Assembly (NCBI GenBank): GCA_040772045.1
Contig: JAXGYV010000001.1
Location: 69,577-133,576 of the forward strand
From: Thermoleophilia bacterium
Lineage (GTDB): Bacteria > Actinomycetota > Thermoleophilia > UBA2241
DNA: 64,000 nucleotides
Reading direction: 5' to 3'
Shown: piece by piece, positions 1 to 64,000 of the stretch
How the letters are laid out: each line of letters starts with the position of its first letter
Position numbering within the stretch: the stretch's first letter is position 1
Made by a program: the position numbers and the translations under genes
The notes under the pieces: model-generated
Told to the model about the DNA's origin: nothing
Database searches by the model: none
What the model saw: only the letters and a program-made list of their open reading frames with translations

Positions 1-850
1 TCTCCGCTCGCTCGTCGAGGGATACCTGGCCGAGTTGCGATTCTCCTCGCGACGGCCTGCCGACCAATTAGCGGAGGCCATGCGGTACTCGCTGCTGGCC
101 GGTGGCAAGCGGATCCGGCCAGTGCTCACGCTGGCCGTTGCCGAGGGACTGGCGCGGCCCACGGAACCCTTGCTACCGACCGCCGCGGCGCTCGAGCTCA
201 TCCACACCTACTCCCTGATCCACGACGATCTTCCGGCGATCGATAACGACACGCTGCGGCGAGGCAAGCCGACGTGCCACGTGGTGTATGGGGAAGACGT
301 TGCCATTCTGGCTGGCGACGGACTGTTCGCGGAGGCGTTCGGCCTGGTGCTCGAGCGCCAGCAGGCGGAGCCGGCGCTGCTCGTGGCCGTGCTGCGCGAG
401 ATCTCCCGCGCCACGGGAGTGCGAGGGATGGTCGGCGGGCAGTACATCGACGTTACGCAGAACGGAGCGGACGAGGTAGATCTGCGCCAGCTCCACGAGA
501 TGAAGACCGGCCGTCTCATCGAGGCCGCGGTGGTGTGTGGCGCGCTGCTTTGCGAGGTGGGAGCAGACGAGATCCAGCTGTACCGGGTGGTCGCGGCCGA
601 GATGGGCCTGCTCTTCCAGATCGTAGACGACATCCTCGACGAGGTGGGAGAAGACGCCAAGCTCGGCAAGACGGCCGGCAAGGATGCGCGCGCCGGCAAG
701 GCCACGTACACCACGAGGTTCGGCCTGCGCCGTGCGCGCGAGCTGGCGGCGGAGAGCCACACGCGCGCCGTGGAGCGACTGGCCGTCCTGCCGGGCCAGC
801 CACGGGCGTTGCGAGCCATCGCCGAGTACATCTACCGGCGCGATCAGTAG
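1..850 (+). CDS. ispA: Polyprenyl diphosphate synthase (FPP/GGPP synthase), 5' end truncated by window edge
   Basis: Frame stays open to nt 2. Protein shows a second Asp-rich region (FQIVDDILD) and GKxxGKD, typical of trans-isoprenyl diphosphate synthases; sits directly upstream of dxs as in Firmicutes. Confidence 0.85.
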   Translation, partial: LRSLVEGYLAELRFSSRRPADQLAEAMRYSLLAGGKRIRPVLTLAVAEGLARPTEPLLPTAAALELIHTYSLIHDDLPAIDNDTLRRGKPTCHVVYGEDVAILAGDGLFAEAFGLVLERQQAEPALLVAVLREISRATGVRGMVGGQYIDVTQNGADEVDLRQLHEMKTGRLIEAAVVCGALLCEVGADEIQLYRVVAAEMGLLFQIVDDILDEVGEDAKLGKTAGKDARAGKATYTTRFGLRRARELAAESHTRAVERLAVLPGQPRALRAIAEYIYRRDQ

Positions 851-954
851 AGGTCGGCAGTGTGCAGGTGTCGCGCTGCCGCCCGTGGGGCGTCAGCCGA
901 AGGCGGCGCGGGGGCTCCGAGCGCTGACCGAGGCGGTGGTATACTCGTCCGTCA

Positions 955-2847
955 ATGAACGAGACTCCAAGGTTGCTGCCTACACTCTCCGCGCCCGCCG
1001 ACCTTCGCAAGTTCTCCGACGCAGAGCTCGTCGAACTCGCCGCTGAAGTACGGGCGCTGATGTTGCGCTGTGTGAGCAAAACCGGCGGGCACCTTGCCGC
1101 GAGCCTCGGCGCTGTGGAACTGGCCATCGCCATCCACAGCGTCATCGATAGCCCACGCGACAAAGTAATCTGGGACGTGGGGCATCAGTGCTATGCGCAC
1201 AAGATCCTCACGGGCCGCTGGAAAGACTTCTGCACCATCAGGCAGCAGGGTGGCCTGTCGGGGTTCCCCTGCCGGTTCGAGTCCGTTCACGACGTGTGCG
1301 GGACGGGTCATGCATCGACCTCCGTGAGCTATGGCCTGGGACTCGTGGAAGCGGCCAAGGTCGCGGGCGAGCGGGGAGGACACGTGGTTTGTGTCCTCGG
1401 CGATGGAGCCATGACGGGCGGCGTGGCGTTCGAAGCCATCAACCAGGCCGGCCAGCTTCGCTCGCCGCTGGTCGTGGTGCTCAACGATAACCAGATGTCG
1501 ATCAAGCCGAACGTGGGCGCGGTGGCGCTCTACCTCAACCGGCTGCGGCTCGACCCCACGCTCACCCGTTTCCGGGAAGAGGTCGAGCACACCGTCGCAC
1601 GAATCCCCGCCATCGGTGCCCGCGCGTACAGTCTCGGCAAAGATGTCAAAGAGAGTATGAAGGCGCTTATCGTGCCGGGGATGCTGTTCGAGGAGCTGGG
1701 GTTCGCCTACGTAGGCGTGGTCGATGGCCACGATATGAAGGCGCTGCGCGTGGCGTTGCGGCAAGCGCTCGACACGCGCCGTCCGGTCGTGGTGCACGTG
1801 AGGACGATCAAGGGGAAGGGGTACAACCCGGCTGAGGAGCGGCCGAGCGAGTTCCACGGCACGCCGCCCTTCCATCTCGGCAACGGTGAGCTTGCGAGCG
1901 AAACCAAGGGCACCACGTTTACTCAGGCGTTCGGCCAGGCGCTGGTGCGTGAGGCGCGCGACGACGCTCGGGTGGTAGCCATCACCGCCGCTATGACGCA
2001 GGGCACTGGCCTCGAGGCGTTCGAGCGCGAGTTTCCGCAGCGGCTGTACGACGTAGGCATCGCCGAGGAGCACGCCGTGGTGTTCGCCGCCGGGCTGGCG
2101 TTGGGTGGCCTGAAGCCCGTGGTCGCGGTGTACTCCACCTTCTTGCAGCGAGCGTTCGACATGCTCATCCAAGATGTCGCCCTGCAGGACTTGCCTATCG
2201 TGTTCGCGGTGGATCGCGCGGGGCTCGTCGGCGACGATGGCCCAACGCACCACGGGGCGTTCGACCTCTCGTATCTGCGTATGATCCCGGGGATGGTCGT
2301 CATGGCCCCGTCGTCGCAAGAAGATCTCCAGCACATGCTGCACACTGCCCTCGTGTGGGATCGCCCGGTCGCGATTCGCTACCCACGCGGGTTCGCGGTG
2401 CCCTTCGTGGCAGCGCAGGAACTAGAGGTGCTACCGTTGGGCGAGGCACGAGTGCTCCAGGAGGGAGAGGGCGTCGCGCTGGTGGGCGTGGGGACGGGCG
2501 TCGGCCTCTGCCAGGCGGCGGCGGCACTACTCCACGCCGAGGGACTGCACCCCACGGTCGTCGACGCGCGATTCGTCAAACCGCTCGACACCGGCCTCCT
2601 CGATCGACTCGTGGAGACCCACGACCGCATAGTGACCGTCGAGGAAAACGTGCTCAGTGGGGGCTTCGGCAGTGCCGTCGCCGAGTATCTGGCGCCAGGC
2701 GGCATGCCCGTAACTATGATGGGCTTGCCCGACGCATTTGTACAGCACGGCACGCGAGCGCAACTACTGACCAATGTCTCCCTTACGGCGGAGGCGGTGG
2801 CGGAGGCGGCGCTGCGCTCGCGCTCCGGCGCGATCCCCGCCAGGTAG
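955..2847 (+). CDS. dxs: 1-deoxy-D-xylulose-5-phosphate synthase
   Basis: 630 aa; N-terminal LxxxxxPxDLR, thiamine-diphosphate GDG motif (VLGDGAMTGG), transketolase-like C-terminus. Confidence 0.95.
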   Translation: MNETPRLLPTLSAPADLRKFSDAELVELAAEVRALMLRCVSKTGGHLAASLGAVELAIAIHSVIDSPRDKVIWDVGHQCYAHKILTGRWKDFCTIRQQGGLSGFPCRFESVHDVCGTGHASTSVSYGLGLVEAAKVAGERGGHVVCVLGDGAMTGGVAFEAINQAGQLRSPLVVVLNDNQMSIKPNVGAVALYLNRLRLDPTLTRFREEVEHTVARIPAIGARAYSLGKDVKESMKALIVPGMLFEELGFAYVGVVDGHDMKALRVALRQALDTRRPVVVHVRTIKGKGYNPAEERPSEFHGTPPFHLGNGELASETKGTTFTQAFGQALVREARDDARVVAITAAMTQGTGLEAFEREFPQRLYDVGIAEEHAVVFAAGLALGGLKPVVAVYSTFLQRAFDMLIQDVALQDLPIVFAVDRAGLVGDDGPTHHGAFDLSYLRMIPGMVVMAPSSQEDLQHMLHTALVWDRPVAIRYPRGFAVPFVAAQELEVLPLGEARVLQEGEGVALVGVGTGVGLCQAAAALLHAEGLHPTVVDARFVKPLDTGLLDRLVETHDRIVTVEENVLSGGFGSAVAEYLAPGGMPVTMMGLPDAFVQHGTRAQLLTNVSLTAEAVAEAALRSRSGAIPAR

Positions 2848-2851
2848 CCAG

Positions 2852-3652
2852 ATGCGCGAGCGGCTTGACGAGCTGCTCGTCCGTCGCGGCCTGCTCCCCA
2901 GCAGAGCTCAGGCGCGTGCGGCCATCCTGGCCGGCGAGGTCCGCGTGGATGGGCACGTGGTTACCAAAGCCGGGGAAGCCGTCGCTGTGGGGGCGCACGT
3001 CGAGCTTGTCGCGCGCCGTCGGTTTGTGTCACGCGGGGGAGACAAACTCGATCACGCTCTGACGGTCCTCGGCGTGTCGGTGGCCGACGAGGATGTCTGC
3101 GACCTGGGCAGCTCCACGGGCGGGTTCGTGGATCGTCTGTTGCAGGGCGGAGCGCGGTCCGTAGTGGCCGTCGACGTGGGCTACGGGCAACTGGACTGGA
3201 GGTTGCGGGGAGACCCCCGGGTACTGGTGCTCGAGCGCACGAACGCGCGCGAGCTGACGTGCGATCGTCTCCCCACGGTGCCCACGTTTGTCACCGCCGA
3301 TGTGTCCTTCATCTCCCTGACGGTGGCTCTGGGCCCCGTGCTAGAATGCGCCCGGGCTGGCTACCGTGGTCTGGTGCTCGTAAAACCGCAGTTCGAGGCC
3401 GGGCGCGAGCACGTGGGCAAGGGCGGGGTGGTGCGTGACCGCGAGGTGCATCGGCAGGTGCTGGTGTCTGTGAGCGAATGGCTCCGGAGTCGCGGCGCGG
3501 CCATCCTCGGCATGTGCGACTCGGGGCATCCAGGGCCAAAGGGAAACGTGGAGTACTTCCTGTACTTTTGCGATGCGACGTCGTCGTTGGCGGCGTCACA
3601 GGTGGAGCCGGCGATCGCCGCACGCGCGGCAACCGAGGTCAGCGGTGGCTAA
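2852..3652 (+). CDS. tlyA: TlyA-family rRNA 2'-O-methyltransferase (hemolysin A-like), S4 domain + FtsJ fold
   Basis: MRERLDELLVRRGL S4-like N-terminus; GSSTGGF SAM-binding motif; internal ATG chosen over the ORF-track upstream Arg-rich extension. Confidence 0.85.
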   Translation: MRERLDELLVRRGLLPSRAQARAAILAGEVRVDGHVVTKAGEAVAVGAHVELVARRRFVSRGGDKLDHALTVLGVSVADEDVCDLGSSTGGFVDRLLQGGARSVVAVDVGYGQLDWRLRGDPRVLVLERTNARELTCDRLPTVPTFVTADVSFISLTVALGPVLECARAGYRGLVLVKPQFEAGREHVGKGGVVRDREVHRQVLVSVSEWLRSRGAAILGMCDSGHPGPKGNVEYFLYFCDATSSLAASQVEPAIAARAATEVSGG

Positions 3653-4517
3653 ACCGCTGCGCCGCGTCGCCGTCCTCACCCATCTGCTGGCCGATTCCAC
3701 GGCGGCCGCGCTGCGGGAGTTGGCCGAGGTAGGCGCCGAGTACGGCCTTCAGCTCTTGCTCCCGACCGAGGAGGCGGCCAAGCATCCGCTGGCCGACGAA
3801 CTCGGATACAGGCGGATCGGTGCGCGCGATCTCCACATGGCCGACCTCTGCCTGGTGTTCGGCGGCGACGGTAGTATCCTGCGCGCCCTGGGGCGGCTGC
3901 TGGGGAGCGGCGTGCCGACGCTGGGTGTCAACTTCGGGAACGTTGGCTTTCTGGCAAGCTTGCCGCAGGAGCGCTGGCGGGACGGGCTCGCGGGGGTGCT
4001 CGCCGGGAGGTACCAGGTTGCCGAGCTCCTAACGGTGGAGGCGCGGCTTCCCGATGGCTGCTTCGCTGCGGTCAACGATGTGGTGCTGTCGCGACCTCAT
4101 CGGCATGGAGTGCTCCATCTGGAGTATGCCATCGCCGGCGCGTCTCTCGGAGGCATGCGCTGCGACGGCATGATCGTGGCCACGCCGACGGGGTCCACGG
4201 CGTACAACCTATCGTGCGGGGGGCCGCTGGTGGTGTGGGATGCGAGCGTGCTGGTGCTGAACTTCGTGGCGCCGCACTCGCTCGGCTTTCGTCCGCTGGT
4301 CTTGCGACCCGAGCACGTCATCGAGGTATGCAACGCCGGCGATGTGAGCGAGGCCGAGGTGGTGGTGGATGGCCGGGTAGTCGGCGTGCTCAGCCAGGGC
4401 GATTGCCTGCGGATCGGCGCATCGCCGCTGCGCGCTCTGCTGCTCCTCCAAGAGGGAGCCTCGTTCTATCGGAACGTAGAAGAGAAGCTCTTTGGATTCG
4501 GTGCGGATGCTCGCTGA
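3645..4517 (+). CDS. nadK: NAD+ kinase
   Basis: GGDGSILRA and NxGxxGFL motifs; GTG start overlaps the tlyA stop by 8 nt. Confidence 0.85.
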   Translation: MAKPLRRVAVLTHLLADSTAAALRELAEVGAEYGLQLLLPTEEAAKHPLADELGYRRIGARDLHMADLCLVFGGDGSILRALGRLLGSGVPTLGVNFGNVGFLASLPQERWRDGLAGVLAGRYQVAELLTVEARLPDGCFAAVNDVVLSRPHRHGVLHLEYAIAGASLGGMRCDGMIVATPTGSTAYNLSCGGPLVVWDASVLVLNFVAPHSLGFRPLVLRPEHVIEVCNAGDVSEAEVVVDGRVVGVLSQGDCLRIGASPLRALLLLQEGASFYRNVEEKLFGFGADAR

Positions 4518-6264
4518 GCTCTCTATCGCGGATCTGGTGCTCATCGCGCAAGCGCGCCTCGAGCTCTCGCCTGGTCTCAACGTGATCACCGGAGAGACGG
4601 GTGCCGGCAAGACTCTCCTCGCTCAGGCCATCGGCCTCCTCATGGGGCAAAAGGGCGGGGAGGGTCTGGTCCGCGTTGGCGCCGAGCGAGCAACCGTGCA
4701 AGCCGTGTTCGCAGATGGCGAAGAGTTACTGGCTGTGGCACGTGAGTTGCCGGCGCGGGGCAGGGCGCGTGCCTATGTAAACGGCCTAGCCTCCTCAGCG
4801 GCAGTGGTCGAAGAGGTGGTGCGCGATCGGGTGGCGTTCTACGGACAACTCGAACACGCGCGTCTGCTCCACCTGGAGCGCCAGCTCGACTTGCTCGATG
4901 AAGCGGCGGGCGAGAACGTTGCGCGGCTGCTCGTCACTTACGGCGAAGCCTACGCCGGCGCGCGTGAACTGGAGCGCCGTCTGCAAGAGCTGCGGCGTGC
5001 GCAACAGGACCGCGAGCGCGAGCTCGATCTCCTCCGTTTCCAAATCGAGGAGATCGAGCGAGCGAAGGTAGAGCCCGGGGAGGATGCACGCGTCGCGCAG
5101 GAGCGCGACCGGCTGCGGCACGCGGGCAGGCTGCTGGAGCGTGTAGGCGGAGCGGTGGCGTTCCTCGCGGGAGAAACAGAGGCGAGCGGCCTGGACGGCC
5201 TGCGCGGGGCGCGCGGACTGGTTGCCGACGCGGCGTCATGGGACGCCGCGCTCGCGCCGCTCGGCGAGCGGCTAGACGGGCTGGTGGCCGAAGCAGAAGA
5301 TGTGGCATTCGCGCTCCAGGCCTACCTCGAGGAGATCGACGCCGACCCCGCCCATCGCGATCGCGTCGAGCTACGGCACGACGAGCTCACCGCGCTGCGG
5401 CGCAAGTACGGCGCCACGGCCGACGACGTGCTGGCGTACCTCGCGCGGGCGCGCACGCGGGCGGACGAGCTGGCGCGCGGGGGCGAGGAGCAGGATACGC
5501 TGCGCGAGCAGACCCGTGCGGCGTGGGAGGCCGCGGTGACCGCCGCGGCGCGGCTCACGGAAGCGCGGCGGAAGCACGCGCCGCGTTTCGCCGCCGCGGT
5601 GGCGCGCGAGCTGCGGGCGCTCAGTATGCCTCACGCACGCTTCGAGGTGGCGCTGAGCAGCCGTGGCGAGGGCGTGGCGGTGCTCGGCCCTCGCGGCGCC
5701 GACGAGGTGGAGTTCCTCTTCTCGGCTAACCCCGGTACGGCACTGCGCCCGCTGCGCGACACGGCCTCGGGGGGCGAGCTGTCACGAGCCATGCTCGCCC
5801 TCAAAAGCGTGGCTACGCTCACGGCCGACGTCGGTACACTGATCTTCGACGAGGTAGACACCGGCATCGGCGGTGTGACGGCCACCGGCCTGGGCGAACG
5901 GCTGGTGCGGCTAGCGAGCCGCACACAGATCGTGTGTATCACGCACCTGGCGCAGGTGGTGGCCTTCGCGGACCGTCACTTCGCCATCGCGAAGGTGAGC
6001 GATCCACAGGCCGCGACCACCGAGACCGTCGTGCGCCGGGTGGAGGGCGAGGAGCGGGTAGACGAGCTGTGCCGTATGCTGGGCGCCTCGGCGTCCGACC
6101 CGGCGGCGCGCGCGCACGCCGAGAGCCTGCTCGCGCGAGCGGCCGAGGCGCGCAAGGAGGAGGTGCGGGCCGGCTGTCGTCGGCTGGCGCGCGGCGGCTG
6201 TCTCGCCCCTTTGTGCGACGGGAGGGGCGTTCCCACATGCTATACTTGCGACCCGAAGTGGTAG
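4507..6264 (+). CDS. recN: DNA repair protein RecN
   Basis: MLAELSIADLVLI...GETGAGKT Walker A at N-terminus, long coiled coil, C-terminal SMC-like signature; start overlaps nadK end. Confidence 0.9.
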   Translation: MLAELSIADLVLIAQARLELSPGLNVITGETGAGKTLLAQAIGLLMGQKGGEGLVRVGAERATVQAVFADGEELLAVARELPARGRARAYVNGLASSAAVVEEVVRDRVAFYGQLEHARLLHLERQLDLLDEAAGENVARLLVTYGEAYAGARELERRLQELRRAQQDRERELDLLRFQIEEIERAKVEPGEDARVAQERDRLRHAGRLLERVGGAVAFLAGETEASGLDGLRGARGLVADAASWDAALAPLGERLDGLVAEAEDVAFALQAYLEEIDADPAHRDRVELRHDELTALRRKYGATADDVLAYLARARTRADELARGGEEQDTLREQTRAAWEAAVTAAARLTEARRKHAPRFAAAVARELRALSMPHARFEVALSSRGEGVAVLGPRGADEVEFLFSANPGTALRPLRDTASGGELSRAMLALKSVATLTADVGTLIFDEVDTGIGGVTATGLGERLVRLASRTQIVCITHLAQVVAFADRHFAIAKVSDPQAATTETVVRRVEGEERVDELCRMLGASASDPAARAHAESLLARAAEARKEEVRAGCRRLARGGCLAPLCDGRGVPTCYTCDPKW

Positions 6265-9160
<2,896 letters not shown>

Positions 9161-9209
9161 CTCGCGTTCGCCGCAGGGGAAGCGCGTGGCGGCGCCGAAG
9201 GGACAGAGT

Positions 9210-10124
9210 ATGCAGCGCGGTCCCGTTCACGATGCCGATCTGAGCGACTACCTCGATTCCCTGCGCTTCGAGCGGGGCATGGGCGAGAACACCGTGCGAG
9301 CGTACGAACGCGACGGGACCGCGCTGGTCATGTTCCTGCGCGCTCGTGGCCGTGCGCTGCGAACGGCTCAGGCGACCGATCTGGACGCCTACTTCGCCGG
9401 ACCCGGTGGTGGAGGAGCTGCCTCCAGCGTCGCCCGACGGGTAGCGGCGATCCGCGGCCTGTTCCGCTTCCTGGTGCGCGAAGAACGCATCGCCGGCGAC
9501 CCGTGTGTGTGGCTGCGCTCGCCACGCCGTGGGAAGCCATTGCCGCGGGTGCTCAGCATCGAGGAGGTTCGAGCTATGCTGGCACACGTGCGCACGGCGG
9601 GCGCGGCCGGGCAGCGCGACCTGGCGATGATCGAGCTTCTCTACGGCTGCGGCCTGCGAGCGTCCGAGCTCGTGGGGTTACGTACGGTGGATGTGGACGT
9701 GGAGGGCGGACTCGTGCGCTGCCTGGGCAAGGGGGACAAGGAGCGGGTGGTGCCGATGGGCAGCTACGCGAGCGAGGCGGTCGCGCACTACGTGAGAGAC
9801 GGCCGCGCCAAGATCCTCGGAGGGCGCCGTCGCGACGAACTCTTTGTGAACGCTCGGGGTGGCCCTCTGACGCGCCAGGGACTGCACCACATCCTGCGGA
9901 GCTACGCGCGCCGCGCGGGCATCGAGCGTCCCGTGAGCGCGCACGTCTTTCGCCACAGCTTCGCCACGCATCTGGTACGAGCCGGTGCCGATCTGCGCAG
10001 TGTTCAGGAGATGCTGGGACACGCCGACGTGAGCACCACCCAGGTGTACACGCACGTGACTGCCGAGCACTTGCGAGAGACGTTCTTGAGCAGCCACCCC
10101 CGAGCTCACCGCCGGGCGCGATGA
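9210..10124 (+). CDS. xerD: Tyrosine site-specific recombinase XerD
   Basis: N-terminal SAM-like domain (YLDSLRFERGMGENTVRAYERD) and C-terminal catalytic RHSFATHL...LGHADVSTTQVYTHV motifs; position next to deoB-punA matches Firmicutes ripX. Confidence 0.85.
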   Translation: MQRGPVHDADLSDYLDSLRFERGMGENTVRAYERDGTALVMFLRARGRALRTAQATDLDAYFAGPGGGGAASSVARRVAAIRGLFRFLVREERIAGDPCVWLRSPRRGKPLPRVLSIEEVRAMLAHVRTAGAAGQRDLAMIELLYGCGLRASELVGLRTVDVDVEGGLVRCLGKGDKERVVPMGSYASEAVAHYVRDGRAKILGGRRRDELFVNARGGPLTRQGLHHILRSYARRAGIERPVSAHVFRHSFATHLVRAGADLRSVQEMLGHADVSTTQVYTHVTAEHLRETFLSSHPRAHRRAR

Positions 10125-11293
10125 GGGCCGTGGTTCACAGCGACACCCGTCGCAGGCGAGTCTTCGTGTGCGTCCTAGATGGGGTGGGCGCCGGTGCGCT
10201 GCCGGACGCGGCTGCCTATGGCGACGCCGGCGCCCATACACTGCGCCACGTTCTGGAACAGTGCCCCGTCGCGGTACCCAATCTGGCCTCCCTGGGCCTG
10301 AGCGAGGTCGTCGGCTTGCCTCTTGGACCGGTGCGGGCGGATGCGACGTACGGCCGGCTCCTGGAGCACGGCGCGGGCAAGGACACCACCACGGGCCACT
10401 GGGAGCTCATGGGTCTAGTCCTCGAACGGCCGTTCCCTACCTACCCGCACGGCTTTCCGCGCGAGGTGATCGAGGCCTTCGCGGCCGGCATCGAGCGAGA
10501 GGTGCTGGCCAATCGGCCGGCCAGCGGCACGGCGATCATCGCGGAGCTCGGCGACGAGCACGTGCGGACCGGCAAGCCGATCGTGTATACATCGGCCGAC
10601 TCAGTCTTCCAGATCGCCTGTCACGAAGCGGTCGTGCCGGTCGATGTGCTCTATGACTGGTGCGCGCTCGCTCGTCGCATTCTCACTGGCCGGCATGCTG
10701 TGGGACGCGTTATCGCGCGGCCTTTCACGGGCGAGCGTGGTTCCTACGCTCGCACGCCGCGGCGGCGTGATTTCTCGCTGCCCCCCACGGGGACCACGTA
10801 TCTGGATCTCCTGCAGGAACGCCAGGTCCCGGTGATCGGGGTGGGCAAGATCGGGGAGATCTTCGTGCAGCGTGGCATCGACGTGGACGATCACACCACC
10901 GACAACGTCGCTGGGATCGCCGCGTGCCTGCGCCATCTTCGCTCCATGGAACGGGGGCTGCTGTTTGCCAACTTGGTGGACTTCGACATGGTGTGGGGGC
11001 ACAGGAACGACGTGCGGGGGTTCGCGGACGGATTGCGCGCGGTCGACGCGGCACTGCCCGAACTGATAGGCGCGCTGCGCCCCGGCGATGCCATGATGCT
11101 CTGCGCCGATCACGGCGTCGATCCAACCACGCCCGGCAGCGACCACACGCGGGAGTACTCTCCTCTGTTGGCGCTGGGCCTCTCGCCTGGTCGCTACGAT
11201 GGCCTGCAGGAGGACGTGGGAGCTACCGCGTTTGTCCTGCTCACCGGCGAACGGCCACCCTTGGCCGGCCAGCTCATCGGAGGCGGAGGGTGA
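10122..11293 (+). CDS. deoB: Phosphopentomutase
   Basis: 390 aa; VLDGVGAG N-terminus, alkaline-phosphatase-like core with metal ligands (HTREY, DHG); ATG overlaps the xerD stop (ATGA). Confidence 0.9.
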
Positions 11294-12078
11294 ACGGCTC
11301 CGGCGAGGATGGCGGGCCACGGCTGGCCGTAGTCTGCGGGTCGGGTCTCGCCGTAATGCCAGAGGGGTTCCGCGTGGTACGGCGGCGCACCTACCAAGCG
11401 CTCGGCTGGCCATGCACCAACGTCGGCGGACACGCCAACGAGCTGCTTCATGGAGAGGTCGCCGACGGCCTGGCTGTGCTGCTGGCCTTCGGCCGCCCGC
11501 ACCTGTACGAGGGCTGGACGCTGGCCGAGATGGAGCGGCCACTCGTCCAGATGGCCTCCTGGGGTGTCCGCAAGGTGTTGTTCACGTACGCCGTGGGAGG
11601 GTTACAGCCGGACCTCGGGCTGGGTGCCCTCGTGCTGCTCGAGACCGTGGTAGATCTCCAGGCACGTGCCGAAGGAGAGCCGTCGCGACTGCGGGCGGCA
11701 TCTTCTCCCGAGGTGCTCGCCGAAGCGGCGGTGGCGCTGCGGGGCGTGGGGTCAGTACGATGTGGCAAGTACGTGGCCGTGGTAGGTCCGCAGTACGAAA
11801 GCCCGACCGAGGCACGGTGGTTGCGCGGGTTCGGCGATGTGGTCGGGATGTCCGGCGCCTTCGAAGCGCGTACGGCAGATCGTCTGGGGATGGAGTACGT
11901 AGCTCTCGCGGCGGTGGTGAACCGCGCGGCCGCCGCCGACTCACATGACGCGGTCCTTCTGGCCGCCGGCGAGTTGCGGGAGAGCCTTGGACGCGGTGTG
12001 TCGCGGCTGGTGCGGATGCTGGCTTGGCGCGCGGACCACGATGGCCCTGATGGGAGCACGGTTGATGGACATCGTTAA
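11290..12078 (+). CDS. punA: Purine nucleoside phosphorylase (PunA/PNP-I family)
   Basis: 263 aa from a GTG overlapping the deoB stop; VVCGSGL and GMSGAFEA motifs of the PNP/MTAP family. Confidence 0.85.
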   Translation: MNGSGEDGGPRLAVVCGSGLAVMPEGFRVVRRRTYQALGWPCTNVGGHANELLHGEVADGLAVLLAFGRPHLYEGWTLAEMERPLVQMASWGVRKVLFTYAVGGLQPDLGLGALVLLETVVDLQARAEGEPSRLRAASSPEVLAEAAVALRGVGSVRCGKYVAVVGPQYESPTEARWLRGFGDVVGMSGAFEARTADRLGMEYVALAAVVNRAAAADSHDAVLLAAGELRESLGRGVSRLVRMLAWRADHDGPDGSTVDGHR

Positions 12079-13354
12079 TGATCTGATCGCCTGGAAGCGA
12101 GATGGGCACCAGCTCGACGACCTGCGCATGCAGTCCTTTATCCATGGCGTCGTCGATGGCTCGTTGGCCCCCTACCAAGCCAGTGCGCTGCTGATGGCCA
12201 TGGTCCTCCGAGGGCTCAGCGAGGCGGAGACGGTCTCGCTGGCGCGGGCCATGGTGGCCAGCGGCAAGATGCTGGACCTGAGCCCACTCAGGCGGCCGGT
12301 GCTGGATAAACACTCGAGCGGTGGTGTGGGGGACAAAGTGACGCTCGTGCTGGCCCCTCTCGTGGCGGCCTGCGGCGGTGTGTTCGGCAAGATGTCCGGC
12401 AGGGGCTTGGGGCACACGGGGGGTACGCTCGATAAGCTGGAGTCGATCCCCGGTTTCCGCGTGCAGCTTTCGCAGGGGGAGTTCCTGCATCAGCTCGAGC
12501 GCATCGGGGTGGCGGTGGTCAGTCAGAGCGAGCGCGTAGTACCCGCCGACAAGATCCTGTACGCCCTGCGGGACGTGACGGCGACGGTGGACGAGGCAGG
12601 GCTCATCGCGGCGAGCATCATGGCGAAAAAGGTGGCCAGCGGGACGGCGGCGCTGGTCCTCGACATTAAGGTTGGCAGCGGCGCCTTCATGCGTACACTC
12701 GAGGATGCCCGTCGGCTGGGCAGGCTGTGCGCCGCCATCGGCGCCGCCTTCGACCGGCCAATCCGCTGCCTCTTCACGGCCATGGAACAGCCGCTCGGCC
12801 GCGCGGTCGGTAACCGGCTCGAGGTGGAAGAGGCCTGGGCAGTGCTCACGGGGGCGGGGCCGGCCGACGTGCGGGCGGTCGTCTTGGAGCTGGCGGCCAT
12901 GCTCCTCGCGCTCTCCGATTTGGGCATCGACGAGCAGGAGGCCGGCCGTCGCGCGGCGGCGGCGCTAGATGACGGGAATGCCGCCGCCCACTTCGAACGC
13001 TGGTGTCTGCTGCAGGGAGGCAAGTGGCGCCCTGGCGAGTTCCACCAGCTCGCGGGCGCGTCCGTGCGTGCCCCCCGGGGCGGCTGGGTCACCGGCGTGG
13101 ACGCGTTTCAGGTGGGGCGAGCGGCGCAACTCGCCGGCGCTGGCCGACAGCGGGCCGACGAGGCCATCGACCTCGCGGCTGGGGTGGTGCTAGCCGTCTC
13201 AGTCGGCGAGCAGGTCGAGGAGGGCGATCTGCTGGGGACCGTGTTCGCCCGCGACGGCCGGCGGCGCGCCGCGGCGCGCGAACTGCTCGCTCGCGCGTTT
13301 ACTATCGCGAACGCCGCCGCGCCGTCAGTCGCGATCGTGCTAGACAGGCTGTAA
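12065..13354 (+). CDS. pdp: Pyrimidine-nucleoside (thymidine) phosphorylase
   Basis: KRDGHQL, DKHSSGGVGDK, GHTGGTLDKLESIPG motifs; start overlaps punA end. Confidence 0.9.
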   Translation: MDIVNDLIAWKRDGHQLDDLRMQSFIHGVVDGSLAPYQASALLMAMVLRGLSEAETVSLARAMVASGKMLDLSPLRRPVLDKHSSGGVGDKVTLVLAPLVAACGGVFGKMSGRGLGHTGGTLDKLESIPGFRVQLSQGEFLHQLERIGVAVVSQSERVVPADKILYALRDVTATVDEAGLIAASIMAKKVASGTAALVLDIKVGSGAFMRTLEDARRLGRLCAAIGAAFDRPIRCLFTAMEQPLGRAVGNRLEVEEAWAVLTGAGPADVRAVVLELAAMLLALSDLGIDEQEAGRRAAAALDDGNAAAHFERWCLLQGGKWRPGEFHQLAGASVRAPRGGWVTGVDAFQVGRAAQLAGAGRQRADEAIDLAAGVVLAVSVGEQVEEGDLLGTVFARDGRRRAAARELLARAFTIANAAAPSVAIVLDRL

Positions 13355-13390
13355 GGCGGGCTGCGCTGGCGGCAGGATGAGGAGAGTTCT

Positions 13391-14410
13391 ATGGTGCAGG
13401 ACACGGCAGGTGAGCGGAAGCTCGTGACCGGCGACGTGCTGCGCGACCGTATTCGTGGCAGTCTGCTGGGCACGGCCGTGGGCGACGCGGTGGGCGCGCC
13501 GCTGGAGTTCCTCGACGGACACGCCATCTCCGCGCGTTTCGGCCCGCGGGGCGTGCAAGCCCCCGAGCCGTGGCGAGGATTGCCCGCGGGTAGCGTGACC
13601 GACGACACACAGCTCACGGTCGCCACGGCGCTCGGGTTGGCGGACGCGGAGCGAGACGTTGCCGCGGGGCGGGTGCACGACCCCGTAGGGCGTGTTCTCG
13701 ACCGGTACGAGGAGTGGTACCGTTCGCAGGCCGACTCGGTGCACCGGCGTGCGCCGGGCGCTACGTGTTTGACCGCGTTGCGCGAGGCGGCGGGGGGTTA
13801 CCGAGGAAGGGCGCGGAACGACAGCAAGGGCTGTGGCGGTGTGATGCGTATCGCACCCCTCGGCCTGGTGCCGCAGCGTGGCGATGTCTTTGCGCTCGGT
13901 TGCGAGCTGGCGGGGCTTACGCACGGCCACCCAACCGGTTATCTCGCCGCGGGCTTCCTCGCGGCGCTCGTCGCCCGCGTGGTAGGTGGCCAGCCGATCG
14001 ACGGCGCGCTGGATGCCTGCCAGAGCGAGCTCACGACGTACGCCAGACACCAGGAGACATCGCGTGCGGTGAGTCAGGCGCGGCGGCTCGCCGCCTCCCC
14101 GTGCTCGCTCGCGGAGGGCATCGAGGCACTGGGGGCGGGGTGGGTGGCCGAAGAGACCCTGGCGATCGCCTTGTTCTGCCACCTACGCTATCCGGGCGAC
14201 TGGGCGGCCGCGGTCCTCGGCGCCGCGAATCACGGCGGCGATAGTGATTCGACGGCCGCCGTCGCCGGCGCGCTCGCCGGCGCCGTGCTCGGCATCAGCG
14301 CCCTCCCCGGAGACTGGGTCACCGTCGTGGAAGACCGCGCCGGCCTGCTGGCACTGGCCGATGAGCTGTGGCGCCTCCATGGCGCGTGTGGAGGCAGGCC
14401 GTGCGGGTGA
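13391..14410 (+). CDS. ADP-ribosylglycohydrolase family protein (DraG/ARH-like)
   Basis: GSLLGTAVGDAVGAPLEF N-terminal Mg-binding motif, DDTQLT, C-terminal GGDSDSTAAVAGALAGA motif. Confidence 0.8.
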   Translation: MVQDTAGERKLVTGDVLRDRIRGSLLGTAVGDAVGAPLEFLDGHAISARFGPRGVQAPEPWRGLPAGSVTDDTQLTVATALGLADAERDVAAGRVHDPVGRVLDRYEEWYRSQADSVHRRAPGATCLTALREAAGGYRGRARNDSKGCGGVMRIAPLGLVPQRGDVFALGCELAGLTHGHPTGYLAAGFLAALVARVVGGQPIDGALDACQSELTTYARHQETSRAVSQARRLAASPCSLAEGIEALGAGWVAEETLAIALFCHLRYPGDWAAAVLGAANHGGDSDSTAAVAGALAGAVLGISALPGDWVTVVEDRAGLLALADELWRLHGACGGRPCG

Positions 14411-15054
14411 TCGGCGGCCAGTGGCGGGGCCGGGTACTGCGTGCTCCGCGCGGACGCGCTACGCGGCCCACCGCCGACATGGTCAGGGAGGCTATCTTCG
14501 ACATCCTTGGGGGCCTGCTCATCGCTAGGGGGGGTGAGCAGACCGTGGATCCCTATGCCGCGCTGGAAGTCGTCGACCTCTACGCGGGTAGCGGCGCGCT
14601 CGGCATCGAGGCACTCTCGCGAGGCGCCGCGCGGTGCACCTTCGTGGAACAGCACAAAAGCGCGCTGCGTACTCTGCGGCGCAATCTCGAGTGTCTGGGC
14701 GTGGCGCCCGCTCGCGTACGCGTGGTCGGCCGGCCGGTGGCCGATGCGCTGGCGGCTGACGCTCGAGAAGGGGTGCAGTATACTCTGCTGCTTGCGGACC
14801 CGCCGTACGGCGAGTACCGGCGGGCGGAAGCGGAGCTCGCGGCACTCATCCCAGCGGTGCTCGCGCCGGCGGGGGTCGTTGTTGTGGAAACGGCTCGCGG
14901 GCAAGCCGTGCGGCTTCCTCTGCACAGCGTGCGCGACAAGACCTATGGAGACACACGCGTTACGGTCATGGTGCGGGAAGACGCGATACAGCCCGGTAGT
15001 GCACAAGGCAAAGCGACGAGCACAGGCGGAGATGAACCATGCCCGATAAAGTGA
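14407..15054 (+). CDS. rsmD: 16S rRNA (guanine966-N2)-methyltransferase RsmD
   Basis: GTG overlapping upstream stop; DLYAGSGALGIEALSRGA SAM motif and DPPY catalytic motif. Confidence 0.8.
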   Translation: MIGGQWRGRVLRAPRGRATRPTADMVREAIFDILGGLLIARGGEQTVDPYAALEVVDLYAGSGALGIEALSRGAARCTFVEQHKSALRTLRRNLECLGVAPARVRVVGRPVADALAADAREGVQYTLLLADPPYGEYRRAEAELAALIPAVLAPAGVVVVETARGQAVRLPLHSVRDKTYGDTRVTVMVREDAIQPGSAQGKATSTGGDEPCPIK

Positions 15055-15545
15055 CCGCCATCTGTCCTGGGACCTTCGATCCCGTCACGGTGGGGCACCT
15101 CGACATCATCCGCCGAGGGGCCTGCAAGTTCCAGTCAGTGGTCGTGGGTCTCATCGAGACGCCGCTTCGCAAGCAGGTCCTCTTCACAGCCAAGGAGCGG
15201 CAGGCATTCTTGGAAGAGGCGCTCGAGGACGTCCCGAATGTGAAGGTGGATCCCTTCAACATGCTGGTGGTGGACTTCGCCCGCAAGTGGAACGCTACGG
15301 TGATTCTCAAGGGCTTACGTGCCATCTCGGATTTCGACTACGAGTTCGCGATGGCGCAGCTAAACAGGAAGTTGGCGCCCGAGATCGAAACGGTGTTCAT
15401 GATGGCGTCGCCCGAGCACTCATACCTGAGCTCGAGCGGTGTAAAAGAGATCGTCGCGTTCGGCGGTGCCCTTGTGGATCTTGTGCCGCCGGTGGTGGCG
15501 AAGGAGCTTGCTAGGCGCTTCCCGACCGGGGTGCCGCGACGCTAG
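15039..15545 (+). CDS. coaD: Phosphopantetheine adenylyltransferase
   Basis: CPGTFDPVTVGHLDII (T/HxGH nucleotidyltransferase) N-terminus; 168 aa. Confidence 0.95.
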   Translation: MPDKVTAICPGTFDPVTVGHLDIIRRGACKFQSVVVGLIETPLRKQVLFTAKERQAFLEEALEDVPNVKVDPFNMLVVDFARKWNATVILKGLRAISDFDYEFAMAQLNRKLAPEIETVFMMASPEHSYLSSSGVKEIVAFGGALVDLVPPVVAKELARRFPTGVPRR

Positions 15546-15566
15546 AGACGCTACGGAGGGCCGTAC

Positions 15567-16019
15567 ATGGACGTGCTCGTGCTCATCGATAAGCTAGACG
15601 ACGTCATCCATAACGCACGCACTGTGCCGCTCACGGATAGCGTCATGATCGACCGTGAGGAGATCTACGACCTTCTCGATCAGATGCGGGCGACCATTCC
15701 CGAAGAGATCAAGCAGGCGCGGTGGATCGTCAAAGAGCGGCAAGAGATGCTCGCCGAGGCTAAACAGGAGGCCGAGCGAATCGTGGCCGAGGCCAACGAC
15801 AAGGCGACCCGGCTGGCTTCGAAGGAAGACGTGGTTCGCCTGGCGGAGAAGCAGGCTATGGAGATCACCGACGACGCTCGTGAACGGGAACGCGAGATCA
15901 GGCTGGGCGCCGAGGATTACGCCGACGAGGTGCTGGGCAATCTCGAGGTGAATCTAGAGAAGTTCCTCGCCGCCGTACGTCGCGGACGCGAGCGCCTGCA
16001 AGGTCGCGGCGGCGACTAA
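15567..16019 (+). CDS. Conserved hypothetical coiled-coil protein (charged, ATP-synthase-b-like heptad character)
   Basis: 150-aa ORF with strong periodic E/K/R/A composition, positioned between coaD and the DUF177 gene; no family assigned. Confidence 0.5.
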   Translation: MDVLVLIDKLDDVIHNARTVPLTDSVMIDREEIYDLLDQMRATIPEEIKQARWIVKERQEMLAEAKQEAERIVAEANDKATRLASKEDVVRLAEKQAMEITDDAREREREIRLGAEDYADEVLGNLEVNLEKFLAAVRRGRERLQGRGGD

Positions 16020-16032
16020 CAGGTGGGCGGCC

Positions 16033-16533
16033 GTGGGCGGCGGCCGCGCGGAATGGTTCAGCGTGAAACGGTTTGATGTACGCAGCCTGCGCTTTGACGA
16101 GCGTAACGAGGCATGGCGGCGGTTCCCTGTGGAAGTGGAGCCGTTCGTGCTCGGGGGCGCGCCGTACGATGTGCGGGGCGGGCAGGTCGACCTCAGCCTG
16201 AGCGCCGGGCGGGTTGGCGAGCGGCTGACTCTCACCGTCTCCTTCAGCGCGACGCTCCGCGGTCCGTGCGATCGCTGTCTGGAGACGGCTGAGATACCCG
16301 TGGAGGTACGCGCCGTGGAGGTGGTGCGACGCGGCGAATCCGAGGGCGCGGATCCCGATGAAGCGTACGTTCGCGGGAGTATCCTCGACATCCATGCATG
16401 GGTACGGGATCTGATCGCATCCGCCTTGCCCGAGCGCATGTTGTGCAGTGAAGGATGCCGCGGCCTGTGCCCTATCTGCGGAGCCAATCTCAACACGGAG
16501 CCCGAGCACACCCATGAGGTAACGGGCTCATAG
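16033..16533 (+). CDS. yceD: YceD/DUF177 family protein (large-subunit rRNA accumulation protein)
   Basis: C-terminal CxxC...CPICGANLN zinc-ribbon-like motif and placement immediately upstream of rpmF, as for DUF177. Confidence 0.8.
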   Translation: MGGGRAEWFSVKRFDVRSLRFDERNEAWRRFPVEVEPFVLGGAPYDVRGGQVDLSLSAGRVGERLTLTVSFSATLRGPCDRCLETAEIPVEVRAVEVVRRGESEGADPDEAYVRGSILDIHAWVRDLIASALPERMLCSEGCRGLCPICGANLNTEPEHTHEVTGS

Positions 16534-16627
16534 GATGTACACGTTCGTGGTGGCAGGAGAGAGGAGTCGAGGTGTACTTGGCTGCCTCCGTACGGTACAG
16601 TAAGCCGCCGCAAGAAGGAGATTCGGT

Positions 16628-16819
16628 ATGCCAGTGCCCAAGAGAAAGACCTCGCAATCGCGCCGCGACAAACGGCGTGCTCAGCAGAAACTCACGGTGG
16701 AGACGGCCAGTTTCTGTCCGCAGTGCAAGAGCCCCAAGCTCCCGCATCGCGCGTGCCCCGTCTGCGGTACCTACAAAGGCCGCGAGATCATTCCGATCGA
16801 AGTGGGGCAGAAAAAGTAA
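16628..16819 (+). CDS. rpmF: 50S ribosomal protein L32
   Basis: MPVPKRKTSQSRRDKRR N-terminus, CPxC...CPVCG zinc ribbon; aaggag RBS. Confidence 0.95.
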   Translation: MPVPKRKTSQSRRDKRRAQQKLTVETASFCPQCKSPKLPHRACPVCGTYKGREIIPIEVGQKK

Positions 16820-16853
16820 CTCCGGGTGAAGCACGGCGAGGGCAAGGTGCCGA

Positions 16854-17897
16854 ATGAGGTCTCTCTACATCGCTTCCACTGAGGGAGGCGGCGGCAAGAC
16901 CACCATCGCCGTCGGCCTGTGTTTGGCTCTCCGTGTACGGGGCATCGGCACCGGGTACTTCAAGCCCGTCGGCGTTGCCAAGAATGGCGACCGCGACGCG
17001 GATGTGGCCTTTGCCGCCGAGGTGCTCGGCCTCACGGAGCCGCTCGAGGATCTCTGCCCCGTGACGCTCGACGAGCAAGCGCTCCGCGCCATGGGCGACG
17101 TTCAGGCAGACGCCATGGCGCGTATCGAGGAGTCGTACGGTAACGTCGCCATGGCGCACGAGCTGGTCGTCTGCGACGGGCTCGGCGAGATCTGGCAGGG
17201 CAGGTTTCTGCGCCTGAGCGGCGCGGACATCGTCACGCGCCTGGGGCTAGAGACGCTCCTCGTCTCCAAGTTCACCGGCACCCGACAACTCGACGACGTG
17301 TGCTACACGCACGACGTGCTCAGGAAACGTCTCCTGGGCGTGGTGTTCACGATGATACCCGAGACGCGTCTGGAAGTGGTGGAGCACCACTACGTGCCGT
17401 TTCTCGAGGAGAACGGCATTCGGACGTTTGGTTGCATCCCCTCGGACGCATGTCTTTCGGCGGTGCCCGTGAGCGATATCGCGAGCGCGCTGCGCGGCCG
17501 CTTCCTCAGTGGCGAGGAATGGGCTTCCGCGTCGGCGGAGACGTATCTCATCGGAGCTATGAGCGCCGACCATGCGCTGCGCTACTTCGAGCGCGTGCCG
17601 AAGAAGGTGGTGGTCGTCGGCGGCGATCGTGAGGATCTCATCCGCGCGGCGCTGCAAACGCCGACGACCGCGCTGATCCTCACAGGCAGCTACGTGCCGT
17701 CGGATGCGGTGCTCGCGCAGGCGCGCGCGGCCAAGGTATCGGTGGTGTCCGTTGCGGGCGATACCGTAGCCGCGGCGGAAGGACTCCGTCGCCTCTTCGG
17801 CCGCTTGCGTGTGCACGAGCGGAGTAAGATCGACCGCGTCCTCCAACTCATCGAAGAGCGGATCGATCTCGAGAGGCTGTTGACGGCCCTGCGGTGA
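16854..17897 (+). CDS. Stand-alone phosphotransacetylase N-terminal-domain-like protein (BioD/CbiA-like P-loop fold + DRTGG domain)
   Basis: N-terminus LYIASTEGGGGKTTIAVGL and YFKPVG resemble the non-catalytic N-terminal half of E. coli-type Pta; LILTGSYVP matches DRTGG; no acetyltransferase catalytic domain follows. Confidence 0.65.
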   Translation: MRSLYIASTEGGGGKTTIAVGLCLALRVRGIGTGYFKPVGVAKNGDRDADVAFAAEVLGLTEPLEDLCPVTLDEQALRAMGDVQADAMARIEESYGNVAMAHELVVCDGLGEIWQGRFLRLSGADIVTRLGLETLLVSKFTGTRQLDDVCYTHDVLRKRLLGVVFTMIPETRLEVVEHHYVPFLEENGIRTFGCIPSDACLSAVPVSDIASALRGRFLSGEEWASASAETYLIGAMSADHALRYFERVPKKVVVVGGDREDLIRAALQTPTTALILTGSYVPSDAVLAQARAAKVSVVSVAGDTVAAAEGLRRLFGRLRVHERSKIDRVLQLIEERIDLERLLTALR

Positions 17898-18910
17898 GCG
17901 CGGTCACGACCGAATCGTCCGTGCGGCGGCCCGTCGTGCGGGTCGCCGTGGATGCGCAGGGCGGCGACAACGCGCCCGCCGCGATCGTGCAGGGCGCTCT
18001 ACAGGCCGCGTCCGCGGACCTCGAAGTGCTGCTCGTCGGCCGCGGCGCGGAGATCGAGCCCCTCGTAGGAGGCGCGACTCACGTGCGTCTCGTCGAGGCG
18101 CCCGATGTCATCGGCGGCGGCGAGGAGCCAGCGAACGCCGTGCGCAGCAAACCCGACTCATCGATGGTGGTAGCCACACGGCTGGTCGCCCAGGGCGAAG
18201 CGGATGCCGTCTTCTCGGCCGGGAACACCGGTGCCTTTCTGGCAGCGGGGCTGCTGAGTGTGCGTCGTCTTCCCGGGGTGTTAAGGCCCGCTATCTGCCA
18301 GGTGTTGCCCTCGCTACCTCGCCCGACGCTGCTGCTCGATGTGGGCGCGAACGCCGAGGTAAAGCCCGAGCATCTGCGACAGTTCGCGCATATGGGGAGC
18401 GCGTTCGCCAGCGAGGTCCTCGGCGTGCGCGAACCGGTAGTGGGGTTGCTGTCTATCGGCGAGGAGCCGGGGAAGGGCACGCCTCAGGTTGTCGCAGCAC
18501 ATGCTCTGCTGGCGGCCGACCCCGGGTTGCGGTTCTACGGTAACGTGGAGGGGCGCGACCTACTCTCCTCCGTGGTCGACGTGGTCGTCACCGACGGGTT
18601 CAGCGGCAACGTGGCGCTGAAGACTGCGGAAGGTGCCGCGCATGCGGTTATGGGTCTCGTGAAGCAGGCCGTAGGGACCTCCTGGCGCGCCAAGCTCGGT
18701 GGGCTGCTGCTCAAACCGGACTTGCTCCGCGTGCGTGCTGCCGTAGACCCGGAGGAGTACGGCGCCGCTCACCTCCTGGGTATGCGGCGCCCTGTGCTGG
18801 TCGGTCACGGATCGTCCGGAGCACGCGGGGTGGAGAACGCGGTGCGCTTCGCTGGCCTGGCCGTGCGCAGTGGGTTGGTCGAGGTGATCGCGCGCTGTCT
18901 CGGGTTGTGA
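17894..18910 (+). CDS. plsX: Phosphate:acyl-ACP acyltransferase PlsX
   Basis: VAVDAQGGDNAP, SMVVA, GNTGA motifs; 338 aa. Confidence 0.9.
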   Translation: MSAVTTESSVRRPVVRVAVDAQGGDNAPAAIVQGALQAASADLEVLLVGRGAEIEPLVGGATHVRLVEAPDVIGGGEEPANAVRSKPDSSMVVATRLVAQGEADAVFSAGNTGAFLAAGLLSVRRLPGVLRPAICQVLPSLPRPTLLLDVGANAEVKPEHLRQFAHMGSAFASEVLGVREPVVGLLSIGEEPGKGTPQVVAAHALLAADPGLRFYGNVEGRDLLSSVVDVVVTDGFSGNVALKTAEGAAHAVMGLVKQAVGTSWRAKLGGLLLKPDLLRVRAAVDPEEYGAAHLLGMRRPVLVGHGSSGARGVENAVRFAGLAVRSGLVEVIARCLGL

Positions 18911-19019
18911 CAGCCGGAGGCCTCTCTCAGCTTACCTGAGGGCGGTCGACGTCCTGTCCGGAAACGAGCAGTGACCGTGAGCAAGGTGAAGGCCGCTCTT
19001 TGTCGACGGTGGGCGTTCT

Positions 19020-19030
19020 GGTACAGTACC
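19020..19030. promoter_or_regulatory. Perfect 11-bp palindrome GGTACAGTACC in the plsX-acpP spacer (candidate operator)
   Basis: Seen directly; followed by a ccgacc...ggtcgg hairpin and the ggagg RBS of acpP. Confidence 0.2.
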
Positions 19031-19056
19031 GACCAAATCCCGGTCGGAGGTTCTGC

Positions 19057-19302
19057 ATGTCGCGTGACGAGATCTTGCTGGTCATCAAGGAGTTCCTGCT
19101 CGAGGCACTTCCGCTCACCGAAGAGCGTATTACTCTGGAGGCGCGTTTTCAGGAAGACCTGGAAGCCGACTCGCTGGACTTGGTAGAGCTAATCATGGCT
19201 CTGGAAGAGAAGTTCGATATCAAGATCACCAACGAAGAGGCAGTGCAGATCAAGACGGTCGGCGATGCCGTCGACTTCGTCGAGCAGCGCACCGCCGGCT
19301 GA
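19057..19302 (+). CDS. acpP: Acyl carrier protein
   Basis: 82 aa, DSLDLVEL phosphopantetheine-attachment motif; ggagg RBS 7 nt upstream. Confidence 0.95.
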   Translation: MSRDEILLVIKEFLLEALPLTEERITLEARFQEDLEADSLDLVELIMALEEKFDIKITNEEAVQIKTVGDAVDFVEQRTAG

Positions 19303-19334
19303 GCTCTAGCGGAGCTTGGCTCATGTCGTACAGG

Positions 19335-19357
19335 GGGGACGCTCACGGAGCGTCCCC
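19335..19357 (+). terminator. Hairpin downstream of acpP: perfect 10-bp stem ggggacgctc / gagcgtcccc, loop acg; no U-tract
   Basis: Seen directly, 33 nt after the acpP stop. Confidence 0.5.
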
Positions 19358-19402
19358 GTCTCTCGGGGAGCTTTGGACGCCAGGTCTGGGTGACGGTAAG
19401 CT

Positions 19403-20140
19403 GTGACCTGGCGTCTGCTCACCCTCCTCGATCAACTCGAGCCATCAGTGGTTCGTCAGGTGTTCACGCATTCATCCTGGGTTGGCGATCGCGCGCGTTC
19501 CTACGAGCGCTTGGAGTTCCTGGGCGATAGCGTCCTCAACCTAGCGCTCACCACCGAGCTGTATCGGCGGTATCCGCAGTTCGCCGAGGGCCACCTGGCG
19601 CGCTTGCGCGCATACGTGGTGAGTCGCGAGACGTGCGCCGCGGTGGCTCGCGAGTTGGGGTTAGGAAAGCGCATGGTGCGTACCGCGGGCGACGGGCGCG
19701 AGGCGGCGGAAGTGGAGCAGCTCGCCGCCAACTCCAACGTTTTGGCGGACCTGACGGAGGCGCTGATCGGCGCCATCTATATTACGTATGGGTTTCCAAC
19801 GGTCCGTCCCGCCGTGATCGAGGCGTTCGCGGCGCACATCAGCTTCGCGGAGAAGAGCTACGTCGACTTCAAGACGGAACTGCAGGAGGTGCTCGCCAAA
19901 ACGGCGCGCAGCGTTGTCTACCGCACGGTGGTGGAGAGCGGGCCGGCCCATGACCGGCGCTTCGAGGTGGAGGCCGTGGTCGACGGCGCCGCGGTGGGCC
20001 GCGGCAGCGGGCCGAGCAAGAAGCGCGCGGAGCAGCAGGCGGCGGCCGAGGCGCTGGCCGTCTTAACTGCCGAGGCCGTACCGAAAGAACGCCCGCGTGT
20101 ACGCCTGTTCGGCCGACGACGGAGCAAGGAAGAGGCTTAG
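19403..20140 (+). CDS. rnc: Ribonuclease III
   Basis: ERLEFLGDSVLNL RNase III signature, C-terminal dsRBD; GTG start. Confidence 0.95.
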   Translation: MTWRLLTLLDQLEPSVVRQVFTHSSWVGDRARSYERLEFLGDSVLNLALTTELYRRYPQFAEGHLARLRAYVVSRETCAAVARELGLGKRMVRTAGDGREAAEVEQLAANSNVLADLTEALIGAIYITYGFPTVRPAVIEAFAAHISFAEKSYVDFKTELQEVLAKTARSVVYRTVVESGPAHDRRFEVEAVVDGAAVGRGSGPSKKRAEQQAAAEALAVLTAEAVPKERPRVRLFGRRRSKEEA

Positions 20141-23100
20141 GTGTATCTCCGCGCGATTCGCTTGCGGGGCTTCAAGTCGTTTGCGAAGAAGACCGATCTC
20201 TTGCTCGAGCCGGGTGTCGCGGTGGTCATCGGCCCGAACGGCAGCGGCAAGAGTAACCTCGCCGAGGCCGTCATGTGGGCGCTCGGCGAGCAAAGCCCCA
20301 GCAGTGTCCGCGGTGCCTCCATGCAAGACGTTATCTTCGCCGGTAGCGATGGCCGGCGCGCGGCTGGCGGAGCCGAGGTCGAGTTAACCTTCGATAACAG
20401 CGACGGCGCATTGCCACTGCCGACGCCCGAGATCAGCATTCTGCGGCGTGTGCGGCGAGATGGCCAGTCGGAGTATCGCATCAACCAGGCCGTGTGCCGC
20501 CTGAGTGATGTCGTCGAGCTCATGAGCGCCGTGGGGTTGGGCAAGGAACTGCACTCGATCATCGGCCAGGGGCGGGTGGAATCTTTTCTCTCGAGCAAGC
20601 CGGCGGATCGCAGGGCGATGGTCGAGGAGGCGGCGGGGCTCGGTCGCTACAAGCGCCGGCGGGAACGCGCTGTGCTCAAGCTGCGCGAGACCCAGCGCAA
20701 TCTCGAGCGGGCACGCGATCTGGAGCGCGAGGTGGCGATGCAGATCTCCCCGCTGCGTCGCCAGGCGAGCGCGGCCGAGCAGCTGCGCGCGGCAGAGCGA
20801 GAGCTGGAAGAAGCTCGAGGGCGGCTCCTGGCGGGTGAGCTGGCTACTCTAGATGCTCGCCTGGCCGCGTACCGCGAGCAGATCGCCGGCTGTGCGGCGG
20901 AGGGCGAGCGCCTGGACGCGGAGCTGGTGACGCTCGCCGAGGGCAGGACAGCCCAAGAGGAGGAGCTCGCGCGCGCGTTGCGCGAGCGCGAGCAACGCGC
21001 GATGCGCGCCCTGCGCGCTCGCGCGCTGGTTGGCCGGCTGGAGGGCTGCGAGCGGCTCACGGAGCAGCGCGCGCGCCTCTTCGAGGAGGTGCTACGCTCC
21101 GCGGAGGCAGAGCGCGATCGACTGCTCACCGATCTCGCGGCGCAGTCGGACCAAGAAGACACCTGGCCGCAGGAACGCCTGGCATTGCAGGCGGCTCTCG
21201 AGCGAGCGAGCGCCGAGCATACACGCACGGCCGATCGGGTGGCGGAGGCGCGTCGCGTGTCGGCGGAACGTCGCGCCGAGGTGAGTCGCGCGGAGGCCGA
21301 ACGATACGAGTCGGTGGTGCGGGCGGCGCGCCTTGTGGAACGCCGTTCCGCGCTGCGCGCGGAGCTCGGCACGCTGGAGCGGGAGATGAGGGAGCTCGAG
21401 ACAGAGGCGAGCGCGCTCGAGTCCAGCCTGACGGCTGCCCTCACCGAGCGAACGCGGCTGGACGAGGCGGAGATGACCGCGGTTGGCGAGCTCGAGCGCG
21501 CCATCGCCGCCGAGGAGGAGGCCGCTCGCGGTCTGGCCGCGGCAGAGGCGCGACGGGCGGAGCGCGGCGCCGACGTGGCGGCGGCGAGTGCTGAGGCGGC
21601 GCAGCTCGCGGCAGCCCTCTCGGCGCTGCAAGATGTAGACGAAGAGACGGCGGGCGTGCTCGCACGGTACCCTGGCGTCGCCGGCCTGGCGGACGGGTTG
21701 CACTGCGATGAGGGATACGAGCTGGCGCTGGGTGCGGCGCTCTCGTATCGCGGCAGCGCGGTCGTGGTGCCCGGCGACGTCGATCGCTGGACGCTGCTGG
21801 GTGCCTTGCGCGCGGCGGGCATCCGAGTGGCGCGGCTGGTGCTGCCCAGGGGCGGAGCGGCTGCGGAGGATGTGGCGGCCGCGGGTCTCGAGCCGCTGCT
21901 CGCACGCGTACAGGGCGCCCAGGGCCGCGTACGAGAGCTCCTGACCAGCGCCTACGTGGCCGACGACCTGCGGGCCGTTCCATCCACCTTCGAGGGCATT
22001 GCGGTCACTCGCCGGGGCGAGTACTACCGGCCCGCAAGCGGCGAGCTCGGCGTTGCCGCCGGCCTGCCGGCCGCGGTACTGCTCGAGCGTCGCGGCCGTC
22101 TTGCGGCGGTTGAGCGGCGCCGCACGGAAGCCGAAGGCGCGTTGCAGTGGGCGGAAGAGGACGCACGGACGGCTCGGCAGGTGGCCGAAGGACGTACCGG
22201 CGAGCGCATGCGCCGCGAGCACGAGGTGGAGGGTGCGCGCGCCGCCGCGGCGCGCGCGCGTCGCGAGTCGAATGCGCTCCAGGCGCGCGCGCAGGAGGCC
22301 GCCAGCGCGCGGGCGCGTGCCACACGGAAGAGCGAGGCGCACCTGGCCGAGCTCGCTGGTTTAGACGACGAGGTCGAGGCGCTCGAGCGACGCGCGGCCG
22401 AGGTGCTGGTTGCGGCGCAGCACGCCGCTGGGCCGCTGGCGGAAGCCGAGGCGGCGGTCGTCGCCGCCGAGGAGGAACATGAGCACGCGCTGAGCATGCT
22501 GACCCGCTGCCGCGTGGAGCTCGAACAGCGGGCTGCCGCGGCGGAGCGCGCGGCGGCCGAGCGAGAGGCGCGCCAGGCGAAGGCCAGGGCCGCGCAGGAG
22601 CGGCTTCAGACCCTGCAGAAGCGGCTGGCGAGCGTGCCTCAGGCCGTAACGGCCGCGGCGGCGCTGCGCCAGGCAGTGCACTCTCTCTTGGCGGTGGCGA
22701 GTACGGCCGCCGAACGCCTGGAGCAGGCCGACGATCGTGGGCTGCGCGTGCCGGACCGCGAGGGCCTGCGCCAGATGGCTGTGCGTGAAGCGGAGATACG
22801 CCGCTCGGCCGACGACGCCCGCGAGCGGCGGATCGCCGCTCAGGTGGAGGTGGCCCGCCTGGAGGAGCGGCGCGGCGATGTGGTCGCGGCTTGGGAACGG
22901 GTGGCGGGGCGGCTCGAGGTGGCCCACTTTGCGCCGCCTGCTGACGAAGACGAGGCCGCCGCGTTGGCTCGCGCGGTAGAACGCGCGGAGCGGCGAATCG
23001 AACGCATTGGGCCCGTGAATCCGCTCGCCGAGGCCGAGTGCGCCGAGCTCGGCGAGCGGGCGGCCTTCCTGCGCGAGCAGCGTCGCGACATGGAGCGCTC

Positions 23101-23632
23101 GCTGCAGGAGCTGGAGACCCTCATCACCGAGATGACCGGCCGTGTCGACGCCGGCTTCGCCGAGATGTTCGGGCTAGTGCAGGGTCACTTCTCGCACATG
23201 ATCGAGACGCTGTTCCCAGGCGGTCGCGGCATGCTGACGCTCACCGCTGGCGACGAGGGAGAAGAGGCCGGCATCGCCATGCAGGTCAAGCCGGGGCGCA
23301 AGCTCGGTAAGCGCCTGACGATGCTCTCGGGAGGAGAGCGCTCGCTGGCGGCGATCGCGTTCCTGATGTCGCTGATGCTGGCGCGGCCATCGCCCTTCTA
23401 CATCCTCGACGAGATCGAGGCGGCGCTGGACGATGTGAACATCGGGCGTTTGGTAGGGCTCGTGAGAGAGTACCGGACTAGGACGCAATTCATCATTATC
23501 ACGCATCAGAAGCGTACTATGGAGGCCGCGGACATCCTGTACGGCGTCACCATGGGCGAAGACGCCGTGTCACGTGTGGTGAGCGCGCGTATGGCTGAGG
23601 AAGAGATCGAGAGGCGTTCGGAGGCCGACTGA
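20141..23632 (+). CDS. smc: Chromosome segregation protein SMC
   Basis: 1163 aa; N-terminal RLRGFKSF...GPNGSGKSN Walker A, long Ala/Arg/Glu coiled coils, hinge, C-terminal LSGGE signature + Walker B; GTG immediately after the rnc stop. Confidence 0.95.
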   Translation: MYLRAIRLRGFKSFAKKTDLLLEPGVAVVIGPNGSGKSNLAEAVMWALGEQSPSSVRGASMQDVIFAGSDGRRAAGGAEVELTFDNSDGALPLPTPEISILRRVRRDGQSEYRINQAVCRLSDVVELMSAVGLGKELHSIIGQGRVESFLSSKPADRRAMVEEAAGLGRYKRRRERAVLKLRETQRNLERARDLEREVAMQISPLRRQASAAEQLRAAERELEEARGRLLAGELATLDARLAAYREQIAGCAAEGERLDAELVTLAEGRTAQEEELARALREREQRAMRALRARALVGRLEGCERLTEQRARLFEEVLRSAEAERDRLLTDLAAQSDQEDTWPQERLALQAALERASAEHTRTADRVAEARRVSAERRAEVSRAEAERYESVVRAARLVERRSALRAELGTLEREMRELETEASALESSLTAALTERTRLDEAEMTAVGELERAIAAEEEAARGLAAAEARRAERGADVAAASAEAAQLAAALSALQDVDEETAGVLARYPGVAGLADGLHCDEGYELALGAALSYRGSAVVVPGDVDRWTLLGALRAAGIRVARLVLPRGGAAAEDVAAAGLEPLLARVQGAQGRVRELLTSAYVADDLRAVPSTFEGIAVTRRGEYYRPASGELGVAAGLPAAVLLERRGRLAAVERRRTEAEGALQWAEEDARTARQVAEGRTGERMRREHEVEGARAAAARARRESNALQARAQEAASARARATRKSEAHLAELAGLDDEVEALERRAAEVLVAAQHAAGPLAEAEAAVVAAEEEHEHALSMLTRCRVELEQRAAAAERAAAEREARQAKARAAQERLQTLQKRLASVPQAVTAAAALRQAVHSLLAVASTAAERLEQADDRGLRVPDREGLRQMAVREAEIRRSADDARERRIAAQVEVARLEERRGDVVAAWERVAGRLEVAHFAPPADEDEAAALARAVERAERRIERIGPVNPLAEAECAELGERAAFLREQRRDMERSLQELETLITEMTGRVDAGFAEMFGLVQGHFSHMIETLFPGGRGMLTLTAGDEGEEAGIAMQVKPGRKLGKRLTMLSGGERSLAAIAFLMSLMLARPSPFYILDEIEAALDDVNIGRLVGLVREYRTRTQFIIITHQKRTMEAADILYGVTMGEDAVSRVVSARMAEEEIERRSEAD

Positions 23633-24631
23633 ATGGAATGGCACGAGGTATTCGTCGGAGTGGAGGGAGAGGCCTCTCCGGAGCTAGTAGCGGAAGAGAA
23701 TCAGGAGCGAGCTGGGCTGCTGGGCCGCTTGCGGTCTAATCTGGCCAAGGCGCGCACCACGCTGCGCGAGCGCCTGCGTGTGATCATGTTCAGCGGCCTC
23801 GACGAAGATCTCTGGGAACAGGTTGAGGAAGCGCTGCTCTCCGCCGACGTTGGCGTGGAGGCGACGGCGGACATCATCGCCGAACTCGAACGCCAAGCCG
23901 CCACCAAGGGGCTGGACTCCACGGAGGAGCTTATCGAGGAGGTGGCTCGAGTGATGGCCGACAAGCTGCGCCCGGCCGACCCTGCGGCGCAGCGCATCGA
24001 CGTCTCGGGGGCGCCGAGCGTTGTGCTGGTGGTTGGCGTGAACGGGACCGGCAAGACGACCACGGTCGGTAAGCTCGCCTACCGGCTCGCGCAGATGGGA
24101 AAGCGGCCGCTGATGGTCGCCGGCGATACCTTCCGCGCCGCCGCCGCCGAACAACTCACGGAATGGGCCAACCGGGTTGGCTGCGATATCGTCAAACACA
24201 CGTCTGGTGGTGACCCCGCGGCGGTCGTGTACGACGGTCTGGAGGCCGCGTTCTCGCGCGGCTCGGATGTGGTGCTCGTCGATACCGCTGGCCGATTGCA
24301 CACCCAGGTGAACCTCATGAACGAGCTCGCTAAGGTGCGACGGGTGGTGGAGCGGCAGGTGCCCGGAGCTCCACACGAGACACTTCTGGTGCTCGACGGC
24401 ACCACCGGCCAGAACGGCCTCCGGCAGGCCGAGGAGTTTCGGCAGGCTGTCAATGTGAGCGGCGTAGTGCTCACCAAACTCGACGGGACGGCGAAAGGCG
24501 GCATTGTGCTCGCCATCCACGAGCGGCTCGGCATTCCCGTAAAGCTGATCGGCGTGGGGGAGCGGCTGGAGGACCTGCGGCCATTCGACGCCGATCAGTT
24601 CGTCCGCGCCATCCTGTCCGCGGATGCGTGA
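23633..24631 (+). CDS. ftsY: Signal recognition particle receptor FtsY (short Gram-positive type)
   Basis: GVNGTGKTTT, DTAGR, TKLDG SRP-GTPase motifs; ATG directly after the smc stop. Confidence 0.95.
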   Translation: MEWHEVFVGVEGEASPELVAEENQERAGLLGRLRSNLAKARTTLRERLRVIMFSGLDEDLWEQVEEALLSADVGVEATADIIAELERQAATKGLDSTEELIEEVARVMADKLRPADPAAQRIDVSGAPSVVLVVGVNGTGKTTTVGKLAYRLAQMGKRPLMVAGDTFRAAAAEQLTEWANRVGCDIVKHTSGGDPAAVVYDGLEAAFSRGSDVVLVDTAGRLHTQVNLMNELAKVRRVVERQVPGAPHETLLVLDGTTGQNGLRQAEEFRQAVNVSGVVLTKLDGTAKGGIVLAIHERLGIPVKLIGVGERLEDLRPFDADQFVRAILSADA

Positions 24632-24741
24632 GCTCCGCGAGTCTCAGTCTCCGCTGGCGGCACGGCCCGGATGCGGTGGCGGACACGTGGCGTGCGGTGC
24701 GGGGCAGAGAGTCTCGTGTGTGACCTGGTAGCATAGGGCAT

Positions 24742-26070
24742 ATGTTCGACGCACTTTCAGAGCGACTCCAGGGTGTGCTGAGTGGCCTGCGCGGCCGTGG
24801 CACGCTGAACGAACGCGACATCGATGCCGCCATGCGGGAGATCCGCCTGGCGTTGCTCGAGGCGGACGTGAACTTCAAGGTGGTGCGCGAGTTCGTCGCG
24901 CACGTAAAGCAGCGTGCGCTCGGCGCGAACGTCCTGGAGAGCCTCACCCCTGGCCAGCAGGTGGTGAAGATCGTCCACGAGGAACTCACCGCGCTGATGG
25001 GCTCCACAGATTCGCGGCTGGTGTTCAGCGGCCGCTCGCCGACGGTCGTGCTGCTGGCCGGCCTACAGGGTTCAGGGAAGACCACCGCCGCGGCCAAGTT
25101 GGCGCAGCTGCTTCGCAAAGAGGGCAAGGCGCCGGTCCTCATCGCCGCGGATGTCTATCGGCCGGCCGCTATCGAGCAGCTCGTCACGCTGGCCAACCGG
25201 ATTCAGGTACCGGTGTATGCACCTGGAGCGCAGGTGGACCCCATTCGCATCGCCGTGGACGGTGTAGAGATGGCTCGTCAAAAGGGCGATGTAGCCATCA
25301 TCGACACTGCCGGGCGCTTGCACATCGACGAGGCGCTCATGGAGGAGCTGGCGGGCATCCGCAGCGCCGTCAAGCCGCACAATATCCTGCTGGTGGTCGA
25401 TGCGATGACCGGGCAGGACGCGGTCACGGCCGCCGAGCAGTTCAAGGAGCGCGTCGACCTCGACGGAGTGATCCTTACCAAGCTCGACGGCGACGCGCGC
25501 GGCGGCGCGGCACTCAGCGTGCGCGCGGTCACCGGCAAGCCCATCAAGTTCGTGTCCAACGGCGAGAAGCTCGGCGATTTCGACGTATTCCATCCCGACC
25601 GCATGGCCTCTCGCATCCTCGGCATGGGCGATGTGCTCACGCTGATCGAGAAAGCCGAGCAGGCGGTAGATGCCAAGCATGCCGCCGAGATGGAGGCCAA
25701 GCTTCGCAAGGCGAGCTTCACCCTCGAGGATTTCCTCGTTCAACTCAAGCAAGTGCGCAAGATGGGGCCGCTCTCGGGCCTGGTCGGCATGCTGCCGGGC
25801 ATGCCAGGGATGAAGCAGTTGAAGAACGTGCAAGTGGACGAGCGCCAGCTGGACCGCGTCGAGGCGCTCGTCCTCTCCATGACTCCGGAGGAGCGCCGGC
25901 GGCCGGAGATCATCGACGGGAGCCGGCGCCAGCGCATCGCCCGCGGCGCCGGCATGCAGGTGCAAGACGTCAATCAGCTGCTCAAGCAGTTTCGCGAGAT
26001 GCAGCGGATGCTCAAGCGGTTCGCCGGGGCGAAGCCTGGGCGGTTTGGCTTTCCCGGCATCGGCGGGTAA
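24742..26070 (+). CDS. ffh: Signal recognition particle protein Ffh
   Basis: N domain, GLQGSGKTT G-domain, Met-rich M domain (GMLPGMPGM). Confidence 0.95.
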   Translation: MFDALSERLQGVLSGLRGRGTLNERDIDAAMREIRLALLEADVNFKVVREFVAHVKQRALGANVLESLTPGQQVVKIVHEELTALMGSTDSRLVFSGRSPTVVLLAGLQGSGKTTAAAKLAQLLRKEGKAPVLIAADVYRPAAIEQLVTLANRIQVPVYAPGAQVDPIRIAVDGVEMARQKGDVAIIDTAGRLHIDEALMEELAGIRSAVKPHNILLVVDAMTGQDAVTAAEQFKERVDLDGVILTKLDGDARGGAALSVRAVTGKPIKFVSNGEKLGDFDVFHPDRMASRILGMGDVLTLIEKAEQAVDAKHAAEMEAKLRKASFTLEDFLVQLKQVRKMGPLSGLVGMLPGMPGMKQLKNVQVDERQLDRVEALVLSMTPEERRRPEIIDGSRRQRIARGAGMQVQDVNQLLKQFREMQRMLKRFAGAKPGRFGFPGIGG

Positions 26071-26200
26071 ACTTGCGCCCCATGCGTGCCGGCCAGAGCG
26101 GTGTGAAGCTGACACGGCCGAGGATTCCAGTACGTGACTATCCCACTGCACGTGGTACGTGCCGCGGCAGCCGAGGCACCCGAGGGGGTGAACGCAAACA

Positions 26201-26446
26201 GTGGCAGTGAAGATGAGATTGAGCCGAGTGGGGAGTGCCAAGAACCCCATCTACCGCATCGTCGTGGCGGACTCCCGGTCTCCACGCGACGGTCGGCTGA
26301 TCGAGAACATCGGACAATACAACCCACGGGTCGAGCCGTCGACTATCGATCTCGACGTCGAGAAGGCCAGCGACTGGCTCAGGAAGGGCGCACAGCCCAC
26401 GCGGACCGTCAAGCGGCTCCTCTCCATAAAGGGGATCAAAGTCTGA
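26201..26446 (+). CDS. rpsP: 30S ribosomal protein S16
   Basis: [26 protein letters not shown]. Confidence 0.95.
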
Positions 26447-26463
26447 GGCGGCGCATCTCGTAA

Positions 26464-26715
26464 GTGGGAGAGGCGGAGGGAATGCTGAAAGAACTGCTCG
26501 AGTACCTCGCCAAGTCGCTCGTCGATAGCCCCGAGGCCGTGCACGTGGAGGTCGTGGAAACCGAAAGCACGGTTGTCCTCGAACTCACAGTGGCCAAAGA
26601 AGACGTGGGCAAGGTGATCGGCAAACAAGGACGCATCGCACGGGCCCTGCGGACCATCGTCAAGGCGAGCGCCGTGCGCGATGGTAAGCGGGCGATCGTG
26701 GAGATCCTGGACTGA
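26464..26715 (+). CDS. KH-domain RNA-binding protein (YlqC/UPF0109 family)
   Basis: VIGKQGRIARALRTIV KH GxxG motif; conserved position between rpsP and rimM. Confidence 0.8.
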   Translation: MGEAEGMLKELLEYLAKSLVDSPEAVHVEVVETESTVVLELTVAKEDVGKVIGKQGRIARALRTIVKASAVRDGKRAIVEILD

Positions 26716-26735
26716 GAACGGAGTGGCGGCCAGCC

Positions 26736-27245
26736 ATGGCATCCGTGGTTTGGCCGTGTGGCAGACTCGGTCGTCCCCACGGCCTTAGCGGAGAGATGTA
26801 CCTCGAAGTGCTGCCGCACGGCCTCGAGTATCTCGAGCGTGGCGAGCGCTTCAGCATCTGTAACGAGGCCGCGGGAGAGCCACAACCCGTCGTGGTGCGC
26901 CGCGTCGGCGGACAGGATACGCGCCCGCTGCTCCGGCTGGAGGGCGTTGCCAGTCGCGAACAGGCGGCGGTGTACGCGGGTTGGATCCTGCTCGCGGCGG
27001 GAGGTGCCCTCGACGAGATCGCTGCTTGGCGTGTGGGCGACCTCATTGGACTGCGTGCCTGCAGCGGCTGTCGCGACCTCGGCGTGGTTAGCGACGTGCT
27101 GCAGTCGCCGAGCGCGGACATCCTGCAGATCACGCGGGCTGGCGCTCCGCCGGTGCTGGTCCCTCTGGCGAATGAACTGGTGAGCGTGGATCTGCCGTCG
27201 GGGGTTGTTCGCGTACGCGAAGGCCTCCTGGAGGAAGAGCCGTGA
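26736..27245 (+). CDS. rimM: 16S rRNA processing protein RimM
   Basis: GRLGRPHGLSGE N-terminus, PRC-barrel C-terminus. Confidence 0.9.
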   Translation: MASVVWPCGRLGRPHGLSGEMYLEVLPHGLEYLERGERFSICNEAAGEPQPVVVRRVGGQDTRPLLRLEGVASREQAAVYAGWILLAAGGALDEIAAWRVGDLIGLRACSGCRDLGVVSDVLQSPSADILQITRAGAPPVLVPLANELVSVDLPSGVVRVREGLLEEEP

Positions 27246-27943
27246 GGCTGGATATCTTCACGCTGTTCCCGCACGCCTTCGACTGGTTTCTGGAACAGGT
27301 TCATGTGCGACGGGCTATCGACCGAGGCTTACGAGTGCGGCTGTGCAACTACCGCGACTACACGCCGTTGCCGGCTGGGCAGGTGGACGATGCACCGTAC
27401 GGCGGCGGTGCCGGCATGGTGGTGCGCATCGATGTGGTCTGCACGGCGCTGGAGGCGGTGTATGGCGAGGATTGCACGTCGTTGAAGAACCATCTGCGCG
27501 TCATCGAGCTCACGCCGAAGGGCCGTCAGTTCGACGACGCCTTCGCCTGTGAGCTGGCCGGGGACGATGTGTGCCTGCTGTGCGGTCGCTACGAGGGTAT
27601 CGACGAGCGCATCGCCCATCTGGTATCGGATCGCATCTCCATCGGTCCCTACGTGCTCAGTGGGGGCGAGGTGGCCGCTATGGCCGTCGCCGACGCCATG
27701 CTCCGCAAGGTGGAGGGGGCGGTGAGCAATCCCGAGAGCGTGCGGGCGGAATCGCATTCCGACGAGCTCGCCGGTGGCACCGAGTATCCACACTATACGC
27801 GCCCGGCCGAGTTCCGCGGGTGGGCGGTGCCACCCGTGCTGCTCAGCGGCGATCACGCGGCCATCGCCGCTTGGCGTGCCCAGCATGTAGGCGACTGCAC
27901 GCCGAGGTCGCCGGAAGGGGACGGCGCCGCGACGCGGACGTAA
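27242..27943 (+). CDS. trmD: tRNA (guanine37-N1)-methyltransferase
   Basis: RLDIFTLFP...[17 protein letters not shown]-fold motifs; GTG overlapping the rimM stop. Confidence 0.95.
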
Positions 27944-28092
27944 AGTCGTGGGCGAGGCCAGACCGGCGGCCCTGCTGTGGGATGGAAGGGGTTGTGACGT
28001 GCTCGGCGAGTGGTCGGTTGGAAGCGGCGGCTTTGCGACGACGGTGTCCGTCTGCTAAAGTACCCGCCGCACTTGGCTTGGAAAGAGGTCCC

Positions 28093-28437
28093 GTGGGCAT
28101 CATCGAGAACATCGAACGCGAACAGCTGCGCGCCGACATTCCGGTCTTCAAAGCCGGCGACACCGTCAAGGTGCATTTCAAGGTCATCGAAGGCAATCGT
28201 CAGCGTACGCAGGTCTATCAGGGCATCGTGATCAAACGGCAGGGCGCTGGCGTACGCGAAACATTCACCGTTCGCAAGCAGTCGTTTGGTGTTGGCGTCG
28301 AGCGTACCTTCCCGCTCCATTCGCCGAAGATCGAGAAGATCGACGTCATCACCATCGGCGATGTTCGTCGCGCAAAGCTGTACTACCTGCGCCAGAAGGT
28401 CGGTAAGCAGGCGCGGGTGCGCGAGAAGCAACGCTAG
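28093..28437 (+). CDS. rplS: 50S ribosomal protein L19
   Basis: [15 protein letters not shown]...TFTVRK...[11 protein letters not shown]; GTG start inside a longer spurious ORF. Confidence 0.9.
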
Positions 28438-28445
28438 CGCTGCTC

Positions 28446-29072
28446 GTGCCCTTCGGGCAGGCAGACTCCTCTTCGTCATCCGCACCGCCGGAGTCATCTG
28501 AGGCTGCAGCTGCCGCACGCGCCGCGCGTCGCCGCCGGCTCCTTATCGAGTACCTGATTATCGCCGTGCTGGCGGTGGGGCTCGCGCTCCTCGTGCAGGC
28601 CTATGTGGTGAAGCCCTACAGGATCCCGAGCCCATCGATGGAGACCACGCTCCAACCGGGCGATCGCGTCTTCGTGAACCGTTTCGTCTATCATTTTCGA
28701 GATGTCCGTCGTGGCGACATCGTCGTGTTCCACGCACCCGGCAGCGGTGCAGTGCTCATTAAACGCGTGGTTGGTCTGCCCGGAGATACCATCACGCTGC
28801 GCGATGGCCGTGTACTGGTCAACGATCACCCACTCGACGAACCCTATGTGCGCAGGCTGGACGGCCGGGTCGCCGCGACAGAGCCCTTCCCCACAGGGGA
28901 ACCTTGGTCGCTGGCGGCTCCTTATACGGTGCCGACCGACAGCTACTTCATGATGGGTGACAACCGTGAGAATAGCGGCGATAGCAGGGAGTTCGGCCCG
29001 GTGCCGCGAGACAGCATCATCGGCGACGCGTTTTTCATCTACTGGCCGATGAAGCGTATCAGCGTCCTCTAG
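28446..29072 (+). CDS. lepB: Signal peptidase I
   Basis: N-terminal TM segment, SPSMETTL catalytic Ser box, KRVVGLPGD Lys box, GDNRENSGDSR box. Confidence 0.9.
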   Translation: MPFGQADSSSSSAPPESSEAAAAARAARRRRLLIEYLIIAVLAVGLALLVQAYVVKPYRIPSPSMETTLQPGDRVFVNRFVYHFRDVRRGDIVVFHAPGSGAVLIKRVVGLPGDTITLRDGRVLVNDHPLDEPYVRRLDGRVAATEPFPTGEPWSLAAPYTVPTDSYFMMGDNRENSGDSREFGPVPRDSIIGDAFFIYWPMKRISVL

Positions 29073-29093
29073 TGCCATGACGGGGCGTTCGGG

Positions 29094-29816
29094 GTGAAGC
29101 GCCGACCGGATCCTGGAGAGCTTTCCCCACTCTTCCGCTTCGACCTGGAGGCCGCTCATGCGGCTGGTGTGTCCCCGCTGGTCGCGGGAGTCGACGAGGC
29201 TGGCCGGGGCGCCCTCGCGGGACCGCTAGTAGCCGCCGCCGTCGCTTTCGACTACGCGTGCTGGACGGCCGAGGACTACGCCGCGCTGGCCGGCCTCGAC
29301 GACTCCAAACGACTGCGGGCTGTAGAACGTGTGCAGCTCTTGGGAGAGATCATTCCTCGGGCGGCGCAGGTGACGGTGGTCAGCTGCGCCGCCGCCAGCA
29401 TCGACGAGCGTGGTCTGCACCGCTGCAATCTCCAGGCTCTCGGGGAGGCCCTCGTGGCGTTGCGACCCTCCCCGGTTGTGGTGCACGTCGACGGATTTGC
29501 CCTGCGGGAATGCCCGCTCGCGCATCGCCCGGTGGTGCGCGGCGATGCGCGCTCGGCGGCCGTGGCCGCGGCGTCAATCGTGGCTAAGGTGACGCGAGAC
29601 GCGGTCATGCGCGGGTTGCACGAAATTCACGCGGCATGGGGGTTCGCGACGCACGTAGGCTACGCGACGCCGGACCATCACCGGGCGATCCTGCAGTATG
29701 GCCTCTGCGCGCAGCATCGGCGCTCTTTCGCGAGCGTCGCCTATCGGCAGCTCGAATTGAAGTGGGCGGGCGACGGGGCGCAATCCGCCGAGCCAGTGCC
29801 CGACGCCATCTCCTGA
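29094..29816 (+). CDS. rnhB: Ribonuclease HII
   Basis: GVDEAGRGALAGPLV catalytic motif, DDSKRL. Confidence 0.9.
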   Translation: MKRRPDPGELSPLFRFDLEAAHAAGVSPLVAGVDEAGRGALAGPLVAAAVAFDYACWTAEDYAALAGLDDSKRLRAVERVQLLGEIIPRAAQVTVVSCAAASIDERGLHRCNLQALGEALVALRPSPVVVHVDGFALRECPLAHRPVVRGDARSAAVAAASIVAKVTRDAVMRGLHEIHAAWGFATHVGYATPDHHRAILQYGLCAQHRRSFASVAYRQLELKWAGDGAQSAEPVPDAIS

Positions 29817-29866
29817 GAGAAGCTTGCCCACTTTGCCCGCGGCGTCCGCCGCTGGGTACGCCGCCG

Positions 29867-29910
29867 GGCGCTGCGCGACGCGCTCTCAGGGGTGCGCGTC
29901 GCGCAGCGCC
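29867..29910. terminator. Perfect 17-bp inverted repeat (ggcgctgcgcgacgcgc / gcgcgtcgcgcagcgcc) with a 10-nt loop containing the aminotransferase stop codon; likely bidirectional terminator for the convergent rnhB and minus-strand operon
   Basis: Seen directly; left arm 29867-29883, loop 29884-29893, right arm 29894-29910. Confidence 0.55.
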
Positions 29911-30998
29911 GCCGATATGGCCGACAGCCCCTCGCGGAGCTCCGCGAGAGTGGGCCAACCATATCCCACGCGCATGTACCGTCGCGGTTGTTCGAACCAG
30001 TGGCCGGGGCCAACGTACGTGCCGTACTTATGGAGCAATACGCTGTAGAAAAGGTCCAGGTCGACCGGCACCTCAGGCTTGATGCGCGGGAAACAGACTA
30101 CGCCACCCTGTGGCTGGATCCACTCCATGAGATCCTCTGTCGCCATCCATTTGGCAACCACGGTGAGGGCTTCGGCGATGCGGTGCCGAATCTCGGGTAA
30201 CCACGTGGCCCGTTGTGAGAACACCTGGAAGGCGATCTCCTCGTCCACGACGCTGTTGCAGATGCCGATCTGCTCTTTGGCGGCGAGGAAGGTGGAGAGC
30301 AGCTCGCTGTCGGAGCAGACCGCCCACCCCATGCGGATACCCGGGATGCCATAGGTTTTGGAGAGCGACGAGACGCTGATGACGCGTTCGCTGAGAGTGG
30401 CCGCTACGGGGAGGCATGCTCCGTAGGTCATCTCCCTGTACGTTTCGTCTACCAGCAGCCGGCAGCCGGCGCGCTCGACGCCGCGTACCAGTGTCTCCAG
30501 CTCGGCGGGGGTCATCACTTGTCCGGTCGGGTTGTGCGGGACGGTGACGCTGACGCAACGCGTGGTAGGGCGGATCATGTGGAGCAGGCGCTCGACGTCC
30601 AACCGGAAGCCGTCTTCGAAGCGCAAGTCGTAGTACGTGCTGTCGACGCCGATGGCCCGCGGGACCTCGATGTTGGTGGCGTAGTTGGGCCGTACCACCA
30701 CCAGGTGATCGCCGGGTTCCAGGAGCGCCGTGGCGATAATGAAGAGAGCGTGGGCGGCCCCAGCGCATACCAGCACGTGGTCGGCGGTGATGCCGGCGCC
30801 GCTCTGCGCGGCGATCAGCTCGCGGAAGCTTGGGTGCCCCGCGTGATCGCCGTAGAACAGCACCAGGTTGGGGAGCTGCACGCCGATCTCCGCCAGAGAG
30901 CGATCGCGCACCGAACTCTCCGAGAGATTGAAGGTGATGGCGCCATATCCGAGCTGTTCGGGGGACTCTTCCTCCATCGGCATCCGTACGTACTTCAC
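29886..30998 (-). CDS. Class I/II PLP-dependent aminotransferase
   Basis: 370 aa; SLSKTYGIPGIRMGW PLP-lysine motif, fold-type I aminotransferase architecture; ATG overlaps the upstream ATPase stop (ATGA). Confidence 0.8.
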   Translation of the reverse strand: MKYVRMPMEEESPEQLGYGAITFNLSESSVRDRSLAEIGVQLPNLVLFYGDHAGHPSFRELIAAQSGAGITADHVLVCAGAAHALFIIATALLEPGDHLVVVRPNYATNIEVPRAIGVDSTYYDLRFEDGFRLDVERLLHMIRPTTRCVSVTVPHNPTGQVMTPAELETLVRGVERAGCRLLVDETYREMTYGACLPVAATLSERVISVSSLSKTYGIPGIRMGWAVCSDSELLSTFLAAKEQIGICNSVVDEEIAFQVFSQRATWLPEIRHRIAEALTVVAKWMATEDLMEWIQPQGGVVCFPRIKPEVPVDLDLFYSVLLHKYGTYVGPGHWFEQPRRYMRVGYGWPTLAELREGLSAISAALRDAHP

Positions 30999-33763
30999 CT
31001 TACGGCTCCTTTACGCTTGGGGTGGGGGGATGGCTGGCTGGCCGGTTCAAAGGAAACGTCCCGGCCGGCGAGCTCGACGCAGGCCACCGCGTCGCCGAGT
31101 TCCTCGCGGAGCATATCGCGGGTCCCGGGGTGACAAGTGAAGAGGAGCACCTGCTGATCGGGCGCCAGGGTGCCCAGTACGCGACAGAGTGCCCGTGCTC
31201 GCTGAGGGTCGAAGTTGACCAGCACCTCGTCCATGACCAGGGGCAGACGTGCCGCGCGGGCGCCGAACTCTTCGGCGAGGGCGAGGCGAACACAGAGGTA
31301 GAGCTGCTCTGCCGTACCGCGGCTCAGCTGAACGGTCGTCTTGCGGGCTCCATGATCGTCCACGACGGCAAGCTGTTGGGGGAGGCCTTCCTGCACGATC
31401 CGTACGTAACGACCCTGGGTGACGTGAGCGAACAGAGAAGAGGCGCGGGCCAAGACGCGCGGCTGATGGTGCTCGGTAAACGAGGCGAGAGTGCGTGAGA
31501 CGAGGGCACCGGCCAGGGTGAGCGCGCGCCACGAGTGCGCCAGCGTCCGAAGGTCTTGCGTTACGGCCTGTACAGCGGCGGCGGCCGCCGGGACATCCGC
31601 CGATGCTTCGATGTGTCGCCGGGCCGTCTCGGCGTCGCGGCAGCGCTTGGCCGCCGCCGCCAGCTGCTGGTCGGCCTCGCCGAGACTCGTGGCGAGGTGA
31701 TCCGCTCGGGTTTGCCACTCGCTCAGCCGGCCGGTGGCCAGCTCGGCTTGGGCGGCGGAGTCGCATCCCAATCGGCCCTCCACGACGGCGCGGGCTGCGG
31801 CGACGCGTCGCAGTGCTTCCTGGCGCCGCTCGACAGTCTCGTGGAGGGCGGACACGCGCGCCAGAAGCTGCTCGCCGCTGGGGGGCGCTGCCGTCCATAC
31901 TTGGTCGGCCTGCTGCAGCGCGCTGGTAGCTTGCTGCTCCCAAGCGCGGCGCGCGTTCTCCAGGGCACTGAGCTGTCCGTGCGCCTCGGCTACGGCGGCC
32001 AACTTGTCGCGTGCTGCTTCGGCGGCACGCAAGAAATCCAGGGCGCCGGCGGGTGAGAGCTGTTCCGGCAAGCCGGCGGCCGAACGATGTTCCTTCCACG
32101 CCGCCGCCGCCCGCGCGGCCGCGTCCACGGCCTGACGGTACGTCTCGTGCAGCGGAGCCGTCTCTTCGCGCCGGATGCGCAGCCGTTCGGCGCGCAGGTG
32201 GAGCTCGGTGGCCAGGCGGTCGTACTCGGCGCGTCGGGCGAGCGCATCGCGAAGAGCGGCATCGCGCTGCTCGACCTCGTGGGTTGGGGGCTCCGCGGGC
32301 AGCGAGAGACGCTCGCACGCGGCCGCTACGCGCTGCTCCAAGTCGCGGCACGCGCTGGGCGCGGGAGCGGTGCGCGTCCACTGCGTGGCGACGACGATCC
32401 CTCCCACCGTGCCCGCCGCGATCAGCAGCGTGCCGAGCAACGGGTCGCCGGACACGAGCCTCCAGACACCGAGCGCCACGATGAAGAGCGTCGGGATCAC
32501 CGTGGCGAGCGTGAGCGTCAGACCACCGCTCCCGCGACGTGCGGCGCGGGCCACGCGGAGGTCGCTGAGATCAGCGCGCAGTTGGGCGCAGAGACGGGTA
32601 TGCGCGCGCAGCTCGTGCTCGGGCGGGGGCTCCTCCGTCGGCATGGTGCGCTGGAACTCGGCGAGATCCTGCTCGCGCTGCCGGAGCTCGTCGCGGGCTC
32701 GGTCGAGGGCGATGGCGGCAGCCTGAGTCGCGCTGGCCGTCTCCTCCAACTGCTGTTGACAGGAGCGTATGGCCTCCCGGGCGGGGATGGAGGTATCGAG
32801 TGCCGCCAAGCGCTCCTCGGTCCAGGCCGGCCCGAGATCGGCCAGCGCGGCGTCGGCCTGTTCGCGCGCCACCGACAGCGAAGCGTGCAGGCGCGGTTGT
32901 CGTTCGAGGCGATCGCGCTGGAGCTCCAGGGTGCGCACCAGCTCGGTGAGCGACTCGACGGCGAGGGGTGGGAGGGGAGGAAGCGAGTCAGCGGCGGCTT
33001 GTGCCTCCACGAGTGTCTGCCATGGCGGCCAGAGCTCGAGGAGATCGGTGACGCGCCGCACCTCCTCGCGCTGCGCCTCGACCTGGCGCTGAAGCTCCTG
33101 GAGATCCTGCTCGGCGGCACGCTCCTCGTCTTGCCGGCGGGCGTACTCGGCGGCGAGACGCCGCGCGGTGGACAGATCGGCCTGTGCGCGGTCGTACGCC
33201 GCGAGTGCTGTGCGGAGCTTGTCTTGGCGCGCCGTTTTGCGGAAGATCTCGGCCGCCCGTTGCTCGGTGGCGGTGAGGGCGCGCCGCGCCGAAAGGCCGG
33301 CGCCGGTGAGCCCGGCGGAGAATATGCGTTCGGCGACGCCCTCATCGGACAGGCTGGAGAACGCCTGGAGCTCCGCGAGGCTGAAGGCGAAGATCGACTC
33401 GAAGAGCGCCTTATCCGCATTGCCGAGCATGCGGAGCAGGTCGCCGGGAGTGCCGGGTTCGCCGTCTCCATACGTAACGTGAGGAGGTGCGTTGCGGCGT
33501 CCGGCTTGGCGGTCCACGGTAAGCAGTCTGCCGTCACTCTGAAGCACCAGGCGCCCGCCGTGGCGCGCGCCCGTCGGCGCCTCGTAGACAGTCCCGCTCC
33601 GTCGGTCTTTGAAGCCGAAGAGCACGCCGCGGATGAAGGCGAGCAAGGTGCTCTTGCCCGCCTCGTTAGGGCCGTGCAGGACGGTGATGCCATCCGGCAG
33701 TTCCGGGCCGGCGTGGTCGCGGAATACGCCGAAGCCGTCGATCGACCAAGAGACGATCTTCAT
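30995..33763 (-). CDS. SbcC/YhaN-like AAA ATPase (Rad50/SMC-like, DNA repair/anti-DNA nuclease ATPase subunit)
   Basis: 922 aa; N-terminal VLHGPNEAGKSTLL Walker A, very long Ala/Arg/Glu coiled coil, C-terminal LPLVMDEVLVNFD Walker B/D-loop. Confidence 0.8.
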   Translation of the reverse strand: MKIVSWSIDGFGVFRDHAGPELPDGITVLHGPNEAGKSTLLAFIRGVLFGFKDRRSGTVYEAPTGARHGGRLVLQSDGRLLTVDRQAGRRNAPPHVTYGDGEPGTPGDLLRMLGNADKALFESIFAFSLAELQAFSSLSDEGVAERIFSAGLTGAGLSARRALTATEQRAAEIFRKTARQDKLRTALAAYDRAQADLSTARRLAAEYARRQDEERAAEQDLQELQRQVEAQREEVRRVTDLLELWPPWQTLVEAQAAADSLPPLPPLAVESLTELVRTLELQRDRLERQPRLHASLSVAREQADAALADLGPAWTEERLAALDTSIPAREAIRSCQQQLEETASATQAAAIALDRARDELRQREQDLAEFQRTMPTEEPPPEHELRAHTRLCAQLRADLSDLRVARAARRGSGGLTLTLATVIPTLFIVALGVWRLVSGDPLLGTLLIAAGTVGGIVVATQWTRTAPAPSACRDLEQRVAAACERLSLPAEPPTHEVEQRDAALRDALARRAEYDRLATELHLRAERLRIRREETAPLHETYRQAVDAAARAAAAWKEHRSAAGLPEQLSPAGALDFLRAAEAARDKLAAVAEAHGQLSALENARRAWEQQATSALQQADQVWTAAPPSGEQLLARVSALHETVERRQEALRRVAAARAVVEGRLGCDSAAQAELATGRLSEWQTRADHLATSLGEADQQLAAAAKRCRDAETARRHIEASADVPAAAAAVQAVTQDLRTLAHSWRALTLAGALVSRTLASFTEHHQPRVLARASSLFAHVTQGRYVRIVQEGLPQQLAVVDDHGARKTTVQLSRGTAEQLYLCVRLALAEEFGARAARLPLVMDEVLVNFDPQRARALCRVLGTLAPDQQVLLFTCHPGTRDMLREELGDAVACVELAGRDVSFEPASQPSPHPKRKGAVR

Positions 33764-33791
33764 CCGCCGACCCTCACCTGTCCGCCGGGTG

Positions 33792-35102
33792 TCATTGCTC
33801 GTCCTCTTCGGTGAGGAGATCGAGGGCGATGGTCTCGGCGGCCGCCATCAGAGGGACGAGGTCTTCGTCCGGCAGCTGCCGGAGGGCCTCTGGGAGCCTT
33901 CTGAGCGGTAACTCACGATTGAGCTCGTCGAGCAGATGGCGCAGTGCGATCGGGTCGGCGAGCAGGGCGTCGGCCTCGGCGACCACCTGCGCCGCGAAGT
34001 CGTGTCGTTCGCGGATCTGGTCGCGGTCGATCTGCGGCCGCGTTGCGTCGGAGAGGGCGTCCCACCAGAGGAAGGGGAGCTGCGCCACGCTGCGTTCGCG
34101 CAGCTCCTCGAGAAGGCTGGGCAGAACGCCCGGGCGAGCTAGGAGGCTGTGCGCAGGCCCACGACCGTCCACGGTGGCGCGCACCACCAGCGGTAGGCCG
34201 CCCTCCTCGGCGCGCCGCCTCTCGGCGGCTTGGAGGAGCTCGTCGAGGACGTCGCTGATGTCGGCACAGGTCGACACGTCGGCGTGCAGTGCTGCGAAGC
34301 GCAGTGCGTCGCACGCGTGGAAGCGTACGTTGGCCACGCGGCCATCCGCGCACTCCACCACTAGGGCGCCTTTGGCGTCGGTCTCGGAGGGCTTCATACT
34401 CCGCCCCTGCAGGTTCCCTGGGTAAGCGATCACGGGAGTGCCGTCGCCGAGCGTCTGCCGTTTGTGGATGTGACCGAGGGCCCAGTAGTCGATGGGTGCT
34501 TGACGGAGGTCGGCGAGGGAACAGGGGCTGTAGGGGAGATGTTCACTGCTCGATATGGCGCTACAGTGCAGGAGTCCGATCCTGAGCGCGGCGGAGTGAT
34601 CTGCGGCCGGCGAGGCGGCAGCGGCGAGGTGCCGCGGGCGAAAGCGCAGGGCGAGGTTCTCGCTGGTCTCGCGGCGCGCGTAACTGATGCCGGTCACGGT
34701 GGCGAGACACCGGCCGTCTCTCTCCACGGACACCGTCTGCACGTCGGTGTGGTCCAGAATGGTGACGCCCGCCGGCCAATGGATGATGGCGGACCAGCCC
34801 TCTTCCACCGGATCGTGGTTGCCGTGCACGACGAACGTCTGGATGCCGCGCTCGCTCAGGCGCTCGAGGCCGCGGAGAAAGCGAAGTTGGGCGCGGACAC
34901 CGCGGTCGACTCCATCGTAAATATCGCCGGCGAGGAGCAGAAAGGCGGCGTCCTCCGCGATGCAGAGCTCGACGAGGTGGTCCCAGGCGTGCAGCGACGC
35001 CTCGATCAGAGCCTCCCTGACCTGCCCAGTGGCAGTGGAGATGCCCTCGAGTGGTGTGTCCAGGTGCAAATCGGCGGCATGGACAAAGCAGAAGCTGCTC
35101 AC
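33792..35102 (-). CDS. SbcD/Mre11-like calcineurin-type metallophosphoesterase (YhaO-like nuclease subunit)
   Basis: FVHAADLHLD motif I, LLAGDIYD, VVHGNHD phosphoesterase motifs. Confidence 0.8.
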   Translation of the reverse strand: MSSFCFVHAADLHLDTPLEGISTATGQVREALIEASLHAWDHLVELCIAEDAAFLLLAGDIYDGVDRGVRAQLRFLRGLERLSERGIQTFVVHGNHDPVEEGWSAIIHWPAGVTILDHTDVQTVSVERDGRCLATVTGISYARRETSENLALRFRPRHLAAAASPAADHSAALRIGLLHCSAISSSEHLPYSPCSLADLRQAPIDYWALGHIHKRQTLGDGTPVIAYPGNLQGRSMKPSETDAKGALVVECADGRVANVRFHACDALRFAALHADVSTCADISDVLDELLQAAERRRAEEGGLPLVVRATVDGRGPAHSLLARPGVLPSLLEELRERSVAQLPFLWWDALSDATRPQIDRDQIRERHDFAAQVVAEADALLADPIALRHLLDELNRELPLRRLPEALRQLPDEDLVPLMAAAETIALDLLTEEDEQ

Positions 35103-35173
35103 AGACGCATCATACCGTCGTCTGGGGACGGAGGCGCGCGAAAGCGGCTGTCTCGTGACTACGTCACACAGGG

Positions 35174-35674
35174 ATGCCGTATGTCACCATGTACCGCTGG
35201 GCGCCCTCCCACTACGCTGCTGAACACAGGTGGGAGGAGCCGTCGCGGTTCCTCCCGCGGTTTCTCTCGTCGACAGGCGGACCAAAGGGGGCGGATATTT
35301 CGACGGCGGCGCAGCAGTACGGGCGAGCGGCAGAGCGTGCCGCTGCCGACTACCTTTCGGCACGCGGGTATCGGGTTCTCGCGAGGAACCAGCGTGTGGG
35401 GCGCGGCGAGCTGGACATCATCGTTCGCCGTGGCTCCATACTTGCGTTCGTCGAGGTTAAAGCCAGGCACGGCGAACGTTGTGGCACTCCCGAGGAGGCT
35501 GTCTCGGCCGCTAAACGCGCGCAGGTCGCGCGGTTGGCGGAGCTGTGGCTCGCGTCGCGGCCATGGGCTCTCGCCGGGGTGACCGAGGTACGTCTGGACA
35601 TCGTCGCGGTGTCCGTGCGCGGCTCCTCGGCACAGATCCGCCATCTGCCGGGCGCCTTCTCAGGCGGCTGGTAG
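35174..35674 (+). CDS. yraN: YraN/UPF0102 family endonuclease-like protein
   Basis: Core YLxxxGYxVLARNxR...GELDII...VEVK motifs; roughly 40-aa N-terminal extension is uncertain (true start may be downstream). Confidence 0.75.
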   Translation: MPYVTMYRWAPSHYAAEHRWEEPSRFLPRFLSSTGGPKGADISTAAQQYGRAAERAAADYLSARGYRVLARNQRVGRGELDIIVRRGSILAFVEVKARHGERCGTPEEAVSAAKRAQVARLAELWLASRPWALAGVTEVRLDIVAVSVRGSSAQIRHLPGAFSGGW

Positions 35675-35688
35675 GCAGAGGCTTCGCC

Positions 35689-37218
35689 GTGCTCGCACGT
35701 GTCCGGAGCGAGGCCCTCAGCGGGCTAGAAGGCCATGCGGTAGAGGTAGAGGTCGATGTTGCCACGGCGGCGCCGGCGTTCACCATCGTCGGCCTGCCGG
35801 ATGTCGCCGTACAAGAGAGCCGCGAGCGCGTGCGGTCGGCGATCGTCAATAGTGGGTTTCGGTTCCCCTCGCGACGCATCACCGTGAACCTCGCGCCGGC
35901 CGACCTGCGCAAAGAGGGTCCTTCCTTCGACTTACCTATCGCGCTGGCCTTCCTGGCCGCGACGGGTCAGGCGGCGTGGCCCGAGCACGCACCCGCCGCT
36001 CTGGGCGAACTGGCGTTGGACGGCACGCTGCGGCCCGTCACCGGCGCTCTCGCCGTAGCCGAGAGCTTGGGGCGTCGCGGTGTGCGCGCACTTCTGCTCC
36101 CGGCGGCCAACGCACGAGAGGCGGCGCTGGTCCAGGGGCTGCAGGTCATCGGCGCGGGCACACTGGAGGAGGCGGCACGGGCCATGGCCGACGGCGCACC
36201 CGTCGTAGCCCATCCCCTGTCGGCGGAAGAGCTGCTCGGCGTGCGGGCCGCGTACACGGCCGACATGGCCGACGTTCAGGGTCAAGCGCACGCCAAGCGG
36301 GCGCTGGAGGTAGCCGCGGCCGGGGCGCACGCCGTGCTTATGGTCGGTCCACCGGGGTCGGGAAAGACCATGCTGGCGCGCCGCCTGCCGTCCATCATGC
36401 CCCCACTCTCGGTGGACGAAGCGGTGGCCATCACGCGCGTCTACAGCGTGGCCGGGCTGCTGCCGGCCGACCAGCCACTGGTGGTGGCGCGGCCATTCCG
36501 AGCTCCGCACCACACGATCTCGAGCAGCGGGTTGGTGGGTGGAGGAAGCTCGCCCCGCCCTGGGGAAGTAAGCCTTGCGCACCTAGGGGTTCTCTTCTTG
36601 GACGAGTTCCCCGAGTTTCGCCTCGCCGCCCTCGAGGGTCTGCGGCAGCCCCTCGAAGACGGCGAGGTGACCATCTCGCGAGCGCTCACCTCGGTAACGT
36701 TTCCGGCGCGCATCATGCTCGTGGCCGCCATGAACCCATGCCCGTGCGGCTTCCTGGGCGATCGCGAGCGCGAGTGCACGTGCGCGGAACATCGTATTCG
36801 GCAGTACACGAGCAAACTGAGCGGCCCCCTGCTCGATCGCATCGACTTGCGCATCGAGGTGGCGCGCGTCTCGCGGCTTGCCCGGCGACAGTCTGCTCCG
36901 CGGGAAGAGCCTTCCGCCGCCATCGCCGCCAGAACGGCCGCGGCGCGTCGCCGCCAGCTCGAGCGGCTGTGTCAGAGCGGCCGGTACGCCAACGCGCACA
37001 TGACGCCACGGCAGGTACGGCAGCTCTGCCGCCTGCGGCCCGACGCGGCCGACATGCTCGACCAAGCGTACGAGCGCCTGCGGCTCAGCGCACGAGCGTG
37101 CGACCGGATCGTCAAAGTAGCGCAGACCATCGCCGATCTCGAAGGCACGCCGCATATCCACGCCGCGCACGTGGCGGAGAGTCTGTCGTATCGGCTGCGG
37201 CCACCGGGGCTCCCGTGA
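35689..37218 (+). CDS. comM: YifB/ComM family Mg-chelatase-like AAA+ ATPase
   Basis: GTG start (VLARVRSEALSG), Lon-like N-domain, MVGPPGSGKT Walker A, C-terminal Mg-chelatase subunit ChlI domain. Confidence 0.9.
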   Translation: MLARVRSEALSGLEGHAVEVEVDVATAAPAFTIVGLPDVAVQESRERVRSAIVNSGFRFPSRRITVNLAPADLRKEGPSFDLPIALAFLAATGQAAWPEHAPAALGELALDGTLRPVTGALAVAESLGRRGVRALLLPAANAREAALVQGLQVIGAGTLEEAARAMADGAPVVAHPLSAEELLGVRAAYTADMADVQGQAHAKRALEVAAAGAHAVLMVGPPGSGKTMLARRLPSIMPPLSVDEAVAITRVYSVAGLLPADQPLVVARPFRAPHHTISSSGLVGGGSSPRPGEVSLAHLGVLFLDEFPEFRLAALEGLRQPLEDGEVTISRALTSVTFPARIMLVAAMNPCPCGFLGDRERECTCAEHRIRQYTSKLSGPLLDRIDLRIEVARVSRLARRQSAPREEPSAAIAARTAAARRRQLERLCQSGRYANAHMTPRQVRQLCRLRPDAADMLDQAYERLRLSARACDRIVKVAQTIADLEGTPHIHAAHVAESLSYRLRPPGLP

Positions 37219-38444
37219 ACGGCGCCGTCCGCTCCCAGCAACGGCTTACCTGTCGGTGGCTGGCGGAGGTGGGCACGTGGAATCCCGGAGCGCTGCGCAG
37301 GTTGCAACAGCGGTATGGGGGATTGGATGCGCTTCTGGAGCATTCGCGAGAGGACCTCGCCGCGGAGCTCTCATCCGCGCGGCGAGCCGTGCCGGCCGCA
37401 GTACCCGGCTTGCCTGCCGAAGAAGAGCGCTGGACGGAGGCTGGCGCATATGCTGCCACGCTCGCCGCCGCCGCGCGAGGTCCAGTGGTGGCAAGCGTCG
37501 GCAGGCCGGTGGTTACATGGGTCGACGATCGCTACCCGGCTAGGCTCCGGCACTTGAGCGATCCTCCGCCGGCGCTCTTTCTGGCTGGAGCGGCGGTTTG
37601 GGAGGCGCTTACCGTCTGCACGGCCGTGCCGGTGGTGGCCGTGGTAGGTACGCGCGGGCCGACGGCCTATGGGCGAGACATGGCGCGCGCCATCGCCTCC
37701 GGTTTGACAAAGGCGGGAGTTCTGGTGGTCAGCGGTCTGGCCATGGGCATCGACGCCGAGGCGCACAGCGCGGCGCTGACGGTCGCGGCAGGCACTTGCG
37801 CGGTAGGCACGGCGGCGGTGCTGGGATGCGGCGTCGATGTCGTGTATCCCCGCGTCAATCGTCGCCTGTTCGCTCGCGTACACGCCGCCGGTTTGCTGCT
37901 CAGCGAGTTCGTGTGGGGGGCGGGGGCTCGGGCTTGGCGTTTTCCGGCCAGGAACCGCATCATCGCCGGGTTGGCCGACGCCGTGGTCGTGGTAGAAGGA
38001 GGGGCACGCAGCGGAGCGCTTTCGACGGCCGAGTTCTGCAACGATCTGGGGCGCGAACCGCTGGCGGTGCCGGGCGAAGCAGGACGGCGGCTGTCGGCCG
38101 GCCCGCATCGTCTCCTGCGCGAGGGCCGCGCCGGTCTCTGTGAGTCGGCGGCCGATGTCCTCGCGGCACTGGGCCTGCCGCAGAGCGCCTCCCCACGGCA
38201 GGCCCAACTGTGCCTCGCGACAGGCGTGTCCAGCGGCGACGCGGCGGCCGTACTCTCGGCTCTGGATGGTGGCGAGCTGCGCGTGGACGAGCTCGCCATC
38301 GCCGCCAGTCTGCGTGTGGTGGACTGCCTGGCGACGCTCGCCGAATTGGAGCTCGCGGGTCTGGTGAGCCCCTGCTCGGGAGGCAGGTATCGCTTGGTGC
38401 GCGGAGACGATCCCGGAGTCGTGGAAACGCCGCGAGCGGGCTAA
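37215..38444 (+). CDS. dprA: DNA-processing protein DprA (Smf)
   Basis: GTG overlapping the comM stop; Rossmann-fold core VVSGLAMGIDAEAH...NRIIAGLADAVVVVEG; the ORF-track 822-aa ORF is a frame fusion. Confidence 0.85.
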   Translation: MNGAVRSQQRLTCRWLAEVGTWNPGALRRLQQRYGGLDALLEHSREDLAAELSSARRAVPAAVPGLPAEEERWTEAGAYAATLAAAARGPVVASVGRPVVTWVDDRYPARLRHLSDPPPALFLAGAAVWEALTVCTAVPVVAVVGTRGPTAYGRDMARAIASGLTKAGVLVVSGLAMGIDAEAHSAALTVAAGTCAVGTAAVLGCGVDVVYPRVNRRLFARVHAAGLLLSEFVWGAGARAWRFPARNRIIAGLADAVVVVEGGARSGALSTAEFCNDLGREPLAVPGEAGRRLSAGPHRLLREGRAGLCESAADVLAALGLPQSASPRQAQLCLATGVSSGDAAAVLSALDGGELRVDELAIAASLRVVDCLATLAELELAGLVSPCSGGRYRLVRGDDPGVVETPRAG

Positions 38445-38456
38445 CGCGGACGTCGG

Positions 38457-38480
38457 CACCGCGGCGCGAGGGTCGCGGTG
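38457..38480 (+). terminator. Hairpin after dprA: caccgcg / cgcggtg stem, 10-nt loop
   Basis: Seen directly 13 nt after the dprA stop; no U-tract. Confidence 0.3.
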
Positions 38481-38562
38481 AGGGGCAGTACCGGGCGCGG
38501 AGTCCCTTCCGCGAGCGGCAGAACAGCCACGGAGTACGCGGTGCCGGGCAGGAACCGGGGGC

Positions 38563-39486
38563 GTGGTGCAGAACCCGTCGACGATGGAGTTCCAGCCAGA
38601 CCCCGATGCGCTCGTGCCCGCGTATCTGCACGCCTTGGGTGTGCAGGGCGCCAGCATGGCTACGCGGCGGTCCTACGGCGCGGATCTCGAACAGCTTCTC
38701 GCCTGGCTCGAGAAGCAGAGCAGATCGCTGGCGCAACTCGATCGCCGCGTCGCGCGCGGCTATGCCGCCGATCTGGGCCGGCGCGGGTACGCGCCGGCCT
38801 CGCTCAGTCGGAAGCTCTCGGCGTTGCGCGGGCTCTGCGCGTATCTCACGGAGCGAGGTGTATTGCCGGTGAATCCCGCGACCGAGCTGCCGGGGCCGCG
38901 ACGTACCCGCAGGCTGCCGAGGACACTGAAGACGTACGAGGCAGAGCGCCTCATGGAGGTGGTGGTGGCCGCGCCCGGCCCTCTCGGCATGAGAGACCGG
39001 GCGCTCTTCGAGGTCTTGTATGGGTGCGGCTTGCGCAGCCACGAGGTCGTGCAGCTCGACCTCGACGATCTGCGTGAAGAAGGCCCGGACTTGCTGGTAC
39101 GGGGAAAAGGGCAGCGTGTGCGGGCGGTTCCGCTAGGCGGAGAGGCGCTCGCCGCCGTGAGCATGTACGTGGACTACGGTCGCGGACGTCTGGTGATTCG
39201 CGGTGAGGAAACACGCGCCCTGTTCGTGTCACGTTCTGGTCGGCGCTTATCAACCTCGGACATCCGCCGCAGGCTCGACGTGTTGTGTACGGCGGCTGGG
39301 CTGGATCATGTCTCGCCGCACATGCTGCGCCACGCGTATGCCACCCACATGCTGGAGCGGGGTGCCGACCTGCGGGCTATCCAAGAGCTGCTTGGCCACG
39401 CCTCCGTGTCGACCACTCAGGTGTACACGCACGTGAGTGGCGCTCATCTGCGGCGCGAATATGAGCGCCATCATCCGCGAGCATAG
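38563..39486 (+). CDS. xerC: Tyrosine site-specific recombinase XerC
   Basis: LRHAYATHMLERGADLRAIQELLGHASVSTTQVYTHV catalytic region; position after dprA matches Firmicutes codV. Confidence 0.85.
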   Translation: MVQNPSTMEFQPDPDALVPAYLHALGVQGASMATRRSYGADLEQLLAWLEKQSRSLAQLDRRVARGYAADLGRRGYAPASLSRKLSALRGLCAYLTERGVLPVNPATELPGPRRTRRLPRTLKTYEAERLMEVVVAAPGPLGMRDRALFEVLYGCGLRSHEVVQLDLDDLREEGPDLLVRGKGQRVRAVPLGGEALAAVSMYVDYGRGRLVIRGEETRALFVSRSGRRLSTSDIRRRLDVLCTAAGLDHVSPHMLRHAYATHMLERGADLRAIQELLGHASVSTTQVYTHVSGAHLRREYERHHPRA

Positions 39487-39666
39487 CGGTGAGACGGCGG
39501 TCGATGCGGGAGGAATGCGGCCTGCTTGGTGCCATATGTACACGTGGCGGGGTTGCGTCGGGTAGACTCAGCGGCGAAGGTCTGGAGTTCGACGAGAGAA
39601 GGTGCTGTTGACGGCAGTGGTGAGAAGCTGCCTTTGCGCTGCGACAAACACTGAGGGGTACGCCTC

Positions 39667-40461
39667 ATGATGGCCACCCTCAGTGAGGAACGCGTTCGTG
39701 AGCTCTGGCAACGCTACAAGCAGGCCGGCGATCAGGACGCCCGCGAGCGGCTGATCCTCGCCTACGCGCCGCTCGTCAAGTACGTGGCCGGCCGAATGGT
39801 GAGCGGACTGCCGGCGCACATCGAGGAGGCCGACCTCATCAGCTACGGCCTGCTCGGCCTGATCGGCGCGGTGGAGCGCTTCGACCCAAGCAGAGATATC
39901 AAGTTCGAGACGTACGCCGTCTCGCGCATCAAAGGCTCGATCATCGATGAGCTGCGGGCGCTCGACTGGGTTCCGCGGTCCGTCCGCAGCAAAGCCCGGG
40001 AGATCGAGCGCGTCTGCGTCAAGCTCGAGCACGATCTCCAGCGTGTACCGACCGATCACGAGATCAGCGCCGCGCTCGGCGTTACGCTCGAGGAGTTTCA
40101 CCGTACGCTTACGCAGATAGCCAACACCTCTATCGTGGCGCTGGACGAGCTGTGGGAGATCTCGGGTTCGGATGGCGACACCGCCTCGCTCATCGAGACG
40201 CTGGAGGATCCGAAGAGCCACGACCCCTCGCGCATGCTCGACCTGAGCGAGATGAAGGCGCAGCTTGCACGCGCCATCGACGCGCTTCCCGATCGCGAGA
40301 AGGTGGTCATCGCGCTCTACTACTACGAGAGCCTCACTCTCCGCGAGATAGGCGAGGTGCTCGGCGTAACGGAGTCGCGCGTCTCGCAGCTGCACACCAA
40401 AGCGGTGCTACGACTCAAGGGACGCTTGCGCGACGAGATCAGCCCACCTTCTAGAGGCTGA
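39667..40461 (+). CDS. FliA/WhiG (sigma-28) family RNA polymerase sigma factor
   Basis: Sigma-70 regions 2, 3 and 4 (LIGAVERFD...[16 protein letters not shown]; [24 protein letters not shown]); the family is defined by the region 2.4 and 4.2 spacing typical of FliA. Confidence 0.85.
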
Positions 40462-40630
40462 CGGCCGCCGCGAGAGCTGGGCTCGGTCTGTCTCGAGCGA
40501 CGCGCTATCTGCTATACTTCGGAGCCGCTTTTTCATCCCGACCCGGCGGGTCCGGGCGCACGGCGGTGCCCTTCAGGGAACCGTGTGTCTCCGCCGGCCA
40601 GAAACCGTAACCGAGTTCGAGGAGGCAGTC

Positions 40631-41872
40631 ATGCCTGCACCCGCAGAGGGCGGTGTCGCCCGACGCATCCCCACGGTGAGTATGAAGGACCTGCTGCAAG
40701 GCGGCGTCCATTTCGGTCACCAAACGCGTCGCTGGAACCCGAAGATGAAGCCGTACATCTTCGCTGAGCGCGGCGGCATCTACATCATCGACCTCATGAA
40801 GACCACGGCGCTCATCGATGAAGCGTACGAGTTTATTCGCACGATGGCGGCCCGTGGAGGAGCAGTGCTCTTCGTCGGCACCAAGAAGCAGTGCCAGGAG
40901 GCCATCAAAGAGCAGGCCGAGCGCGTCAGTATGCCCTACGTGAGCAACCGCTGGCTCGGCGGCTTGCTGACCAATTTCAGTACGATCAGTCGCCGGATTC
41001 GCACCTTGCACGAACTGCGTGAGCGGGTGGGCGACGGGTCCATCGACCTGCTGCCCACACGCGAAGCGATGAAGCATAAGGCCGACCTCGCCAAGCTCGA
41101 GACCAATCTCGGCGGCGTAGCCGGCATGGAACGGCTACCGCAGGCTGTGTTCGTGGTAGACCCGCGGAAAGAGCAGATCGTGGTCCGCGAGGCGCGCAAG
41201 TTGGGCATCCCCATCATCGCCCTGGTCGACACGAACTGCGATCCCGACGAAGTCGACTACCTGATCCCCGGGAACGACGACGCTATCCGCTCGTGCTCGC
41301 TGATCGTGCGCGTCATCGCGGACGCGGTACAAGAGGGCAGGCAGCTGCTCTCTGAACACGAGGTTCGGCTGGCCGCGGAACGCGAGAAAACCGAGGCGGA
41401 GGAGCGCGCCCGGCGTGCGGCCGAAGAGGCGCAAGGGGCGTCGGCTCCCGAGGCGGGCGCATCTCGTGCGGAGGGAGCGCCCGCACGCGAACGTCGCGGG
41501 GCGGCGGCGCGCTCGGGCGGCGAGCGCCGCGGCGGGCCCGGCGGCGCTCGTGGAGGCCAGCGTCGCGGTGGTGCCGGAGCGCGACGCGGACAGGCCGAGC
41601 ATCCAGTTGCGTCGCAGCCGGCTCCGATAGGGCGTCGTGCTCCCGAGCGGCGCGCGTCTCCAAGGAAAGAGACCAAAGAGACGCCCGAGCAGCAGCCCGT
41701 CGAGGAACAGTCGGCCCAGGTAGCGGCCGAGGGCACGGCAGGGGCGCAGCCCGTCTCTTCGCCAGTCTCGGAGGCGGCCGACGTGTCGGCGACGGAGGGT
41801 ACGGAGGCAGTTGCCGCAGCGGATACCGCGGGTGCCGCCCCCTCCGCCGAGGGTTCGGAACAGGGCGACTGA
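40631..41872 (+). CDS. rpsB: 30S ribosomal protein S2 with a roughly 150-aa Glu/Ala/Arg/Gly-rich C-terminal low-complexity extension
   Basis: [20 protein letters not shown] core; gaggagg RBS; continuous ORF of 414 aa. Confidence 0.9.
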
Positions 41873-41894
41873 ACAAGAAGAGCGAGCGATACGG

Positions 41895-41928
41895 GCCGCG
41901 AGCACGCGGCCCGTATCGCGTACAAGAG
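41895..41928 (+). terminator. Perfect 15-bp stem (gcgatacgggccgcg / cgcggcccgtatcgc), loop agca, between rpsB and tsf; terminator/attenuator candidate
   Basis: Seen directly 23 nt after the rpsB stop; no U-tract. Confidence 0.4.
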
Positions 41929-41947
41929 AGGAAGAGAGCGAGGCAGC

Positions 41948-42547
41948 GTGGCTGAGATCACCACGGCGATGGTCAAGGAGCTCCGCGAGCAATCCGGGGC
42001 CGGCATGATGGAGTGTAAGCGAGCGTTGGTCGCCGCCGGTGGCGACGCGCAGAAGGCCATGGCGGAGTTGCGCAAGGCCGGTCTGGCGGCGGCGCAGAAG
42101 AAGAGTTCCCGCACCACGAAGGAAGGGCGCGTGGAGTCCTATATCCATGGCGAGGGGCGTATCGGCGTGCTCGTCGAGGTCGGTGTGGAGACGGACTTCG
42201 TCGCCCGCGGCGACAGGTTCAAGGAGTTCTGCCACGACCTGTGCCTGCAGGTGGCGGCCGCGATGCCGCGTTGGGTTTCACGGGATGACGTGCCGGAAGA
42301 GGTGATCGCTCAGGAGCGCGACATCTTCGTAGGGCAGGCCGAAGGCAAGCCGGAGAAGGTGGTCGAGAAGATCGTCGCCGGTAAGCTCGAGAAGTTCTTC
42401 CAGGAGAACTGCTTGATGGAGCAGGCCTTCGTGAAAGACCCGGACGTGACCATCGAGCAGTTGCGCACCGATCTGGTCAACGTGATCAGAGAAAACGTCG
42501 AGGTCCGTCGCTTCGTCCGCTTCCAGCTGGGCGAGAAGGAGGGATGA
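41948..42547 (+). CDS. tsf: Elongation factor Ts (short roughly 200-aa form)
   Basis: MVKELREQSGAGMMECKRAL UBA-like N-terminus, ETDFVAR motif. Confidence 0.9.
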   Translation: MAEITTAMVKELREQSGAGMMECKRALVAAGGDAQKAMAELRKAGLAAAQKKSSRTTKEGRVESYIHGEGRIGVLVEVGVETDFVARGDRFKEFCHDLCLQVAAAMPRWVSRDDVPEEVIAQERDIFVGQAEGKPEKVVEKIVAGKLEKFFQENCLMEQAFVKDPDVTIEQLRTDLVNVIRENVEVRRFVRFQLGEKEG

Positions 42548-43284
42548 CGCGCGTGGCCGACGGCGCTCCTGCGGTCGCATTTCGGCGTGTCCTGCTCAAG
42601 CTGAGCGGGCAGGCGTTGGGCGGGCAGAATGGCGTTGCCATCGATCCCGCCCGCACCGCCGAGCTGGCCGCCCATGTCGGACGCGCCCGACGCCTTGGTG
42701 TAGATATCGGTATCGTGGTCGGCGGCGGCAACATCTTTCGCGGTGTCGTCGCCGCCGCCCGCGGTATGGACCGTGTCACCGGCGATCACATCGGCATGAT
42801 GGCTACCGTGCAGAACGCGCTGGCCATCCAGGACGCCCTGGAACGTGCCGACGTGCCGACCAGGGTGATGAGTGCCATCGAGATGCGAGCCATCTGCGAG
42901 CCATACATCCGGCGGCGTGCCGTGCGCCACCTCGAGAAAGGCCGCGTCGTGGTATTCGCCGCCGGGACCGGCAATCCGTATTTCTCCACCGATTCCGCCG
43001 CCGCGCTGCGTGCCCTGGAGATCGGCGCTAGCGCGATCCTGATGGCGAAGCGGTCGTTCAACGGCGTCTATACCGCCGATCCCGAACGAGACCCCTCGGC
43101 GACGTTCATTCCGAGGCTGACCCATTTAGAGGCCATCCAGCGCGAGCTGGGCGTGATGGACACCACCGCGCTGTCGCTGTGTATGGATAATGGGCTGCCG
43201 ATCTACGTGTTCAAGATGACCGGCGACAACATCGATCGCGTCCTCGCGGGGGAGCAGGTGGGCACCATCGTCTGTACCCCCTGA
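42544..43284 (+). CDS. pyrH: UMP kinase
   Basis: VLLKLSGQAL, VVGGGNIFRG motifs. Confidence 0.95.
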   Translation: MTRVADGAPAVAFRRVLLKLSGQALGGQNGVAIDPARTAELAAHVGRARRLGVDIGIVVGGGNIFRGVVAAARGMDRVTGDHIGMMATVQNALAIQDALERADVPTRVMSAIEMRAICEPYIRRRAVRHLEKGRVVVFAAGTGNPYFSTDSAAALRALEIGASAILMAKRSFNGVYTADPERDPSATFIPRLTHLEAIQRELGVMDTTALSLCMDNGLPIYVFKMTGDNIDRVLAGEQVGTIVCTP

Positions 43285-43319
43285 AGAAGCACGGCCGCGC
43301 GGTCGCGGAGCACGATCGC

Positions 43320-43913
43320 GTGCGTGGAAGGGAGCCACGAGAGAGGGAGCGTGAAGTGGAGAAGGAGCTGCTGGCCGACGCCAGAACCAGGATGGACAAG
43401 GCGATCGTGGCGACCAAGAACGAGTTCAACACCGTTCGCAGCGGTCGCGCCTCCACGGCGCTGCTCGACCGTATCATGGTGGATTACTACGGGATCAAGA
43501 CCCCGCTGAAGCAGCTAGCCAATGTGGCTGTTCCCGAACCACGCCTCCTCACCGTAACGCCGTACGACAAGGCGGCGATGAAGAGCATCGAGAAGGCCAT
43601 TCGTGAGTCGGATCTGGGCGTGAATCCCTCCAACGATGGCCAGGTAGTCCGACTGCCTATCCCGCATCTCACGGAGGAACGGCGTCGCGAGTTGGTGAAA
43701 CTGGTGCGTCGCCTGGCAGAGGACGGGCGAGTCGCCGTCCGCAACGTGCGACGCGACACGGTCAAGGACCTCCGCGAGCTAACGAAGGAGGGCGTGGTGA
43801 GCGAAGATGCCGTGCGCCGTTCCGAAGAAGAGCTCCAGAAAGCCACCGACGACCACGTGCATCAGATCGACGAACTGTTGAAGCAGAAAGAGGCGGAGAT
43901 CCTCGAGGTCTAG
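43320..43913 (+). CDS. frr: Ribosome recycling factor
   Basis: TVRSGRASTALLD...VRLPIPHLTEERRRELVK; true start may be the in-frame GTG at 43359. Confidence 0.9.
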   Translation: MRGREPREREREVEKELLADARTRMDKAIVATKNEFNTVRSGRASTALLDRIMVDYYGIKTPLKQLANVAVPEPRLLTVTPYDKAAMKSIEKAIRESDLGVNPSNDGQVVRLPIPHLTEERRRELVKLVRRLAEDGRVAVRNVRRDTVKDLRELTKEGVVSEDAVRRSEEELQKATDDHVHQIDELLKQKEAEILEV

Positions 43914-43930
43914 ACCTCGAGGATCTCCGC
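43893..43930. terminator. 38-bp perfect palindrome gcggagatcctcgaggtcta|gacctcgaggatctccgc centred on the frr stop codon; predicted 17-bp-stem hairpin
   Basis: Seen directly; every position pairs with its mirror. Confidence 0.5.
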
Positions 43931-43944
43931 ACGAGGCACGTGGC

Positions 43945-44739
43945 TTGACGAACTGGAGCGTTCCCCGCAGCCTGGCTCGCCGGCTCTTCCGGCGGCCCGC
44001 CCGAGGAGTCTCGAGCCAACGCGAGGCGCCCGCCAATTGCCGTCACGTGGCGATCATCATGGACGGTAACGGTCGCTGGGCGCGGCGGCGCGGGTTGCCC
44101 GTGGCTGCCGGGCACCGAGCTGGCGCGAAAGCGCTGCACGCGGCCGTCGAGTGCGCGCCCGACCTCGGGATCACGGAGCTCACGGCCTTCTGTTTCTCCA
44201 CTGAGAACTGGCGTCGCTCGCCGGAGGAGGTAGAGGCGCTGTTCGATCTCTTCGTCGAGATGGTGAGGCGAGAGATCCCGCAGCTCCAGAAGCAGGGTGT
44301 TCGCGTGCGTTTTTTGGGACGTCGCACGGGGCTCCGCCCTGATCTCGTGGCGCAGATGGAGGAGAGCGAGGCCAGGACTGCCGGCAACGAGCGCATGACC
44401 CTCTACCTCGCTTTCAACTACGGAGGCCAGGCGGAGCTCGCGGATGCAGCGGTCGCGCTGGCAAAAGCGTACAGGCAGGGCGACCTCGCCACGACTGAGC
44501 TGCCTGCCGAGCCGCCAGAGGATATCCTGCGGCCCTTCCTCTATGCTCCGGACATGCACGATCCGGAGCTGCTGATCCGCACCAGCGGCGAGCTGCGCTT
44601 ATCCAACTTCTTGCTCTGGCAGCTCGCCTACACCGAACTCGTCTTCAGTCCGAAGCTGTGGCCGGATTTCGGTCCACGGGATCTCGCGGCCGCGCTCGAT
44701 GAGTACGCGCAGCGCCGGCGGCGCTACGGAGGTCGCTGA
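43945..44739 (+). CDS. uppS: Undecaprenyl-diphosphate synthase (cis-isoprenyl transferase)
   Basis: HVAIIMDGNGRWA and FSTENWRR motifs. Confidence 0.9.
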   Translation: MTNWSVPRSLARRLFRRPARGVSSQREAPANCRHVAIIMDGNGRWARRRGLPVAAGHRAGAKALHAAVECAPDLGITELTAFCFSTENWRRSPEEVEALFDLFVEMVRREIPQLQKQGVRVRFLGRRTGLRPDLVAQMEESEARTAGNERMTLYLAFNYGGQAELADAAVALAKAYRQGDLATTELPAEPPEDILRPFLYAPDMHDPELLIRTSGELRLSNFLLWQLAYTELVFSPKLWPDFGPRDLAAALDEYAQRRRRYGGR

Positions 44740-45545
44740 TGCTGCGCACGCGGGTCGTCGTCGGCGCCATCTTGGCTGTAGGGGCGGTCCTCGTCATCGT
44801 CCTGGGCAAATGGGTGTACTTCACCGTGATGGTCCTGCTCGCCCTGCTGGCGCTCAATGAATTCTTTCGCATGACGCGGTCGTACCGCCCGTTGGCGCTG
44901 GCCGGATACATCGGGCTCGGCTTCATGCTGTACTGTGCCTGGTACAGGACGCTCAGCGGAGTGCTCGCCAGCATTGGACTGCTCGTGCTGGTGACGTTTC
45001 TGTTGGGAGCTCTCGGCGGAGTACGGCCGGGTATTACCGGTCGTATGGCGGTCACTGTGCTCGGCGGGGTATATCTCGGCCTGGGCTTCGGCCACCTGCT
45101 CCTCATGCGCCGCCTGGAAGCACCGGCTGGGTCGTCGGACGTGGGTATGGCTCTGGTGCTCACGGTCGTGTTCGGCACGTGGGCTGGAGATACGCTGGCC
45201 TATTTCGTAGGGCGGTACTTCGGGTCTACGCCCATGGCTCCCCGGCTCTCACCGAAGAAGACGTGGGAGGGGTTTCTCGGAGGCATACTGGGTACCGTAT
45301 TGGCCGTGGTCTTGGTGGGGGTGTACACGGATCTCAAACCAAGCGAATCGCTTATCCTGGGCCTGGTGATCGCGATAGTAGGGCCGCTGGGCGACCTGTT
45401 CGAATCGCTGGTGAAGCGCGATGTGAATGTGAAGGACGCCGGCGCCTTTCTCCCCGGCCACGGCGGCGTCCTGGATCGGTTCGACGCCCTCCTCTTCAGC
45501 GCGGTCGCCGTGTTCTATGCAGCAACCGGCCTCCTGGGGTACTAG
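44739..45545 (+). CDS. cdsA: Phosphatidate cytidylyltransferase
   Basis: Multi-TM protein with C-terminal KKTWEG...GHGGVLDRFD CTP-transferase signature. Confidence 0.9.
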   Translation: MLRTRVVVGAILAVGAVLVIVLGKWVYFTVMVLLALLALNEFFRMTRSYRPLALAGYIGLGFMLYCAWYRTLSGVLASIGLLVLVTFLLGALGGVRPGITGRMAVTVLGGVYLGLGFGHLLLMRRLEAPAGSSDVGMALVLTVVFGTWAGDTLAYFVGRYFGSTPMAPRLSPKKTWEGFLGGILGTVLAVVLVGVYTDLKPSESLILGLVIAIVGPLGDLFESLVKRDVNVKDAGAFLPGHGGVLDRFDALLFSAVAVFYAATGLLGY

Positions 45546-45585
45546 GACGGCGCGGCCGGGCAACAGAGGCCCAGGGCGGCCGCGC

Positions 45586-46806
45586 CGGGTGCTGATCCTC
45601 GGCAGCACTGGCTCCATTGGGCGCCAGGCGCTCGACGTTGCCGCTAACCTCCCCAACGTACGGGTGGTCGGCCTGGCGGCCGGCGCGCGATTCTCTGAGG
45701 TGCGCGCGCAGGCCAAGGCGTGCGGCGCGGCCGCCGTAGCCATAGCGGAGGGTGGACAGAGCTTCGCGGAGAGCGGTGGTGCCGCGGCCGCGCGGTTGTT
45801 CCGCGGGCCAGAGGCAGCACTGGAGCTCATTGCCTGGGCGGCCGCCGAGGCGGCCCAGGCGGGCGAGCCGCTCACGGTGCTCAACGGCATCGTAGGCGCG
45901 GCCGGGCTGCGGGCGACGCTGGCGAGCCTGGAGGCCGGCGCTACGCTGGCGCTGGCCAACAAAGAGAGCCTGGTGGTTGGCGGCGAGCTGGTGCTGGCCG
46001 CCGCCGCCCGGGGCGGCGGCACTATCATCCCGGTCGATAGCGAGCACAGCGCGCTGTTCCAGTGCCTGCTAGCGGCGCGGCCTGAGCTCGAGGAGGTTCC
46101 CGGGAGGCCCGTCCCCGCCGCCGGCCGCCTGCGTGCCGCCGAGGAGCTGGTGCTCACCGGCTCCGGTGGGCCGTTCCGCGGCCGCGCGCGCCAGGCGTTG
46201 GCCGACGTGACGGTCGCCGACGCGCTGCGCCACCCTACGTGGTCCATGGGCGCCAAGATCACCGTGGATTCGGCGACACTCATGAACAAAGGCCTCGAAG
46301 TGATCGAGGCGCACTACCTGTTCGGCGTCCCGTACCAGCGCATCCGCGTAGTGATTCACCCGCAGTCCGTGGTGCACTCCCTGGTGCGCTTAGCCGACGG
46401 AGCACTGCTCGCGCACCTGGGCGTCCCCGATATGCGCGTGCCGATTGGCTATGCTCTGAGCTACCCGGAGCGGGCGCCCTTGCCGATGGTGGCGCCGCTG
46501 GCATTGGTGGGTCAGCAGCTCACGTTCGAGGAGCCAGACAGCGAAGTATTCGGCTGCCTCCGCCTGGCGCGCGCGGCTGGAGAACGAGGAGGGACCGCGC
46601 CCGTCGTACTGAACGCCGCCAATGAGGTCGCCGTGCAGGCGTTCCTTGGGGGCCGGCTGCCGTTTTTGGGCATTGAGGGCGTGGTCGAGAGCACGCTGGC
46701 GCAGCTGGAGCATGCCGCGCACGGTGGCCTGGACGTCGTTCTCGCCACCGACGCGGAGGCGCGCCGCGTGGCGGCGGACTTAGCTCGCCGGTGGCCGCGC
46801 GTATGA
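45586..46806 (+). CDS. dxr: 1-deoxy-D-xylulose-5-phosphate reductoisomerase
   Basis: VLILGSTGSIG NADPH motif, ANKESLV, PVDSEHSA; GTG chosen inside the ORF-track ORF, which overlaps cdsA. Confidence 0.9.
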   Translation, partial: RVLILGSTGSIGRQALDVAANLPNVRVVGLAAGARFSEVRAQAKACGAAAVAIAEGGQSFAESGGAAAARLFRGPEAALELIAWAAAEAAQAGEPLTVLNGIVGAAGLRATLASLEAGATLALANKESLVVGGELVLAAAARGGGTIIPVDSEHSALFQCLLAARPELEEVPGRPVPAAGRLRAAEELVLTGSGGPFRGRARQALADVTVADALRHPTWSMGAKITVDSATLMNKGLEVIEAHYLFGVPYQRIRVVIHPQSVVHSLVRLADGALLAHLGVPDMRVPIGYALSYPERAPLPMVAPLALVGQQLTFEEPDSEVFGCLRLARAAGERGGTAPVVLNAANEVAVQAFLGGRLPFLGIEGVVESTLAQLEHAAHGGLDVVLATDAEARRVAADLARRWPRV

Positions 46807-46873
46807 GGACGTCACGGCGTCTTCTCGGGCTGCATGCTGCATGGAGCGAGCCCACGGGTAGAATCTCATCACT

Positions 46874-48097
46874 ATGACGCAGCGAGGCAGCGAGAATCGG
46901 CGATCCGCGCGAGGCACGTCTGCGGGTGCCGACACACCGCAGAGTGGAGGATGGGGCTGGCTTCTCCTCGGCGGTCTGGTGTTCGCGCTAGTGGCCGCTA
47001 ACTGGACACTGCTGGTGGCTATCGCGGGCCTCGCGTTCCTGATCACCGTTCACGAGTTCGGGCACTTCGCCGCGGCCAAGCTCTTCGGCATGCGCGTGGA
47101 GAAGTTCTACGTGGGCTTTCCGCCGGCGGTGTGGCGTCGCCAGCGCGGAGAGACGGAGTACGGGATCGGGATGATCCCCTTGGGAGGGTTCTGCCGCATC
47201 AGCGGTATGAGCGAGGAAGAGGAACTGCCCCCCGAGGTGGAGCCGCGGGCGTACTACAACCAGCCGGTCTGGAAACGCAATCTCACCATTTTCGCCGGCC
47301 CCCTGTTCAACTTCCTCATCGCCGTCGTCATCCTATTCGTGTTTCTCCTCGCGCAAGGTGTGCTCACGCCGACACTCACGCTTGAGGAGGTAGTGCCCAC
47401 CATCACCGTAGACGGAGTTAAGCGGACGAGCCCGGCCGCCGAGGCTGGCCTGCGGGCGGGCGATACGCTGCTCGGCGGCCGGCTGGTAGAGGGCAGCGGT
47501 GCGAGTGCGCGGTTCTCCTCGTGGACCGAGTGGGCGCAAGCGAGTGCGTTCTTCCAGGACCACCCCGAGCGAGTCGTCGAGCTCCGCTACCGAACTCGTC
47601 AGGGAAGTGTGCGAGTGGGGCGCACCACCCTGGCGAAAAATCCAGCCGACACGAGCACGGGCTATCTTGGGGTGCGAGCGGGTCAGAGGGCCGACAGGCC
47701 TCTGCCATGGACGGCCGCCTGGATGGCTGTGACGAAGACGGGCGACATCGTGGTGAAGACGTTCCAAGGGTTCTACTGGCTCATCACCGGAAAGGTGAGC
47801 GCCAGCGGCGGCGCCGCGGGGCCCGTCGGCATCATCGACATCTCCAGCCAGGCCGTGCAGCAGGGCTACTACCCGGTACTGCTGGCACTGCTCAGCGTGA
47901 ACCTGGGTGTCATCAACCTGGTGCCCCTGCTGCCTTTCGATGGCGGCCACCTCTTCTTCAACACGCTCGAGCGCGTCCGTAGGCGCAAGCTCGATCGGCG
48001 CGTCATGGAGCGATTCGCGGCGGTTGGCGTGGCATTGCTCCTCATGCTGTTCGTGTTCCTCACGTTCAACGACCTGCGTCGCCTCTTCGGCGGATGA
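46874..48097 (+). CDS. rseP: RIP site-2 zinc metalloprotease RseP/RasP (M50 family)
   Basis: HEFGHF zinc motif in TM1, PDZ region, C-terminal LPFDGGH motif. Confidence 0.9.
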   Translation: MTQRGSENRRSARGTSAGADTPQSGGWGWLLLGGLVFALVAANWTLLVAIAGLAFLITVHEFGHFAAAKLFGMRVEKFYVGFPPAVWRRQRGETEYGIGMIPLGGFCRISGMSEEEELPPEVEPRAYYNQPVWKRNLTIFAGPLFNFLIAVVILFVFLLAQGVLTPTLTLEEVVPTITVDGVKRTSPAAEAGLRAGDTLLGGRLVEGSGASARFSSWTEWAQASAFFQDHPERVVELRYRTRQGSVRVGRTTLAKNPADTSTGYLGVRAGQRADRPLPWTAAWMAVTKTGDIVVKTFQGFYWLITGKVSASGGAAGPVGIIDISSQAVQQGYYPVLLALLSVNLGVINLVPLLPFDGGHLFFNTLERVRRRKLDRRVMERFAAVGVALLLMLFVFLTFNDLRRLFGG

Positions 48098-48155
48098 GGG
48101 CCACGGCGGTCGCGTATGCTCGCCGTGCGTACTCGGCTGTTGGTATCCTGCTCGC

Positions 48156-49112
48156 ATGAGTAGCACGATCCTCGTGAGCGGTGGCGCCGGCTTCATCGGC
48201 TCGCACGTTGCGCGCGCGCTCCTGGAGCGCGGCGATACCGTGCGCGTGCTCGACGACCTCTCGACCGGCAAACGCGAGAACCTCGCCGCCGTGGCCGGAC
48301 ACGTCGACTTTCACGTAGGCGATGTGCGTGATCAGGCGCGGCTCGCCACCCTGTGCCGCGGCGCCGATGCCGTTGTGCATCTGGCGGCGATCGCCTCGGT
48401 AACGGCCTCGTTCGAGCGGCCAGTAGAGGTGGAGGGCGTCAACGTGGGCGGTACGCTCGCGGTCATGACTGCCGCCCGGCGCTACGGCGTGCGTCGCGTG
48501 GTCTTCGCGTCCTCGTGCGCGGTGTACGGAGAACCGCTCGTGGTACCGGTGAGCGAGGAGCAGCTCCCCGTGCCTGGATCGCCCTACGCGGTGAGCAAGC
48601 TGGCTGGGGAGGGGTACCTCCGTGTCCTCGGCACCGCCGCCGGTGAGCGGCGAGGAGACGCTCCTCACACGGTCGCTTTGCGGTTCTTCAACGTCTACGG
48701 CCCGCGGCAGGACGCAGGCTCGGAGTACTCGGGGGTCATCGCGCGTTTCGTGGCTGCCGCGCGCGCGGGCGAGCCGCTGACGGTATTCGGCGACGGCTTA
48801 CAGACGCGCGACTTCGTCTACGTGGCGGATGTGGCGCGGGCGGTCCTGCTCGCTCTGGGCACAACAGCGGGCGTGGGGCGGGCCGTGAATGTGGGGAGCG
48901 GAGTTCAGACGACGCTCCTTGATCTGGCCGCCGCCGTCTGCGGCGCGTCTGGCGTTCCTCTCCGCGTGGTCCACGAGCCGCCGCGGCAGGGCGAGATACG
49001 ACGGTCGGCGGCAGATACGCGGCTGGCGTGTGAGTTGCTCGGCTACCGGCCTACCGTGCCGCTGGTCGAGGGCGTGGCGGCGACGGTGGCCTGGCAGGCG
49101 GAGAGCGTGTGA
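48156..49112 (+). CDS. NAD-dependent epimerase/dehydratase (SDR, UDP-sugar 4-epimerase-like)
   Basis: VSGGAGFIGSH Rossmann motif, YAVSK catalytic YxxxK; internal ATG of the ORF-track ORF. Confidence 0.8.
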   Translation: MSSTILVSGGAGFIGSHVARALLERGDTVRVLDDLSTGKRENLAAVAGHVDFHVGDVRDQARLATLCRGADAVVHLAAIASVTASFERPVEVEGVNVGGTLAVMTAARRYGVRRVVFASSCAVYGEPLVVPVSEEQLPVPGSPYAVSKLAGEGYLRVLGTAAGERRGDAPHTVALRFFNVYGPRQDAGSEYSGVIARFVAAARAGEPLTVFGDGLQTRDFVYVADVARAVLLALGTTAGVGRAVNVGSGVQTTLLDLAAAVCGASGVPLRVVHEPPRQGEIRRSAADTRLACELLGYRPTVPLVEGVAATVAWQAESV

Positions 49113-50191
49113 CGAGCCGGCCGGCAGCGCGTCCTACGCGTCGCATCGCCGTGGGCGCCGTCGCCGTCGGCGGCGGCGCCCCCATCGCGGTGCAGTCCAT
49201 GACGTGCGCGCCGGCCGGCGACGCTCGGGCTACTCTGGAACAGATTCGCGTGCTGGCGGCGGCCGGCTGCGAGCTAGTACGGGTCGCGCTGCCGAAAGAC
49301 GAGGCTGTGCCCAGCTTCCGCCAGGTGGTGAGCGGCTCGTCGCTGCCGGTGATCGCCGACATCCACTTCGACTGGCGGCTCGCCTTGGCCGCCATCGAGT
49401 GTGGCGCCGCGGGTGTGCGGTTGAACCCTGGGACCATGGGGAGCCGAGCTAAGGTGCGCGAGGTGGTGCGCGCGGCCACCGAGCACGGTGTAGCTGTACG
49501 TATCGGCGTGAACACCGGCTCACTGCCGCGCGCCCTGCGCGATCGCGCCACCACCCAGCCGGCCGAGGCGTTGGTGGAGGCGGCGCTGGGGTACAGCGGC
49601 GCATTCGACGAGTGGGGCTTCCGGAACTACAAGATCAGCGTGAAATCCTCGAGCGTGCCGACGACCATCCGAGCGTACCGAACGCTGGCCGAGCGCTGCG
49701 ATGCGCCGCTGCACGTGGGTGTTACCGAGGCGGGCACCCGCTGGGGCGGCATCATCAAGAGTGCCGTCGGCATCGGCGCACTGCTGGCGGACGGCATCGG
49801 CGATACGCTGCGCGTGTCTCTTACCGCCGACCCGGTGGAAGAAGTGCGGGTGGCCTGGGCCATCCTGGCCGCGCTGGGCTTGCGTCGGCGCGGCCCCGAT
49901 GTGATCTCCTGCCCCACCTGTGGCCGCACGGAGATCGACGTGATCGCCCTAGCGGAGGAGGTGGAGCGGCGCCTACAGGCGTACACGATACCGATCACCG
50001 TGGCCGTCATGGGATGCCGTGTGAACGGCCCCGAAGAGGCTCGTCACGCCGACTTCGGTATCACCGGCGGAGCGGGGGAGGGCATCGTGTTCGCCCGCGG
50101 CCAGCGGGTGGGAGCAGTGCGCGAAGAGCACCTCATCGACGAGCTCTTCGCCCTGATCGACGTCGCCGCCGCCGCGCCGCCGCGGCGCTGA
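49109..50191 (+). CDS. ispG: 4-hydroxy-3-methylbut-2-en-1-yl diphosphate synthase (GcpE)
   Basis: AVQSMT N-terminal motif, ISCPTCGRTE and MGCRVNGP [4Fe-4S] cysteine motifs. Confidence 0.9.
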   Translation: MTSRPAARPTRRIAVGAVAVGGGAPIAVQSMTCAPAGDARATLEQIRVLAAAGCELVRVALPKDEAVPSFRQVVSGSSLPVIADIHFDWRLALAAIECGAAGVRLNPGTMGSRAKVREVVRAATEHGVAVRIGVNTGSLPRALRDRATTQPAEALVEAALGYSGAFDEWGFRNYKISVKSSSVPTTIRAYRTLAERCDAPLHVGVTEAGTRWGGIIKSAVGIGALLADGIGDTLRVSLTADPVEEVRVAWAILAALGLRRRGPDVISCPTCGRTEIDVIALAEEVERRLQAYTIPITVAVMGCRVNGPEEARHADFGITGGAGEGIVFARGQRVGAVREEHLIDELFALIDVAAAAPPRR

Positions 50192-50194
50192 TGG

Positions 50195-51394
50195 TCAGCG
50201 GGGAGGGCCGGATGCGCCGTCTCGCGTACGAGCCCAGCGCGCCAGCACTTCCACGACTCGGCCGGCGGCTCTGCCGTCCCAGAGCGGGATGCGCGGTGGC
50301 TCCGCGGCAGCGGCGCGCGCTTGCCTGCCCCGTTCCACGGCCGCTCGCGCGGCGACCAAGATCGCGGCGTGATCGAAGGGATCTGCCAGGCGGTTGGTAC
50401 CCTCCGTTACCGTGATCGGTCGTTCGGTGGTGGTGCGGACCGTCACGCAGGGTATCCCGAGGGCGGTCGTCTCTTCCTGCACGCCGCCGGAGTCCGTGAT
50501 CACGGCGGCGGCGTGTCGCATGAGGCCGAGGAACTCAATGTAGCCCAGCGGATCGGTGAGGATCAGGCAGTTGCCGTCCCGCTGGCGATCGCGGTTCCAG
50601 CCAGGCAGTTCGGCAACGCGCGCACGCGTGCGCAGGTGCATGGGGAAGACCACCTGGACATCGCGGCCGAGGGTGTGCAAGACCCCCAGGAGCCGCTCGA
50701 GCTGTGGCGGATCGTCTACGTTGCTGGGGCGATGGAGCGTGACGAGCACGAATTCGCCAGCGCCGATGCCCAGCCTGGCGCGGGTGCCGGCCGCCGCCGC
50801 CTCGCCGCGTTCCAGGAGGTGCAGGAGCGAGTCGATCATGGTGTTGCCCACGTTCGTGATGCGCGCGGCGGGGATACCTTCGCGAAGCAGATTGGCGTTC
50901 GCCTCGGCACAGGTCGTGAGCAGTACGTCGGACACATGGTCGGCGACGATGCGATTGATCTCCTCTGGCATGGCGCGGTCGCCGCTGCGCAGACCGGCCT
51001 CGAGGTGAGCCACCGGCAGGACGAGTTTGGCTGCGGTGAGGGCGGCCGCGCACGTCGAGTTCACATCGCCTGGGACCAAGACGAGGTCGGGGCGGTGACG
51101 CAGCATGACCGGCTCCAGAGCCTCTAAAAGCCGGGCGGTCTGCCGCGCGTGGGAACCGGACCCCACGCGCAGGCTCTCATCGGGCTCGGGCAGGGCGAGC
51201 TGCTCCAGGAAGACCTGGCTGAGCACGTCGTCGTAGTGCTGGCCGGTATGAACGAGGACTTGTTCGAAGCGCGGTGCGCGAGCCTCACAGGATTCGTTCC
51301 AGGCCGTCATGGCCGCCATGACGGGCGCCACCTTCATGAAGTTGGGCCGCGCGCCGACCACGTGCATGATCTTGCAGGTGCGTGAGGCGGTCAT
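50195..51394 (-). CDS. wecB: UDP-N-acetylglucosamine 2-epimerase (non-hydrolysing)
   Basis: MHVVGARPNFMK N-terminus, HxxxGxR region, DSGGVQEE motif. Confidence 0.9.
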   Translation of the reverse strand: MTASRTCKIMHVVGARPNFMKVAPVMAAMTAWNESCEARAPRFEQVLVHTGQHYDDVLSQVFLEQLALPEPDESLRVGSGSHARQTARLLEALEPVMLRHRPDLVLVPGDVNSTCAAALTAAKLVLPVAHLEAGLRSGDRAMPEEINRIVADHVSDVLLTTCAEANANLLREGIPAARITNVGNTMIDSLLHLLERGEAAAAGTRARLGIGAGEFVLVTLHRPSNVDDPPQLERLLGVLHTLGRDVQVVFPMHLRTRARVAELPGWNRDRQRDGNCLILTDPLGYIEFLGLMRHAAAVITDSGGVQEETTALGIPCVTVRTTTERPITVTEGTNRLADPFDHAAILVAARAAVERGRQARAAAAEPPRIPLWDGRAAGRVVEVLARWARTRDGASGPPR

Positions 51395-52206
51395 GCCCGG
51401 TCGTCTCCCATGTTGTCCCTCCGCGCAGGCTGTTCACCGCGCCGCCCTCGCGGACGAAGGCGGTAGCGCAGCACCAAGAGCAGGAACGAGAGGTTGCCGA
51501 GCAGGTACCGGCGCCACATGCGTCCTGGCTCTTGCGCGAAGCGGAACACCCACTCCAGGCCGGTGCGCTGCATCCACCGCGGCGCTCGTCTCACCTCGCC
51601 GGCGTACACGTCGAAGCTGCCGCCGACCCCCATGCAGAACGGAACGCCGAGCGCCTGGAGATGCTCTGCCAGCCAGTACTCCTTGCGCGGGCTGGGGATG
51701 CCCAGGAAGAGGAGGTCGGCGTTCGACGTCCGCACGGCGGCGATCAGGTCGCCGAGCTCGTCATCTGCCCAGTAGCCGTGGCGCCAGCCGCAGATGCGCA
51801 ACCGCGCGTGGTCCCTCCGCGCGCGGGCGACGACCTTCTCGACGACCGCGGGTTTCGCCCCCAGGAAATACACCCCGTAGCCGCGGTCGGCGGCGAGCTG
51901 GAGCAGGGCCTGGAAGAGGTCGATGCCAGTCACTCGCTCCGGTAATGGCTGACCCAAGATGCGCGCCGCCCACACGATGGACTGTCCATCGGCGTTCACC
52001 AGGGCGCAGCCGGACACTATCTCGCGCAGGCGGGGATCTCTCTCCATCAGCACGGCCTTGTGGGCGTTCACGACGCAGTGCTGCGTCGGCGTGCCAGCGG
52101 AGATGAGACGTTCGATGCGGGCGAGGGTCTCGGCGAAGGTGAGGGGATCGATAGGGCATCCCGCCACCGAGACGCGAGGGGGGGTTGCCGCGCCCGTGGT
52201 GCTCAT
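51391..52206 (-). CDS. WecG/TagA/CpsF-family glycosyltransferase (UDP-ManNAc transferase type, GT26)
   Basis: VNADGQSIVWA and YFLGAKP motifs of GT26; overlaps the wecB start. Confidence 0.85.
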   Translation of the reverse strand: MSTTGAATPPRVSVAGCPIDPLTFAETLARIERLISAGTPTQHCVVNAHKAVLMERDPRLREIVSGCALVNADGQSIVWAARILGQPLPERVTGIDLFQALLQLAADRGYGVYFLGAKPAVVEKVVARARRDHARLRICGWRHGYWADDELGDLIAAVRTSNADLLFLGIPSPRKEYWLAEHLQALGVPFCMGVGGSFDVYAGEVRRAPRWMQRTGLEWVFRFAQEPGRMWRRYLLGNLSFLLLVLRYRLRPRGRRGEQPARRDNMGDDRA

Positions 52207-54131
52207 ACATTCCCCTTTCGAACGCCGGGGGAGACGGGCAGTATGGCGCTGCGCAGCCGCGCGCTAGATGCGCGGATGAACTGCTGGTGCCAGAGCTCGA
52301 ACACGATCAGGTCGAGCAGCACGCGCTTGTGATCCTCGCGCCCGGCGACGTGCTGGCGGATCATCTGGTCGACGGCGCTCGCGTTGAAGTAGTGGGCCGT
52401 GGCGGCCTCGCGGTCCAGCAGCAACTCGCGCACCTGGGTCGTGAGGTCGCTGCGCAACCACGCATCGAGGGGTGACTGGAACGGGATCTTCTTGCGCCGC
52501 AGCACTTCCTCGGGAACCCACGCGCTCACCGCTTTGCGCAGCAGGTACTTTTGGGTGCGGCCACGGATCTTGAGCGCGGCCGGAACACGCTCGACGAAAC
52601 GCATCAGCTCGAGATCGAGGAGCGGGACGCGAGCTTCCAGCGACACGGCCATGGCGAGTTTGTCTCCGTAGAGCAGCAGGTTGTCGGCGAGAGACAGGCG
52701 GGAGTCCATGTAGAGCATCTGGCTCAGTCCGTCGAGGTGGCTTACCTCCGCTCCCCACAGGGCGGTAGGGAGCTCGGGTTCATCGTGAGGCTGCAGTCCC
52801 GGAGCGTAGAGCCGGCCTTTCTGCTCGGCGTCGACGACCGTCCATACGGCCACCATGCGAGCGAGAGGGTCGCGCGTTCCCAGTGAGCGTACCGCGCGCT
52901 TCAAACGCTCGTTGCGCGGCAGGCGCGCCACTAGTACCCTGGCTACGCCGTCCAGCAGGGCGGGAGGAGCGCCGCGGAGCAACCAGCCGTAGCGTTCGCC
53001 CAGGTGTCGCGGATAGCCAGCGAAGGGTTCGTCGGCGCCTTGCCCGGTGAGGACGACCTTGACGGTGGTGGCCGCCAGCTCGCACACGCGGGAGTAGGCG
53101 AGCGTGGAGTCCGTGGCCACCAGATCCTCCAGGTACCACACGGCGCGGGGGAGGAATCCGACGTACTCGTCGGCCGAGATCACGATGTCGTGATGGCGGC
53201 TGCCCAAACGCCGCGCTGTGGCGCGGGCGTACGCCGTCTCGTCCAGGCGGTGGTGGCCGGCGAACCCCACGGTAAACGTATCGATGGGCTGCTCGGCCAG
53301 CCGTGCCATGAGGGTGGCCGTGGTCGTAGAGTCCACGCCGCCGCTCAGGAGTGCGCCAACCGGTACGTCGGCCACCATCTGACGGCGCACCGCGGCGGCG
53401 ATGAGCTCGCGAAGCTCCTCTACCAGAGCAGCTTCGTCGCGGGAGTCCATCGCCGTGGGCGCGGCGATGTGGTACCGGCGAAGCGCGCATCCCCGCGGCG
53501 TACAGACCAGGGCGTATCCCGGGGGGAGGCGGTGGATGCCGGCGAACGCCGTGCGCGGCGATGGGACGTAGCTGAAGCTCAAGTAGAGATCTAAGCCGAG
53601 CGGGTCGACGGCCCGAGGGACAGCCGGGTCGCACAGCAGGCTCTTGATCTCGGAGGCGAAACGGATCGTGCCACCAGTATCGTGGTAGTAGAGCGGTTTG
53701 ATGCCGTAGGGGTCGCGGGCCAGGACGAGCGTTCGTTCGGCGGCGTCCCACAGAGCGAGCCCGAACATGCCGTTGAGGCGGGTGAGGAAGGCGAAGCCCC
53801 ACTGCTCGTAGGCATGGACAAGAGCTTCGGTGTCGCTACGTGTACGAAAGATGTGGCCGTGGGCCGCGAGCTCCGCGCGGAGCTCGCGGAAGTTGTAGAT
53901 CTCGCCGTTGCACACCGTGACGTGCGTGCCGGCTTCGCTGGCGATGGGCTGGGCGCCGCCCTCGAGGTCGATGATACTCAGGCGGCGCATCCCCAGGCCG
54001 AGCGCGCCGGCGAAGTGGAAGCCGTCGTCGTCCGGTCCACGGTGCACCATGGCCGCCGTCATGTCGCGGATTGTGGTCTGCGATACCGGCTCGCCGTCAC
54101 GGTAGTTGTAGATGCCACAGATGCCGCACAT
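52203..54131 (-). CDS. Asparagine synthase (glutamine-hydrolysing) family amidotransferase paralog
   Basis: MCGICG Ntn-glutaminase start, SGGVDS PP-loop; 642 aa; embedded in a glycan operon rather than an amino-acid context. Confidence 0.9.
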   Translation of the reverse strand: MCGICGIYNYRDGEPVSQTTIRDMTAAMVHRGPDDDGFHFAGALGLGMRRLSIIDLEGGAQPIASEAGTHVTVCNGEIYNFRELRAELAAHGHIFRTRSDTEALVHAYEQWGFAFLTRLNGMFGLALWDAAERTLVLARDPYGIKPLYYHDTGGTIRFASEIKSLLCDPAVPRAVDPLGLDLYLSFSYVPSPRTAFAGIHRLPPGYALVCTPRGCALRRYHIAAPTAMDSRDEAALVEELRELIAAAVRRQMVADVPVGALLSGGVDSTTTATLMARLAEQPIDTFTVGFAGHHRLDETAYARATARRLGSRHHDIVISADEYVGFLPRAVWYLEDLVATDSTLAYSRVCELAATTVKVVLTGQGADEPFAGYPRHLGERYGWLLRGAPPALLDGVARVLVARLPRNERLKRAVRSLGTRDPLARMVAVWTVVDAEQKGRLYAPGLQPHDEPELPTALWGAEVSHLDGLSQMLYMDSRLSLADNLLLYGDKLAMAVSLEARVPLLDLELMRFVERVPAALKIRGRTQKYLLRKAVSAWVPEEVLRRKKIPFQSPLDAWLRSDLTTQVRELLLDREAATAHYFNASAVDQMIRQHVAGREDHKRVLLDLIVFELWHQQFIRASSARLRSAILPVSPGVRKGNV

Positions 54132-54136
54132 CGTGG

Positions 54137-55384
54137 TCAGTTGGTCTCCCGCACCGCCACGAGCACCAGCGCGCGAAACATCTGCGCTTGCGCCCAGCGA
54201 TGGTAGGGGACCGTATTACGTCCGCACATGGTCTCACGTGTCACGAAATGCCCGTCCGGCAGGACCCAGCGTCGCAGTACCTCCGTGAGGAGGGCCGTGC
54301 CGATCGCCGAGGCCTCAGGATCCACATCGGCCAACAGCAGGGCGAGGTTGATGCCTTCGGCGTAGTCGTACAACTCGCGCCGCTGGAGCGTGGGGCGCTC
54401 CGAGTAGGCGAACGGCACCGGCAGCCCGGCGGAGTCGAGAAGGGAGGACTTGTAGGAAGCGTAACCACGGAAGGCGGCTGCTAGGAGATCGGAGTCGCCG
54501 AGGACGCGCCATGCTTTGATGAGGTTCTTCAGGACGAGACACGTGTGCAGGTTATCGACGAACGCATCCTTGCCATCCATGGCGTACAACCAGGAGCCAT
54601 CCGGCCGCTGGCTGTACAGGACGAAGGCCAGCGTAGCTCGTGCCTCAGCGAGCCACTCGTCGGCGGCGAATCGCGAACCGGCCGCGGCGAGCAGGAAGCC
54701 GCGGTATGCGCTCGCGTTCACCACGCGCCGGCTGTCGTACGGCGAGTACGCGGAGGCGCGCACACCCGGGGCGATCTCCGTGCTCGGGATGCGGGCGTAA
54801 GCGAAGCGCGCGATGGACTCCATGATAGCCAGATACCGCGGTTCGGCCGTGGTCGCGTACGCCGCCTCGGCGGCCTCGTACGCGTACGGCGTGGACGTGA
54901 TCAGAGGCGTGCCCGCTTTCCAGGTGCCGAAGCACGTCTGCCAATCGAACGGGTAGCCCCAGCAGTGCTCGGGCTCGCCGGGACAGCGCTGGTCCAAGAG
55001 CGCCGCGAGGTGCTGCTGTCCGCGCGACGACCAGGCTGGATCGTGGGCTTGTGCCAGTGCGAAGAACCCCATGGCGTAGTGGGCGTCGGCGATGGGGAAC
55101 CGCTGACGGTGCCACAGGAGCTTGCGCGTGGCCGGGAGAGCGGTGTCGAGCAAGACGAATGGGGCTACCAGGGGGAGGCCCAACCACCGGTGGCGGTAGT
55201 AGACGGCTTTCGCCCGCCGACCCACCGGGTTGGCCCACAGATCGTGCGCGTCCCACGACGTGGGGCCGTACATCTCCAGCCATGCCGCGTGCCGGAGCGC
55301 CGCGTGCAGCGCGGCTGCGGAGAGGCGCGACTGGTCGTGGTGGCGCGCGGCGTACGAGCTTGGCGAGGGGGGAGCCGCGCTCAT
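54137..55384 (-). CDS. Hypothetical protein of the glycan cluster (415 aa; Trp/Tyr-rich, possibly an alpha/alpha-toroid polysaccharide-modifying enzyme)
   Basis: Long ORF with operon-like overlaps on both sides; no confident family from reading. Confidence 0.5.
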   Translation of the reverse strand: MSAAPPSPSSYAARHHDQSRLSAAALHAALRHAAWLEMYGPTSWDAHDLWANPVGRRAKAVYYRHRWLGLPLVAPFVLLDTALPATRKLLWHRQRFPIADAHYAMGFFALAQAHDPAWSSRGQQHLAALLDQRCPGEPEHCWGYPFDWQTCFGTWKAGTPLITSTPYAYEAAEAAYATTAEPRYLAIMESIARFAYARIPSTEIAPGVRASAYSPYDSRRVVNASAYRGFLLAAAGSRFAADEWLAEARATLAFVLYSQRPDGSWLYAMDGKDAFVDNLHTCLVLKNLIKAWRVLGDSDLLAAAFRGYASYKSSLLDSAGLPVPFAYSERPTLQRRELYDYAEGINLALLLADVDPEASAIGTALLTEVLRRWVLPDGHFVTRETMCGRNTVPYHRWAQAQMFRALVLVAVRETN

Positions 55385-56559
55385 GGTTCCTCCCGTCGTC
55401 GCGACGAGGCACGGCGCGGCGCACTGTCGCGAGCCACGCGCTCGAGGATCGTCAGGTACCGAGGTGTCACCGCCGCGGGCGCGAACTCCTTGACTTTGGC
55501 GAGGTTGTTGGCGGCCATCGTCGCTCGCAGCCCGTCGTCAGCCAGCAGACGCTCGATAGCCTCGGCGAGTTTCTCGGGCTCCCGTGGCGGAATGAACAGG
55601 GCGTTCACGCCCTCTGCGAGCCGCTCGGCGGCACCGGGGAGATTGGTGGTGACGATAGGCAGTCCCCTGCTCATCGCCTCCGGCAGCACTGTGGGGAAGC
55701 CCTCACGGTACGAAGGCAGGACGAAGACGTCAGCCTGGCGGTAACAGGCACCGAGGGCTTCGCCCGATACGTGTCCGCGCCAGTCGATCTTGTCCGCGAT
55801 CCCCAGCAGGCGCGCCTGCTGGGCCAAGGCGTTCGCGCTGGGGCCATCGCCCGCGACCACCAGACGGCACGGCACGGCCGCGTTGAGGTGCGCGAGCGCT
55901 TGCAGGAGGTCCGCCACGCCTTTCTGTGGTACCAGGCGACCAACGTACAGGATGGTTGGCTCAGCGGGTGGCGTGGTCTGGCTGGGCTCGCGTGCCGCGT
56001 CTAGTGGTATGGGTGCAGCCGCGTCAGGGACAAAGGGATTCGTAACCACGTCGAAGCGGCTGTTCGGCAGGAAGGCGGACCACTCGTCGCGCTCCTGCGT
56101 GGAGAGCACCAGAGTGGCGTCGGCCTGCCGAACGAGCAGGCGAGACGCGAGCTTGAGCAGCCGGTGCCCCGGGGCGACCAGGCGGTCGGAGTGACTGCCG
56201 TGGAAGTGCAGGACGCGATGCGCGCACAGCCGTCGCGTGGCCAAAACCAGGGGGATATCGCGCAGAAGCCCGCCCCAGTTGTGCGCGGTGGCGATGAAGA
56301 GCACGTCGACTGGGCGTCGCCGGAGCTGGCGGCGGATGCGCGCGATGTCCGCGGTCCGGCCAATCGTCTTCGAGAGCAGCGTCTCCTCGTCGGTGTGGCG
56401 GCCCCAGCTCGCGGTCTCGACAGCACAGCCCAGGAGTCTGAGGTGGTCTACCAGGAGCGGGACGATCTTGGGGATAGGGCCGCGAACGTGCGCGTGCGGG
56501 GCGAGCAGCAGCAGTCGTAGCCTCCGCCCAACGGGTGCATGATCGTCGGTCGCGGTCAT
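55381..56559 (-). CDS. Glycosyltransferase family 4 (GT-B, retaining)
   Basis: C-terminal EGFPTVLPEAMSRGLPIV and LVVAGDG motifs. Confidence 0.85.
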   Translation of the reverse strand: MTATDDHAPVGRRLRLLLLAPHAHVRGPIPKIVPLLVDHLRLLGCAVETASWGRHTDEETLLSKTIGRTADIARIRRQLRRRPVDVLFIATAHNWGGLLRDIPLVLATRRLCAHRVLHFHGSHSDRLVAPGHRLLKLASRLLVRQADATLVLSTQERDEWSAFLPNSRFDVVTNPFVPDAAAPIPLDAAREPSQTTPPAEPTILYVGRLVPQKGVADLLQALAHLNAAVPCRLVVAGDGPSANALAQQARLLGIADKIDWRGHVSGEALGACYRQADVFVLPSYREGFPTVLPEAMSRGLPIVTTNLPGAAERLAEGVNALFIPPREPEKLAEAIERLLADDGLRATMAANNLAKVKEFAPAAVTPRYLTILERVARDSAPRRASSRRREEP

Positions 56560-56696
56560 CTCGGGACGCCTATCTCTCGCTCGTGAAGCCCCGTCATCGT
56601 ATCGGCAGGCGGTCGAAAAAGGCGAACCGCCGGATGCGCGGATGGGTACCCATCAGGATGGTCGACCACCACTCGCAGTCCTCGGCCATCCGATGA

Positions 56697-57788
56697 CTAG
56701 GCCGAGGTGGCCTCTTCATATACACGGACGAAACCCTCGACCATACGCTCGAGAGAGTAGACGTCGGCGATACGGCGCCAACCCGCCGTGCCCATGGCGC
56801 GGCGTTCGGCTCCGTGAGCGCACAGATAAGCGATGCGCTCGGCGAGCGCCGTGGCGTCGGTCGGAGGGACCACGAAGCCGGTTTCCCCATCCTCGACGAG
56901 CTCGCGATTGCCGCCGCCCTCTCCGCAGATCACCGGCAGGCCGCACGCCATGTACTCCATGATGGCGTTGGAACAGCCCTCCTGCGCCCACGCCGGATCG
57001 GTCATGAGCACGCCGATGTCCGCCTGGTACATCTGAGGGATCGCCTCGAGGCCGGCGGTGGCGAACACGACCGTGCCGTCAGCGAGCAGGTCGGCGGCCT
57101 CCGCCATGAGAGCCGGGCGAGTCGGGCCGTCTCCGACGAAGAGGAAGCGATAGGGATGCTGTCTCCGCAGGAGGCGAGCCGCGGCGATCACGAGGCGATA
57201 GTTCTTCTCGGGCGCCATTCTGCCGACCATGACAACCGTGCAGGGCTTGGGCGCGTCGGCTGACGAGTGTTCGGCGCTCGTGCCGGCCGTCGAACATGCG
57301 GCGAGGCGGGAACGGTCGAAACCGTTGGCCACCACGCATCCCTTACGCGGCGGCACGCCCCACGCCTGCAGGCCGGCGTGCGAGTTGGCCACGACGGTGG
57401 TGGCGCACGCCATGCCGACGCGTTTGAGGGGCAGGTGCGCGGATTGCAGAGCGCCTGTGCGGATGGTGCCGTCGATGAGGGGGATGCGGCAGAGCCGGCA
57501 GACCGGGCCGGCGATCAAGGTGGAGATCCAACTCCATGAGTGCACGACGTCTGGTCGCGACAGGGCGATCTCCCGCCAGAGAGTGGCCGCCGGATCTGGG
57601 TCGAAGCGGGAGCGGCGCTTGAGAACGCGTACGGCGATGCCGCGCTCGCGGAGGTAAGTTACGAACGGTCCTCCGCCCAGCGCGCACACGCGCCGTTCCC
57701 ATTCCGCGGGCAAGCCGGCGGCCAACAGGGTCATCTGCCGCTCTGCTCCGCCGTTACCGAGGGAGTCTACGAGGAAGAGCACCTTCAC
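56697..57788 (-). CDS. Glycosyltransferase family 4
   Basis: MKVLFLVDSLGNGGAE N-terminus, EGCSNAIMEYMACGLPVI C-terminal motif. Confidence 0.85.
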   Translation of the reverse strand: MKVLFLVDSLGNGGAERQMTLLAAGLPAEWERRVCALGGGPFVTYLRERGIAVRVLKRRSRFDPDPAATLWREIALSRPDVVHSWSWISTLIAGPVCRLCRIPLIDGTIRTGALQSAHLPLKRVGMACATTVVANSHAGLQAWGVPPRKGCVVANGFDRSRLAACSTAGTSAEHSSADAPKPCTVVMVGRMAPEKNYRLVIAAARLLRRQHPYRFLFVGDGPTRPALMAEAADLLADGTVVFATAGLEAIPQMYQADIGVLMTDPAWAQEGCSNAIMEYMACGLPVICGEGGGNRELVEDGETGFVVPPTDATALAERIAYLCAHGAERRAMGTAGWRRIADVYSLERMVEGFVRVYEEATSA

Positions 57789-58783
57789 AGACCGCGTACC
57801 TCTAGTTCGCCGGCCGAGAGTTCCCGTGCGGCCGCCGTGAGGCCGATGAAGCTCCCGCCGCCCGCGCGAACTTCGCGGAAGAACTCAGTGAGGCAGCGGT
57901 AGAGCGCGCGAATGGACTCTGCCGTAGGTCGAAAGGGACTTCCGCCGGGCAGCAACTCGCTGCTGTGGAACATCATCACCGCGATCTTAACACCGGTGCG
58001 CTCGGCGTGTCGCCAGACCCGCAGGAGATCCGCGGGCCCATAGTGAGGTCGGGGTGCGAGCCACATGGGCTGCGGCTGCAGCCAAGTACGCAGAAGGACC
58101 TTGCGTATGGCTCGCGCGGGCTTCGCTTGGTACGCCCGCAGGAGAGTCGGGTGCCTGCGGAGTACATCGTATGTCGGCAGCACGGTCACCGGGATCTCGA
58201 TGAGCGGTACGCCGCCGCTGCCGCTCACGCGAAACGGCTGCACCGAGCAGTGCGAGAAATCCGGCCCCGCCTCGCCCGGCAGGCCGGGCGTGTCTCGCCA
58301 GGAAGTCAGCGGCGTGACGGACGAGTCGACCACGTAGCCCTCCTGGACGAGCGCCTGAGCGACGCGAAGGTCGAAGCCAAACCGGCCAGCGCGAAACGCT
58401 GTCGGCACCGCGCCGAACGCGCTGGCGATCTCTCGCGTTAGATTGTGGAGCTTCTCCTGCAAGAGGGAGGTGGGGAGCTGTGAGGGAAACGCGTGGATCC
58501 GATCGTTAAACCGCAGGCCGGGCGCGTCCACAAACGGCGGGGTGGTCCATGGGTGAAGGTGTGCGCCCACTTCGACGAGCCCTTGCCGCTGCCAATTCGA
58601 CAGGTAGTCGCGCGCGAGGTCGTCGGCGGCCATCTCCGAAGTGAGGAGGTAGGTGGGGATCACGCCGTACTCGTCGCAGAGTTCTTGAAATCTCGGCCAG
58701 CTTCGCACATTACGGGTGTTGACCGGGCAGCCGTGGTCCCACTGGCAGTCTGCCTCCACGTCTAGGGTAACCGCGAGCTTCAT
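57785..58783 (-). CDS. Polysaccharide-deacetylase-like protein (WalW-type, divergent CE4-like)
   Basis: MKLAVTLDVEAD N-terminus typical of the WalW-like deacetylase subfamily; internal ATG chosen (ATGA overlap with upstream gene). Confidence 0.6.
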   Translation of the reverse strand: MKLAVTLDVEADCQWDHGCPVNTRNVRSWPRFQELCDEYGVIPTYLLTSEMAADDLARDYLSNWQRQGLVEVGAHLHPWTTPPFVDAPGLRFNDRIHAFPSQLPTSLLQEKLHNLTREIASAFGAVPTAFRAGRFGFDLRVAQALVQEGYVVDSSVTPLTSWRDTPGLPGEAGPDFSHCSVQPFRVSGSGGVPLIEIPVTVLPTYDVLRRHPTLLRAYQAKPARAIRKVLLRTWLQPQPMWLAPRPHYGPADLLRVWRHAERTGVKIAVMMFHSSELLPGGSPFRPTAESIRALYRCLTEFFREVRAGGGSFIGLTAAARELSAGELEVRGL

Positions 58784-59868
58784 CGCCGGCGGCCACCTGC
58801 GCGGCGCTGCAGAACCGCTGTGTGCAGCCGTCGGACGGCGTGCGCTGAGGCCGCGATGGTCGGTGAGGACATTTTCTCGTGGATAGCCACCACCTTCTCG
58901 GGCTCCGCCGTAGGGGCGAAGCCACGCTTGAAGAAGTTGACGCCCCACAAGGGGTCTTCCGGCCGGGCCATCAAGCTGTAACCCCCGAGATCAAACAGGG
59001 TGCAGCCGCGCGCGCGAGCCCAGCGTATGGCCTCCCAGAGGAGGAGGTGCGAGCCCGACGCTTTGCCAGACGCCTTGGGGTTGCGCCCGGAGGGCAGCAT
59101 GCGGAGGTGCGCGCGCTCGCGGTAGATAATCACCAGGGCAGCGGCCAGCGGCTGGTTGCCCTCGCGGGCGATAAGGACAGTGCCGCCGCTGCCGCCGTGC
59201 AGCCAGCACCGGCTGATGCGAGCGAGGAGATCGGGAGAGGCCGTCTCCACGGGGGCTCGCTCGCGCATGGCGCGCTGCAGGTCGCAGAGAATGGCCTGAC
59301 CCTCGGCCGTGTCTTCAGGCTGGACGGCGACGCCGAGTCGCAGGCACTTCCTGATCTCCTGGCGAGTGGAGCTGCGAAACGATGCGAGCAGGGCCTCTTC
59401 GCTGAGAGAGAGGTCGATGCACAGTGTCGCCCACGTCCCGAACAGGCGATGCCGTACGTAACCGTGTCGCTCCAGCGTGGACTCCACGGCGTCGCCTCCG
59501 CCGTCGAGGGGCAGAGGGGGCGCGACCCGTATGCGCGCCGCGTCGTGCGCGAGCACACCGTCCAGCCACCCTAGCCAGTGGTCGAACACCTCGCCGTCCA
59601 GAAAAGTTGGCCCCTTACTGAACTCCCAGAAGGAACGGCCCGGGATGGGCAGCTGGCGGCGTACTCCTAGCGCGGTCAGACAGACTTCGCCATCCTGCTC
59701 GCCCCAGAAGAAGAACGGCCGGCGAGCCGTACGTCCTTGCCCAGAGCGCTCGACCTCTGCCCAGTCGGGATCCGCGAGGTAATGCGTCCAGGGGACTTGC
59801 TCGGCGTGCCGCTGCCACCGCGCACGTACGTCGGGCTCCAGCCATGGGGAGTAGAAGAATGCATACAT
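58780..59868 (-). CDS. FemAB-family / GNAT-fold peptidyl- or aminoacyl-transferase-like protein
   Basis: Two-GNAT-lobe length (roughly 360 aa), C-terminal FDLGG...FKRGF region as in FemAB-related EPS-associated proteins; internal ATG MYAFFYSPW chosen. Confidence 0.6.
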   Translation of the reverse strand: MYAFFYSPWLEPDVRARWQRHAEQVPWTHYLADPDWAEVERSGQGRTARRPFFFWGEQDGEVCLTALGVRRQLPIPGRSFWEFSKGPTFLDGEVFDHWLGWLDGVLAHDAARIRVAPPLPLDGGGDAVESTLERHGYVRHRLFGTWATLCIDLSLSEEALLASFRSSTRQEIRKCLRLGVAVQPEDTAEGQAILCDLQRAMRERAPVETASPDLLARISRCWLHGGSGGTVLIAREGNQPLAAALVIIYRERAHLRMLPSGRNPKASGKASGSHLLLWEAIRWARARGCTLFDLGGYSLMARPEDPLWGVNFFKRGFAPTAEPEKVVAIHEKMSSPTIAASAHAVRRLHTAVLQRRAGGRRR

Positions 59869-59915
59869 CGTATCCCGCGGTTCTCCCTCGTGTCTCGCGC
59901 GAGCGCTGAGCGCCC

Positions 59916-61352
59916 CTAGACGCAGTCTCCCGCCGCCGCCGACTCGCGGAAGCTCGCGGCGGCGGAGGAGGCTGTCGGATCGCCGGTGTCGTGGACCTTC
60001 GTGATGGTGAAGCGGTATTTGCCGGAAGCGCTGGGCTCGATGTGGTCGACGAATTCGAACGACACGGCGCACTCCTCTCCCATGGCGAGCTGTACTCTGT
60101 GCGTGATCTCAGAGATGCCGGCTGCTCTCATGGCCTCGATATCGGGAAGGTCCTTCCGCTGGACGATGCGCGCTCGGACGTGCCGCGTCGACTCCTGAAT
60201 TACCTGAAACTTCTCGATCCAGTCCTGCAGGTGGAAGGCGTAGTTGAAGTACTGGCCCGCGACCAGCGTGCCGTCGGCCGTCACGAAGGTGTCGGAGACG
60301 CGACCGGTGATCTCTCGCAGGAGTGGCCAGACCCGCCCGCAGTCGCACGGCGCGTCCGCCCACACTCCCAAGTCACCGATCTCGTACCTGATAAGGGGGA
60401 GAGCGTAGTTGACGAGCGAAGTGACCACGATGCGGCCGGTCTCTCCCGGCTCGGCGGGGGTGCCGTCGTCGCGCAGTACCTCGAGGAACACCGTCTGGAC
60501 CGGCACGTGCATGCCGGCGTGGCGATTGCACTCAAACGCCATGCCGGAGACCTCGCGCGAGCCGTACGACTGGAACACCTCGGCACGAAACACCCGCGTC
60601 AGGAGGTCGCGCATGTGGGGCTGGAGGCAGCCCGCGGCGGTGGCGACCGTCTTGGGGGAATGCACGGTGAGGCCGTTTCTCTCGACGAACCGGGCGATCT
60701 CCACGGCGCTCTCGACGTAGGCGATGATGTGCTCCGGCCGTGAGCGGTTCATGATGTCGACGTACGAGCTCATGAGCTCGGGCGTCAGGCGGAAGCTGTT
60801 CAGCCAGATCTCGTTGCGCAGCCACTGTCCAAGCCGTGCCCGCAGCGTCTCCTTGCCCGTGAGAAGATCGTCTACCGAACCCCAGATATGGAGTCGCTTC
60901 TCTCCCAGTGGCCGGCAGAGGATCTCCGCGGCGGCCACCAGGCCCACGGCGCGCTGCCAATCCAAGTACGTGCTGTCGTTGATGAGGCGCACGGGCTCAC
61001 CAGTGGACCCGCCAGTCGAATCGTAGCGCCACGTCCTCTCCTGGAGGTCGTCGGATTGGAGGTCGTCGAAACGCGCGCGCAGCGTTGCCTTGTCGAGGAG
61101 AGGGAGGTGTGTGAAACGGGCGGCCAACGCCTCGGCTGAGGCGGTGGCCAGCCCCTGGCTAGAGAAGACCTCACGGTAGTATGGCACGTGTCGAGAGGCG
61201 TGTGCGAGCAGCGCGGCGAGCCGCCGTCGCTGATCGGCAGTGGAGGCCTCAGGAGTGAGCCACTGTCCTGCGCGCACTTCGGCTGCGTGCTGTCGCGTCG
61301 ACCCCCGCGACAGCGTCGCGAGCCGCTCGATTCTGGCCGCTAGCGGGGGCAT
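59916..61352 (-). CDS. CapK / phenylacetate-CoA-ligase-family adenylate-forming enzyme
   Basis: YDSTGGSTGEP AMP-binding P-loop, SYGSRE, YEIGD motifs of the PaaK/CapK ANL subfamily. Confidence 0.75.
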   Translation of the reverse strand: MPPLAARIERLATLSRGSTRQHAAEVRAGQWLTPEASTADQRRRLAALLAHASRHVPYYREVFSSQGLATASAEALAARFTHLPLLDKATLRARFDDLQSDDLQERTWRYDSTGGSTGEPVRLINDSTYLDWQRAVGLVAAAEILCRPLGEKRLHIWGSVDDLLTGKETLRARLGQWLRNEIWLNSFRLTPELMSSYVDIMNRSRPEHIIAYVESAVEIARFVERNGLTVHSPKTVATAAGCLQPHMRDLLTRVFRAEVFQSYGSREVSGMAFECNRHAGMHVPVQTVFLEVLRDDGTPAEPGETGRIVVTSLVNYALPLIRYEIGDLGVWADAPCDCGRVWPLLREITGRVSDTFVTADGTLVAGQYFNYAFHLQDWIEKFQVIQESTRHVRARIVQRKDLPDIEAMRAAGISEITHRVQLAMGEECAVSFEFVDHIEPSASGKYRFTITKVHDTGDPTASSAAASFRESAAAGDCV

Positions 61353-61443
61353 GTATCCTCGCTAGCGGGTAGCTCGCGGGAGTCGACGTTCTGGTGCCGC
61401 GCGCGATACGCGACCATGGCTCCTCGTTGTGTGCTGGCGTGTG

Positions 61444-62625
61444 TCACGAACCCTCGGTGGTGGATTTGTGCGCGCGCGGGGGCTTCTGGCGGCGCGCGTT
61501 GGCGGCGCGCAGCGCGCGTACAGCGCGCCGCGCCGCTCCGTATCGTGCGCCGATGAGCCCGACGAGAGGCGGTGCCGCCACGCGCCCTAGCGCGAGGTGT
61601 GCTTGTCGCATGGGGATCGTCTCGGGCTGCCAGTCGCGCGACCACGGCGTGTCGGTCACCAGATCGAGGCGTTTGATCGCCGGGTCGGTGCAGCAGCGCT
61701 CAAGTGTCCTGTTGAGGAGCACTTGCCCGGGGCCCAGGCGCGCGTAGTCCTGATCGTAGCCGATCTTGAGGATCGCGTAGTCGGGGCCGGTGCGCACGCA
61801 GAACTGCGCGGCGACACAGCGATCGTCTACCCAGAGGCTGTTGATCTCGCAGTGGTCTTCGGGACCGACCATGGTGGCGACGAGGGCACGGTAGAAGGCG
61901 GTCAGTCGCGGATACAGGCTGATGGCGGACCCCGTGCCGCCCTGCCCCTTCCAACCCGAGGCCTCGACGCTCAAGAAGGCCTCGAGGGCACCCTCCAGGA
62001 TGTCTTCGCCGACAGCGGTGGCGAAGCGCGCGCCCTCGAGGCGCGCGATCTTGTTGCAGTGGCTGCGCACGTTCCGCCGGAAGTGCTTGGACAGGCGAGC
62101 CATGAGCTCGTCGTAGGGCTTCTGGCAGTCGAAGCAGTGAGACACCTCTGTGGCGTGAGTGGACCAGGAACACCGGCTCATGTTCTGGAGGCCGTGCCAC
62201 ACGGCGGATGCTTGCGGCAGTGGCCCCAAGACCAGCAGCCGGCGTCCGTCCATGCTCGCACGAAGAAAGCGGACTGCGGCGGGTACGAGCGCGGCCGCGG
62301 CTTCCGCGTCTGGGCAGAGCACGTCGGTGATGGTCCAGTGTGGGTGCCAGGGGAGGGCCCAGACGTGCAGAGGGTAGCGCAGGCTCGTGTCGTCCCGCGC
62401 CACCAGGGGGCAGATGGCGCGCACGTGTCGCCCATCCGTGAGAGTGAGATACCGAGAGAGCTCTGGTGTGTCGCAGAGATGGTCGAGATATGCCAGCTGT
62501 GCCTCAAAGGTGTGGTATCTCGATCTGTGGGGCAGCGCCGCGTACAGCGTCCTCCAGTCTGCCTCCAGGCGCTGCAGCCCGGCGCGGCCCCGGTGCTCAA
62601 CGATCCTCCACGGCGACGTACTCAT
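61444..62625 (-). CDS. GNAT-family acetyltransferase (CelD/BioF2-like, EPS-associated)
   Basis: Roughly 390 aa; C-terminal GNAT core (SLWVDDRCVAAQF...LKIGYDQDY); internal ATG chosen. Confidence 0.6.
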   Translation of the reverse strand: MSTSPWRIVEHRGRAGLQRLEADWRTLYAALPHRSRYHTFEAQLAYLDHLCDTPELSRYLTLTDGRHVRAICPLVARDDTSLRYPLHVWALPWHPHWTITDVLCPDAEAAAALVPAAVRFLRASMDGRRLLVLGPLPQASAVWHGLQNMSRCSWSTHATEVSHCFDCQKPYDELMARLSKHFRRNVRSHCNKIARLEGARFATAVGEDILEGALEAFLSVEASGWKGQGGTGSAISLYPRLTAFYRALVATMVGPEDHCEINSLWVDDRCVAAQFCVRTGPDYAILKIGYDQDYARLGPGQVLLNRTLERCCTDPAIKRLDLVTDTPWSRDWQPETIPMRQAHLALGRVAAPPLVGLIGARYGAARRAVRALRAANARRQKPPRAHKSTTEGS

Positions 62626-63695
62626 GACGAGGAGCTCGTGCCGACGTGGAGGCCGTGCGCACGCCGGCTGAAACGAGCGCTGGCTCTCATCAGGCTGCCC
62701 GGAACGTAGGAGAGCACGTGGTACGAGCAAGGTACGTGGAAGACACGGGCGAGCTCGTTTCGGGCGCGTCGCCGCTGCCCCTGCCCCAACAACTGGCGTA
62801 CCTTCTGGAGCCGAAAGTGGTCAGCGGCATGCTCGTAATCGTCTCGGTGCAGGGCGAGGAACTCCTCATCCTGGCCCCAGACTCGCTCGATGATGGTCAG
62901 AGCGGCCTCCGCGCGCGCGGAGGCCGCGAGGCCTGTGAGCCGCGCGCCCGCATGGCCGTGCTGCCACGCCGTATCGCAGTCCATGTAGCCGGCGAGGCCG
63001 CGCCGCGCCAGCCGAGCAAAGCACTCCCAGTCTTCATAGATCGCGATGTCTTCGGGAAATCGCAGAGCGTCGCCGGCTTCGCGCCGGCGCACGACGACCG
63101 TGCACGTGTTCACGTACCAGCCGTTGATGTACGCCTCGTACAGGCGTCCGATGTGCAGCCTGAAGTCTGGAGCGGACGCCGGCAGATCCCGGATGGTGGT
63201 TGAGTCGATAGTACGGGAGAGGACGCGATCTGGGGCGCTCGCGTTGCCGTACCACGACGAGAGGTAGTGTGACACGCGGCGCCCTTGTTCTGTAACCACC
63301 CCAAAGTCGCTGAAAACGAACAGTATGTCGGGGAACTGTTCGAGTACTGTGCGCTGCCATGCAAGCTTTCCGGGGATCCATTCGTCGTCTGAGTCGAGAA
63401 AGGCGACGAGATCTCCCTGTGCCCACTGGACGCCGGTATTCCGCGCGGTACCGGCGCCGCGGTGATCGGTCCTGACGTACCGTACGGCGGGCGCGAAGGC
63501 GCGCACGACCGCCTCGGTGTTGTCCGTCGATCCGTCGTCGACAACGATGACTTCGTCTCCTGATTGACACTCGGTGAGCGCACAACCAACCGCTCGTGCA
63601 AGGAGGTGCGCGCGATTGAACGTTGGGATCACCACCGAGACTGTGAGATGTGTCACGGGCGAGGTGTCCTTGCGGTGCCGCCTGAACGAAGCCAA
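62622..63695 (-). CDS. Glycosyltransferase family 2
   Basis: VVIPTFNRA...VVDDGSTD...FLDSDDEW (DxD) motifs. Confidence 0.85.
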   Translation of the reverse strand: MASFRRHRKDTSPVTHLTVSVVIPTFNRAHLLARAVGCALTECQSGDEVIVVDDGSTDNTEAVVRAFAPAVRYVRTDHRGAGTARNTGVQWAQGDLVAFLDSDDEWIPGKLAWQRTVLEQFPDILFVFSDFGVVTEQGRRVSHYLSSWYGNASAPDRVLSRTIDSTTIRDLPASAPDFRLHIGRLYEAYINGWYVNTCTVVVRRREAGDALRFPEDIAIYEDWECFARLARRGLAGYMDCDTAWQHGHAGARLTGLAASARAEAALTIIERVWGQDEEFLALHRDDYEHAADHFRLQKVRQLLGQGQRRRARNELARVFHVPCSYHVLSYVPGSLMRASARFSRRAHGLHVGTSSSS

Positions 63696-63765
63696 CTATA
63701 GCATGAGGTCATCGCTCGCCCGGCGAGGGGCGGCGAGCGGTGGAAGCAAGAGGCCGGCTCCGTGG

Positions 63766-64000
63766 TCAGCGAACATCTCCTGAGCCAGCGCGCGTATCTC
63801 GGGCCACGGCTGCGAAGAACGCGCGGAGCCTAGCTCCGTGAAGCGCGTAATGGAGCTGTTCCTCGGCGATACGGCGGCCGGCTTGTCCTATCGTCGCCGC
63901 TCTCTCGGGATCGTCGAGGGCGGCGACGATCTGGGCGGCATAGGCGGCCGCGTCGCCCGGCTTCGAGAGGTACGCCGTCTCTCCGTCCTCGAGGTAACGG
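63766..64000 (-). CDS. Glycosyltransferase family 4, C-terminal fragment (gene continues beyond window end)
   Basis: Hand translation of the minus strand gives ...YLEDGETAYLSKPGDAAAYAAQIVAALDDPERAATIGQAGRRIAEEQLHYAL...* , the canonical GT4 C-terminus (E-x7-E region); stop complement at 63766-63768. Confidence 0.6.
   Translation of the reverse strand, partial: RYLEDGETAYLSKPGDAAAYAAQIVAALDDPERAATIGQAGRRIAEEQLHYALHGARLRAFFAAVARDTRAGSGDVR

Follow-up and report, generated by a model that had tools for sequence, protein, structure and literature searches.

A free-standing homologue of the non-catalytic N-terminal region of long phosphotransacetylases precedes plsX in a Thermoleophilia clade: probable loss of an acyl-CoA synthetase gene and PlsX as a possible client

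Long phosphotransacetylases (Pta) carry an N-terminal P-loop/DRTGG module whose influence on allostery and oligomerisation has been recognised for decades. A gene for such a module on its own, here called PtaN, lies directly in front of plsX in a 64,000-nucleotide stretch of Thermoleophilia DNA (the window), a place that in Bacillus is taken by fapR, directly upstream of plsX. What is this protein, how did it come to lie at this site, and which enzyme, if any, does it serve? The original prediction regarded it as a candidate metabolite-sensing regulator or partner of phospholipid synthesis.

The PtaN open reading frame (16854-17897, + strand) is intact, with an ATG start, a TGA stop and 347 codons for amino acids. 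Pfam and Foldseek place an AAA_26, BioD-like P-loop domain at residues 2-202 (16857-17459, +; Pfam E 3.9e-24), and Pfam places a DRTGG domain, including LILTG, at residues 208-313 (17475-17792, +; E 2.4e-24); GGDR lies within the latter (17619-17630, +). Both matches are significant and bear out the domain assignment first made from the sequence alone, and the motifs quoted with it, LYIASTEGGGGKTT, FKPVG and LILTGSY, are all found in PtaN. The AF2 model (mean pLDDT 90, pTM 0.82) consists of exactly two domains, and the alignment of homologues begins at residue 1. Foldseek searches with this model returned the BioD structures 3of5 and 1dts (target TM 0.70-0.74, E 1e-9). The DRTGG part superimposed with a target TM of 0.82 and 37% identity on AF_1212 of Archaeoglobus fulgidus (PDB 2IOJ), which the family profile also matches (E 1.4e-46). 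AF_1212 is a stand-alone DRTGG protein of 139 residues that corresponds to the C-terminal half of the PtaN family and, unlike PtaN, has no P-loop domain. A homologous DRTGG insert (E 1e-12) occurs in the CBS-domain family II pyrophosphatases (PDB 3L2B, 3L31); there it is flanked by CBS domains within a DHH enzyme, an architecture different from that of PtaN.

Class II Pta shows the same arrangement, with a BioD-like P-loop domain followed by DRTGG in residues 1 to approximately 390 of the E. coli and Salmonella enzymes. PtaN aligns end to end with residues 1 to approximately 370 of E. coli Pta at 19% identity and ends where the Pta interdomain linker begins; by Pfam and by this alignment it thus has the make-up of the class II N-terminal region, but it is not fused to PTA_PTB. 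No match to this catalytic domain (PF01515) was found in PtaN with Pfam, and the NCBIfam model PRK05632 (phosphate acetyltransferase, 708 positions) is matched at profile positions 2-370 only. The acetyltransferase catalytic domain is thus absent, as had been proposed, and at 120.6 bits, below the cut-off of 418, PtaN does not qualify as a class II Pta. A partial PRK05632 match with nothing else could also betray a long Pta that was cut short, be it by a frameshift or through faulty assembly. Against this stand hundreds of homologues of equal length and a degree of conservation like that of core genes; moreover, no PTA_PTB homology was found in any frame nearby, and a complete plsX gene follows immediately. 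The chance of an artefact or pseudogene is therefore negligible, a frameshifted or truncated Pta being excluded by the same-length homologues and by downstream DNA that encodes PlsX. The PtaN gene is intact, and its product is a free-standing two-domain protein that corresponds to the non-catalytic half of long Pta.

PtaN is also not a singular case, but belongs to a large family of stand-alone proteins of about 350 residues. Metagenomes and MAGs yielded at least 256 homologues with its length and architecture. The best 150 of 1776 cluster representatives (one per 50%-identity protein cluster) are all stand-alone, nearly all of 320-370 residues with a few shorter fragments, and 28-57% identical to PtaN. 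PtaN itself has the two domains, the length and the lack of a catalytic domain that define stand-alone AAA_26+DRTGG proteins. In the source records the homologues are named 'BioD-like phosphotransacetylase family protein' or 'phosphotransacetylase family protein'. To our knowledge, no stand-alone member has an assigned biochemical function. Our literature search found one member mentioned, DVU3031 of Desulfovibrio vulgaris, and no paper on the pairing described below. DVU3031, otherwise uncharacterised, consists like PtaN of AAA and DRTGG domains without a catalytic domain; it adjoins pta-ack (PMC4481167) and matters for growth on L-lactate, the only phenotype for the stand-alone family (PMC10102598). 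Its genomic partner is thus an acetyl-CoA/acetyl-phosphate enzyme, whereas that of PtaN is plsX.

The genomic surroundings of distant members were surveyed in 80 metagenome loci, seven of which were cut by a contig edge. The query consisted of 23 sequences sharing the TGGDRxDIQ motif, cut from a very diverse alignment, and the census is therefore biased toward one part of the family. Among the 73 informative loci, 57 have a gene for an NDP-forming acetyl/acyl-CoA synthetase (ACD) directly upstream on the same strand, and 15, in acetyl-CoA-synthase clusters, have RACo there, a gene of the Wood-Ljungdahl cluster; one locus has neither. Individual locus look-ups agree with this census. The linkage to plsX thus does not extend beyond the clade of the window: a lipid context of the plsX type occurs in one of the 73 loci, and there ACD adjoins PtaN as well. 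The neighbour of AF_1212, AF1211, which we take to be the characterised ADP-forming acetyl-CoA synthetase, would fit the ACD linkage. None of these usual partners, be it ACD upstream, an acetyl-CoA-synthase cluster or pta-ack, flanks PtaN in the window, where rpmF and plsX take their place.

PtaN has the fold and the nucleotide-site residues of BioD, and this raises the question of whether it could be an enzyme in its own right. An intact Walker A motif, GGGGKTT, is read at G11-T17 (K15, T16; 16884-16904, +), and its G14 and K15 are at least 90% conserved family-wide; E. coli Pta has GTSVGLTS at the aligned position and has lost the lysine which PtaN keeps. K15, K37, D50 and D/E108 of PtaN align with K15, K37, D54 and E115 of E. 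coli BioD. Conservation throughout the stand-alone family further includes K37-P38, D48/D50, G109 and G116 in the N-terminal part, and GAM 234-236, GGDR 256-259, T277-G278, P282 and T304 in the C-terminal part. All of these residues are present in PtaN of the window and kept throughout its clade, with no obvious alteration at these positions to suggest a shift in function. The nucleotide-binding site of the P-loop domain is accordingly predicted to be complete. With such a site the BioD-like domain could phosphorylate a carboxyl or carbamate oxygen, as BioD, CobQ and CTP synthase do, and might produce or consume an acyl phosphate feeding PlsX or PlsY, with DRTGG as substrate or regulatory module. 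The family-wide retention of Walker A and of the K37, D54 and E115 equivalents of BioD, in a site whose lysine E. coli Pta has lost, is in line with this, as is the involvement of acyl phosphates or acyl thioesters in the reactions of every genomic partner. However, the BioD-type substrate-binding signature is missing, PtaN scoring 22.2 bits with the BioD model TIGR00347, below the cut-off of 83.3; it also differs from BioD in its extra DRTGG domain and in the lack of a biotin-operon context. ACD enzymes are reportedly active without a PtaN-type partner in work on Archaeoglobus, and the conserved nucleotide-site residues suit a switch or regulator equally well. An autonomous ATP-dependent enzyme is in our judgement improbable.

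In the window, PtaN follows yceD (DUF177; 16033-16533, +; Pfam YceD), which belongs to the conserved gene string described below, and rpmF, encoding ribosomal protein L32 (16628-16819, +; Pfam Ribosomal_L32p), its direct upstream neighbour. Downstream the order is plsX-acpP-rnc-smc-ftsY. The phosphate acyltransferase gene plsX (17894-18910, +) was assigned by Pfam (FA_synthesis, 1e-96) and by TIGR00182 (319 bits, cut-off 243), and its product matches the PlsX structures 1u7n, 6a1k and 1vi1 in the PDB at E 1e-74; acpP, for acyl carrier protein, lies at 19057-19302 (+; Pfam PP-binding; alternative start TTG at 19000). The placement between rpmF and plsX-acpP is confirmed by these Pfam and NCBIfam calls. 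The PtaN stop codon TGA (17895-17897) overlaps the GTG start of plsX (17894) in the tetranucleotide GTGA (17894-17897, +). Such close spacing is frequent in the operon: rsmD and coaD overlap, and rnc and smc abut. A scan of 14300-20300 for promoters and terminators gave a signal no higher than the shuffled expectation and thus no guide to operon boundaries, and an Rfam search of the whole window matched nothing. Genes for ACD, Pta or AckA are absent from the 64-kb window.

The comparison with the fapR slot holds as far as position is concerned: PtaN does lie directly upstream of plsX-acpP-rnc-smc-ftsY, as fapR does in Bacillus, and this position is conserved in the clade. The idea of a metabolite-sensing regulator that acts, like FapR, on the genes of phospholipid and fatty-acid synthesis could further appeal to the allosteric effects that the homologous region mediates in long Pta (summarised in PMC12724200). 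The regulator proposed from position nevertheless finds no counterpart in the protein. FapR, the malonyl-CoA-responsive repressor of Firmicutes, combines an N-terminal HTH with a C-terminal hotdog malonyl-CoA-binding domain. Neither domain was found in PtaN with Pfam or NCBIfam, which returned AAA_26 and DRTGG only; the two-domain AF2 model has no DNA-binding fold, and Foldseek recognised BioD and DRTGG folds only. Lacking HTH and hotdog domains, PtaN cannot work like FapR, to which its likeness is confined to the position upstream of plsX, the folds being unrelated. Together with the single lipid-gene association among the 73 informative loci outside the clade, this makes a FapR-like reading very unlikely and largely refutes it as far as a transcription factor is meant. 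A FapR analogue was ruled out for want of a DNA-binding or hotdog domain.

How, then, did PtaN come to adjoin plsX? Relatives were retrieved by a genome scan with an alignment as query, a single-protein query having given no confirmed relative. The gene is not unlinked from plsX in these relatives: PtaN adjoins plsX in every related clade genome with enough DNA (about 75). About 50 of 69 related loci allow an ATGA or GTGA overlap with plsX, and most of the others have a gap of at most 13 nt. In 80 loci of the clade, no gene for ACD, Pta or AckA lies closer than 6 kb to PtaN. The whole string from coaD to smc is syntenic across the window clade, so that a conserved PtaN-plsX adjacency is to be expected anyway. 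PtaN is conserved to much the same degree as PlsX: compared with the proteins of the window, the clade has a median identity of 54.7% in PtaN, 58.3% in PlsX, 52.3% in YceD and 53.2% in SMC.

In a bootstrapped neighbour-joining tree the window clade was monophyletic in 99 of 100 replicates, an ACD-linked sister group was recovered in 92, and the two stood together in 88. Three sister loci (L171, L173, L175) have the order yceD-rpmF-ACD-PtaN; a fourth (L176) has yceD, ACD and PtaN in the same order, with rpmF not called in the yceD-ACD gap. Upstream of this, rsmD-coaD-unk150 is present in L171 and L173, as in the window clade. A distant locus of 30% GC (L167) unites the two arrangements in rsmD-coaD-unk150-rpmF-ACD-PtaN-plsX-acpP-rnc-smc, with gaps of 4 nt between ACD and PtaN and 204 nt between PtaN and plsX. 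When the sister-clade ACD was used as a query, only three matches at 60-62% identity appeared, on contigs that show rpmF, then directly ACD, then PtaN or its start. The next ACD matches come from Chloroflexi, at 54% identity or less.

Taken together, the distant ACD linkage, the sister order and the order in L167 are most simply explained if the rpmF/plsX slot is a deletion scar. The ancestor of the lineage would have had yceD-rpmF-ACD-PtaN-plsX-acpP, and loss of ACD in the Thermoleophilia clade of the window would have brought PtaN directly before plsX. Judging from these gene orders, ACD was probably lost from an ancestral operon, leaving PtaN at its present position. Since the plsX adjacency goes back to an older arrangement, it does not count as separate evidence that the two genes are functionally linked.

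It follows that the position may be a scar and nothing else, with PtaN keeping an ancestral task at the acetyl-CoA/acetate node and its place before plsX being functionally meaningless. Its partner would then be an ACD paralogue, a short class-I Pta or another acetyl-CoA enzyme, and such a client may be encoded elsewhere in the clade genomes. The overwhelming linkage of the family to ACD or acetyl-CoA-synthase clusters fits this well, as do the pta-ack neighbourhood of DVU3031 (PMC4481167), the retention of the family-wide conserved residues, a DRTGG motif in the window clade that resembles that of the ACD-linked sister clade, and a regional synteny that by itself accounts for the adjacency. 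On the other side, the window and the 6 kb around PtaN in the 80 clade loci offer no such partner, no ACD at orthologue-level identity was found besides the rpmF-linked ones of the sister type, and the coupling to plsX appears to have tightened after ACD loss, from a 204-nt gap of the kind seen in L167 to the overlap seen here. We regard this scar-only reading as a substantial possibility, if short of an even chance.

The alternative we favour gives the retained module a role beside plsX. PtaN would be a nucleotide-binding regulatory or assembly subunit, of a type that acts on enzymes turning an acyl thioester and phosphate into an acyl phosphate, working in cis where it is fused, in long Pta, and in trans where ACD is the partner. 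Once ACD was lost, it would have been kept under purifying selection and translationally coupled to plsX, tuning the flux from acyl-ACP to acyl-phosphate by energy or metabolite state. The gene next to PtaN encodes not Pta but PlsX, which published structure comparisons count as a structural homologue of Pta and Ptb (PMC12978539, PMC10194888). We take the shared fold from these comparisons because our own hhalign comparison between PlsX and the catalytic domain of E. coli Pta, over 216 columns, was weak (E 0.0067, probability 6%). PlsX is the most likely client since it shares the fold of the Pta catalytic domain and no other enzyme of the operon performs acyl-phosphate-forming chemistry; the shared fold makes a switch of partner to PlsX plausible. 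No PtaN-PlsX fusion turned up among the proteins examined here. A role of PtaN in lipid synthesis is therefore possible; that PlsX is its present client we propose only tentatively. The account as a whole, comprising a stand-alone regulator, ACD loss and PlsX as the likely client, is the best explanation at hand, and in our estimate it stands about even.

A more specific form of the PlsX model is that PtaN was recruited after ACD loss into a split, class-II-Pta-like phosphate acyltransferase, as a nucleotide-binding subunit gating acyl-phosphate formation. The gated step, acyl-ACP to acyl-phosphate, would be the entry step of phospholipid synthesis, with energy or metabolite status as the signal. 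In most clade members PlsX has a conserved N-terminal extension of about 28 residues (R-P-Y-[TV]-S-P-H-x-V-T-x-A-W-S-A), beginning at an overlapping ATG, whose spacing equals that of the E. coli Pta interdomain linker plus first helix. PtaN and extended PlsX would then be colinear with long Pta. The PlsX encoded in the window itself lacks the extension, and hhalign of the extension with the E. coli Pta linker gave the expected alignment without significance (E 0.29), so that we treat this likeness only as a lead. We consider this split enzyme rather unlikely.

For the family, these results mean that stand-alone AAA_26+DRTGG genes should not carry the name phosphotransacetylase. They have one dominant genomic partner, the ADP-forming acetyl/acyl-CoA synthetase, with the acetyl-CoA synthase cluster as a second setting, and the chemistry common to the enzymes accompanied (Pta, ACD and possibly PlsX) is phosphorolysis of an acyl thioester to an acyl phosphate. 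The Thermoleophilia clade amounts to a natural experiment in which the usual partner is missing while the module is retained and tightly coupled to plsX. If PlsX is not regulated by the module, the clade is a clean test of module function without ACD; if it is, this would be a new post-translational control point of bacterial phospholipid synthesis.

The PtaN gene, coding for the stand-alone Pta-N-terminal-like protein (16854–17897, + strand), runs from an ATG to a TGA stop, encodes 347 amino acids and carries GAGGG about 12 nt before its start. Pfam assigns residues 2–202 to AAA_26 (E 3.9e-24) and residues 208–313 to DRTGG (E 2.4e-24), with no other noteworthy Pfam domain in the protein. The top NCBIfam match, phosphate acetyltransferase model PRK05632 (cut-off 418 bits), scored 120.6 bits, and only profile positions 2–370 of 708 were covered. 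PtaN was checked for a phosphotransacetylase catalytic domain and has none; hence it is not a phosphotransacetylase. Upstream lie rsmD (14368–15054), coaD (15039–15545), unk150, a conserved 150-aa coiled-coil ORF (15567–16019, + strand), yceD (16033–16533) and, as immediate neighbour, rpmF (16628–16819). Downstream are plsX (17894–18910, + strand; TIGR00182, 319 bits vs a cut-off of 243), whose GTG start overlaps the PtaN stop in a GTGA at 17894–17897, then acpP (19057–19302), rnc, smc, ftsY and ffh. The original prediction of a P-loop plus DRTGG protein lacking a catalytic domain thus agrees with Pfam and PRK05632, and its description of ORF, domains and neighbours was right in every detail that ORF, Pfam and NCBIfam analysis could check.

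Some features of the surroundings may be recorded here. Between 17894 and 19302, acpP follows plsX directly, without intervening fabD, fabG or fabH, unlike both the Bacillus order fapR-plsX-fabD-fabG-acpA and the E. coli order plsX-fabH-fabD-fabG-acpP. The order rnc-smc-ftsY-ffh...trmD...lepB-rnhB downstream of acpP agrees with Firmicutes synteny. GC skew is positive throughout the window and the first 29 kb carry mostly + strand genes, which would fit a leading-strand core-gene region. An ADP-ribosylglycohydrolase-family gene (13391–14410, + strand; PF03747, E 2e-69), flanked by pyrimidine-nucleoside phosphorylase and rsmD, sits in an otherwise housekeeping string, and 30995–35102 (− strand) encodes an SbcC/SbcD-like pair of a 922-aa AAA_27/AAA_23 protein and a 436-aa calcineurin-like phosphoesterase. 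No Rfam family reached gathering score on either strand of the whole 64 kb.

A protein search with PtaN returned at least 256 homologues; those listed all have 346–357 residues and the same two domains, under source names such as ‘BioD-like phosphotransacetylase family protein’ and ‘phosphotransacetylase family protein [Thermoleophilia bacterium]’. In an exhaustive HMMER search, 1776 relatives turned up among 1.84 billion representatives of 50%-identity protein clusters, and 294 of these reached E 1e-30 or better. The best 150 of the 1776 are all stand-alone and, apart from a few shorter fragments, 320–370 aa long (28–57% identity). PtaN belongs to a large family of free-standing proteins, the already annotated stand-alone AAA_26+DRTGG family. 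A broken Pta was rejected given these same-length, two-domain relatives throughout the best 150, so the frameshifted Pta that the original prediction had held against itself is not borne out.

AlphaFold2, run on 49 sequences, gave a confident model (mean pLDDT 90, pTM 0.82). Foldseek paired the N-terminal domain with dethiobiotin synthetases (3of5, 1dts; target TM 0.70–0.74) and the C-terminal domain with AF_1212, a DRTGG protein that stands alone (2IOJ; target TM 0.82, 37% identity) and that the PtaN family profile also matches at E 1.4e-46. When PtaN is aligned with BioD and Pta of E. coli, the BioD P-loop GTDTEVGKT pairs with G11-GGGKTT-17 of PtaN, K37 with K37 (in YFKPVG), D54 with D50 and E115 with D108, where most family members have E. 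Conservation across the family is at least 90% for G14, K15, K37, P38, D48/D50, G109 and G116, and likewise for the DRTGG-domain motifs GAM, GGDR and LTG. At the Walker A position E. coli Pta has GTSVGLTS, without the lysine that PtaN keeps. With a conserved Walker A, the stand-alone proteins look fully able to bind nucleotides, which sets them apart from the fused version that has been studied most. The fold and these pairings would also suit an autonomous BioD-like enzyme; the score of PtaN falls below the BioD family cut-off, so it is not a BioD, and we consider such an enzyme unlikely.

Linkage to plsX was followed through one genome per GTDB species, giving 80 loci at 50–59% identity. Nearly all carry the label of an uncultured Thermoleophilia or Actinomycetota MAG, and one that of Deltaproteobacteria. 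Every locus with enough DNA has the order coaD-unk150-yceD-rpmF-PtaN-plsX-acpP-rnc-smc; the unlinking from plsX in relatives that would have spoken against the original prediction was not seen within this clade. Measured against the window, PtaN has a median identity of 54.7%, PlsX 58.3%, YceD 52.3% and SMC 53.2%, so PtaN is as constrained as core genes typically are. At about 50 of 69 loci an ATG or GTG of the plsX frame overlaps the PtaN stop (ATGA/GTGA); three others have an 8-nt overlap and about ten have gaps of 3–13 nt. As genes of this operon often overlap or abut, the overlaps at plsX speak only moderately for a special relationship. The best-conserved gene of the string is unk150 (median identity 83% over 72 clade loci vs 74% for CoaD), with homologues also in L160, L167, L171 and L173, loci outside this clade; it has no Pfam family, and its similarity to DivIVA/Wag31 and ATP synthase subunit b is weak and sub-threshold.

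From the overlapping ATG, PlsX at 68 of 76 clade loci (e.g. L005, 7059–7150) has a conserved N-terminal extension of about 28 aa that canonical PlsX lacks, with the consensus M..(R)-P-Y-[TV]-S-P-H-[EW]-V-T-[AD]-A-W-S-A....R-V-V-R followed by VVVDAAGGD. Residue 15 of window PlsX is where the PDB structures of PlsX, the Pfam model and the TIGR model begin. Like its four nearest relatives L012, L026, L059 and L061, window PlsX has a short, unconserved 14-aa extension (17894–17935) without the motif. The spacing of the conserved extension is that of the E. coli Pta interdomain linker and first helix (S −19, P −18, hydrophobic −15/−11/−8, A −7, R −1), and the C-terminal end of PtaN corresponds to the start of this linker. 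Permissive hhalign gave the same alignment, not significantly (E 0.29). Hypothetically, if the likeness is real, PtaN and PlsX would be colinear with long Pta.

Outside the clade other partners appear. Six distant members (33–44% identity) were inspected individually. In two, PtaN lies directly downstream of a ~700-aa CoA_binding + Succ_CoA_lig + ATP-grasp_5 protein, by its domains an NDP-forming acetyl/acyl-CoA synthetase (ACD); the other four lie in a Wood-Ljungdahl cluster (AcsB-CdhD-RACo-PtaN-CdhD-AcsE-DUF166-CooC x2). Scanning metagenomes with aligned distant members added 80 loci, a census biased to members with TGGDRxDIQ, the motif used as search pattern. Their same-strand upstream neighbour was ACD in 57, frequently as AcsE-ACD-PtaN, RACo in 15 and neither in one, with seven cut by a contig edge; plsX was nearby in just one. 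A monophyletic stand-alone subgroup in Wood-Ljungdahl clusters (L083–L086, L088, L089, L099, L103, L106, L110, L115, L116, L120, L121, L123, L139, L141, L143) always lies between RACo and a small CdhD/AcsD-like subunit, in the cluster order given above.

The distant 30%-GC locus L167 reads rsmD-coaD-unk150-rpmF-ACD-PtaN-plsX-acpP-rnc-smc, i.e. the window string plus ACD and minus a detectable yceD. Its ACD passes the TIGR02717 ‘acetate--CoA ligase alpha subunit’ domain model (584 bits vs a cut-off of 567), its PlsX is 36% identical to that of the window, and the gaps are 4 nt (ACD-PtaN) and 204 nt (PtaN-plsX). A search with the ACD of L081, the closest outgroup locus, gave P0326 (‘acetate--CoA ligase family protein [Thermoleophilia bacterium]’), P0327, P0328 and P0324. 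Of the contigs that carry these proteins, L171, L173 and L175 read (recG-)rsmD-coaD-unk160-yceD-rpmF-ACD-PtaN, the gene after ACD in L175 being present by its first residues only, and L176 reads yceD-ACD-PtaN, no rpmF having been called between yceD and ACD. Unrelated genes follow PtaN in this group, whose coaD, unk150 and rpmF products are 59–75% identical to those of the window. The ACD-PtaN pair directly after yceD-rpmF (L160, L167, L171, L173, L175, L176) occurs in at least three separate lineages (30%, 57% and 58–62% GC) and places an acetyl/acyl-CoA synthetase inside a ribosomal-protein and lipid-synthesis operon.

A neighbour-joining tree was bootstrapped with the E. coli Pta N-domain as root. 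It recovers the window clade as monophyletic in 99 of 100 replicates; the sister of this clade (92/100) comprises L081, L171/L173 and relatives, ACD-linked wherever context is known, and the two are joined in 88/100. Every other branch is ACD-linked, and the Wood-Ljungdahl members form a single nested group. Neither the 64-kb window nor the DNA up to 6 kb from PtaN at the 80 clade loci contains an ACD, Pta or AckA homologue. Only three ACD matches reached 60–62% identity, the level expected of Thermoleophilia orthologues, and all three lie directly 3′ of rpmF, with PtaN or the beginning of it coming next, just as the sister clade has it; the next were Chloroflexi proteins at 54% or less. That matches at this level are solely of the rpmF-linked sister type suggests, indirectly, that the window clade lacks an orthologous ACD. 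Most simply, the ancestor would have had a yceD-rpmF-ACD-PtaN-plsX-acpP string, from which the window clade lost ACD and the sister clade the plsX link.

Pta converts acetyl-CoA and Pi to acetyl phosphate, the first partial reaction of ACD is the same, and PlsX converts acyl-ACP and Pi to acyl phosphate. The enzymes that the module accompanies have one chemistry in common, and on this basis we propose that it may be a nucleotide-binding regulatory or assembly subunit of thioester-phosphorolysing enzymes. For fused Pta, the summary in PMC12724200 describes the N-terminal region as required for full activity and oligomerisation, and a DRTGG substitution as changing pyruvate activation. With ACD probably gone and PtaN retained and coupled to plsX, PlsX would be the best candidate client in the window clade, an assignment we hold only tentatively. 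The main rival, that PtaN continues to work for an acetyl-CoA enzyme whose gene lies elsewhere, its place beside plsX being just a scar, is a substantial possibility. This deletion-scar history weakens the original prediction where it derived function from position; its domain and position claims stand. The FapR analogy drawn from that position is rejected: PtaN has neither a DNA-binding nor a hotdog domain (Pfam, NCBIfam, Foldseek), so a FapR-like transcriptional role is not supported.

No paper was found on an ACD-PtaN or PtaN-plsX pairing, in an incomplete literature search that is not proof of novelty. Lying beside plsX is an unusual, derived context for the stand-alone AAA_26+DRTGG family, of which the plsX-coupled clade could prove a new functional variant.

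Follow-up and report, generated by a model that had tools for sequence, protein, structure and literature searches.

The window, which is the whole stretch of 64,000 nucleotides that was analysed, carries three consecutive minus-strand open reading frames between rnhB and yraN-comM-dprA, and the coordinates put forward for them in the earlier note proved to be exact, with lengths of 436, 922 and 370 amino acids. All three have a high GC3, as in real genes (window GC 68%), and Pfam matches bear out the assignment of the first to SbcD-like phosphoesterases, of the second to YhaN-type SMC-like ATPases, and of the third to PLP aminotransferases of class I/II. The first two genes are separated by a gap of 28 bp and form a pair that is divergent from yraN-comM-dprA. 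In the near-identical strains L171/L172 (98–99%), the geometry of the trio is the same as in the window. The features of the locus are the following:

35103..35125, minus strand: conserved promoter-like element TCCGTC...CGGTATGATGC, directly upstream of the phosphoesterase start
33792..35102, minus strand: metallophosphoesterase (SbcD/Mre11-like, SbcF/YhaO-type), 436 aa, GTG start
30995..33763, minus strand: YhaN/SbcE-type SMC-like ATPase, 922 aa
32381..32533, minus strand: hydrophobic hairpin in the middle of the ATPase (aa 411–461) in place of a zinc hook, two TM-like segments in a Kyte-Doolittle scan
30995..30998, minus strand: GTGA start/stop overlap of the ATPase and aminotransferase genes, read from the sequence
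29886..30998, minus strand: PLP aminotransferase (class I/II, fold type I, uncharacterised subfamily), 370 aa, GTG start
29817..29885: 69-bp convergent intergenic region from the aminotransferase stop to the rnhB stop, at the end of the minus-strand unit
29094-29816, plus strand: rnhB, matching Pfam RNase_HII

The phosphoesterase matches Pfam Metallophos (PF00149) with 41 bits and possesses all five motifs I–V (DLHLD 11–15, GDIYD 59–63, GNHD 94–97, LLHC 177–180, and GHIH 210–213), and its scores with the NCBIfam models sbcd TIGR00619 (51.1 bits, cut-off 77.65) and NF041754 (32.7, cut-off 750) lie below the respective thresholds. It is 52% identical to the phosphoesterases at the related loci L001, L085, and L087. 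The head of the ATPase matches the YhaN domain AAA_27 (PF13514) over residues 1–200 with 76.3 bits (cut-off 22), as well as AAA_23, and the protein displays a Walker A motif (GPNEAGKST, 31–39), a signature-like LSRGTAEQ (813–820), a Walker B motif (LVMDEV, 842–847), and FTCH at 875–878. No CxxC, as is found in the zinc hook of SbcC/Rad50, occurs anywhere in its 922 residues. Among the matches listed, a hydrophobic segment occurs in all 120 ATPase homologues, at around 0.47 of the protein length, and a central CxxC in one of the 120; homologues are named 'uncharacterized protein YhaN' by JGI. SbcE from B. subtilis has been described as having a 'unique central domain' whose first half is hydrophobic (PMC2811018), and residues 411–461 of the window ATPase are likewise hydrophobic and devoid of CxxC. 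The ATPase gene lies directly downstream of an SbcD-like phosphoesterase gene in the window, L001, L085–L087, and L168–L170.

In its first two genes the locus resembles SbcF-SbcE (YhaO-YhaN) of B. subtilis, where an SbcD-like phosphoesterase is also followed by an SMC-like ATPase (PMC2811018), and the two ATPases share the AAA_27 head, long helical arms, the hydrophobic central domain, and the lack of a CxxC hook. In Bacillus, yhaM occupies the third position, as the earlier note had correctly stated (PMC2811018), and codes for an exonuclease, whereas the third gene of the window codes for a PLP aminotransferase that is dispensable in relatives. The window also differs from B. subtilis in its host, a high-GC Thermoleophilia-like actinobacterium, in that a search upstream revealed no LexA-type box, and in the divergent orientation of the pair relative to yraN-comM-dprA. 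With E. coli SbcCD and Mre11-Rad50 the pair shares the two-gene combination of a nuclease and an ABC/SMC-type ATPase, motifs I–V, Walker A, Walker B, and the signature, but the window ATPase is without the apex zinc-hook CxxC, and the SbcD/SbcC equivalog models either score far under their cut-offs or find no match.

The aminotransferase matches Pfam Aminotran_1_2 (PF00155) with 163.6 bits and its PLP motifs are intact (HNPTG 155, DETY 184, SLSK(214)TYG, and RVGY 343). Its best match in the PDB is 3OP7, an uncharacterised aminotransferase from Streptococcus suis (phmmer E 3.5e-46), to which SLSK214, D184, N156, and R343 align, as expected for a class I/II enzyme of fold type I. This PRK07324-type protein of unknown function is the best relative both in structure and in sequence, with the catalytic lysine and the PLP motifs aligned, but the window enzyme reaches 209 bits with the PRK07324 model against a cut-off of 476 and so is not its equivalog. 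The top named NCBIfam families are the PLP-dependent arginine-derived cyclases GntC, VioD, and OrfR, and PDB entries 8FFT and 4M2J are the second and third PDB matches. The scores with GntC (217.8 bits, cut-off 415) and VioD (206.6 bits, cut-off 390.9) are, like that with PRK07324, about half of the cut-offs, and neither equivalog threshold is reached; furthermore, no hydroxylase or NRPS is found among the annotated genes around the trio, and orthologues of the aminotransferase are spread through primary-metabolism-like contexts. PatB (99 against a cut-off of 340), CobD (93 against 291), HisC (PRK05166, 84 against 540), and DapC (the DapC-type 2O0R reached only E 7e-22) were discarded, and the ordinary hisC or dapC gene that the earlier note had considered is not what this HMM classification points to. 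Judged by these scores, the aminotransferase belongs to an uncharacterised subfamily nearest to PRK07324/3OP7 and the GntC/VioD cyclases, under all curated cut-offs. It is 77% identical to its counterpart in L001, where the pair is present, and 73% identical to that in L005, where the pair is absent, with length and PLP motifs unchanged. By this measure it evolves slowly and evenly with or without the pair, and neither sequence acceleration nor domain gain nor motif loss was detected in the trio lineage. Across the species distances at which the aminotransferase is 73–77% identical, the ATPase is 39–40% identical.

At the junction of the ATPase and aminotransferase genes, the overlap of 4 nt between stop and start that had been reported is real, but it reads GTGA and not ATGA, because the aminotransferase starts with GTG. 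A Shine-Dalgarno sequence AAGGAG is located at about 31006–31011, inside the ATPase gene and 7 nt upstream of this GTG. The position of the start is backed by the N-terminus MKYVRM, which is aligned from its very first residue in 80 loci with homologues, and by L005, in which an ATG occupies the place of the GTG of the window. In L001 the two genes are separated by a gap of 36 nt containing GAAGGAGG and therefore the overlap itself is not conserved. A crude scan of the 64-kb window detected at least 9 candidate start/stop overlaps of 4 nt, and at the same locus rimM/trmD and comM/dprA also overlap by 4 nt; the overlap of the ATPase and aminotransferase genes does not exceed what chance would produce in this genome.

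In the window and in L001, L085, and L087, 5–6 nt separate CGGTATGATGC from the start codon of the phosphoesterase gene, and a near-identical TCCGTC(C/G)C precedes this motif, reading TCCGTCGC in L087 and TCCGTCCC in the other three loci. This is the only conserved promoter-like element at the trio. As its -10-like TATGAT is just 7–8 nt away from the start codon, the operon transcript is probably leaderless and would begin at the phosphoesterase gene. No Cheo/LexA box was found by consensus search in 35103–35285, so SOS control is unsupported with that consensus, and the mycobacterial RecA-independent promoter motif was not seen by eye upstream of the operon. The upstream intergenic region folds no better than its shuffles (z -1.6), and no Rfam family reaches its gathering score across the whole window. 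No canonical T-tract terminator was found in the 69-bp region behind the aminotransferase (29817..29885). The separating promoter or terminator between the ATPase and aminotransferase genes, which the earlier note had named as evidence against coupling, was not encountered in the scan for sigma-70 and terminator consensus sequences, a scan that returned nothing meaningful in this high-GC DNA and whose sigma-70 consensus captures actinobacterial promoters poorly. Co-transcription therefore remains likely, and from its sequence features the trio is probably co-transcribed.

The same poor capture of actinobacterial promoters favors an alternative in which the aminotransferase is transcribed mainly from a promoter that lies within the 3' end of the ATPase gene and the overlap reflects genome compaction without co-regulation. 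The strong Shine-Dalgarno sequence belonging to the window aminotransferase is in line with this, as are the pair-less loci L005/L006, in which the aminotransferase gene is preceded by a -10-like TATGCT of its own at a distance of about 30 nt, by a leader, and by a Shine-Dalgarno sequence. (An origin of the -10-like GGTATGCTGC at L005/L006 as a deletion remnant of the phosphoesterase promoter is not claimed, as the match is a short one and is spaced differently from the upstream GCCTCC.) However, neither the final 100 nt or so of the window ATPase gene nor the gap of 36 nt in L001 shows an evident -10 of the TAnnnT type, and the sole conserved promoter-like element precedes the phosphoesterase gene, which leaves independent expression as an improbable reading, with perhaps a slim chance of being correct. 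Read-through from the phosphoesterase promoter is the probable source of aminotransferase mRNA, because the gene sits immediately 3' of the ATPase gene, overlaps it by GTGA, and has its own Shine-Dalgarno sequence.

The interval between rnhB and yraN-comM-dprA was compared among relatives, whose flanking housekeeping proteins are 64–75% identical over 838 columns and which stand at similar distances. The sample at this position is small: the trio is represented by two independent lineages, the pair alone by two loci, the aminotransferase alone by two loci, and the empty state by one. The trio occurs in the window and the near-identical L171/L172 and in L001/L002, that is, in one clade only; the pair without aminotransferase is present in L085 and L087, where the ATPase stop lies 10–17 bp from the convergent rnhB; the aminotransferase without the pair is present in L005 and L006; and neither unit is present in L088. 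The last locus was the only informative one from a comM query in metagenome contigs, which sampled the rnhB-comM interval without bias and returned mostly distant relatives of about 50% identity. In an unrooted tree of flanking genes, in which bootstrap support of deep nodes is 17–46%, the locus states follow clades, and one parsimonious reading is that the common ancestor already had the trio, in which case the arrangement would be old; separate gains are the alternative to such an ancestral trio with losses. At other positions, the aminotransferase was found in 80 further species-level genomes (57–69% identical), spanning Thermoleophilia, Chloroflexia, Synergistales, Holophagaceae, and Rhizobiales, and in none of these 80 loci was a YhaN N-terminal domain (HMM) or a phosphoesterase (tblastn) detected within 10 kb. 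Its neighbors there vary by clade, being a Hydrolase_4 protein, a polar amino-acid ABC transporter with a GerE regulator, or an MFS transporter. Likewise, the YhaO/YhaN pair elsewhere is followed by no gene (L168, L170), by a DUF429 gene (L086), or by a HAD hydrolase gene (L169). When conservation of the three-gene arrangement was checked in this way, it did not hold up, as the same site may also have only the pair, only the aminotransferase, or neither, and 80 of 80 other aminotransferase loci are without the pair.

Variable presence of the pair, together with the rapid divergence of the ATPase (39–40% identity against 73–83% for neighboring genes) and weak PADLOC matches to mad3, LmuB, and GajA, could be taken to mean that the pair is a mobile anti-phage system of the Lamassu, Gabija, or PARIS kind that was inserted beside a resident aminotransferase. 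These matches, however, span only the Walker A region of about 50 residues with 34 bits or less and E values of 1e-9 or worse, PADLOC gave no match for the phosphoesterase or the aminotransferase and no full-length defence-system match, and the ATPase has the YhaN-specific AAA_27 domain and an SbcE-type hydrophobic central domain. Moreover, the pair is embedded in syntenic core genes and has a promoter that is conserved across clades, and it is flanked neither by an integrase nor by repeats nor by a shift in composition. A mobile defence system is accordingly very unlikely. Of equally little promise is the recruitment of a metabolic enzyme to a DNA-damage or anti-foreign-DNA module raised in the earlier note, in which the PLP enzyme would be a working third component translationally coupled for stoichiometry and might modify a nucleobase or small-molecule signal or serve in the response to damage or foreign DNA: the 4-nt overlap, the tight linkage in L001/L002 and the near-identical strains, and the lack of a terminator or consensus promoter between the genes speak for it, but the pair without aminotransferase (L085, L087, L086, L168–L170), the aminotransferase without the pair (L005, L006, and the 80 other genomes), the unconserved overlap, the aminotransferase sequence without acceleration, domain gain, or motif loss, and the lack of a PADLOC match or a LexA/Cheo box upstream speak against it, and the phyletic pattern has already largely refuted it.

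With high confidence, the arrangement is best explained as a lineage-specific juxtaposition of two independent units, which now probably form a single transcription unit. Since relatives carry the pair or the aminotransferase alone at the same spot, this looks like ordinary operon packing, and the coincidental packing that had been offered as the other possibility gains support from an adjacency not kept in relatives. The first unit would be an SbcF/SbcE (YhaO/YhaN) complex of a phosphoesterase and an SMC-like ATPase with a hydrophobic hairpin apex instead of a zinc hook and, by homology to B. subtilis, would process DNA ends in double-strand break repair and transformation; a physical complex of SbcE with SbcF and a role in these processes are known only for B. 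subtilis (PMC2811018). The second unit would be a stand-alone PLP enzyme of amino-acid metabolism from a widely distributed, uncharacterised subfamily, and would owe its transcription to read-through from the phosphoesterase promoter, which is conserved and probably leaderless. Because the tight trio persisted on both sides of the split between the window and L001, which are 75% identical in flanking housekeeping proteins, there may be some selective benefit of co-expression in the trio lineage. The aminotransferase may also have a biochemical link to DNA metabolism. According to the phyletic data, a link between the pair and the aminotransferase is not obligatory, and it may be a local, facultative one. 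That the aminotransferase of the window/L001 lineage, co-expressed with the pair beside yraN-comM-dprA, has acquired a lineage-specific role in DNA damage or uptake is highly improbable; if true, this PLP enzyme would be moonlighting in a regulon for repair or competence.

The Mre11/Rad50-like pair and the PLP enzyme tightly coupled to it are thus no new repair or defence module, and this candidate can be cleared. What emerges in addition is an aminotransferase subfamily that is strongly conserved across several phyla and still without a known substrate. Pairs of the SbcE/SbcF type with a hook-less hydrophobic apex are hereby documented in Thermoleophilia-like actinobacteria, beside the comM-dprA transformation genes and under a conserved promoter that, from its sequence, is probably leaderless.

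Three consecutive genes were found on the minus strand of the window (GC content about 68%) by ORF listing and translation, at exactly the coordinates reported in the earlier note, and are referred to together as the trio:

33792-35102, minus strand, phosphoesterase of the SbcF/YhaO type (436 aa; Pfam Metallophos, 41 bits)
30995-33763, minus strand, ATPase of the SbcE/YhaN type (922 aa; Pfam AAA_27, the YhaN head domain, 76 bits, residues 1-200; also AAA_23)
29886-30998, minus strand, class I/II PLP aminotransferase (370 aa; Pfam Aminotran_1_2, 164 bits)

Each gene has a GC3 of about 0.81-0.83, the level marking real genes in the window. The ATPase and aminotransferase genes had been described as overlapping in ATGA; a 4-nt overlap is indeed present, but the sequence reads GTGA and the aminotransferase starts with GTG (...GCC GTA AGG TGA in the ATPase frame, GTG AAG TAC... 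in the second frame), with AAGGAG 7 nt upstream. Conservation secures this start position: in 80 homologous loci the MKYVRM N-terminus is aligned from its first residue, and the same codon position is occupied by ATG in L005 and GTG in L001 (L-numbers denote loci of other genomes used for comparison). By itself the overlap carries little information, since 4-nt overlaps are common in the window, where rimM/trmD and comM/dprA likewise overlap by 4 nt; in L001 and L002 the two genes are separated by a 36-nt gap. At least nine candidate start/stop overlaps of this length occur within the 64 kb, indicating very compact gene packing.

The trio forms a minus-strand island inside a plus-strand block of core genes. 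One flank ("upstream") comprises ftsY, ffh, rpsP, a KH-domain gene, rimM, trmD, rplS, lepB and rnhB, and the other, divergent from the phosphoesterase gene, comprises yraN, comM, dprA, xerC and a sigma factor gene. The immediate neighbors are:

29094-29816, rnhB, convergent with the aminotransferase gene
about 35285-35659, yraN, divergent from the phosphoesterase gene

The arrangement was tested from both sides, with homologues of the aminotransferase and of the ATPase. The trio recurs at this position in L001 and L002 (aminotransferase 77% identical). In L005 (73%) and L006 (67%), the interval between rnhB and yraN/comM contains the aminotransferase but no phosphoesterase-ATPase pair. In the other 80 aminotransferase loci (57-69% identical), neither the YhaN head domain (HMM, six-frame ORFs) nor the phosphoesterase (tblastn) was detected within 10 kb. 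Conversely, L085 and L087 carry the pair at the same position without the aminotransferase, the ATPase stop codon lying 10-17 bp from convergent rnhB. Elsewhere, the pair of L086 is at another site and is followed by DUF429, a HAD hydrolase gene lies downstream of that of L169, and in L168 and L170 the pair is not followed by any co-directional gene. In L088 (comM 72%), rnhB, yraN and comM follow one another with nothing in between. The interval from rnhB to yraN (29817-35284 in the window; also in L001, L005, L006, L085, L087 and L088) varies in its content, although the synteny around it is conserved.

It is evident from L001/L002, L085/L087, L005/L006 and L088 that four states exist at one chromosomal site, namely pair plus aminotransferase, pair only, aminotransferase only, and empty. 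According to the flanking housekeeping proteins, the genomes stand at comparable distances (64-75%, 838 ungapped columns), and the states follow clades of the housekeeping tree (window and L001; L005 and L006; L085, L087 and L088). Among the Thermoleophilia sequences, the locus-resident aminotransferases group in a single clade. Either differential loss from an ancestral trio or separate gains could account for the pattern, the tree having no root and weak support in its deep branches; under either history, each unit persists without the other.

The best NCBIfam match of the aminotransferase was GntC (218 bits, cut-off 415), followed by PRK07324 (209 bits, cut-off 476) and VioD (207 bits, cut-off 391). 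Models for HisC, DapC-type enzymes, PatB and CobD scored far below these and were rejected. The closest solved relative is an uncharacterised aminotransferase from S. suis (3OP7), followed by GntC (8FFT) and OrfR (4M2J). With the Schiff-base lysine and the remaining PLP motifs intact, the protein is an active-looking fold-type I PLP enzyme of an unassigned subfamily, and the gene cannot be recognised as any particular biosynthetic gene. Orthologues are unusually conserved, with 57-73% identity across Thermoleophilia, Chloroflexia, Synergistales, Holophagaceae and Rhizobiales (L003-L084), and their neighbors vary with the clade. In many Thermoleophilia an alpha/beta hydrolase (Hydrolase_4) lies downstream, often at 3-4 bp; in Rhizobiales the neighbors are a polar amino-acid ABC transporter and a GerE-type regulator, and in Mesorhizobium an MFS transporter. 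Such a pattern suggests an enzyme under strong constraint that has spread horizontally. When the window is compared with L001, identity is 77% for the aminotransferase, 73% for comM, 83% for ffh, 52% for the phosphoesterase and 40% for the ATPase. The aminotransferase shows neither acceleration nor remodelling in the trio lineage.

All five calcineurin-type motifs are present in the phosphoesterase, which is SbcD-like yet scores under the curated SbcD cut-offs. The ATPase has Walker A, signature-like, Walker B and H-loop-like motifs, no CxxC in its 922 residues, and the following segments at the apex, where Rad50/SbcC has its zinc hook:

32381-32533, minus strand, two TM-like hydrophobic segments of the ATPase (residues 411-461)

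A hydrophobic segment at about 0.47 of the length was found in 120 of the 120 listed ATPase homologues (central CxxC in only one), and the segments may form a membrane-inserting hairpin. SbcE (YhaN) of B. subtilis, whose partner is SbcF (YhaO) and whose gene lies upstream of yhaM, is defined by a "unique central domain" that is hydrophobic in its first half and has no CxxC (PMC2811018), and the hydrophobic apex matches this central domain, reported to be insoluble. Because of this shared central domain, the pair belongs to the SbcF/SbcE family and not to SbcCD proper. PADLOC returned only Walker-A-level matches, all for the ATPase.

Upstream of the phosphoesterase gene, a promoter-like element is conserved in four diverged loci:

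35103-35125, minus strand, TCCGTC...CGGTATGATGC, ending 5-6 nt before the phosphoesterase start codon (in relatives: L001, about 4843-4872; L085 and L087, 6715-6726)

As its -10-like TATGAT is so near the start codon, a leaderless transcript is suggested. No promoter-like or terminator-like site was found between the ATPase and aminotransferase genes, and therefore read-through co-transcription of the two appears likeliest; in L005 and L006, a separate -10-like element and an approximately 30-nt leader precede the aminotransferase gene. No Cheo/LexA box was found in the promoter region upstream of the phosphoesterase gene. The divergent phosphoesterase-yraN intergenic region contains a hairpin with a 13-bp stem (35230-35258, plus strand) and a GTGACgtaGTCAC palindrome (35155-35167) not clearly conserved in relatives; the region folds no better than shuffles (z -1.6), and Rfam gave no family at gathering score over the whole window (1-64000).

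As pair and aminotransferase are each found without the other, the coincidental operon packing considered in the earlier note is supported, and the locus is an SbcF/SbcE DNA-end-processing pair to which an independent PLP enzyme was appended in one lineage. The alternative offered there, recruitment of the aminotransferase to a DNA-damage or anti-foreign-DNA module, retains only a small residual probability. The pair divergently adjoins yraN-comM-dprA (33792-38444), as it also does in L001, L085 and L087. These genes are tied to natural transformation, and a competence role has been reported for B. subtilis SbcE; the adjacency could be meaningful or merely shared synteny. By homology, the pair would act in DSB repair and transformation, and the only new element is a further representative of a family already known, from an actinobacterial class that has been little studied.

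Follow-up and report, generated by a model that had tools for sequence, protein, structure and literature searches.

In the VPS exopolysaccharide pathway of Vibrio cholerae, WecG works on a Glc primer, and ManNAcA is converted by way of L-GulNAcA to a glycine amide (PMC13463779). The roles of VpsA, VpsB, VpsK, VpsJ and VpsH were assigned with deletion mutants and LC-MS of lipid-linked intermediates; VpsJ is a proposed C5-epimerase yielding L-GulNAcA, and VpsH adds the glycine (PMC13463779). In the Wbp/Vim pathway of Porphyromonas gingivalis and Tannerella forsythia, the proposed deacetylase is VimE, which matches the CE4 family at E 1e-83, and VimA, which matches the TIGR03019 family, governs the choice of Ser or Gly for attachment to the sugar amine (PMC7468200). 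The TIGR03108 family includes WbpS and WbqG, both associated with the formation of uronamides (PMC7468200), and roles have also been listed for WabH and WabN (PMC5485987).

Here we describe an operon which carries counterparts of these enzymes, covering its gene structure, the homologies and folds of its proteins and the conservation of its gene order. We think it probable that the operon encodes soluble or peripheral cytoplasmic enzymes which assemble and tailor a polyprenol-linked heteroglycan, in VPS-like, WabN/Vim-like and WbpS-like modules that have studied counterparts. The product would most likely be a surface or cell-wall glycopolymer. Each of the chemical steps proposed below is one we infer from homologues, and identities to studied proteins are low (23-33%, save WecG at 45-48%). 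The initial annotation of this DNA named five accessory families, namely AsnB, FemAB-like, CapK-like, CelD-like GNAT and WalW-like deacetylase, and these calls hold at superfamily level. HMM searches matched TIGR00236, PF03808, PF00733, PF13480 and PF02388, while the deacetylase G7 gave no significant match and its assignment rests on homology and fold. The biochemical role of the set had been called uncharacterised; four of the five families nevertheless have counterparts studied genetically or biochemically (VimA, VimE/WabN, WbpS/WbqG and VpsH).

Layout and genomic setting of the operon

The window is the whole stretch of 64,000 nucleotides that was analyzed. Between positions 50195 and 64000 the ORF listing and translations give twelve co-directional genes on the minus strand, here G1 to G12, with 4-nt ATGA or GTGA overlaps at G1/G2, G2/G3, G4/G5, G6/G7, G7/G8 and G10/G11. 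G1 is convergent on ispG: the ispG stop codon ends at 50191 and that of G1 starts at 50195, leaving a gap of 3 nt. The twelve genes, their mostly 4-nt overlaps (six in all) and the 3-nt gap had been described before and are confirmed, as is the expectation that the operon continues upstream past 64000. In metagenome contigs 99% identical to the window (loci L013-L016) it runs about 3.45 kb past the window end and takes in the remainder of G12, a GT4-like gene of 476 aa and an SDR epimerase gene of 317 aa, where it ends. The SDR epimerase gene is the first of the operon; in these contigs a leader of 400 nt and the ribosome-binding site GGAGG come before it. The window portion is the 3' 13.8 kb of an operon of 15 genes and about 17.3 kb.

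Membrane-segment prediction found hydrophobic segments in none of the 15 operon proteins and five in the rseP control. The 15-gene operon contains no priming transferase, exosortase, Wzx, Wzy, flippase, polymerase or ABC exporter; the genes for priming, export, polymerisation and attachment must lie elsewhere in the genome. Likewise, a UDP-sugar 6-dehydrogenase of WecC/VpsB type is absent from the window, the operon extension and loci L102 and L103. Glycosyltransferases in the window comprise two full GT4, one partial GT4 and one GT2. A seven-gene core, G7-G6-G5-G4-G3-G2-G1, is colinear in L102 and L103, from two other uncultured bacteria, at 50-74% identity.

The genomic backbone had been taken for Firmicutes-like, with the operon at the site usually taken by proS/polC. 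Identical copies of the window's proteins are found in an Actinomycetota MAG, and the host is an uncultured, probably monoderm member of the Actinomycetota and not of the Firmicutes. The proposal of an accessory insertion stands in part. Among 29 related loci with at least 4 kb downstream of ispG, a single one has a homologue of an operon gene in the adjacent DNA, and this is WecB; the place next to ispG is species-specific among the relatives sampled. A recent insertion is not supported by GC and GC3, which match those of the flanking housekeeping genes and give the operon a native base composition.

An SDR sugar-nucleotide epimerase gene on the plus strand (48156-49112), left out of the initial annotation, lies between rseP and ispG and overlaps the ispG start by 4 nt. 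Its GalE, LegB and TviC-type matches are all below cut-off, and it is 46-49% identical to SDR genes in the glycan loci L011 and L018. In L021, a 99%-identical locus, the SDR upstream of ispG shares 48% identity with the first gene of the operon. An SDR gene directly upstream of ispG occurs in 27 of 52 related loci, and this gene is a conserved lineage feature outside the operon; it may supply sugar precursors.

VPS-like genes and the amidotransferase

Five genes of the operon have homologues in vps-like clusters. In L019 and L020, G9, G5, G4, G2 and G1 match the VpsH, VpsI, VpsJ, VpsK and VpsA positions with relative order kept. G1 (50195-51394), the last operon gene, encodes a non-hydrolysing UDP-GlcNAc 2-epimerase of WecB/MnaA/VpsA type (TIGR00236 293 bits, cut-off 210; PF02350 334 bits), 31-33% identical to the VpsA-position genes of these two loci, and would form UDP-ManNAc. 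G2 (51391-52206), with ATGA overlaps at both ends, is a GT26 N-acetylmannosamin(uron)yl transferase of WecG/TagA/VpsK type (PF03808 211 bits; TIGR00696 158 bits) with 45-48% identity to VpsK-position genes in vps-like clusters, and would move ManNAc(A) onto a lipid-linked primer. G5 (55381-56559) is a VpsI-like GT4 (PF00534 147 bits) in ATGA overlap with G4. A GT4 sharing 29-32% identity with it immediately precedes the VpsJ-position gene in L019 and L020, and the predicted role of G5 is chain extension.

G4 (54137-55384) matched no Pfam family and is assigned by homology to the VpsJ family of (α/α)6-barrel proteins; its profile aligns with the VpsJ-position protein at 99.4% in hhalign (E 2.7e-21). 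GT4-G4 fusion proteins were also found. This twelfth gene of the window, a 415-aa VpsJ homologue, was missing from the initial annotation. G4 could epimerise the lipid-linked ManNAc(A) residue or alter it in some other way.

G9 (59916-61352) is a PaaK/CapK/VpsH-like adenylate-forming ligase, as judged from a match to PaaK in the PDB (4r1l, E 2e-22) and from the CapK_C domain PF27533 in the precomputed annotation of a 99% homologue. It carries TGGSTGEP and SGK motifs and matches the VpsH-position ligase of L020 with 27% identity over 416 columns (BLASTP E 1e-30). G9 would activate a carboxylate with ATP, and an amino-acid amide would then be formed on a uronic acid.

G3 (52203-54131) encodes a glutamine-dependent AsnB-family amidotransferase, WbpS/WbqG-like, with PF00733 and GATase domains. 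Its best NCBIfam match is TIGR03108 (515 bits, below the cut-off of 817), and TIGR01536 is matched above cut-off at 464 bits. The N-terminus MCGICG provides the Cys2 nucleophile and an SGGVDS PP-loop is present at residue 263. G3 is predicted to turn a uronic-acid carboxylate into a primary amide; G3 and G9 would each act on carboxylates. Since the locus has no UDP-sugar 6-dehydrogenase, the uronic acid for G3, G4 and G9 is assumed to come from an unlinked gene.

Genes for proposed deacetylation and re-acylation

G7 (57785-58783) had no significant Pfam or NCBIfam match, PF01522 reaching E 0.14 only, and is assigned by homology and a predicted model to the WabN/WalW family of glycan de-N-acetylases, with a distant CE4-like fold. 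The AF2 model (pLDDT 93) has a CE4-type deacetylase fold, its top PDB matches being the polysaccharide deacetylases 3rxz (E 3e-10), ArnD and HP0310. Over 90% of its length G7 shares 31-33% identity (BLASTP E 3e-48) with enterobacterial WabN-position proteins, named 'WalW protein' or 'polysaccharide deacetylase', which lie between waaQ and waaL in LPS-core (waa) clusters. TxDxExD, HLHxW, RAGR and HSSE motifs are common to G7 and the WabN-position protein, and D8, E10, D12, H75 and H77 of G7 are invariant. WabH and WabN reportedly act in two steps, GlcNAc transfer and then de-N-acetylation to GlcN, in work by Regué and colleagues from 2005. As G7 lacks a significant PF01522 match and VimE matches CE4 at high significance, G7 is not a close VimE relative.

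G6 (56697-57788), a GT4 glycosyltransferase (PF13692 and PF00534) with a GTGA overlap with G7, is always paired with the deacetylase. G7-like genes with a GT4 beside them are also found in L011, L017 and L018; the GT4 comes directly after the G7-like gene in L011, L018, L102 and L103, and by Pfam only in L017, and is 50-61% identical to G6 where compared. On the other side of G7, in ATGA overlap, lies G8 (58780-59868), a FemAB/VimA-like dupli-GNAT transferase (PF13480 47 bits; PF02388 35 bits). The nearest solved relatives of G8 are the aminoacyl-tRNA-dependent peptide synthase 9wqw (E 9e-6) and FemX (6snr), and its homologues share loci with G7-like genes in L011, L018 and L103. We propose that G6 adds a HexNAc, G7 takes off its N-acetyl group, and G8 acylates the resulting amine anew, probably using aminoacyl-tRNA as the amino-acid donor.

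Some G8 homologues are named 'lipid II:glycine glycyltransferase FemX' in source databases, and AsnB paralogues amidate peptidoglycan in some Gram-positive bacteria. Together with the TagA/TarA-type and MnaA-type matches of G2 and G1 and the position beside uppS-cdsA-dxr-rseP-ispG, envelope and isoprenoid genes, this could indicate an ordinary wall-teichoic or teichuronic-acid pathway, in which WecB and TagA make the GlcNAc-ManNAc linkage unit, the glycosyltransferases build a plain polymer, and peptidoglycan instead of the glycan is the target of the FemAB-like proteins (interpeptide bridges) and of the AsnB paralogue (amidation). We consider this unlikely. Glycerol- or ribitol-phosphate enzymes and a TagB/TagF-type primase or polymerase are absent from the locus; G8 is translationally coupled to G7 and its homologues keep company with G7-like genes in glycan loci. 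Moreover, G3 lies between a VpsJ-like gene and WecG in three independent loci (this operon, L102 and L103), which points to a glycan substrate, and the WecB/WecG/VpsJ/VpsH/VpsI set fits an exopolysaccharide pathway (PMC13463779).

Upstream of G9 is G10 (61444-62625), a second Acetyltransf_6 (CelD/BcsL-like) GNAT with PF13480 at 82 bits and no pairwise similarity to G8. It is paired with the GT2 glycosyltransferase G11 (62622-63695; start TTG at 63695 or GTG at 63656), and G10-like genes adjoin G11-like GT2 genes, or lie no more than about 1 kb from them, in L001, L003, L004 and L005. In L009 a G10 homologue (55% identical) adjoins a G8 homologue. G11 has GT2-type NCBIfam matches over its N-terminal 120-150 residues and PF00535 in precomputed annotation, and is 60% identical to its counterpart in the Actinomycetes MAG locus L001. 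G12 (63766-64000) comprises the C-terminal 77 codons of a GT4 of 423 aa, the full gene being L013:3598-4869. G10 may perform a further acyl or aminoacyl transfer.

The same glycan pathway could also carry decorations other than amino acids, with G9 activating an organic acid (hydroxybutyrate, lactate or an aryl acid) and G8 and G10 acting as acyl-CoA-dependent N- or O-acyltransferases on the sugar deacetylated by G7. In favour of this, PF13480 belongs to the GNAT enzymes, by sequence G9 is related to phenylacetate-CoA ligases and to PaaK-like ligases that form amides or esters, and G10 has no detectable link to aminoacyl-tRNA enzymes, its sole NCBIfam match being a crotonyl-transferase effector far under cut-off. 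Against this, the closest solved structures to G8 are aminoacyl-tRNA-dependent enzymes, VimA homologues choose between Ser and Gly (PMC7468200), the VpsH-position homologue of G9 adds glycine (PMC13463779), and the operon lacks an acyl carrier protein and a CoA-transferase. We regard such decorations as having a modest chance of being correct; amino-acid or amide decoration of a glycan, as suggested initially, fits the shown or proposed roles of homologous enzymes (PMC7468200, PMC13463779).

Relation to described systems

The accessory genes had been matched to the exosortase (XrtA/EpsH)/PEP-CTERM set, which would have moved into a Gram-positive genome and make an EPS component coupled to PEP-CTERM sorting. 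The best NCBIfam matches of G3, G6 and G8 are indeed the XrtA-associated models TIGR03108, TIGR03088 and TIGR03019, and VimA-like, deacetylase and AsnB-like genes lie beside exosortase genes in Nitrosomonas, Nitrosococcus and Desulfovibrio (Veith et al., PMC7468200). However, the exosortase-specific cut-offs are missed in all three cases (515 vs 817, 133 vs 409 and 24.8 vs 260, respectively), and TIGR03006, the exosortase-linked deacetylase model, matched none of the operon proteins. The 15-gene operon encodes no membrane protein, and its extension in the 99%-identical contigs (about 3.45 kb) adds no exosortase, Wzx/Wzy, ABC exporter or PEP-CTERM-like tail. No ORF of the window has such a tail either, in line with the initial observation that neither exosortase nor substrate is visible there. 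Exosortases were also absent from all nine orthologous or related loci that were inspected, the span being ±10 kb in L009, L011, L013, L017, L018, L102 and L103. PEP-CTERM-negative genomes contain the accessory families too, and the Actinomycetes, to whose phylum the host belongs, are reported to be without PEP-CTERM (Haft 2006, PMC1569441). The link to exosortase is highly improbable: XrtA/EpsH EPS loci and this operon share the FemAB-like, deacetylase, AsnB-like and GT4 superfamilies, but differ in the exosortase, the PEP-CTERM proteins, every family-specific cut-off and the host lineage (PMC1569441).

The Gram-positive TagO/TagA/MnaA linkage-unit pathway resembles the operon in the adjacent GT26 TagA-type transferase and WecB/MnaA epimerase at the operon end and in the probably monoderm host. 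TagO, TagB/D/F, TarI/J/L and the ABC exporter TagGH are, however, missing from window and operon, and the remaining genes are of exopolysaccharide-tailoring type. With WbpS (P. aeruginosa O6) and WbqG (E. coli O121), G3 has in common the AsnB architecture of an N-terminal Cys2 glutaminase domain and a PP-loop synthetase domain, and a best match to the family to which both are assigned (PMC7468200); in contrast, G3 scores under the family cut-off and its operon lacks a UDP-GlcNAc/GalNAc dehydrogenase.

A GT4 always comes after G7, in parallel with the pairing of WabN and the glycosyltransferase WabH in the enterobacterial LPS core, yet G6 resembles the waa-cluster GT4 no more than GT4 enzymes generally do (27% over the C-terminal half), the acceptor is not LPS core, and the freed amine is probably re-acylated. 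The P. gingivalis-type locus has the gene order vimA-vimE-vimF, which G8-G7-G6 mirrors, the two being likened by family and gene order. Both pathways would combine a deacetylase that frees a sugar amine, a FemAB-like (TIGR03019-like) transferase adding Ser or Gly in the Wbp/Vim case, an adjacent GT4 and an AsnB-type (TIGR03108-like) uronamide enzyme, there WbpS (PMC7468200). Unlike that pathway, the operon has no WbpA/B/E/D, so that its sugar is not a 2,3-diamino uronic acid made in the locus, no T9SS is involved, and G7 falls in the WabN family, unlike VimE with its clear CE4 membership.

Compared with V. cholerae VPS, the operon lacks the VpsB/WecC dehydrogenase, the VpsL priming transferase, the VpsE/F flippase or polymerase and the VpsC/G acetyltransferases, while it has an AsnB amidotransferase between the VpsJ-like gene and WecG, an additional WabN/FemAB module and an actinobacterial host; identities are just 23-33% for G1, G4, G5 and G9. 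Homologues of VpsA (G1), VpsK (G2), VpsJ (G4), VpsI (G5) and VpsH (G9) are nevertheless all present, and the order of ligase, GT4, VpsJ-like gene and WecG is common to both, as compared through Vibrio sp. and Pseudoalteromonas sp. clusters and not V. cholerae itself.

Operon layout and genomic setting

The glycan operon is real and well delimited. As proposed in the initial annotation, twelve co-directional genes on the minus strand run from 50195 to the end of the window, with 4-nt ATGA/GTGA overlaps at six junctions. Numbered from the ispG end, they are G1 (50195-51394), a WecB above the TIGR00236 cut-off; G2 (51391-52206), a GT26 WecG/TagA transferase with PF03808; G3 (52203-54131), an AsnB-family amidotransferase; G4 (54137-55384), a VpsJ-like protein; the GT4 enzymes G5 (55381-56559) and G6 (56697-57788); G7 (57785-58783), a putative de-N-acetylase of the WabN/WalW family; G8 (58780-59868), a FemAB-like protein with PF13480 and PF02388; G9 (59916-61352), a PaaK-like adenylate-forming enzyme; G10 (61444-62625), a second PF13480 protein; G11 (62622-63695), a GT2 enzyme; and G12, of which only the last 77 codons (63766-64000) lie in the window and which is a 423-aa GT4 enzyme at full length in four metagenome contigs. 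G1 and the convergent ispG (49109-50191) have their stop codons 3 nt apart.

The four contigs are 99% identical to the window across 16.2 kb and prolong the operon, which had been expected to continue beyond 64000, to 15 genes and ~17.3 kb in total. Upstream (5') of G11 they carry the complete G12, a 476-aa GT4-like gene and a 317-aa SDR epimerase gene, the latter being the first gene of the operon, preceded by a 400-nt spacer and a GGAGG ribosome-binding site. Past this spacer, a divergent gene codes for a secreted protein that comprises a signal peptide, a linker rich in Thr and Pro, and the beginning of a β-helix domain. All four contigs break at one shared point inside this gene (L013:1-1181, approximately window-equivalent 67.5-68.6 kb), which suggests a repeated sequence at that site. 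Proteins with β-helices also adjoin the homologous loci L018 (4748-5674; 42% identity over 50 aa) and L103 (20369-21164; Pfam only).

In the 400-nt leader, Rfam detected neither a riboswitch nor any other family, the sole match having an E value of 0.21. Promoter- or terminator-like sites were not above chance in a scan of the operon, and neither of its only two sizeable internal spacers (56560-56696, 137 nt, between G6 and G5; 61353-61443, 91 nt, between G10 and G9) has such a site. A 31-aa ORF was called within the G6/G5 spacer in three of the four 99%-identical contigs. A Kyte-Doolittle scan that returned five hydrophobic segments for the rseP control found none in the 15 operon proteins. 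Searches of the window by tblastn with proteins of related loci gave no match to an exosortase, flippase, polymerase, ABC exporter or priming transferase, and none was called in the extension.

The surrounding genes of the window (dxs, recN, pyrG, smc, ffh, dprA, whiG, rpsB, pyrH, uppS, cdsA, dxr, rseP and ispG) form a Gram-positive-type backbone, as previously described. This backbone is actinobacterial rather than Firmicutes-like, since members of the 90%-identity clusters of window proteins are recorded under an uncultured "Actinobacteria/Actinomycetota bacterium" MAG. The rpsB ORF (40583-41872, plus strand) is unusually long, encoding as many as 429 aa when read from its first start codon, and its partial match to the "S2, sunset domain variant" model (313 bits vs a cut-off of 710) suggests a possible C-terminal extension on ribosomal protein S2.

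A further SDR epimerase gene, absent from the initial annotation, lies between rseP and ispG (48156-49112, plus strand) and overlaps the ispG start by 4 nt. We compared this region with 80 metagenome loci holding ispG relatives (51-77% identity, plus the same species). The order dxr-rseP-SDR epimerase-ispG is common among them, and the epimerase gene is directly 5' of ispG in 27 of the 52 loci (among L022-L073) having enough upstream sequence. A sugar-nucleotide enzyme is thus embedded in the dxr-rseP-ispG isoprenoid gene string across the lineage. In a 99%-identical ispG locus (L021), the SDR gene at the rseP/ispG position shares 48% identity with the first gene of the operon itself.

A homologue of an operon gene was present 3' of ispG in only one of 29 other-species loci with at least 4 kb of downstream sequence. 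This locus (L038, 11098-19553) carries an SDR epimerase, a convergent WecB, a DegT aminotransferase, two Bac_transf priming enzymes, a GFO/IDH/MocA oxidoreductase and a hexapeptide acetyltransferase, a Wbp-like set, while a second locus (L033, 11927-20497) has a 1,604-aa Laminin_G_3/Big_9 surface protein and an Acyl_transf_3 gene at the same position. Given this single homologue and these differing surface genes, the site 3' of ispG seems to serve this lineage as a variable cell-surface locus, and the placement of the operon beside ispG is species-specific among the relatives sampled. It had been suggested that the operon is an accessory insertion displacing proS/polC. An accessory character is plausible; recent insertion with displacement of these genes is not supported, and recent horizontal transfer was rejected on composition, of which neither GC nor GC3 (0.819 for the operon, 0.820 for housekeeping genes) gives any sign.

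Enzyme families and the exosortase question

The initial annotation left G4 (415 aa) undescribed. G4 has no Pfam, NCBIfam or PDB sequence match. Its structural model (pLDDT 93) is an (α/α)6 barrel, about as similar to AGE-type sugar 2-epimerases as to GH76 hydrolases. Homologues were found by tblastn in a plasmid collection at the VpsJ position of vps-like clusters (E 3e-10 and 7e-6), and the G4 profile aligned to a VpsJ-position protein with an hhalign probability of 99.4% (E 2.7e-21, 315 columns). An (α/α)6 fold, like that of the G4 model, is also given for VpsJ by its authors (PMC13463779). From profile and fold together, G4 is a predicted member of the VpsJ family. The G4 family comprises 1,408 representatives of 50%-identity clusters at E ≤ 1e-3, found with a query that has no significant Pfam match. 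One VpsJ homologue (L020:11794-13002, Pseudoalteromonas sp. THAF3, NZ_CP045419.1) is annotated as "aspartate-semialdehyde dehydrogenase", which looks like a propagated mis-annotation because the homologous G4 family is modelled as an (α/α)6 barrel. In two proteins, P0349 and P0351, a GT4 domain is joined to a VpsJ-like domain, and such fusions link VpsJ-type proteins with the adjacent GT4 step. L103 (7674-9941) has a fusion of another kind, its counterparts of the GT4 genes G6 and G5 forming one 755-aa protein.

G7 likewise has no significant HMM match, with none in NCBIfam and PF01522 reached only at E 0.14. The best matches of its AlphaFold model (pLDDT 93) are CE4-type polysaccharide deacetylases (3rxz, E 3e-10), followed by ArnD and HP0310. 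By tblastn, G7 shares 31-33% identity, across 90% of its length, with enterobacterial LPS-core proteins at the WabN position; BLASTP against a WabN-position protein gave E 3e-48 with shared motifs, and one match is annotated "WalW protein". The earlier label of a WalW-like deacetylase was therefore right, and G7 is predicted to be a de-N-acetylase of the WabN/WalW family, a family with 615 matches at E ≤ 1e-3 to a query lacking a significant Pfam match. In the Klebsiella LPS core, WabH and WabN are a glycosyltransferase-plus-deacetylase pair that places GlcN. The roles of both proteins have been listed (PMC5485987). We set aside the glycine on Edwardsiella LPS-core GlcN as a precedent for N-glycylation, since that study left the position of this glycine undetermined.

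In L017 (10001-12188), a deacetylase gene with 60% identity to G7 and its GT4 neighbour stand alone beside thiC and thiI, the organism having TonB genes, so this pair can presumably work outside any large glycan locus. Directly after the core genes of L102, a 1,058-aa protein (15220-18396) carries Big_9/PKD repeats as well as a PIG-L domain, of the LmbE deacetylase type; PIG-L is, by domain assignment, a second, unrelated deacetylase family associated with this locus type.

The accessory genes had been read as an exosortase/PEP-CTERM-associated set. The top NCBIfam model of G3, in which the Cys2 nucleophile and the PP-loop are both intact, is indeed the XrtA-associated TIGR03108, and the adjacency of Vim-type genes to exosortases in some Proteobacteria has already been noted (PMC7468200). 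The G3 score is nevertheless below the cut-off (515.2 vs 816.9 bits), as are those of G8 on TIGR03019 (24.8 vs 260.35 bits) and of G6 on the stp2 glycosyltransferase model TIGR03088 (133.5 vs 409 bits), and the NCBIfam search gave no match of G7 to the PEP-CTERM-locus deacetylase TIGR03006. Exosortases are absent among the 15 annotated operon proteins and from the orthologous loci L009, L011, L017, L018, L102 and L103, and a motif scan found no PEP-CTERM substrate motif in any ORF of the 64-kb window and the 5-kb extension. Actinomycetes have been reported to lack PEP-CTERM proteins (PMC1569441). The operon is not an exosortase-type system, and we give its coupling to an exosortase next to no chance. 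Its accessory families are better seen as a general means of attaching amino acids and amides to sugars than as markers of protein sorting.

Among the remaining enzymes, G9 carries a CapK_C label in the precomputed annotation of a 99% homologue, and the best match of G11 in a genome-collection scan is 60% identical. Recent paralogy of G8 and G10 was rejected, their pairwise similarity being nil. PDB sequence searches with G4, G7 and G10 returned nothing useful, literature searches on "WalW" and "Acetyltransf_6" found nothing, and a paper on umbrella toxins and Streptomyces teichuronic acid held no relevant enzymology.

Conserved core and proposed pathway

Two other uncultured bacteria (L102 and L103) carry the seven genes G7-G6-G5-G4-G3-G2-G1 in colinear order, with identities of 50-74% and with Wzz/tyrosine-kinase genes on the flanks; homologues of G8 and G10 are also near the core in L103. 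The G7-like gene with its adjacent GT4 recurs in L011, L017 and L018, and G8 homologues were found in L009, L011 and L018, loci in which export is of the Wzx/Wzy or Wzm/Wzt type. The gene following a G8 homologue is not always a G7-type deacetylase, as in L009 it encodes a GINT1_N-domain protein (11083-12036; PF24793, 110 bits).

This core (deacetylase, GT4, GT4, VpsJ-like, AsnB, WecG and WecB) is of value in itself. It ties two large families without a significant Pfam match, VpsJ-like and WabN-like, to specific steps, and the conserved neighbourhood is independent support for VpsJ-type proteins acting on the residue transferred by WecG. The AsnB gene adjoining the VpsJ-like gene suggests amidation of the same residue as a common variant. 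Families usually annotated as "hypothetical", "FemX", "phenylacetate-CoA ligase" or "aspartate-semialdehyde dehydrogenase" here make up one conserved glycan-tailoring toolkit.

Judging from homology, we consider it rather probable that a polyprenol-linked glycan is built and tailored with amides or aminoacyl groups. A polyprenol-linked primer would come from an unlinked enzyme, with G1 and G2 supplying and adding ManNAc(A), and G4 would modify this residue as proposed for VpsJ. Uronic carboxylates could be converted to primary amides or amino-acid amides via G3 and/or G9. A HexNAc would be added by G6 and deacetylated by G7, and its amine re-acylated by G8, probably from aminoacyl-tRNA. G10 may carry out another acyl or aminoacyl step with the GT2 enzyme G11, G5, G12 and the GT4-like enzyme would extend the chain, and the SDR epimerases would supply epimeric sugar nucleotides. 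Acyl decoration other than amino acids appears unlikely; among solved structures, G8 is nearest to a peptide synthase that depends on aminoacyl-tRNA (E 9e-6) and to FemX.

Relation to studied glycan systems

Wall teichoic acid loci offer a limited likeness. Of their genes, the operon has only TagA-like and MnaA-like ones, and lacks TagO, TagB/TagF-type glycerol- or ribitol-phosphate transferases and a TagGH exporter. A plain teichoic/teichuronic pathway, in which peptidoglycan would be the substrate of the FemAB-like and AsnB proteins, is in our judgement very unlikely.

A further likeness is to the exopolysaccharide VPS system of Vibrio cholerae. G9, G5, G4, G2 and G1 match genes at the VpsH, VpsI, VpsJ, VpsK and VpsA positions of vps-like clusters in Vibrio sp. 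(L019) and Pseudoalteromonas sp. (L020), with relative order kept. G1, which passes TIGR00236, is 31-33% identical to the VpsA-position genes, and G2, which passes PF03808, is 45-48% identical to those at the VpsK position; G9 matches the VpsH-position ligase of L020 with a BLASTP E value of 1e-30 (27% over 416 columns). In V. cholerae, deletion mutants and LC-MS of lipid-linked intermediates showed that VpsA/B/K make and transfer ManNAcA, that VpsJ is required for the next step, for which C5 epimerisation to L-GulNAcA is only proposed, and that the PaaK/CapK-like VpsH puts glycine on a uronic-acid residue (PMC13463779). Unlike the vps genes, the operon has no priming transferase or Wzx/Wzy export in the window and extension. 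It also has no VpsB/WecC-type UDP-sugar 6-dehydrogenase: none was found in the window by tblastn with WecC and UDP-glucose-dehydrogenase-type queries, and none was called in L013, L102 or L103.

Another possible likeness is to the Wbp/Vim linking-sugar pathway of P. gingivalis and T. forsythia, in which the AsnB-like WbpS of the TIGR03108 family makes a uronamide, VimE is a proposed deacetylase taking off the 2-N-acetyl group, and VimA, which matches TIGR03019, decides between Ser and Gly on the freed amine (PMC7468200). The G8-G7-G6 arrangement and its superfamilies fit a deacetylase, a FemAB-like protein and a GT4, but G7 belongs to the WabN family and is not a clear CE4 member. The operon differs in having no WbpA/B/E/D, that is, no dehydrogenase, GFO/IDH/MocA oxidoreductase, DegT aminotransferase or hexapeptide acetyltransferase; such genes adjoin ispG in L038. 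On the T9SS linking sugar, VimA installs a seryl or glycyl group to which the C-termini of cargo are joined by an amide bond. As a monoderm counterpart, FemAB-like enzymes might, after a WabN-type deacetylase, place free-α-amine amino acids on an actinobacterial wall glycan, and a sortase-like transpeptidase might then join secreted proteins covalently to this amine. We regard this idea as speculative and highly improbable; if true, it would also account for the clustering of these families with exosortases in diderms.

Identities between the operon proteins and those of the studied systems are low. Four of the five accessory families, whose role the initial annotation had called uncharacterised, have studied counterparts, and the operon can be described as a mosaic of VPS, Wbp/Vim and WabH/WabN modules. 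It is a variant, in an uncultured actinobacterium, of glycan-tailoring systems that are already known.
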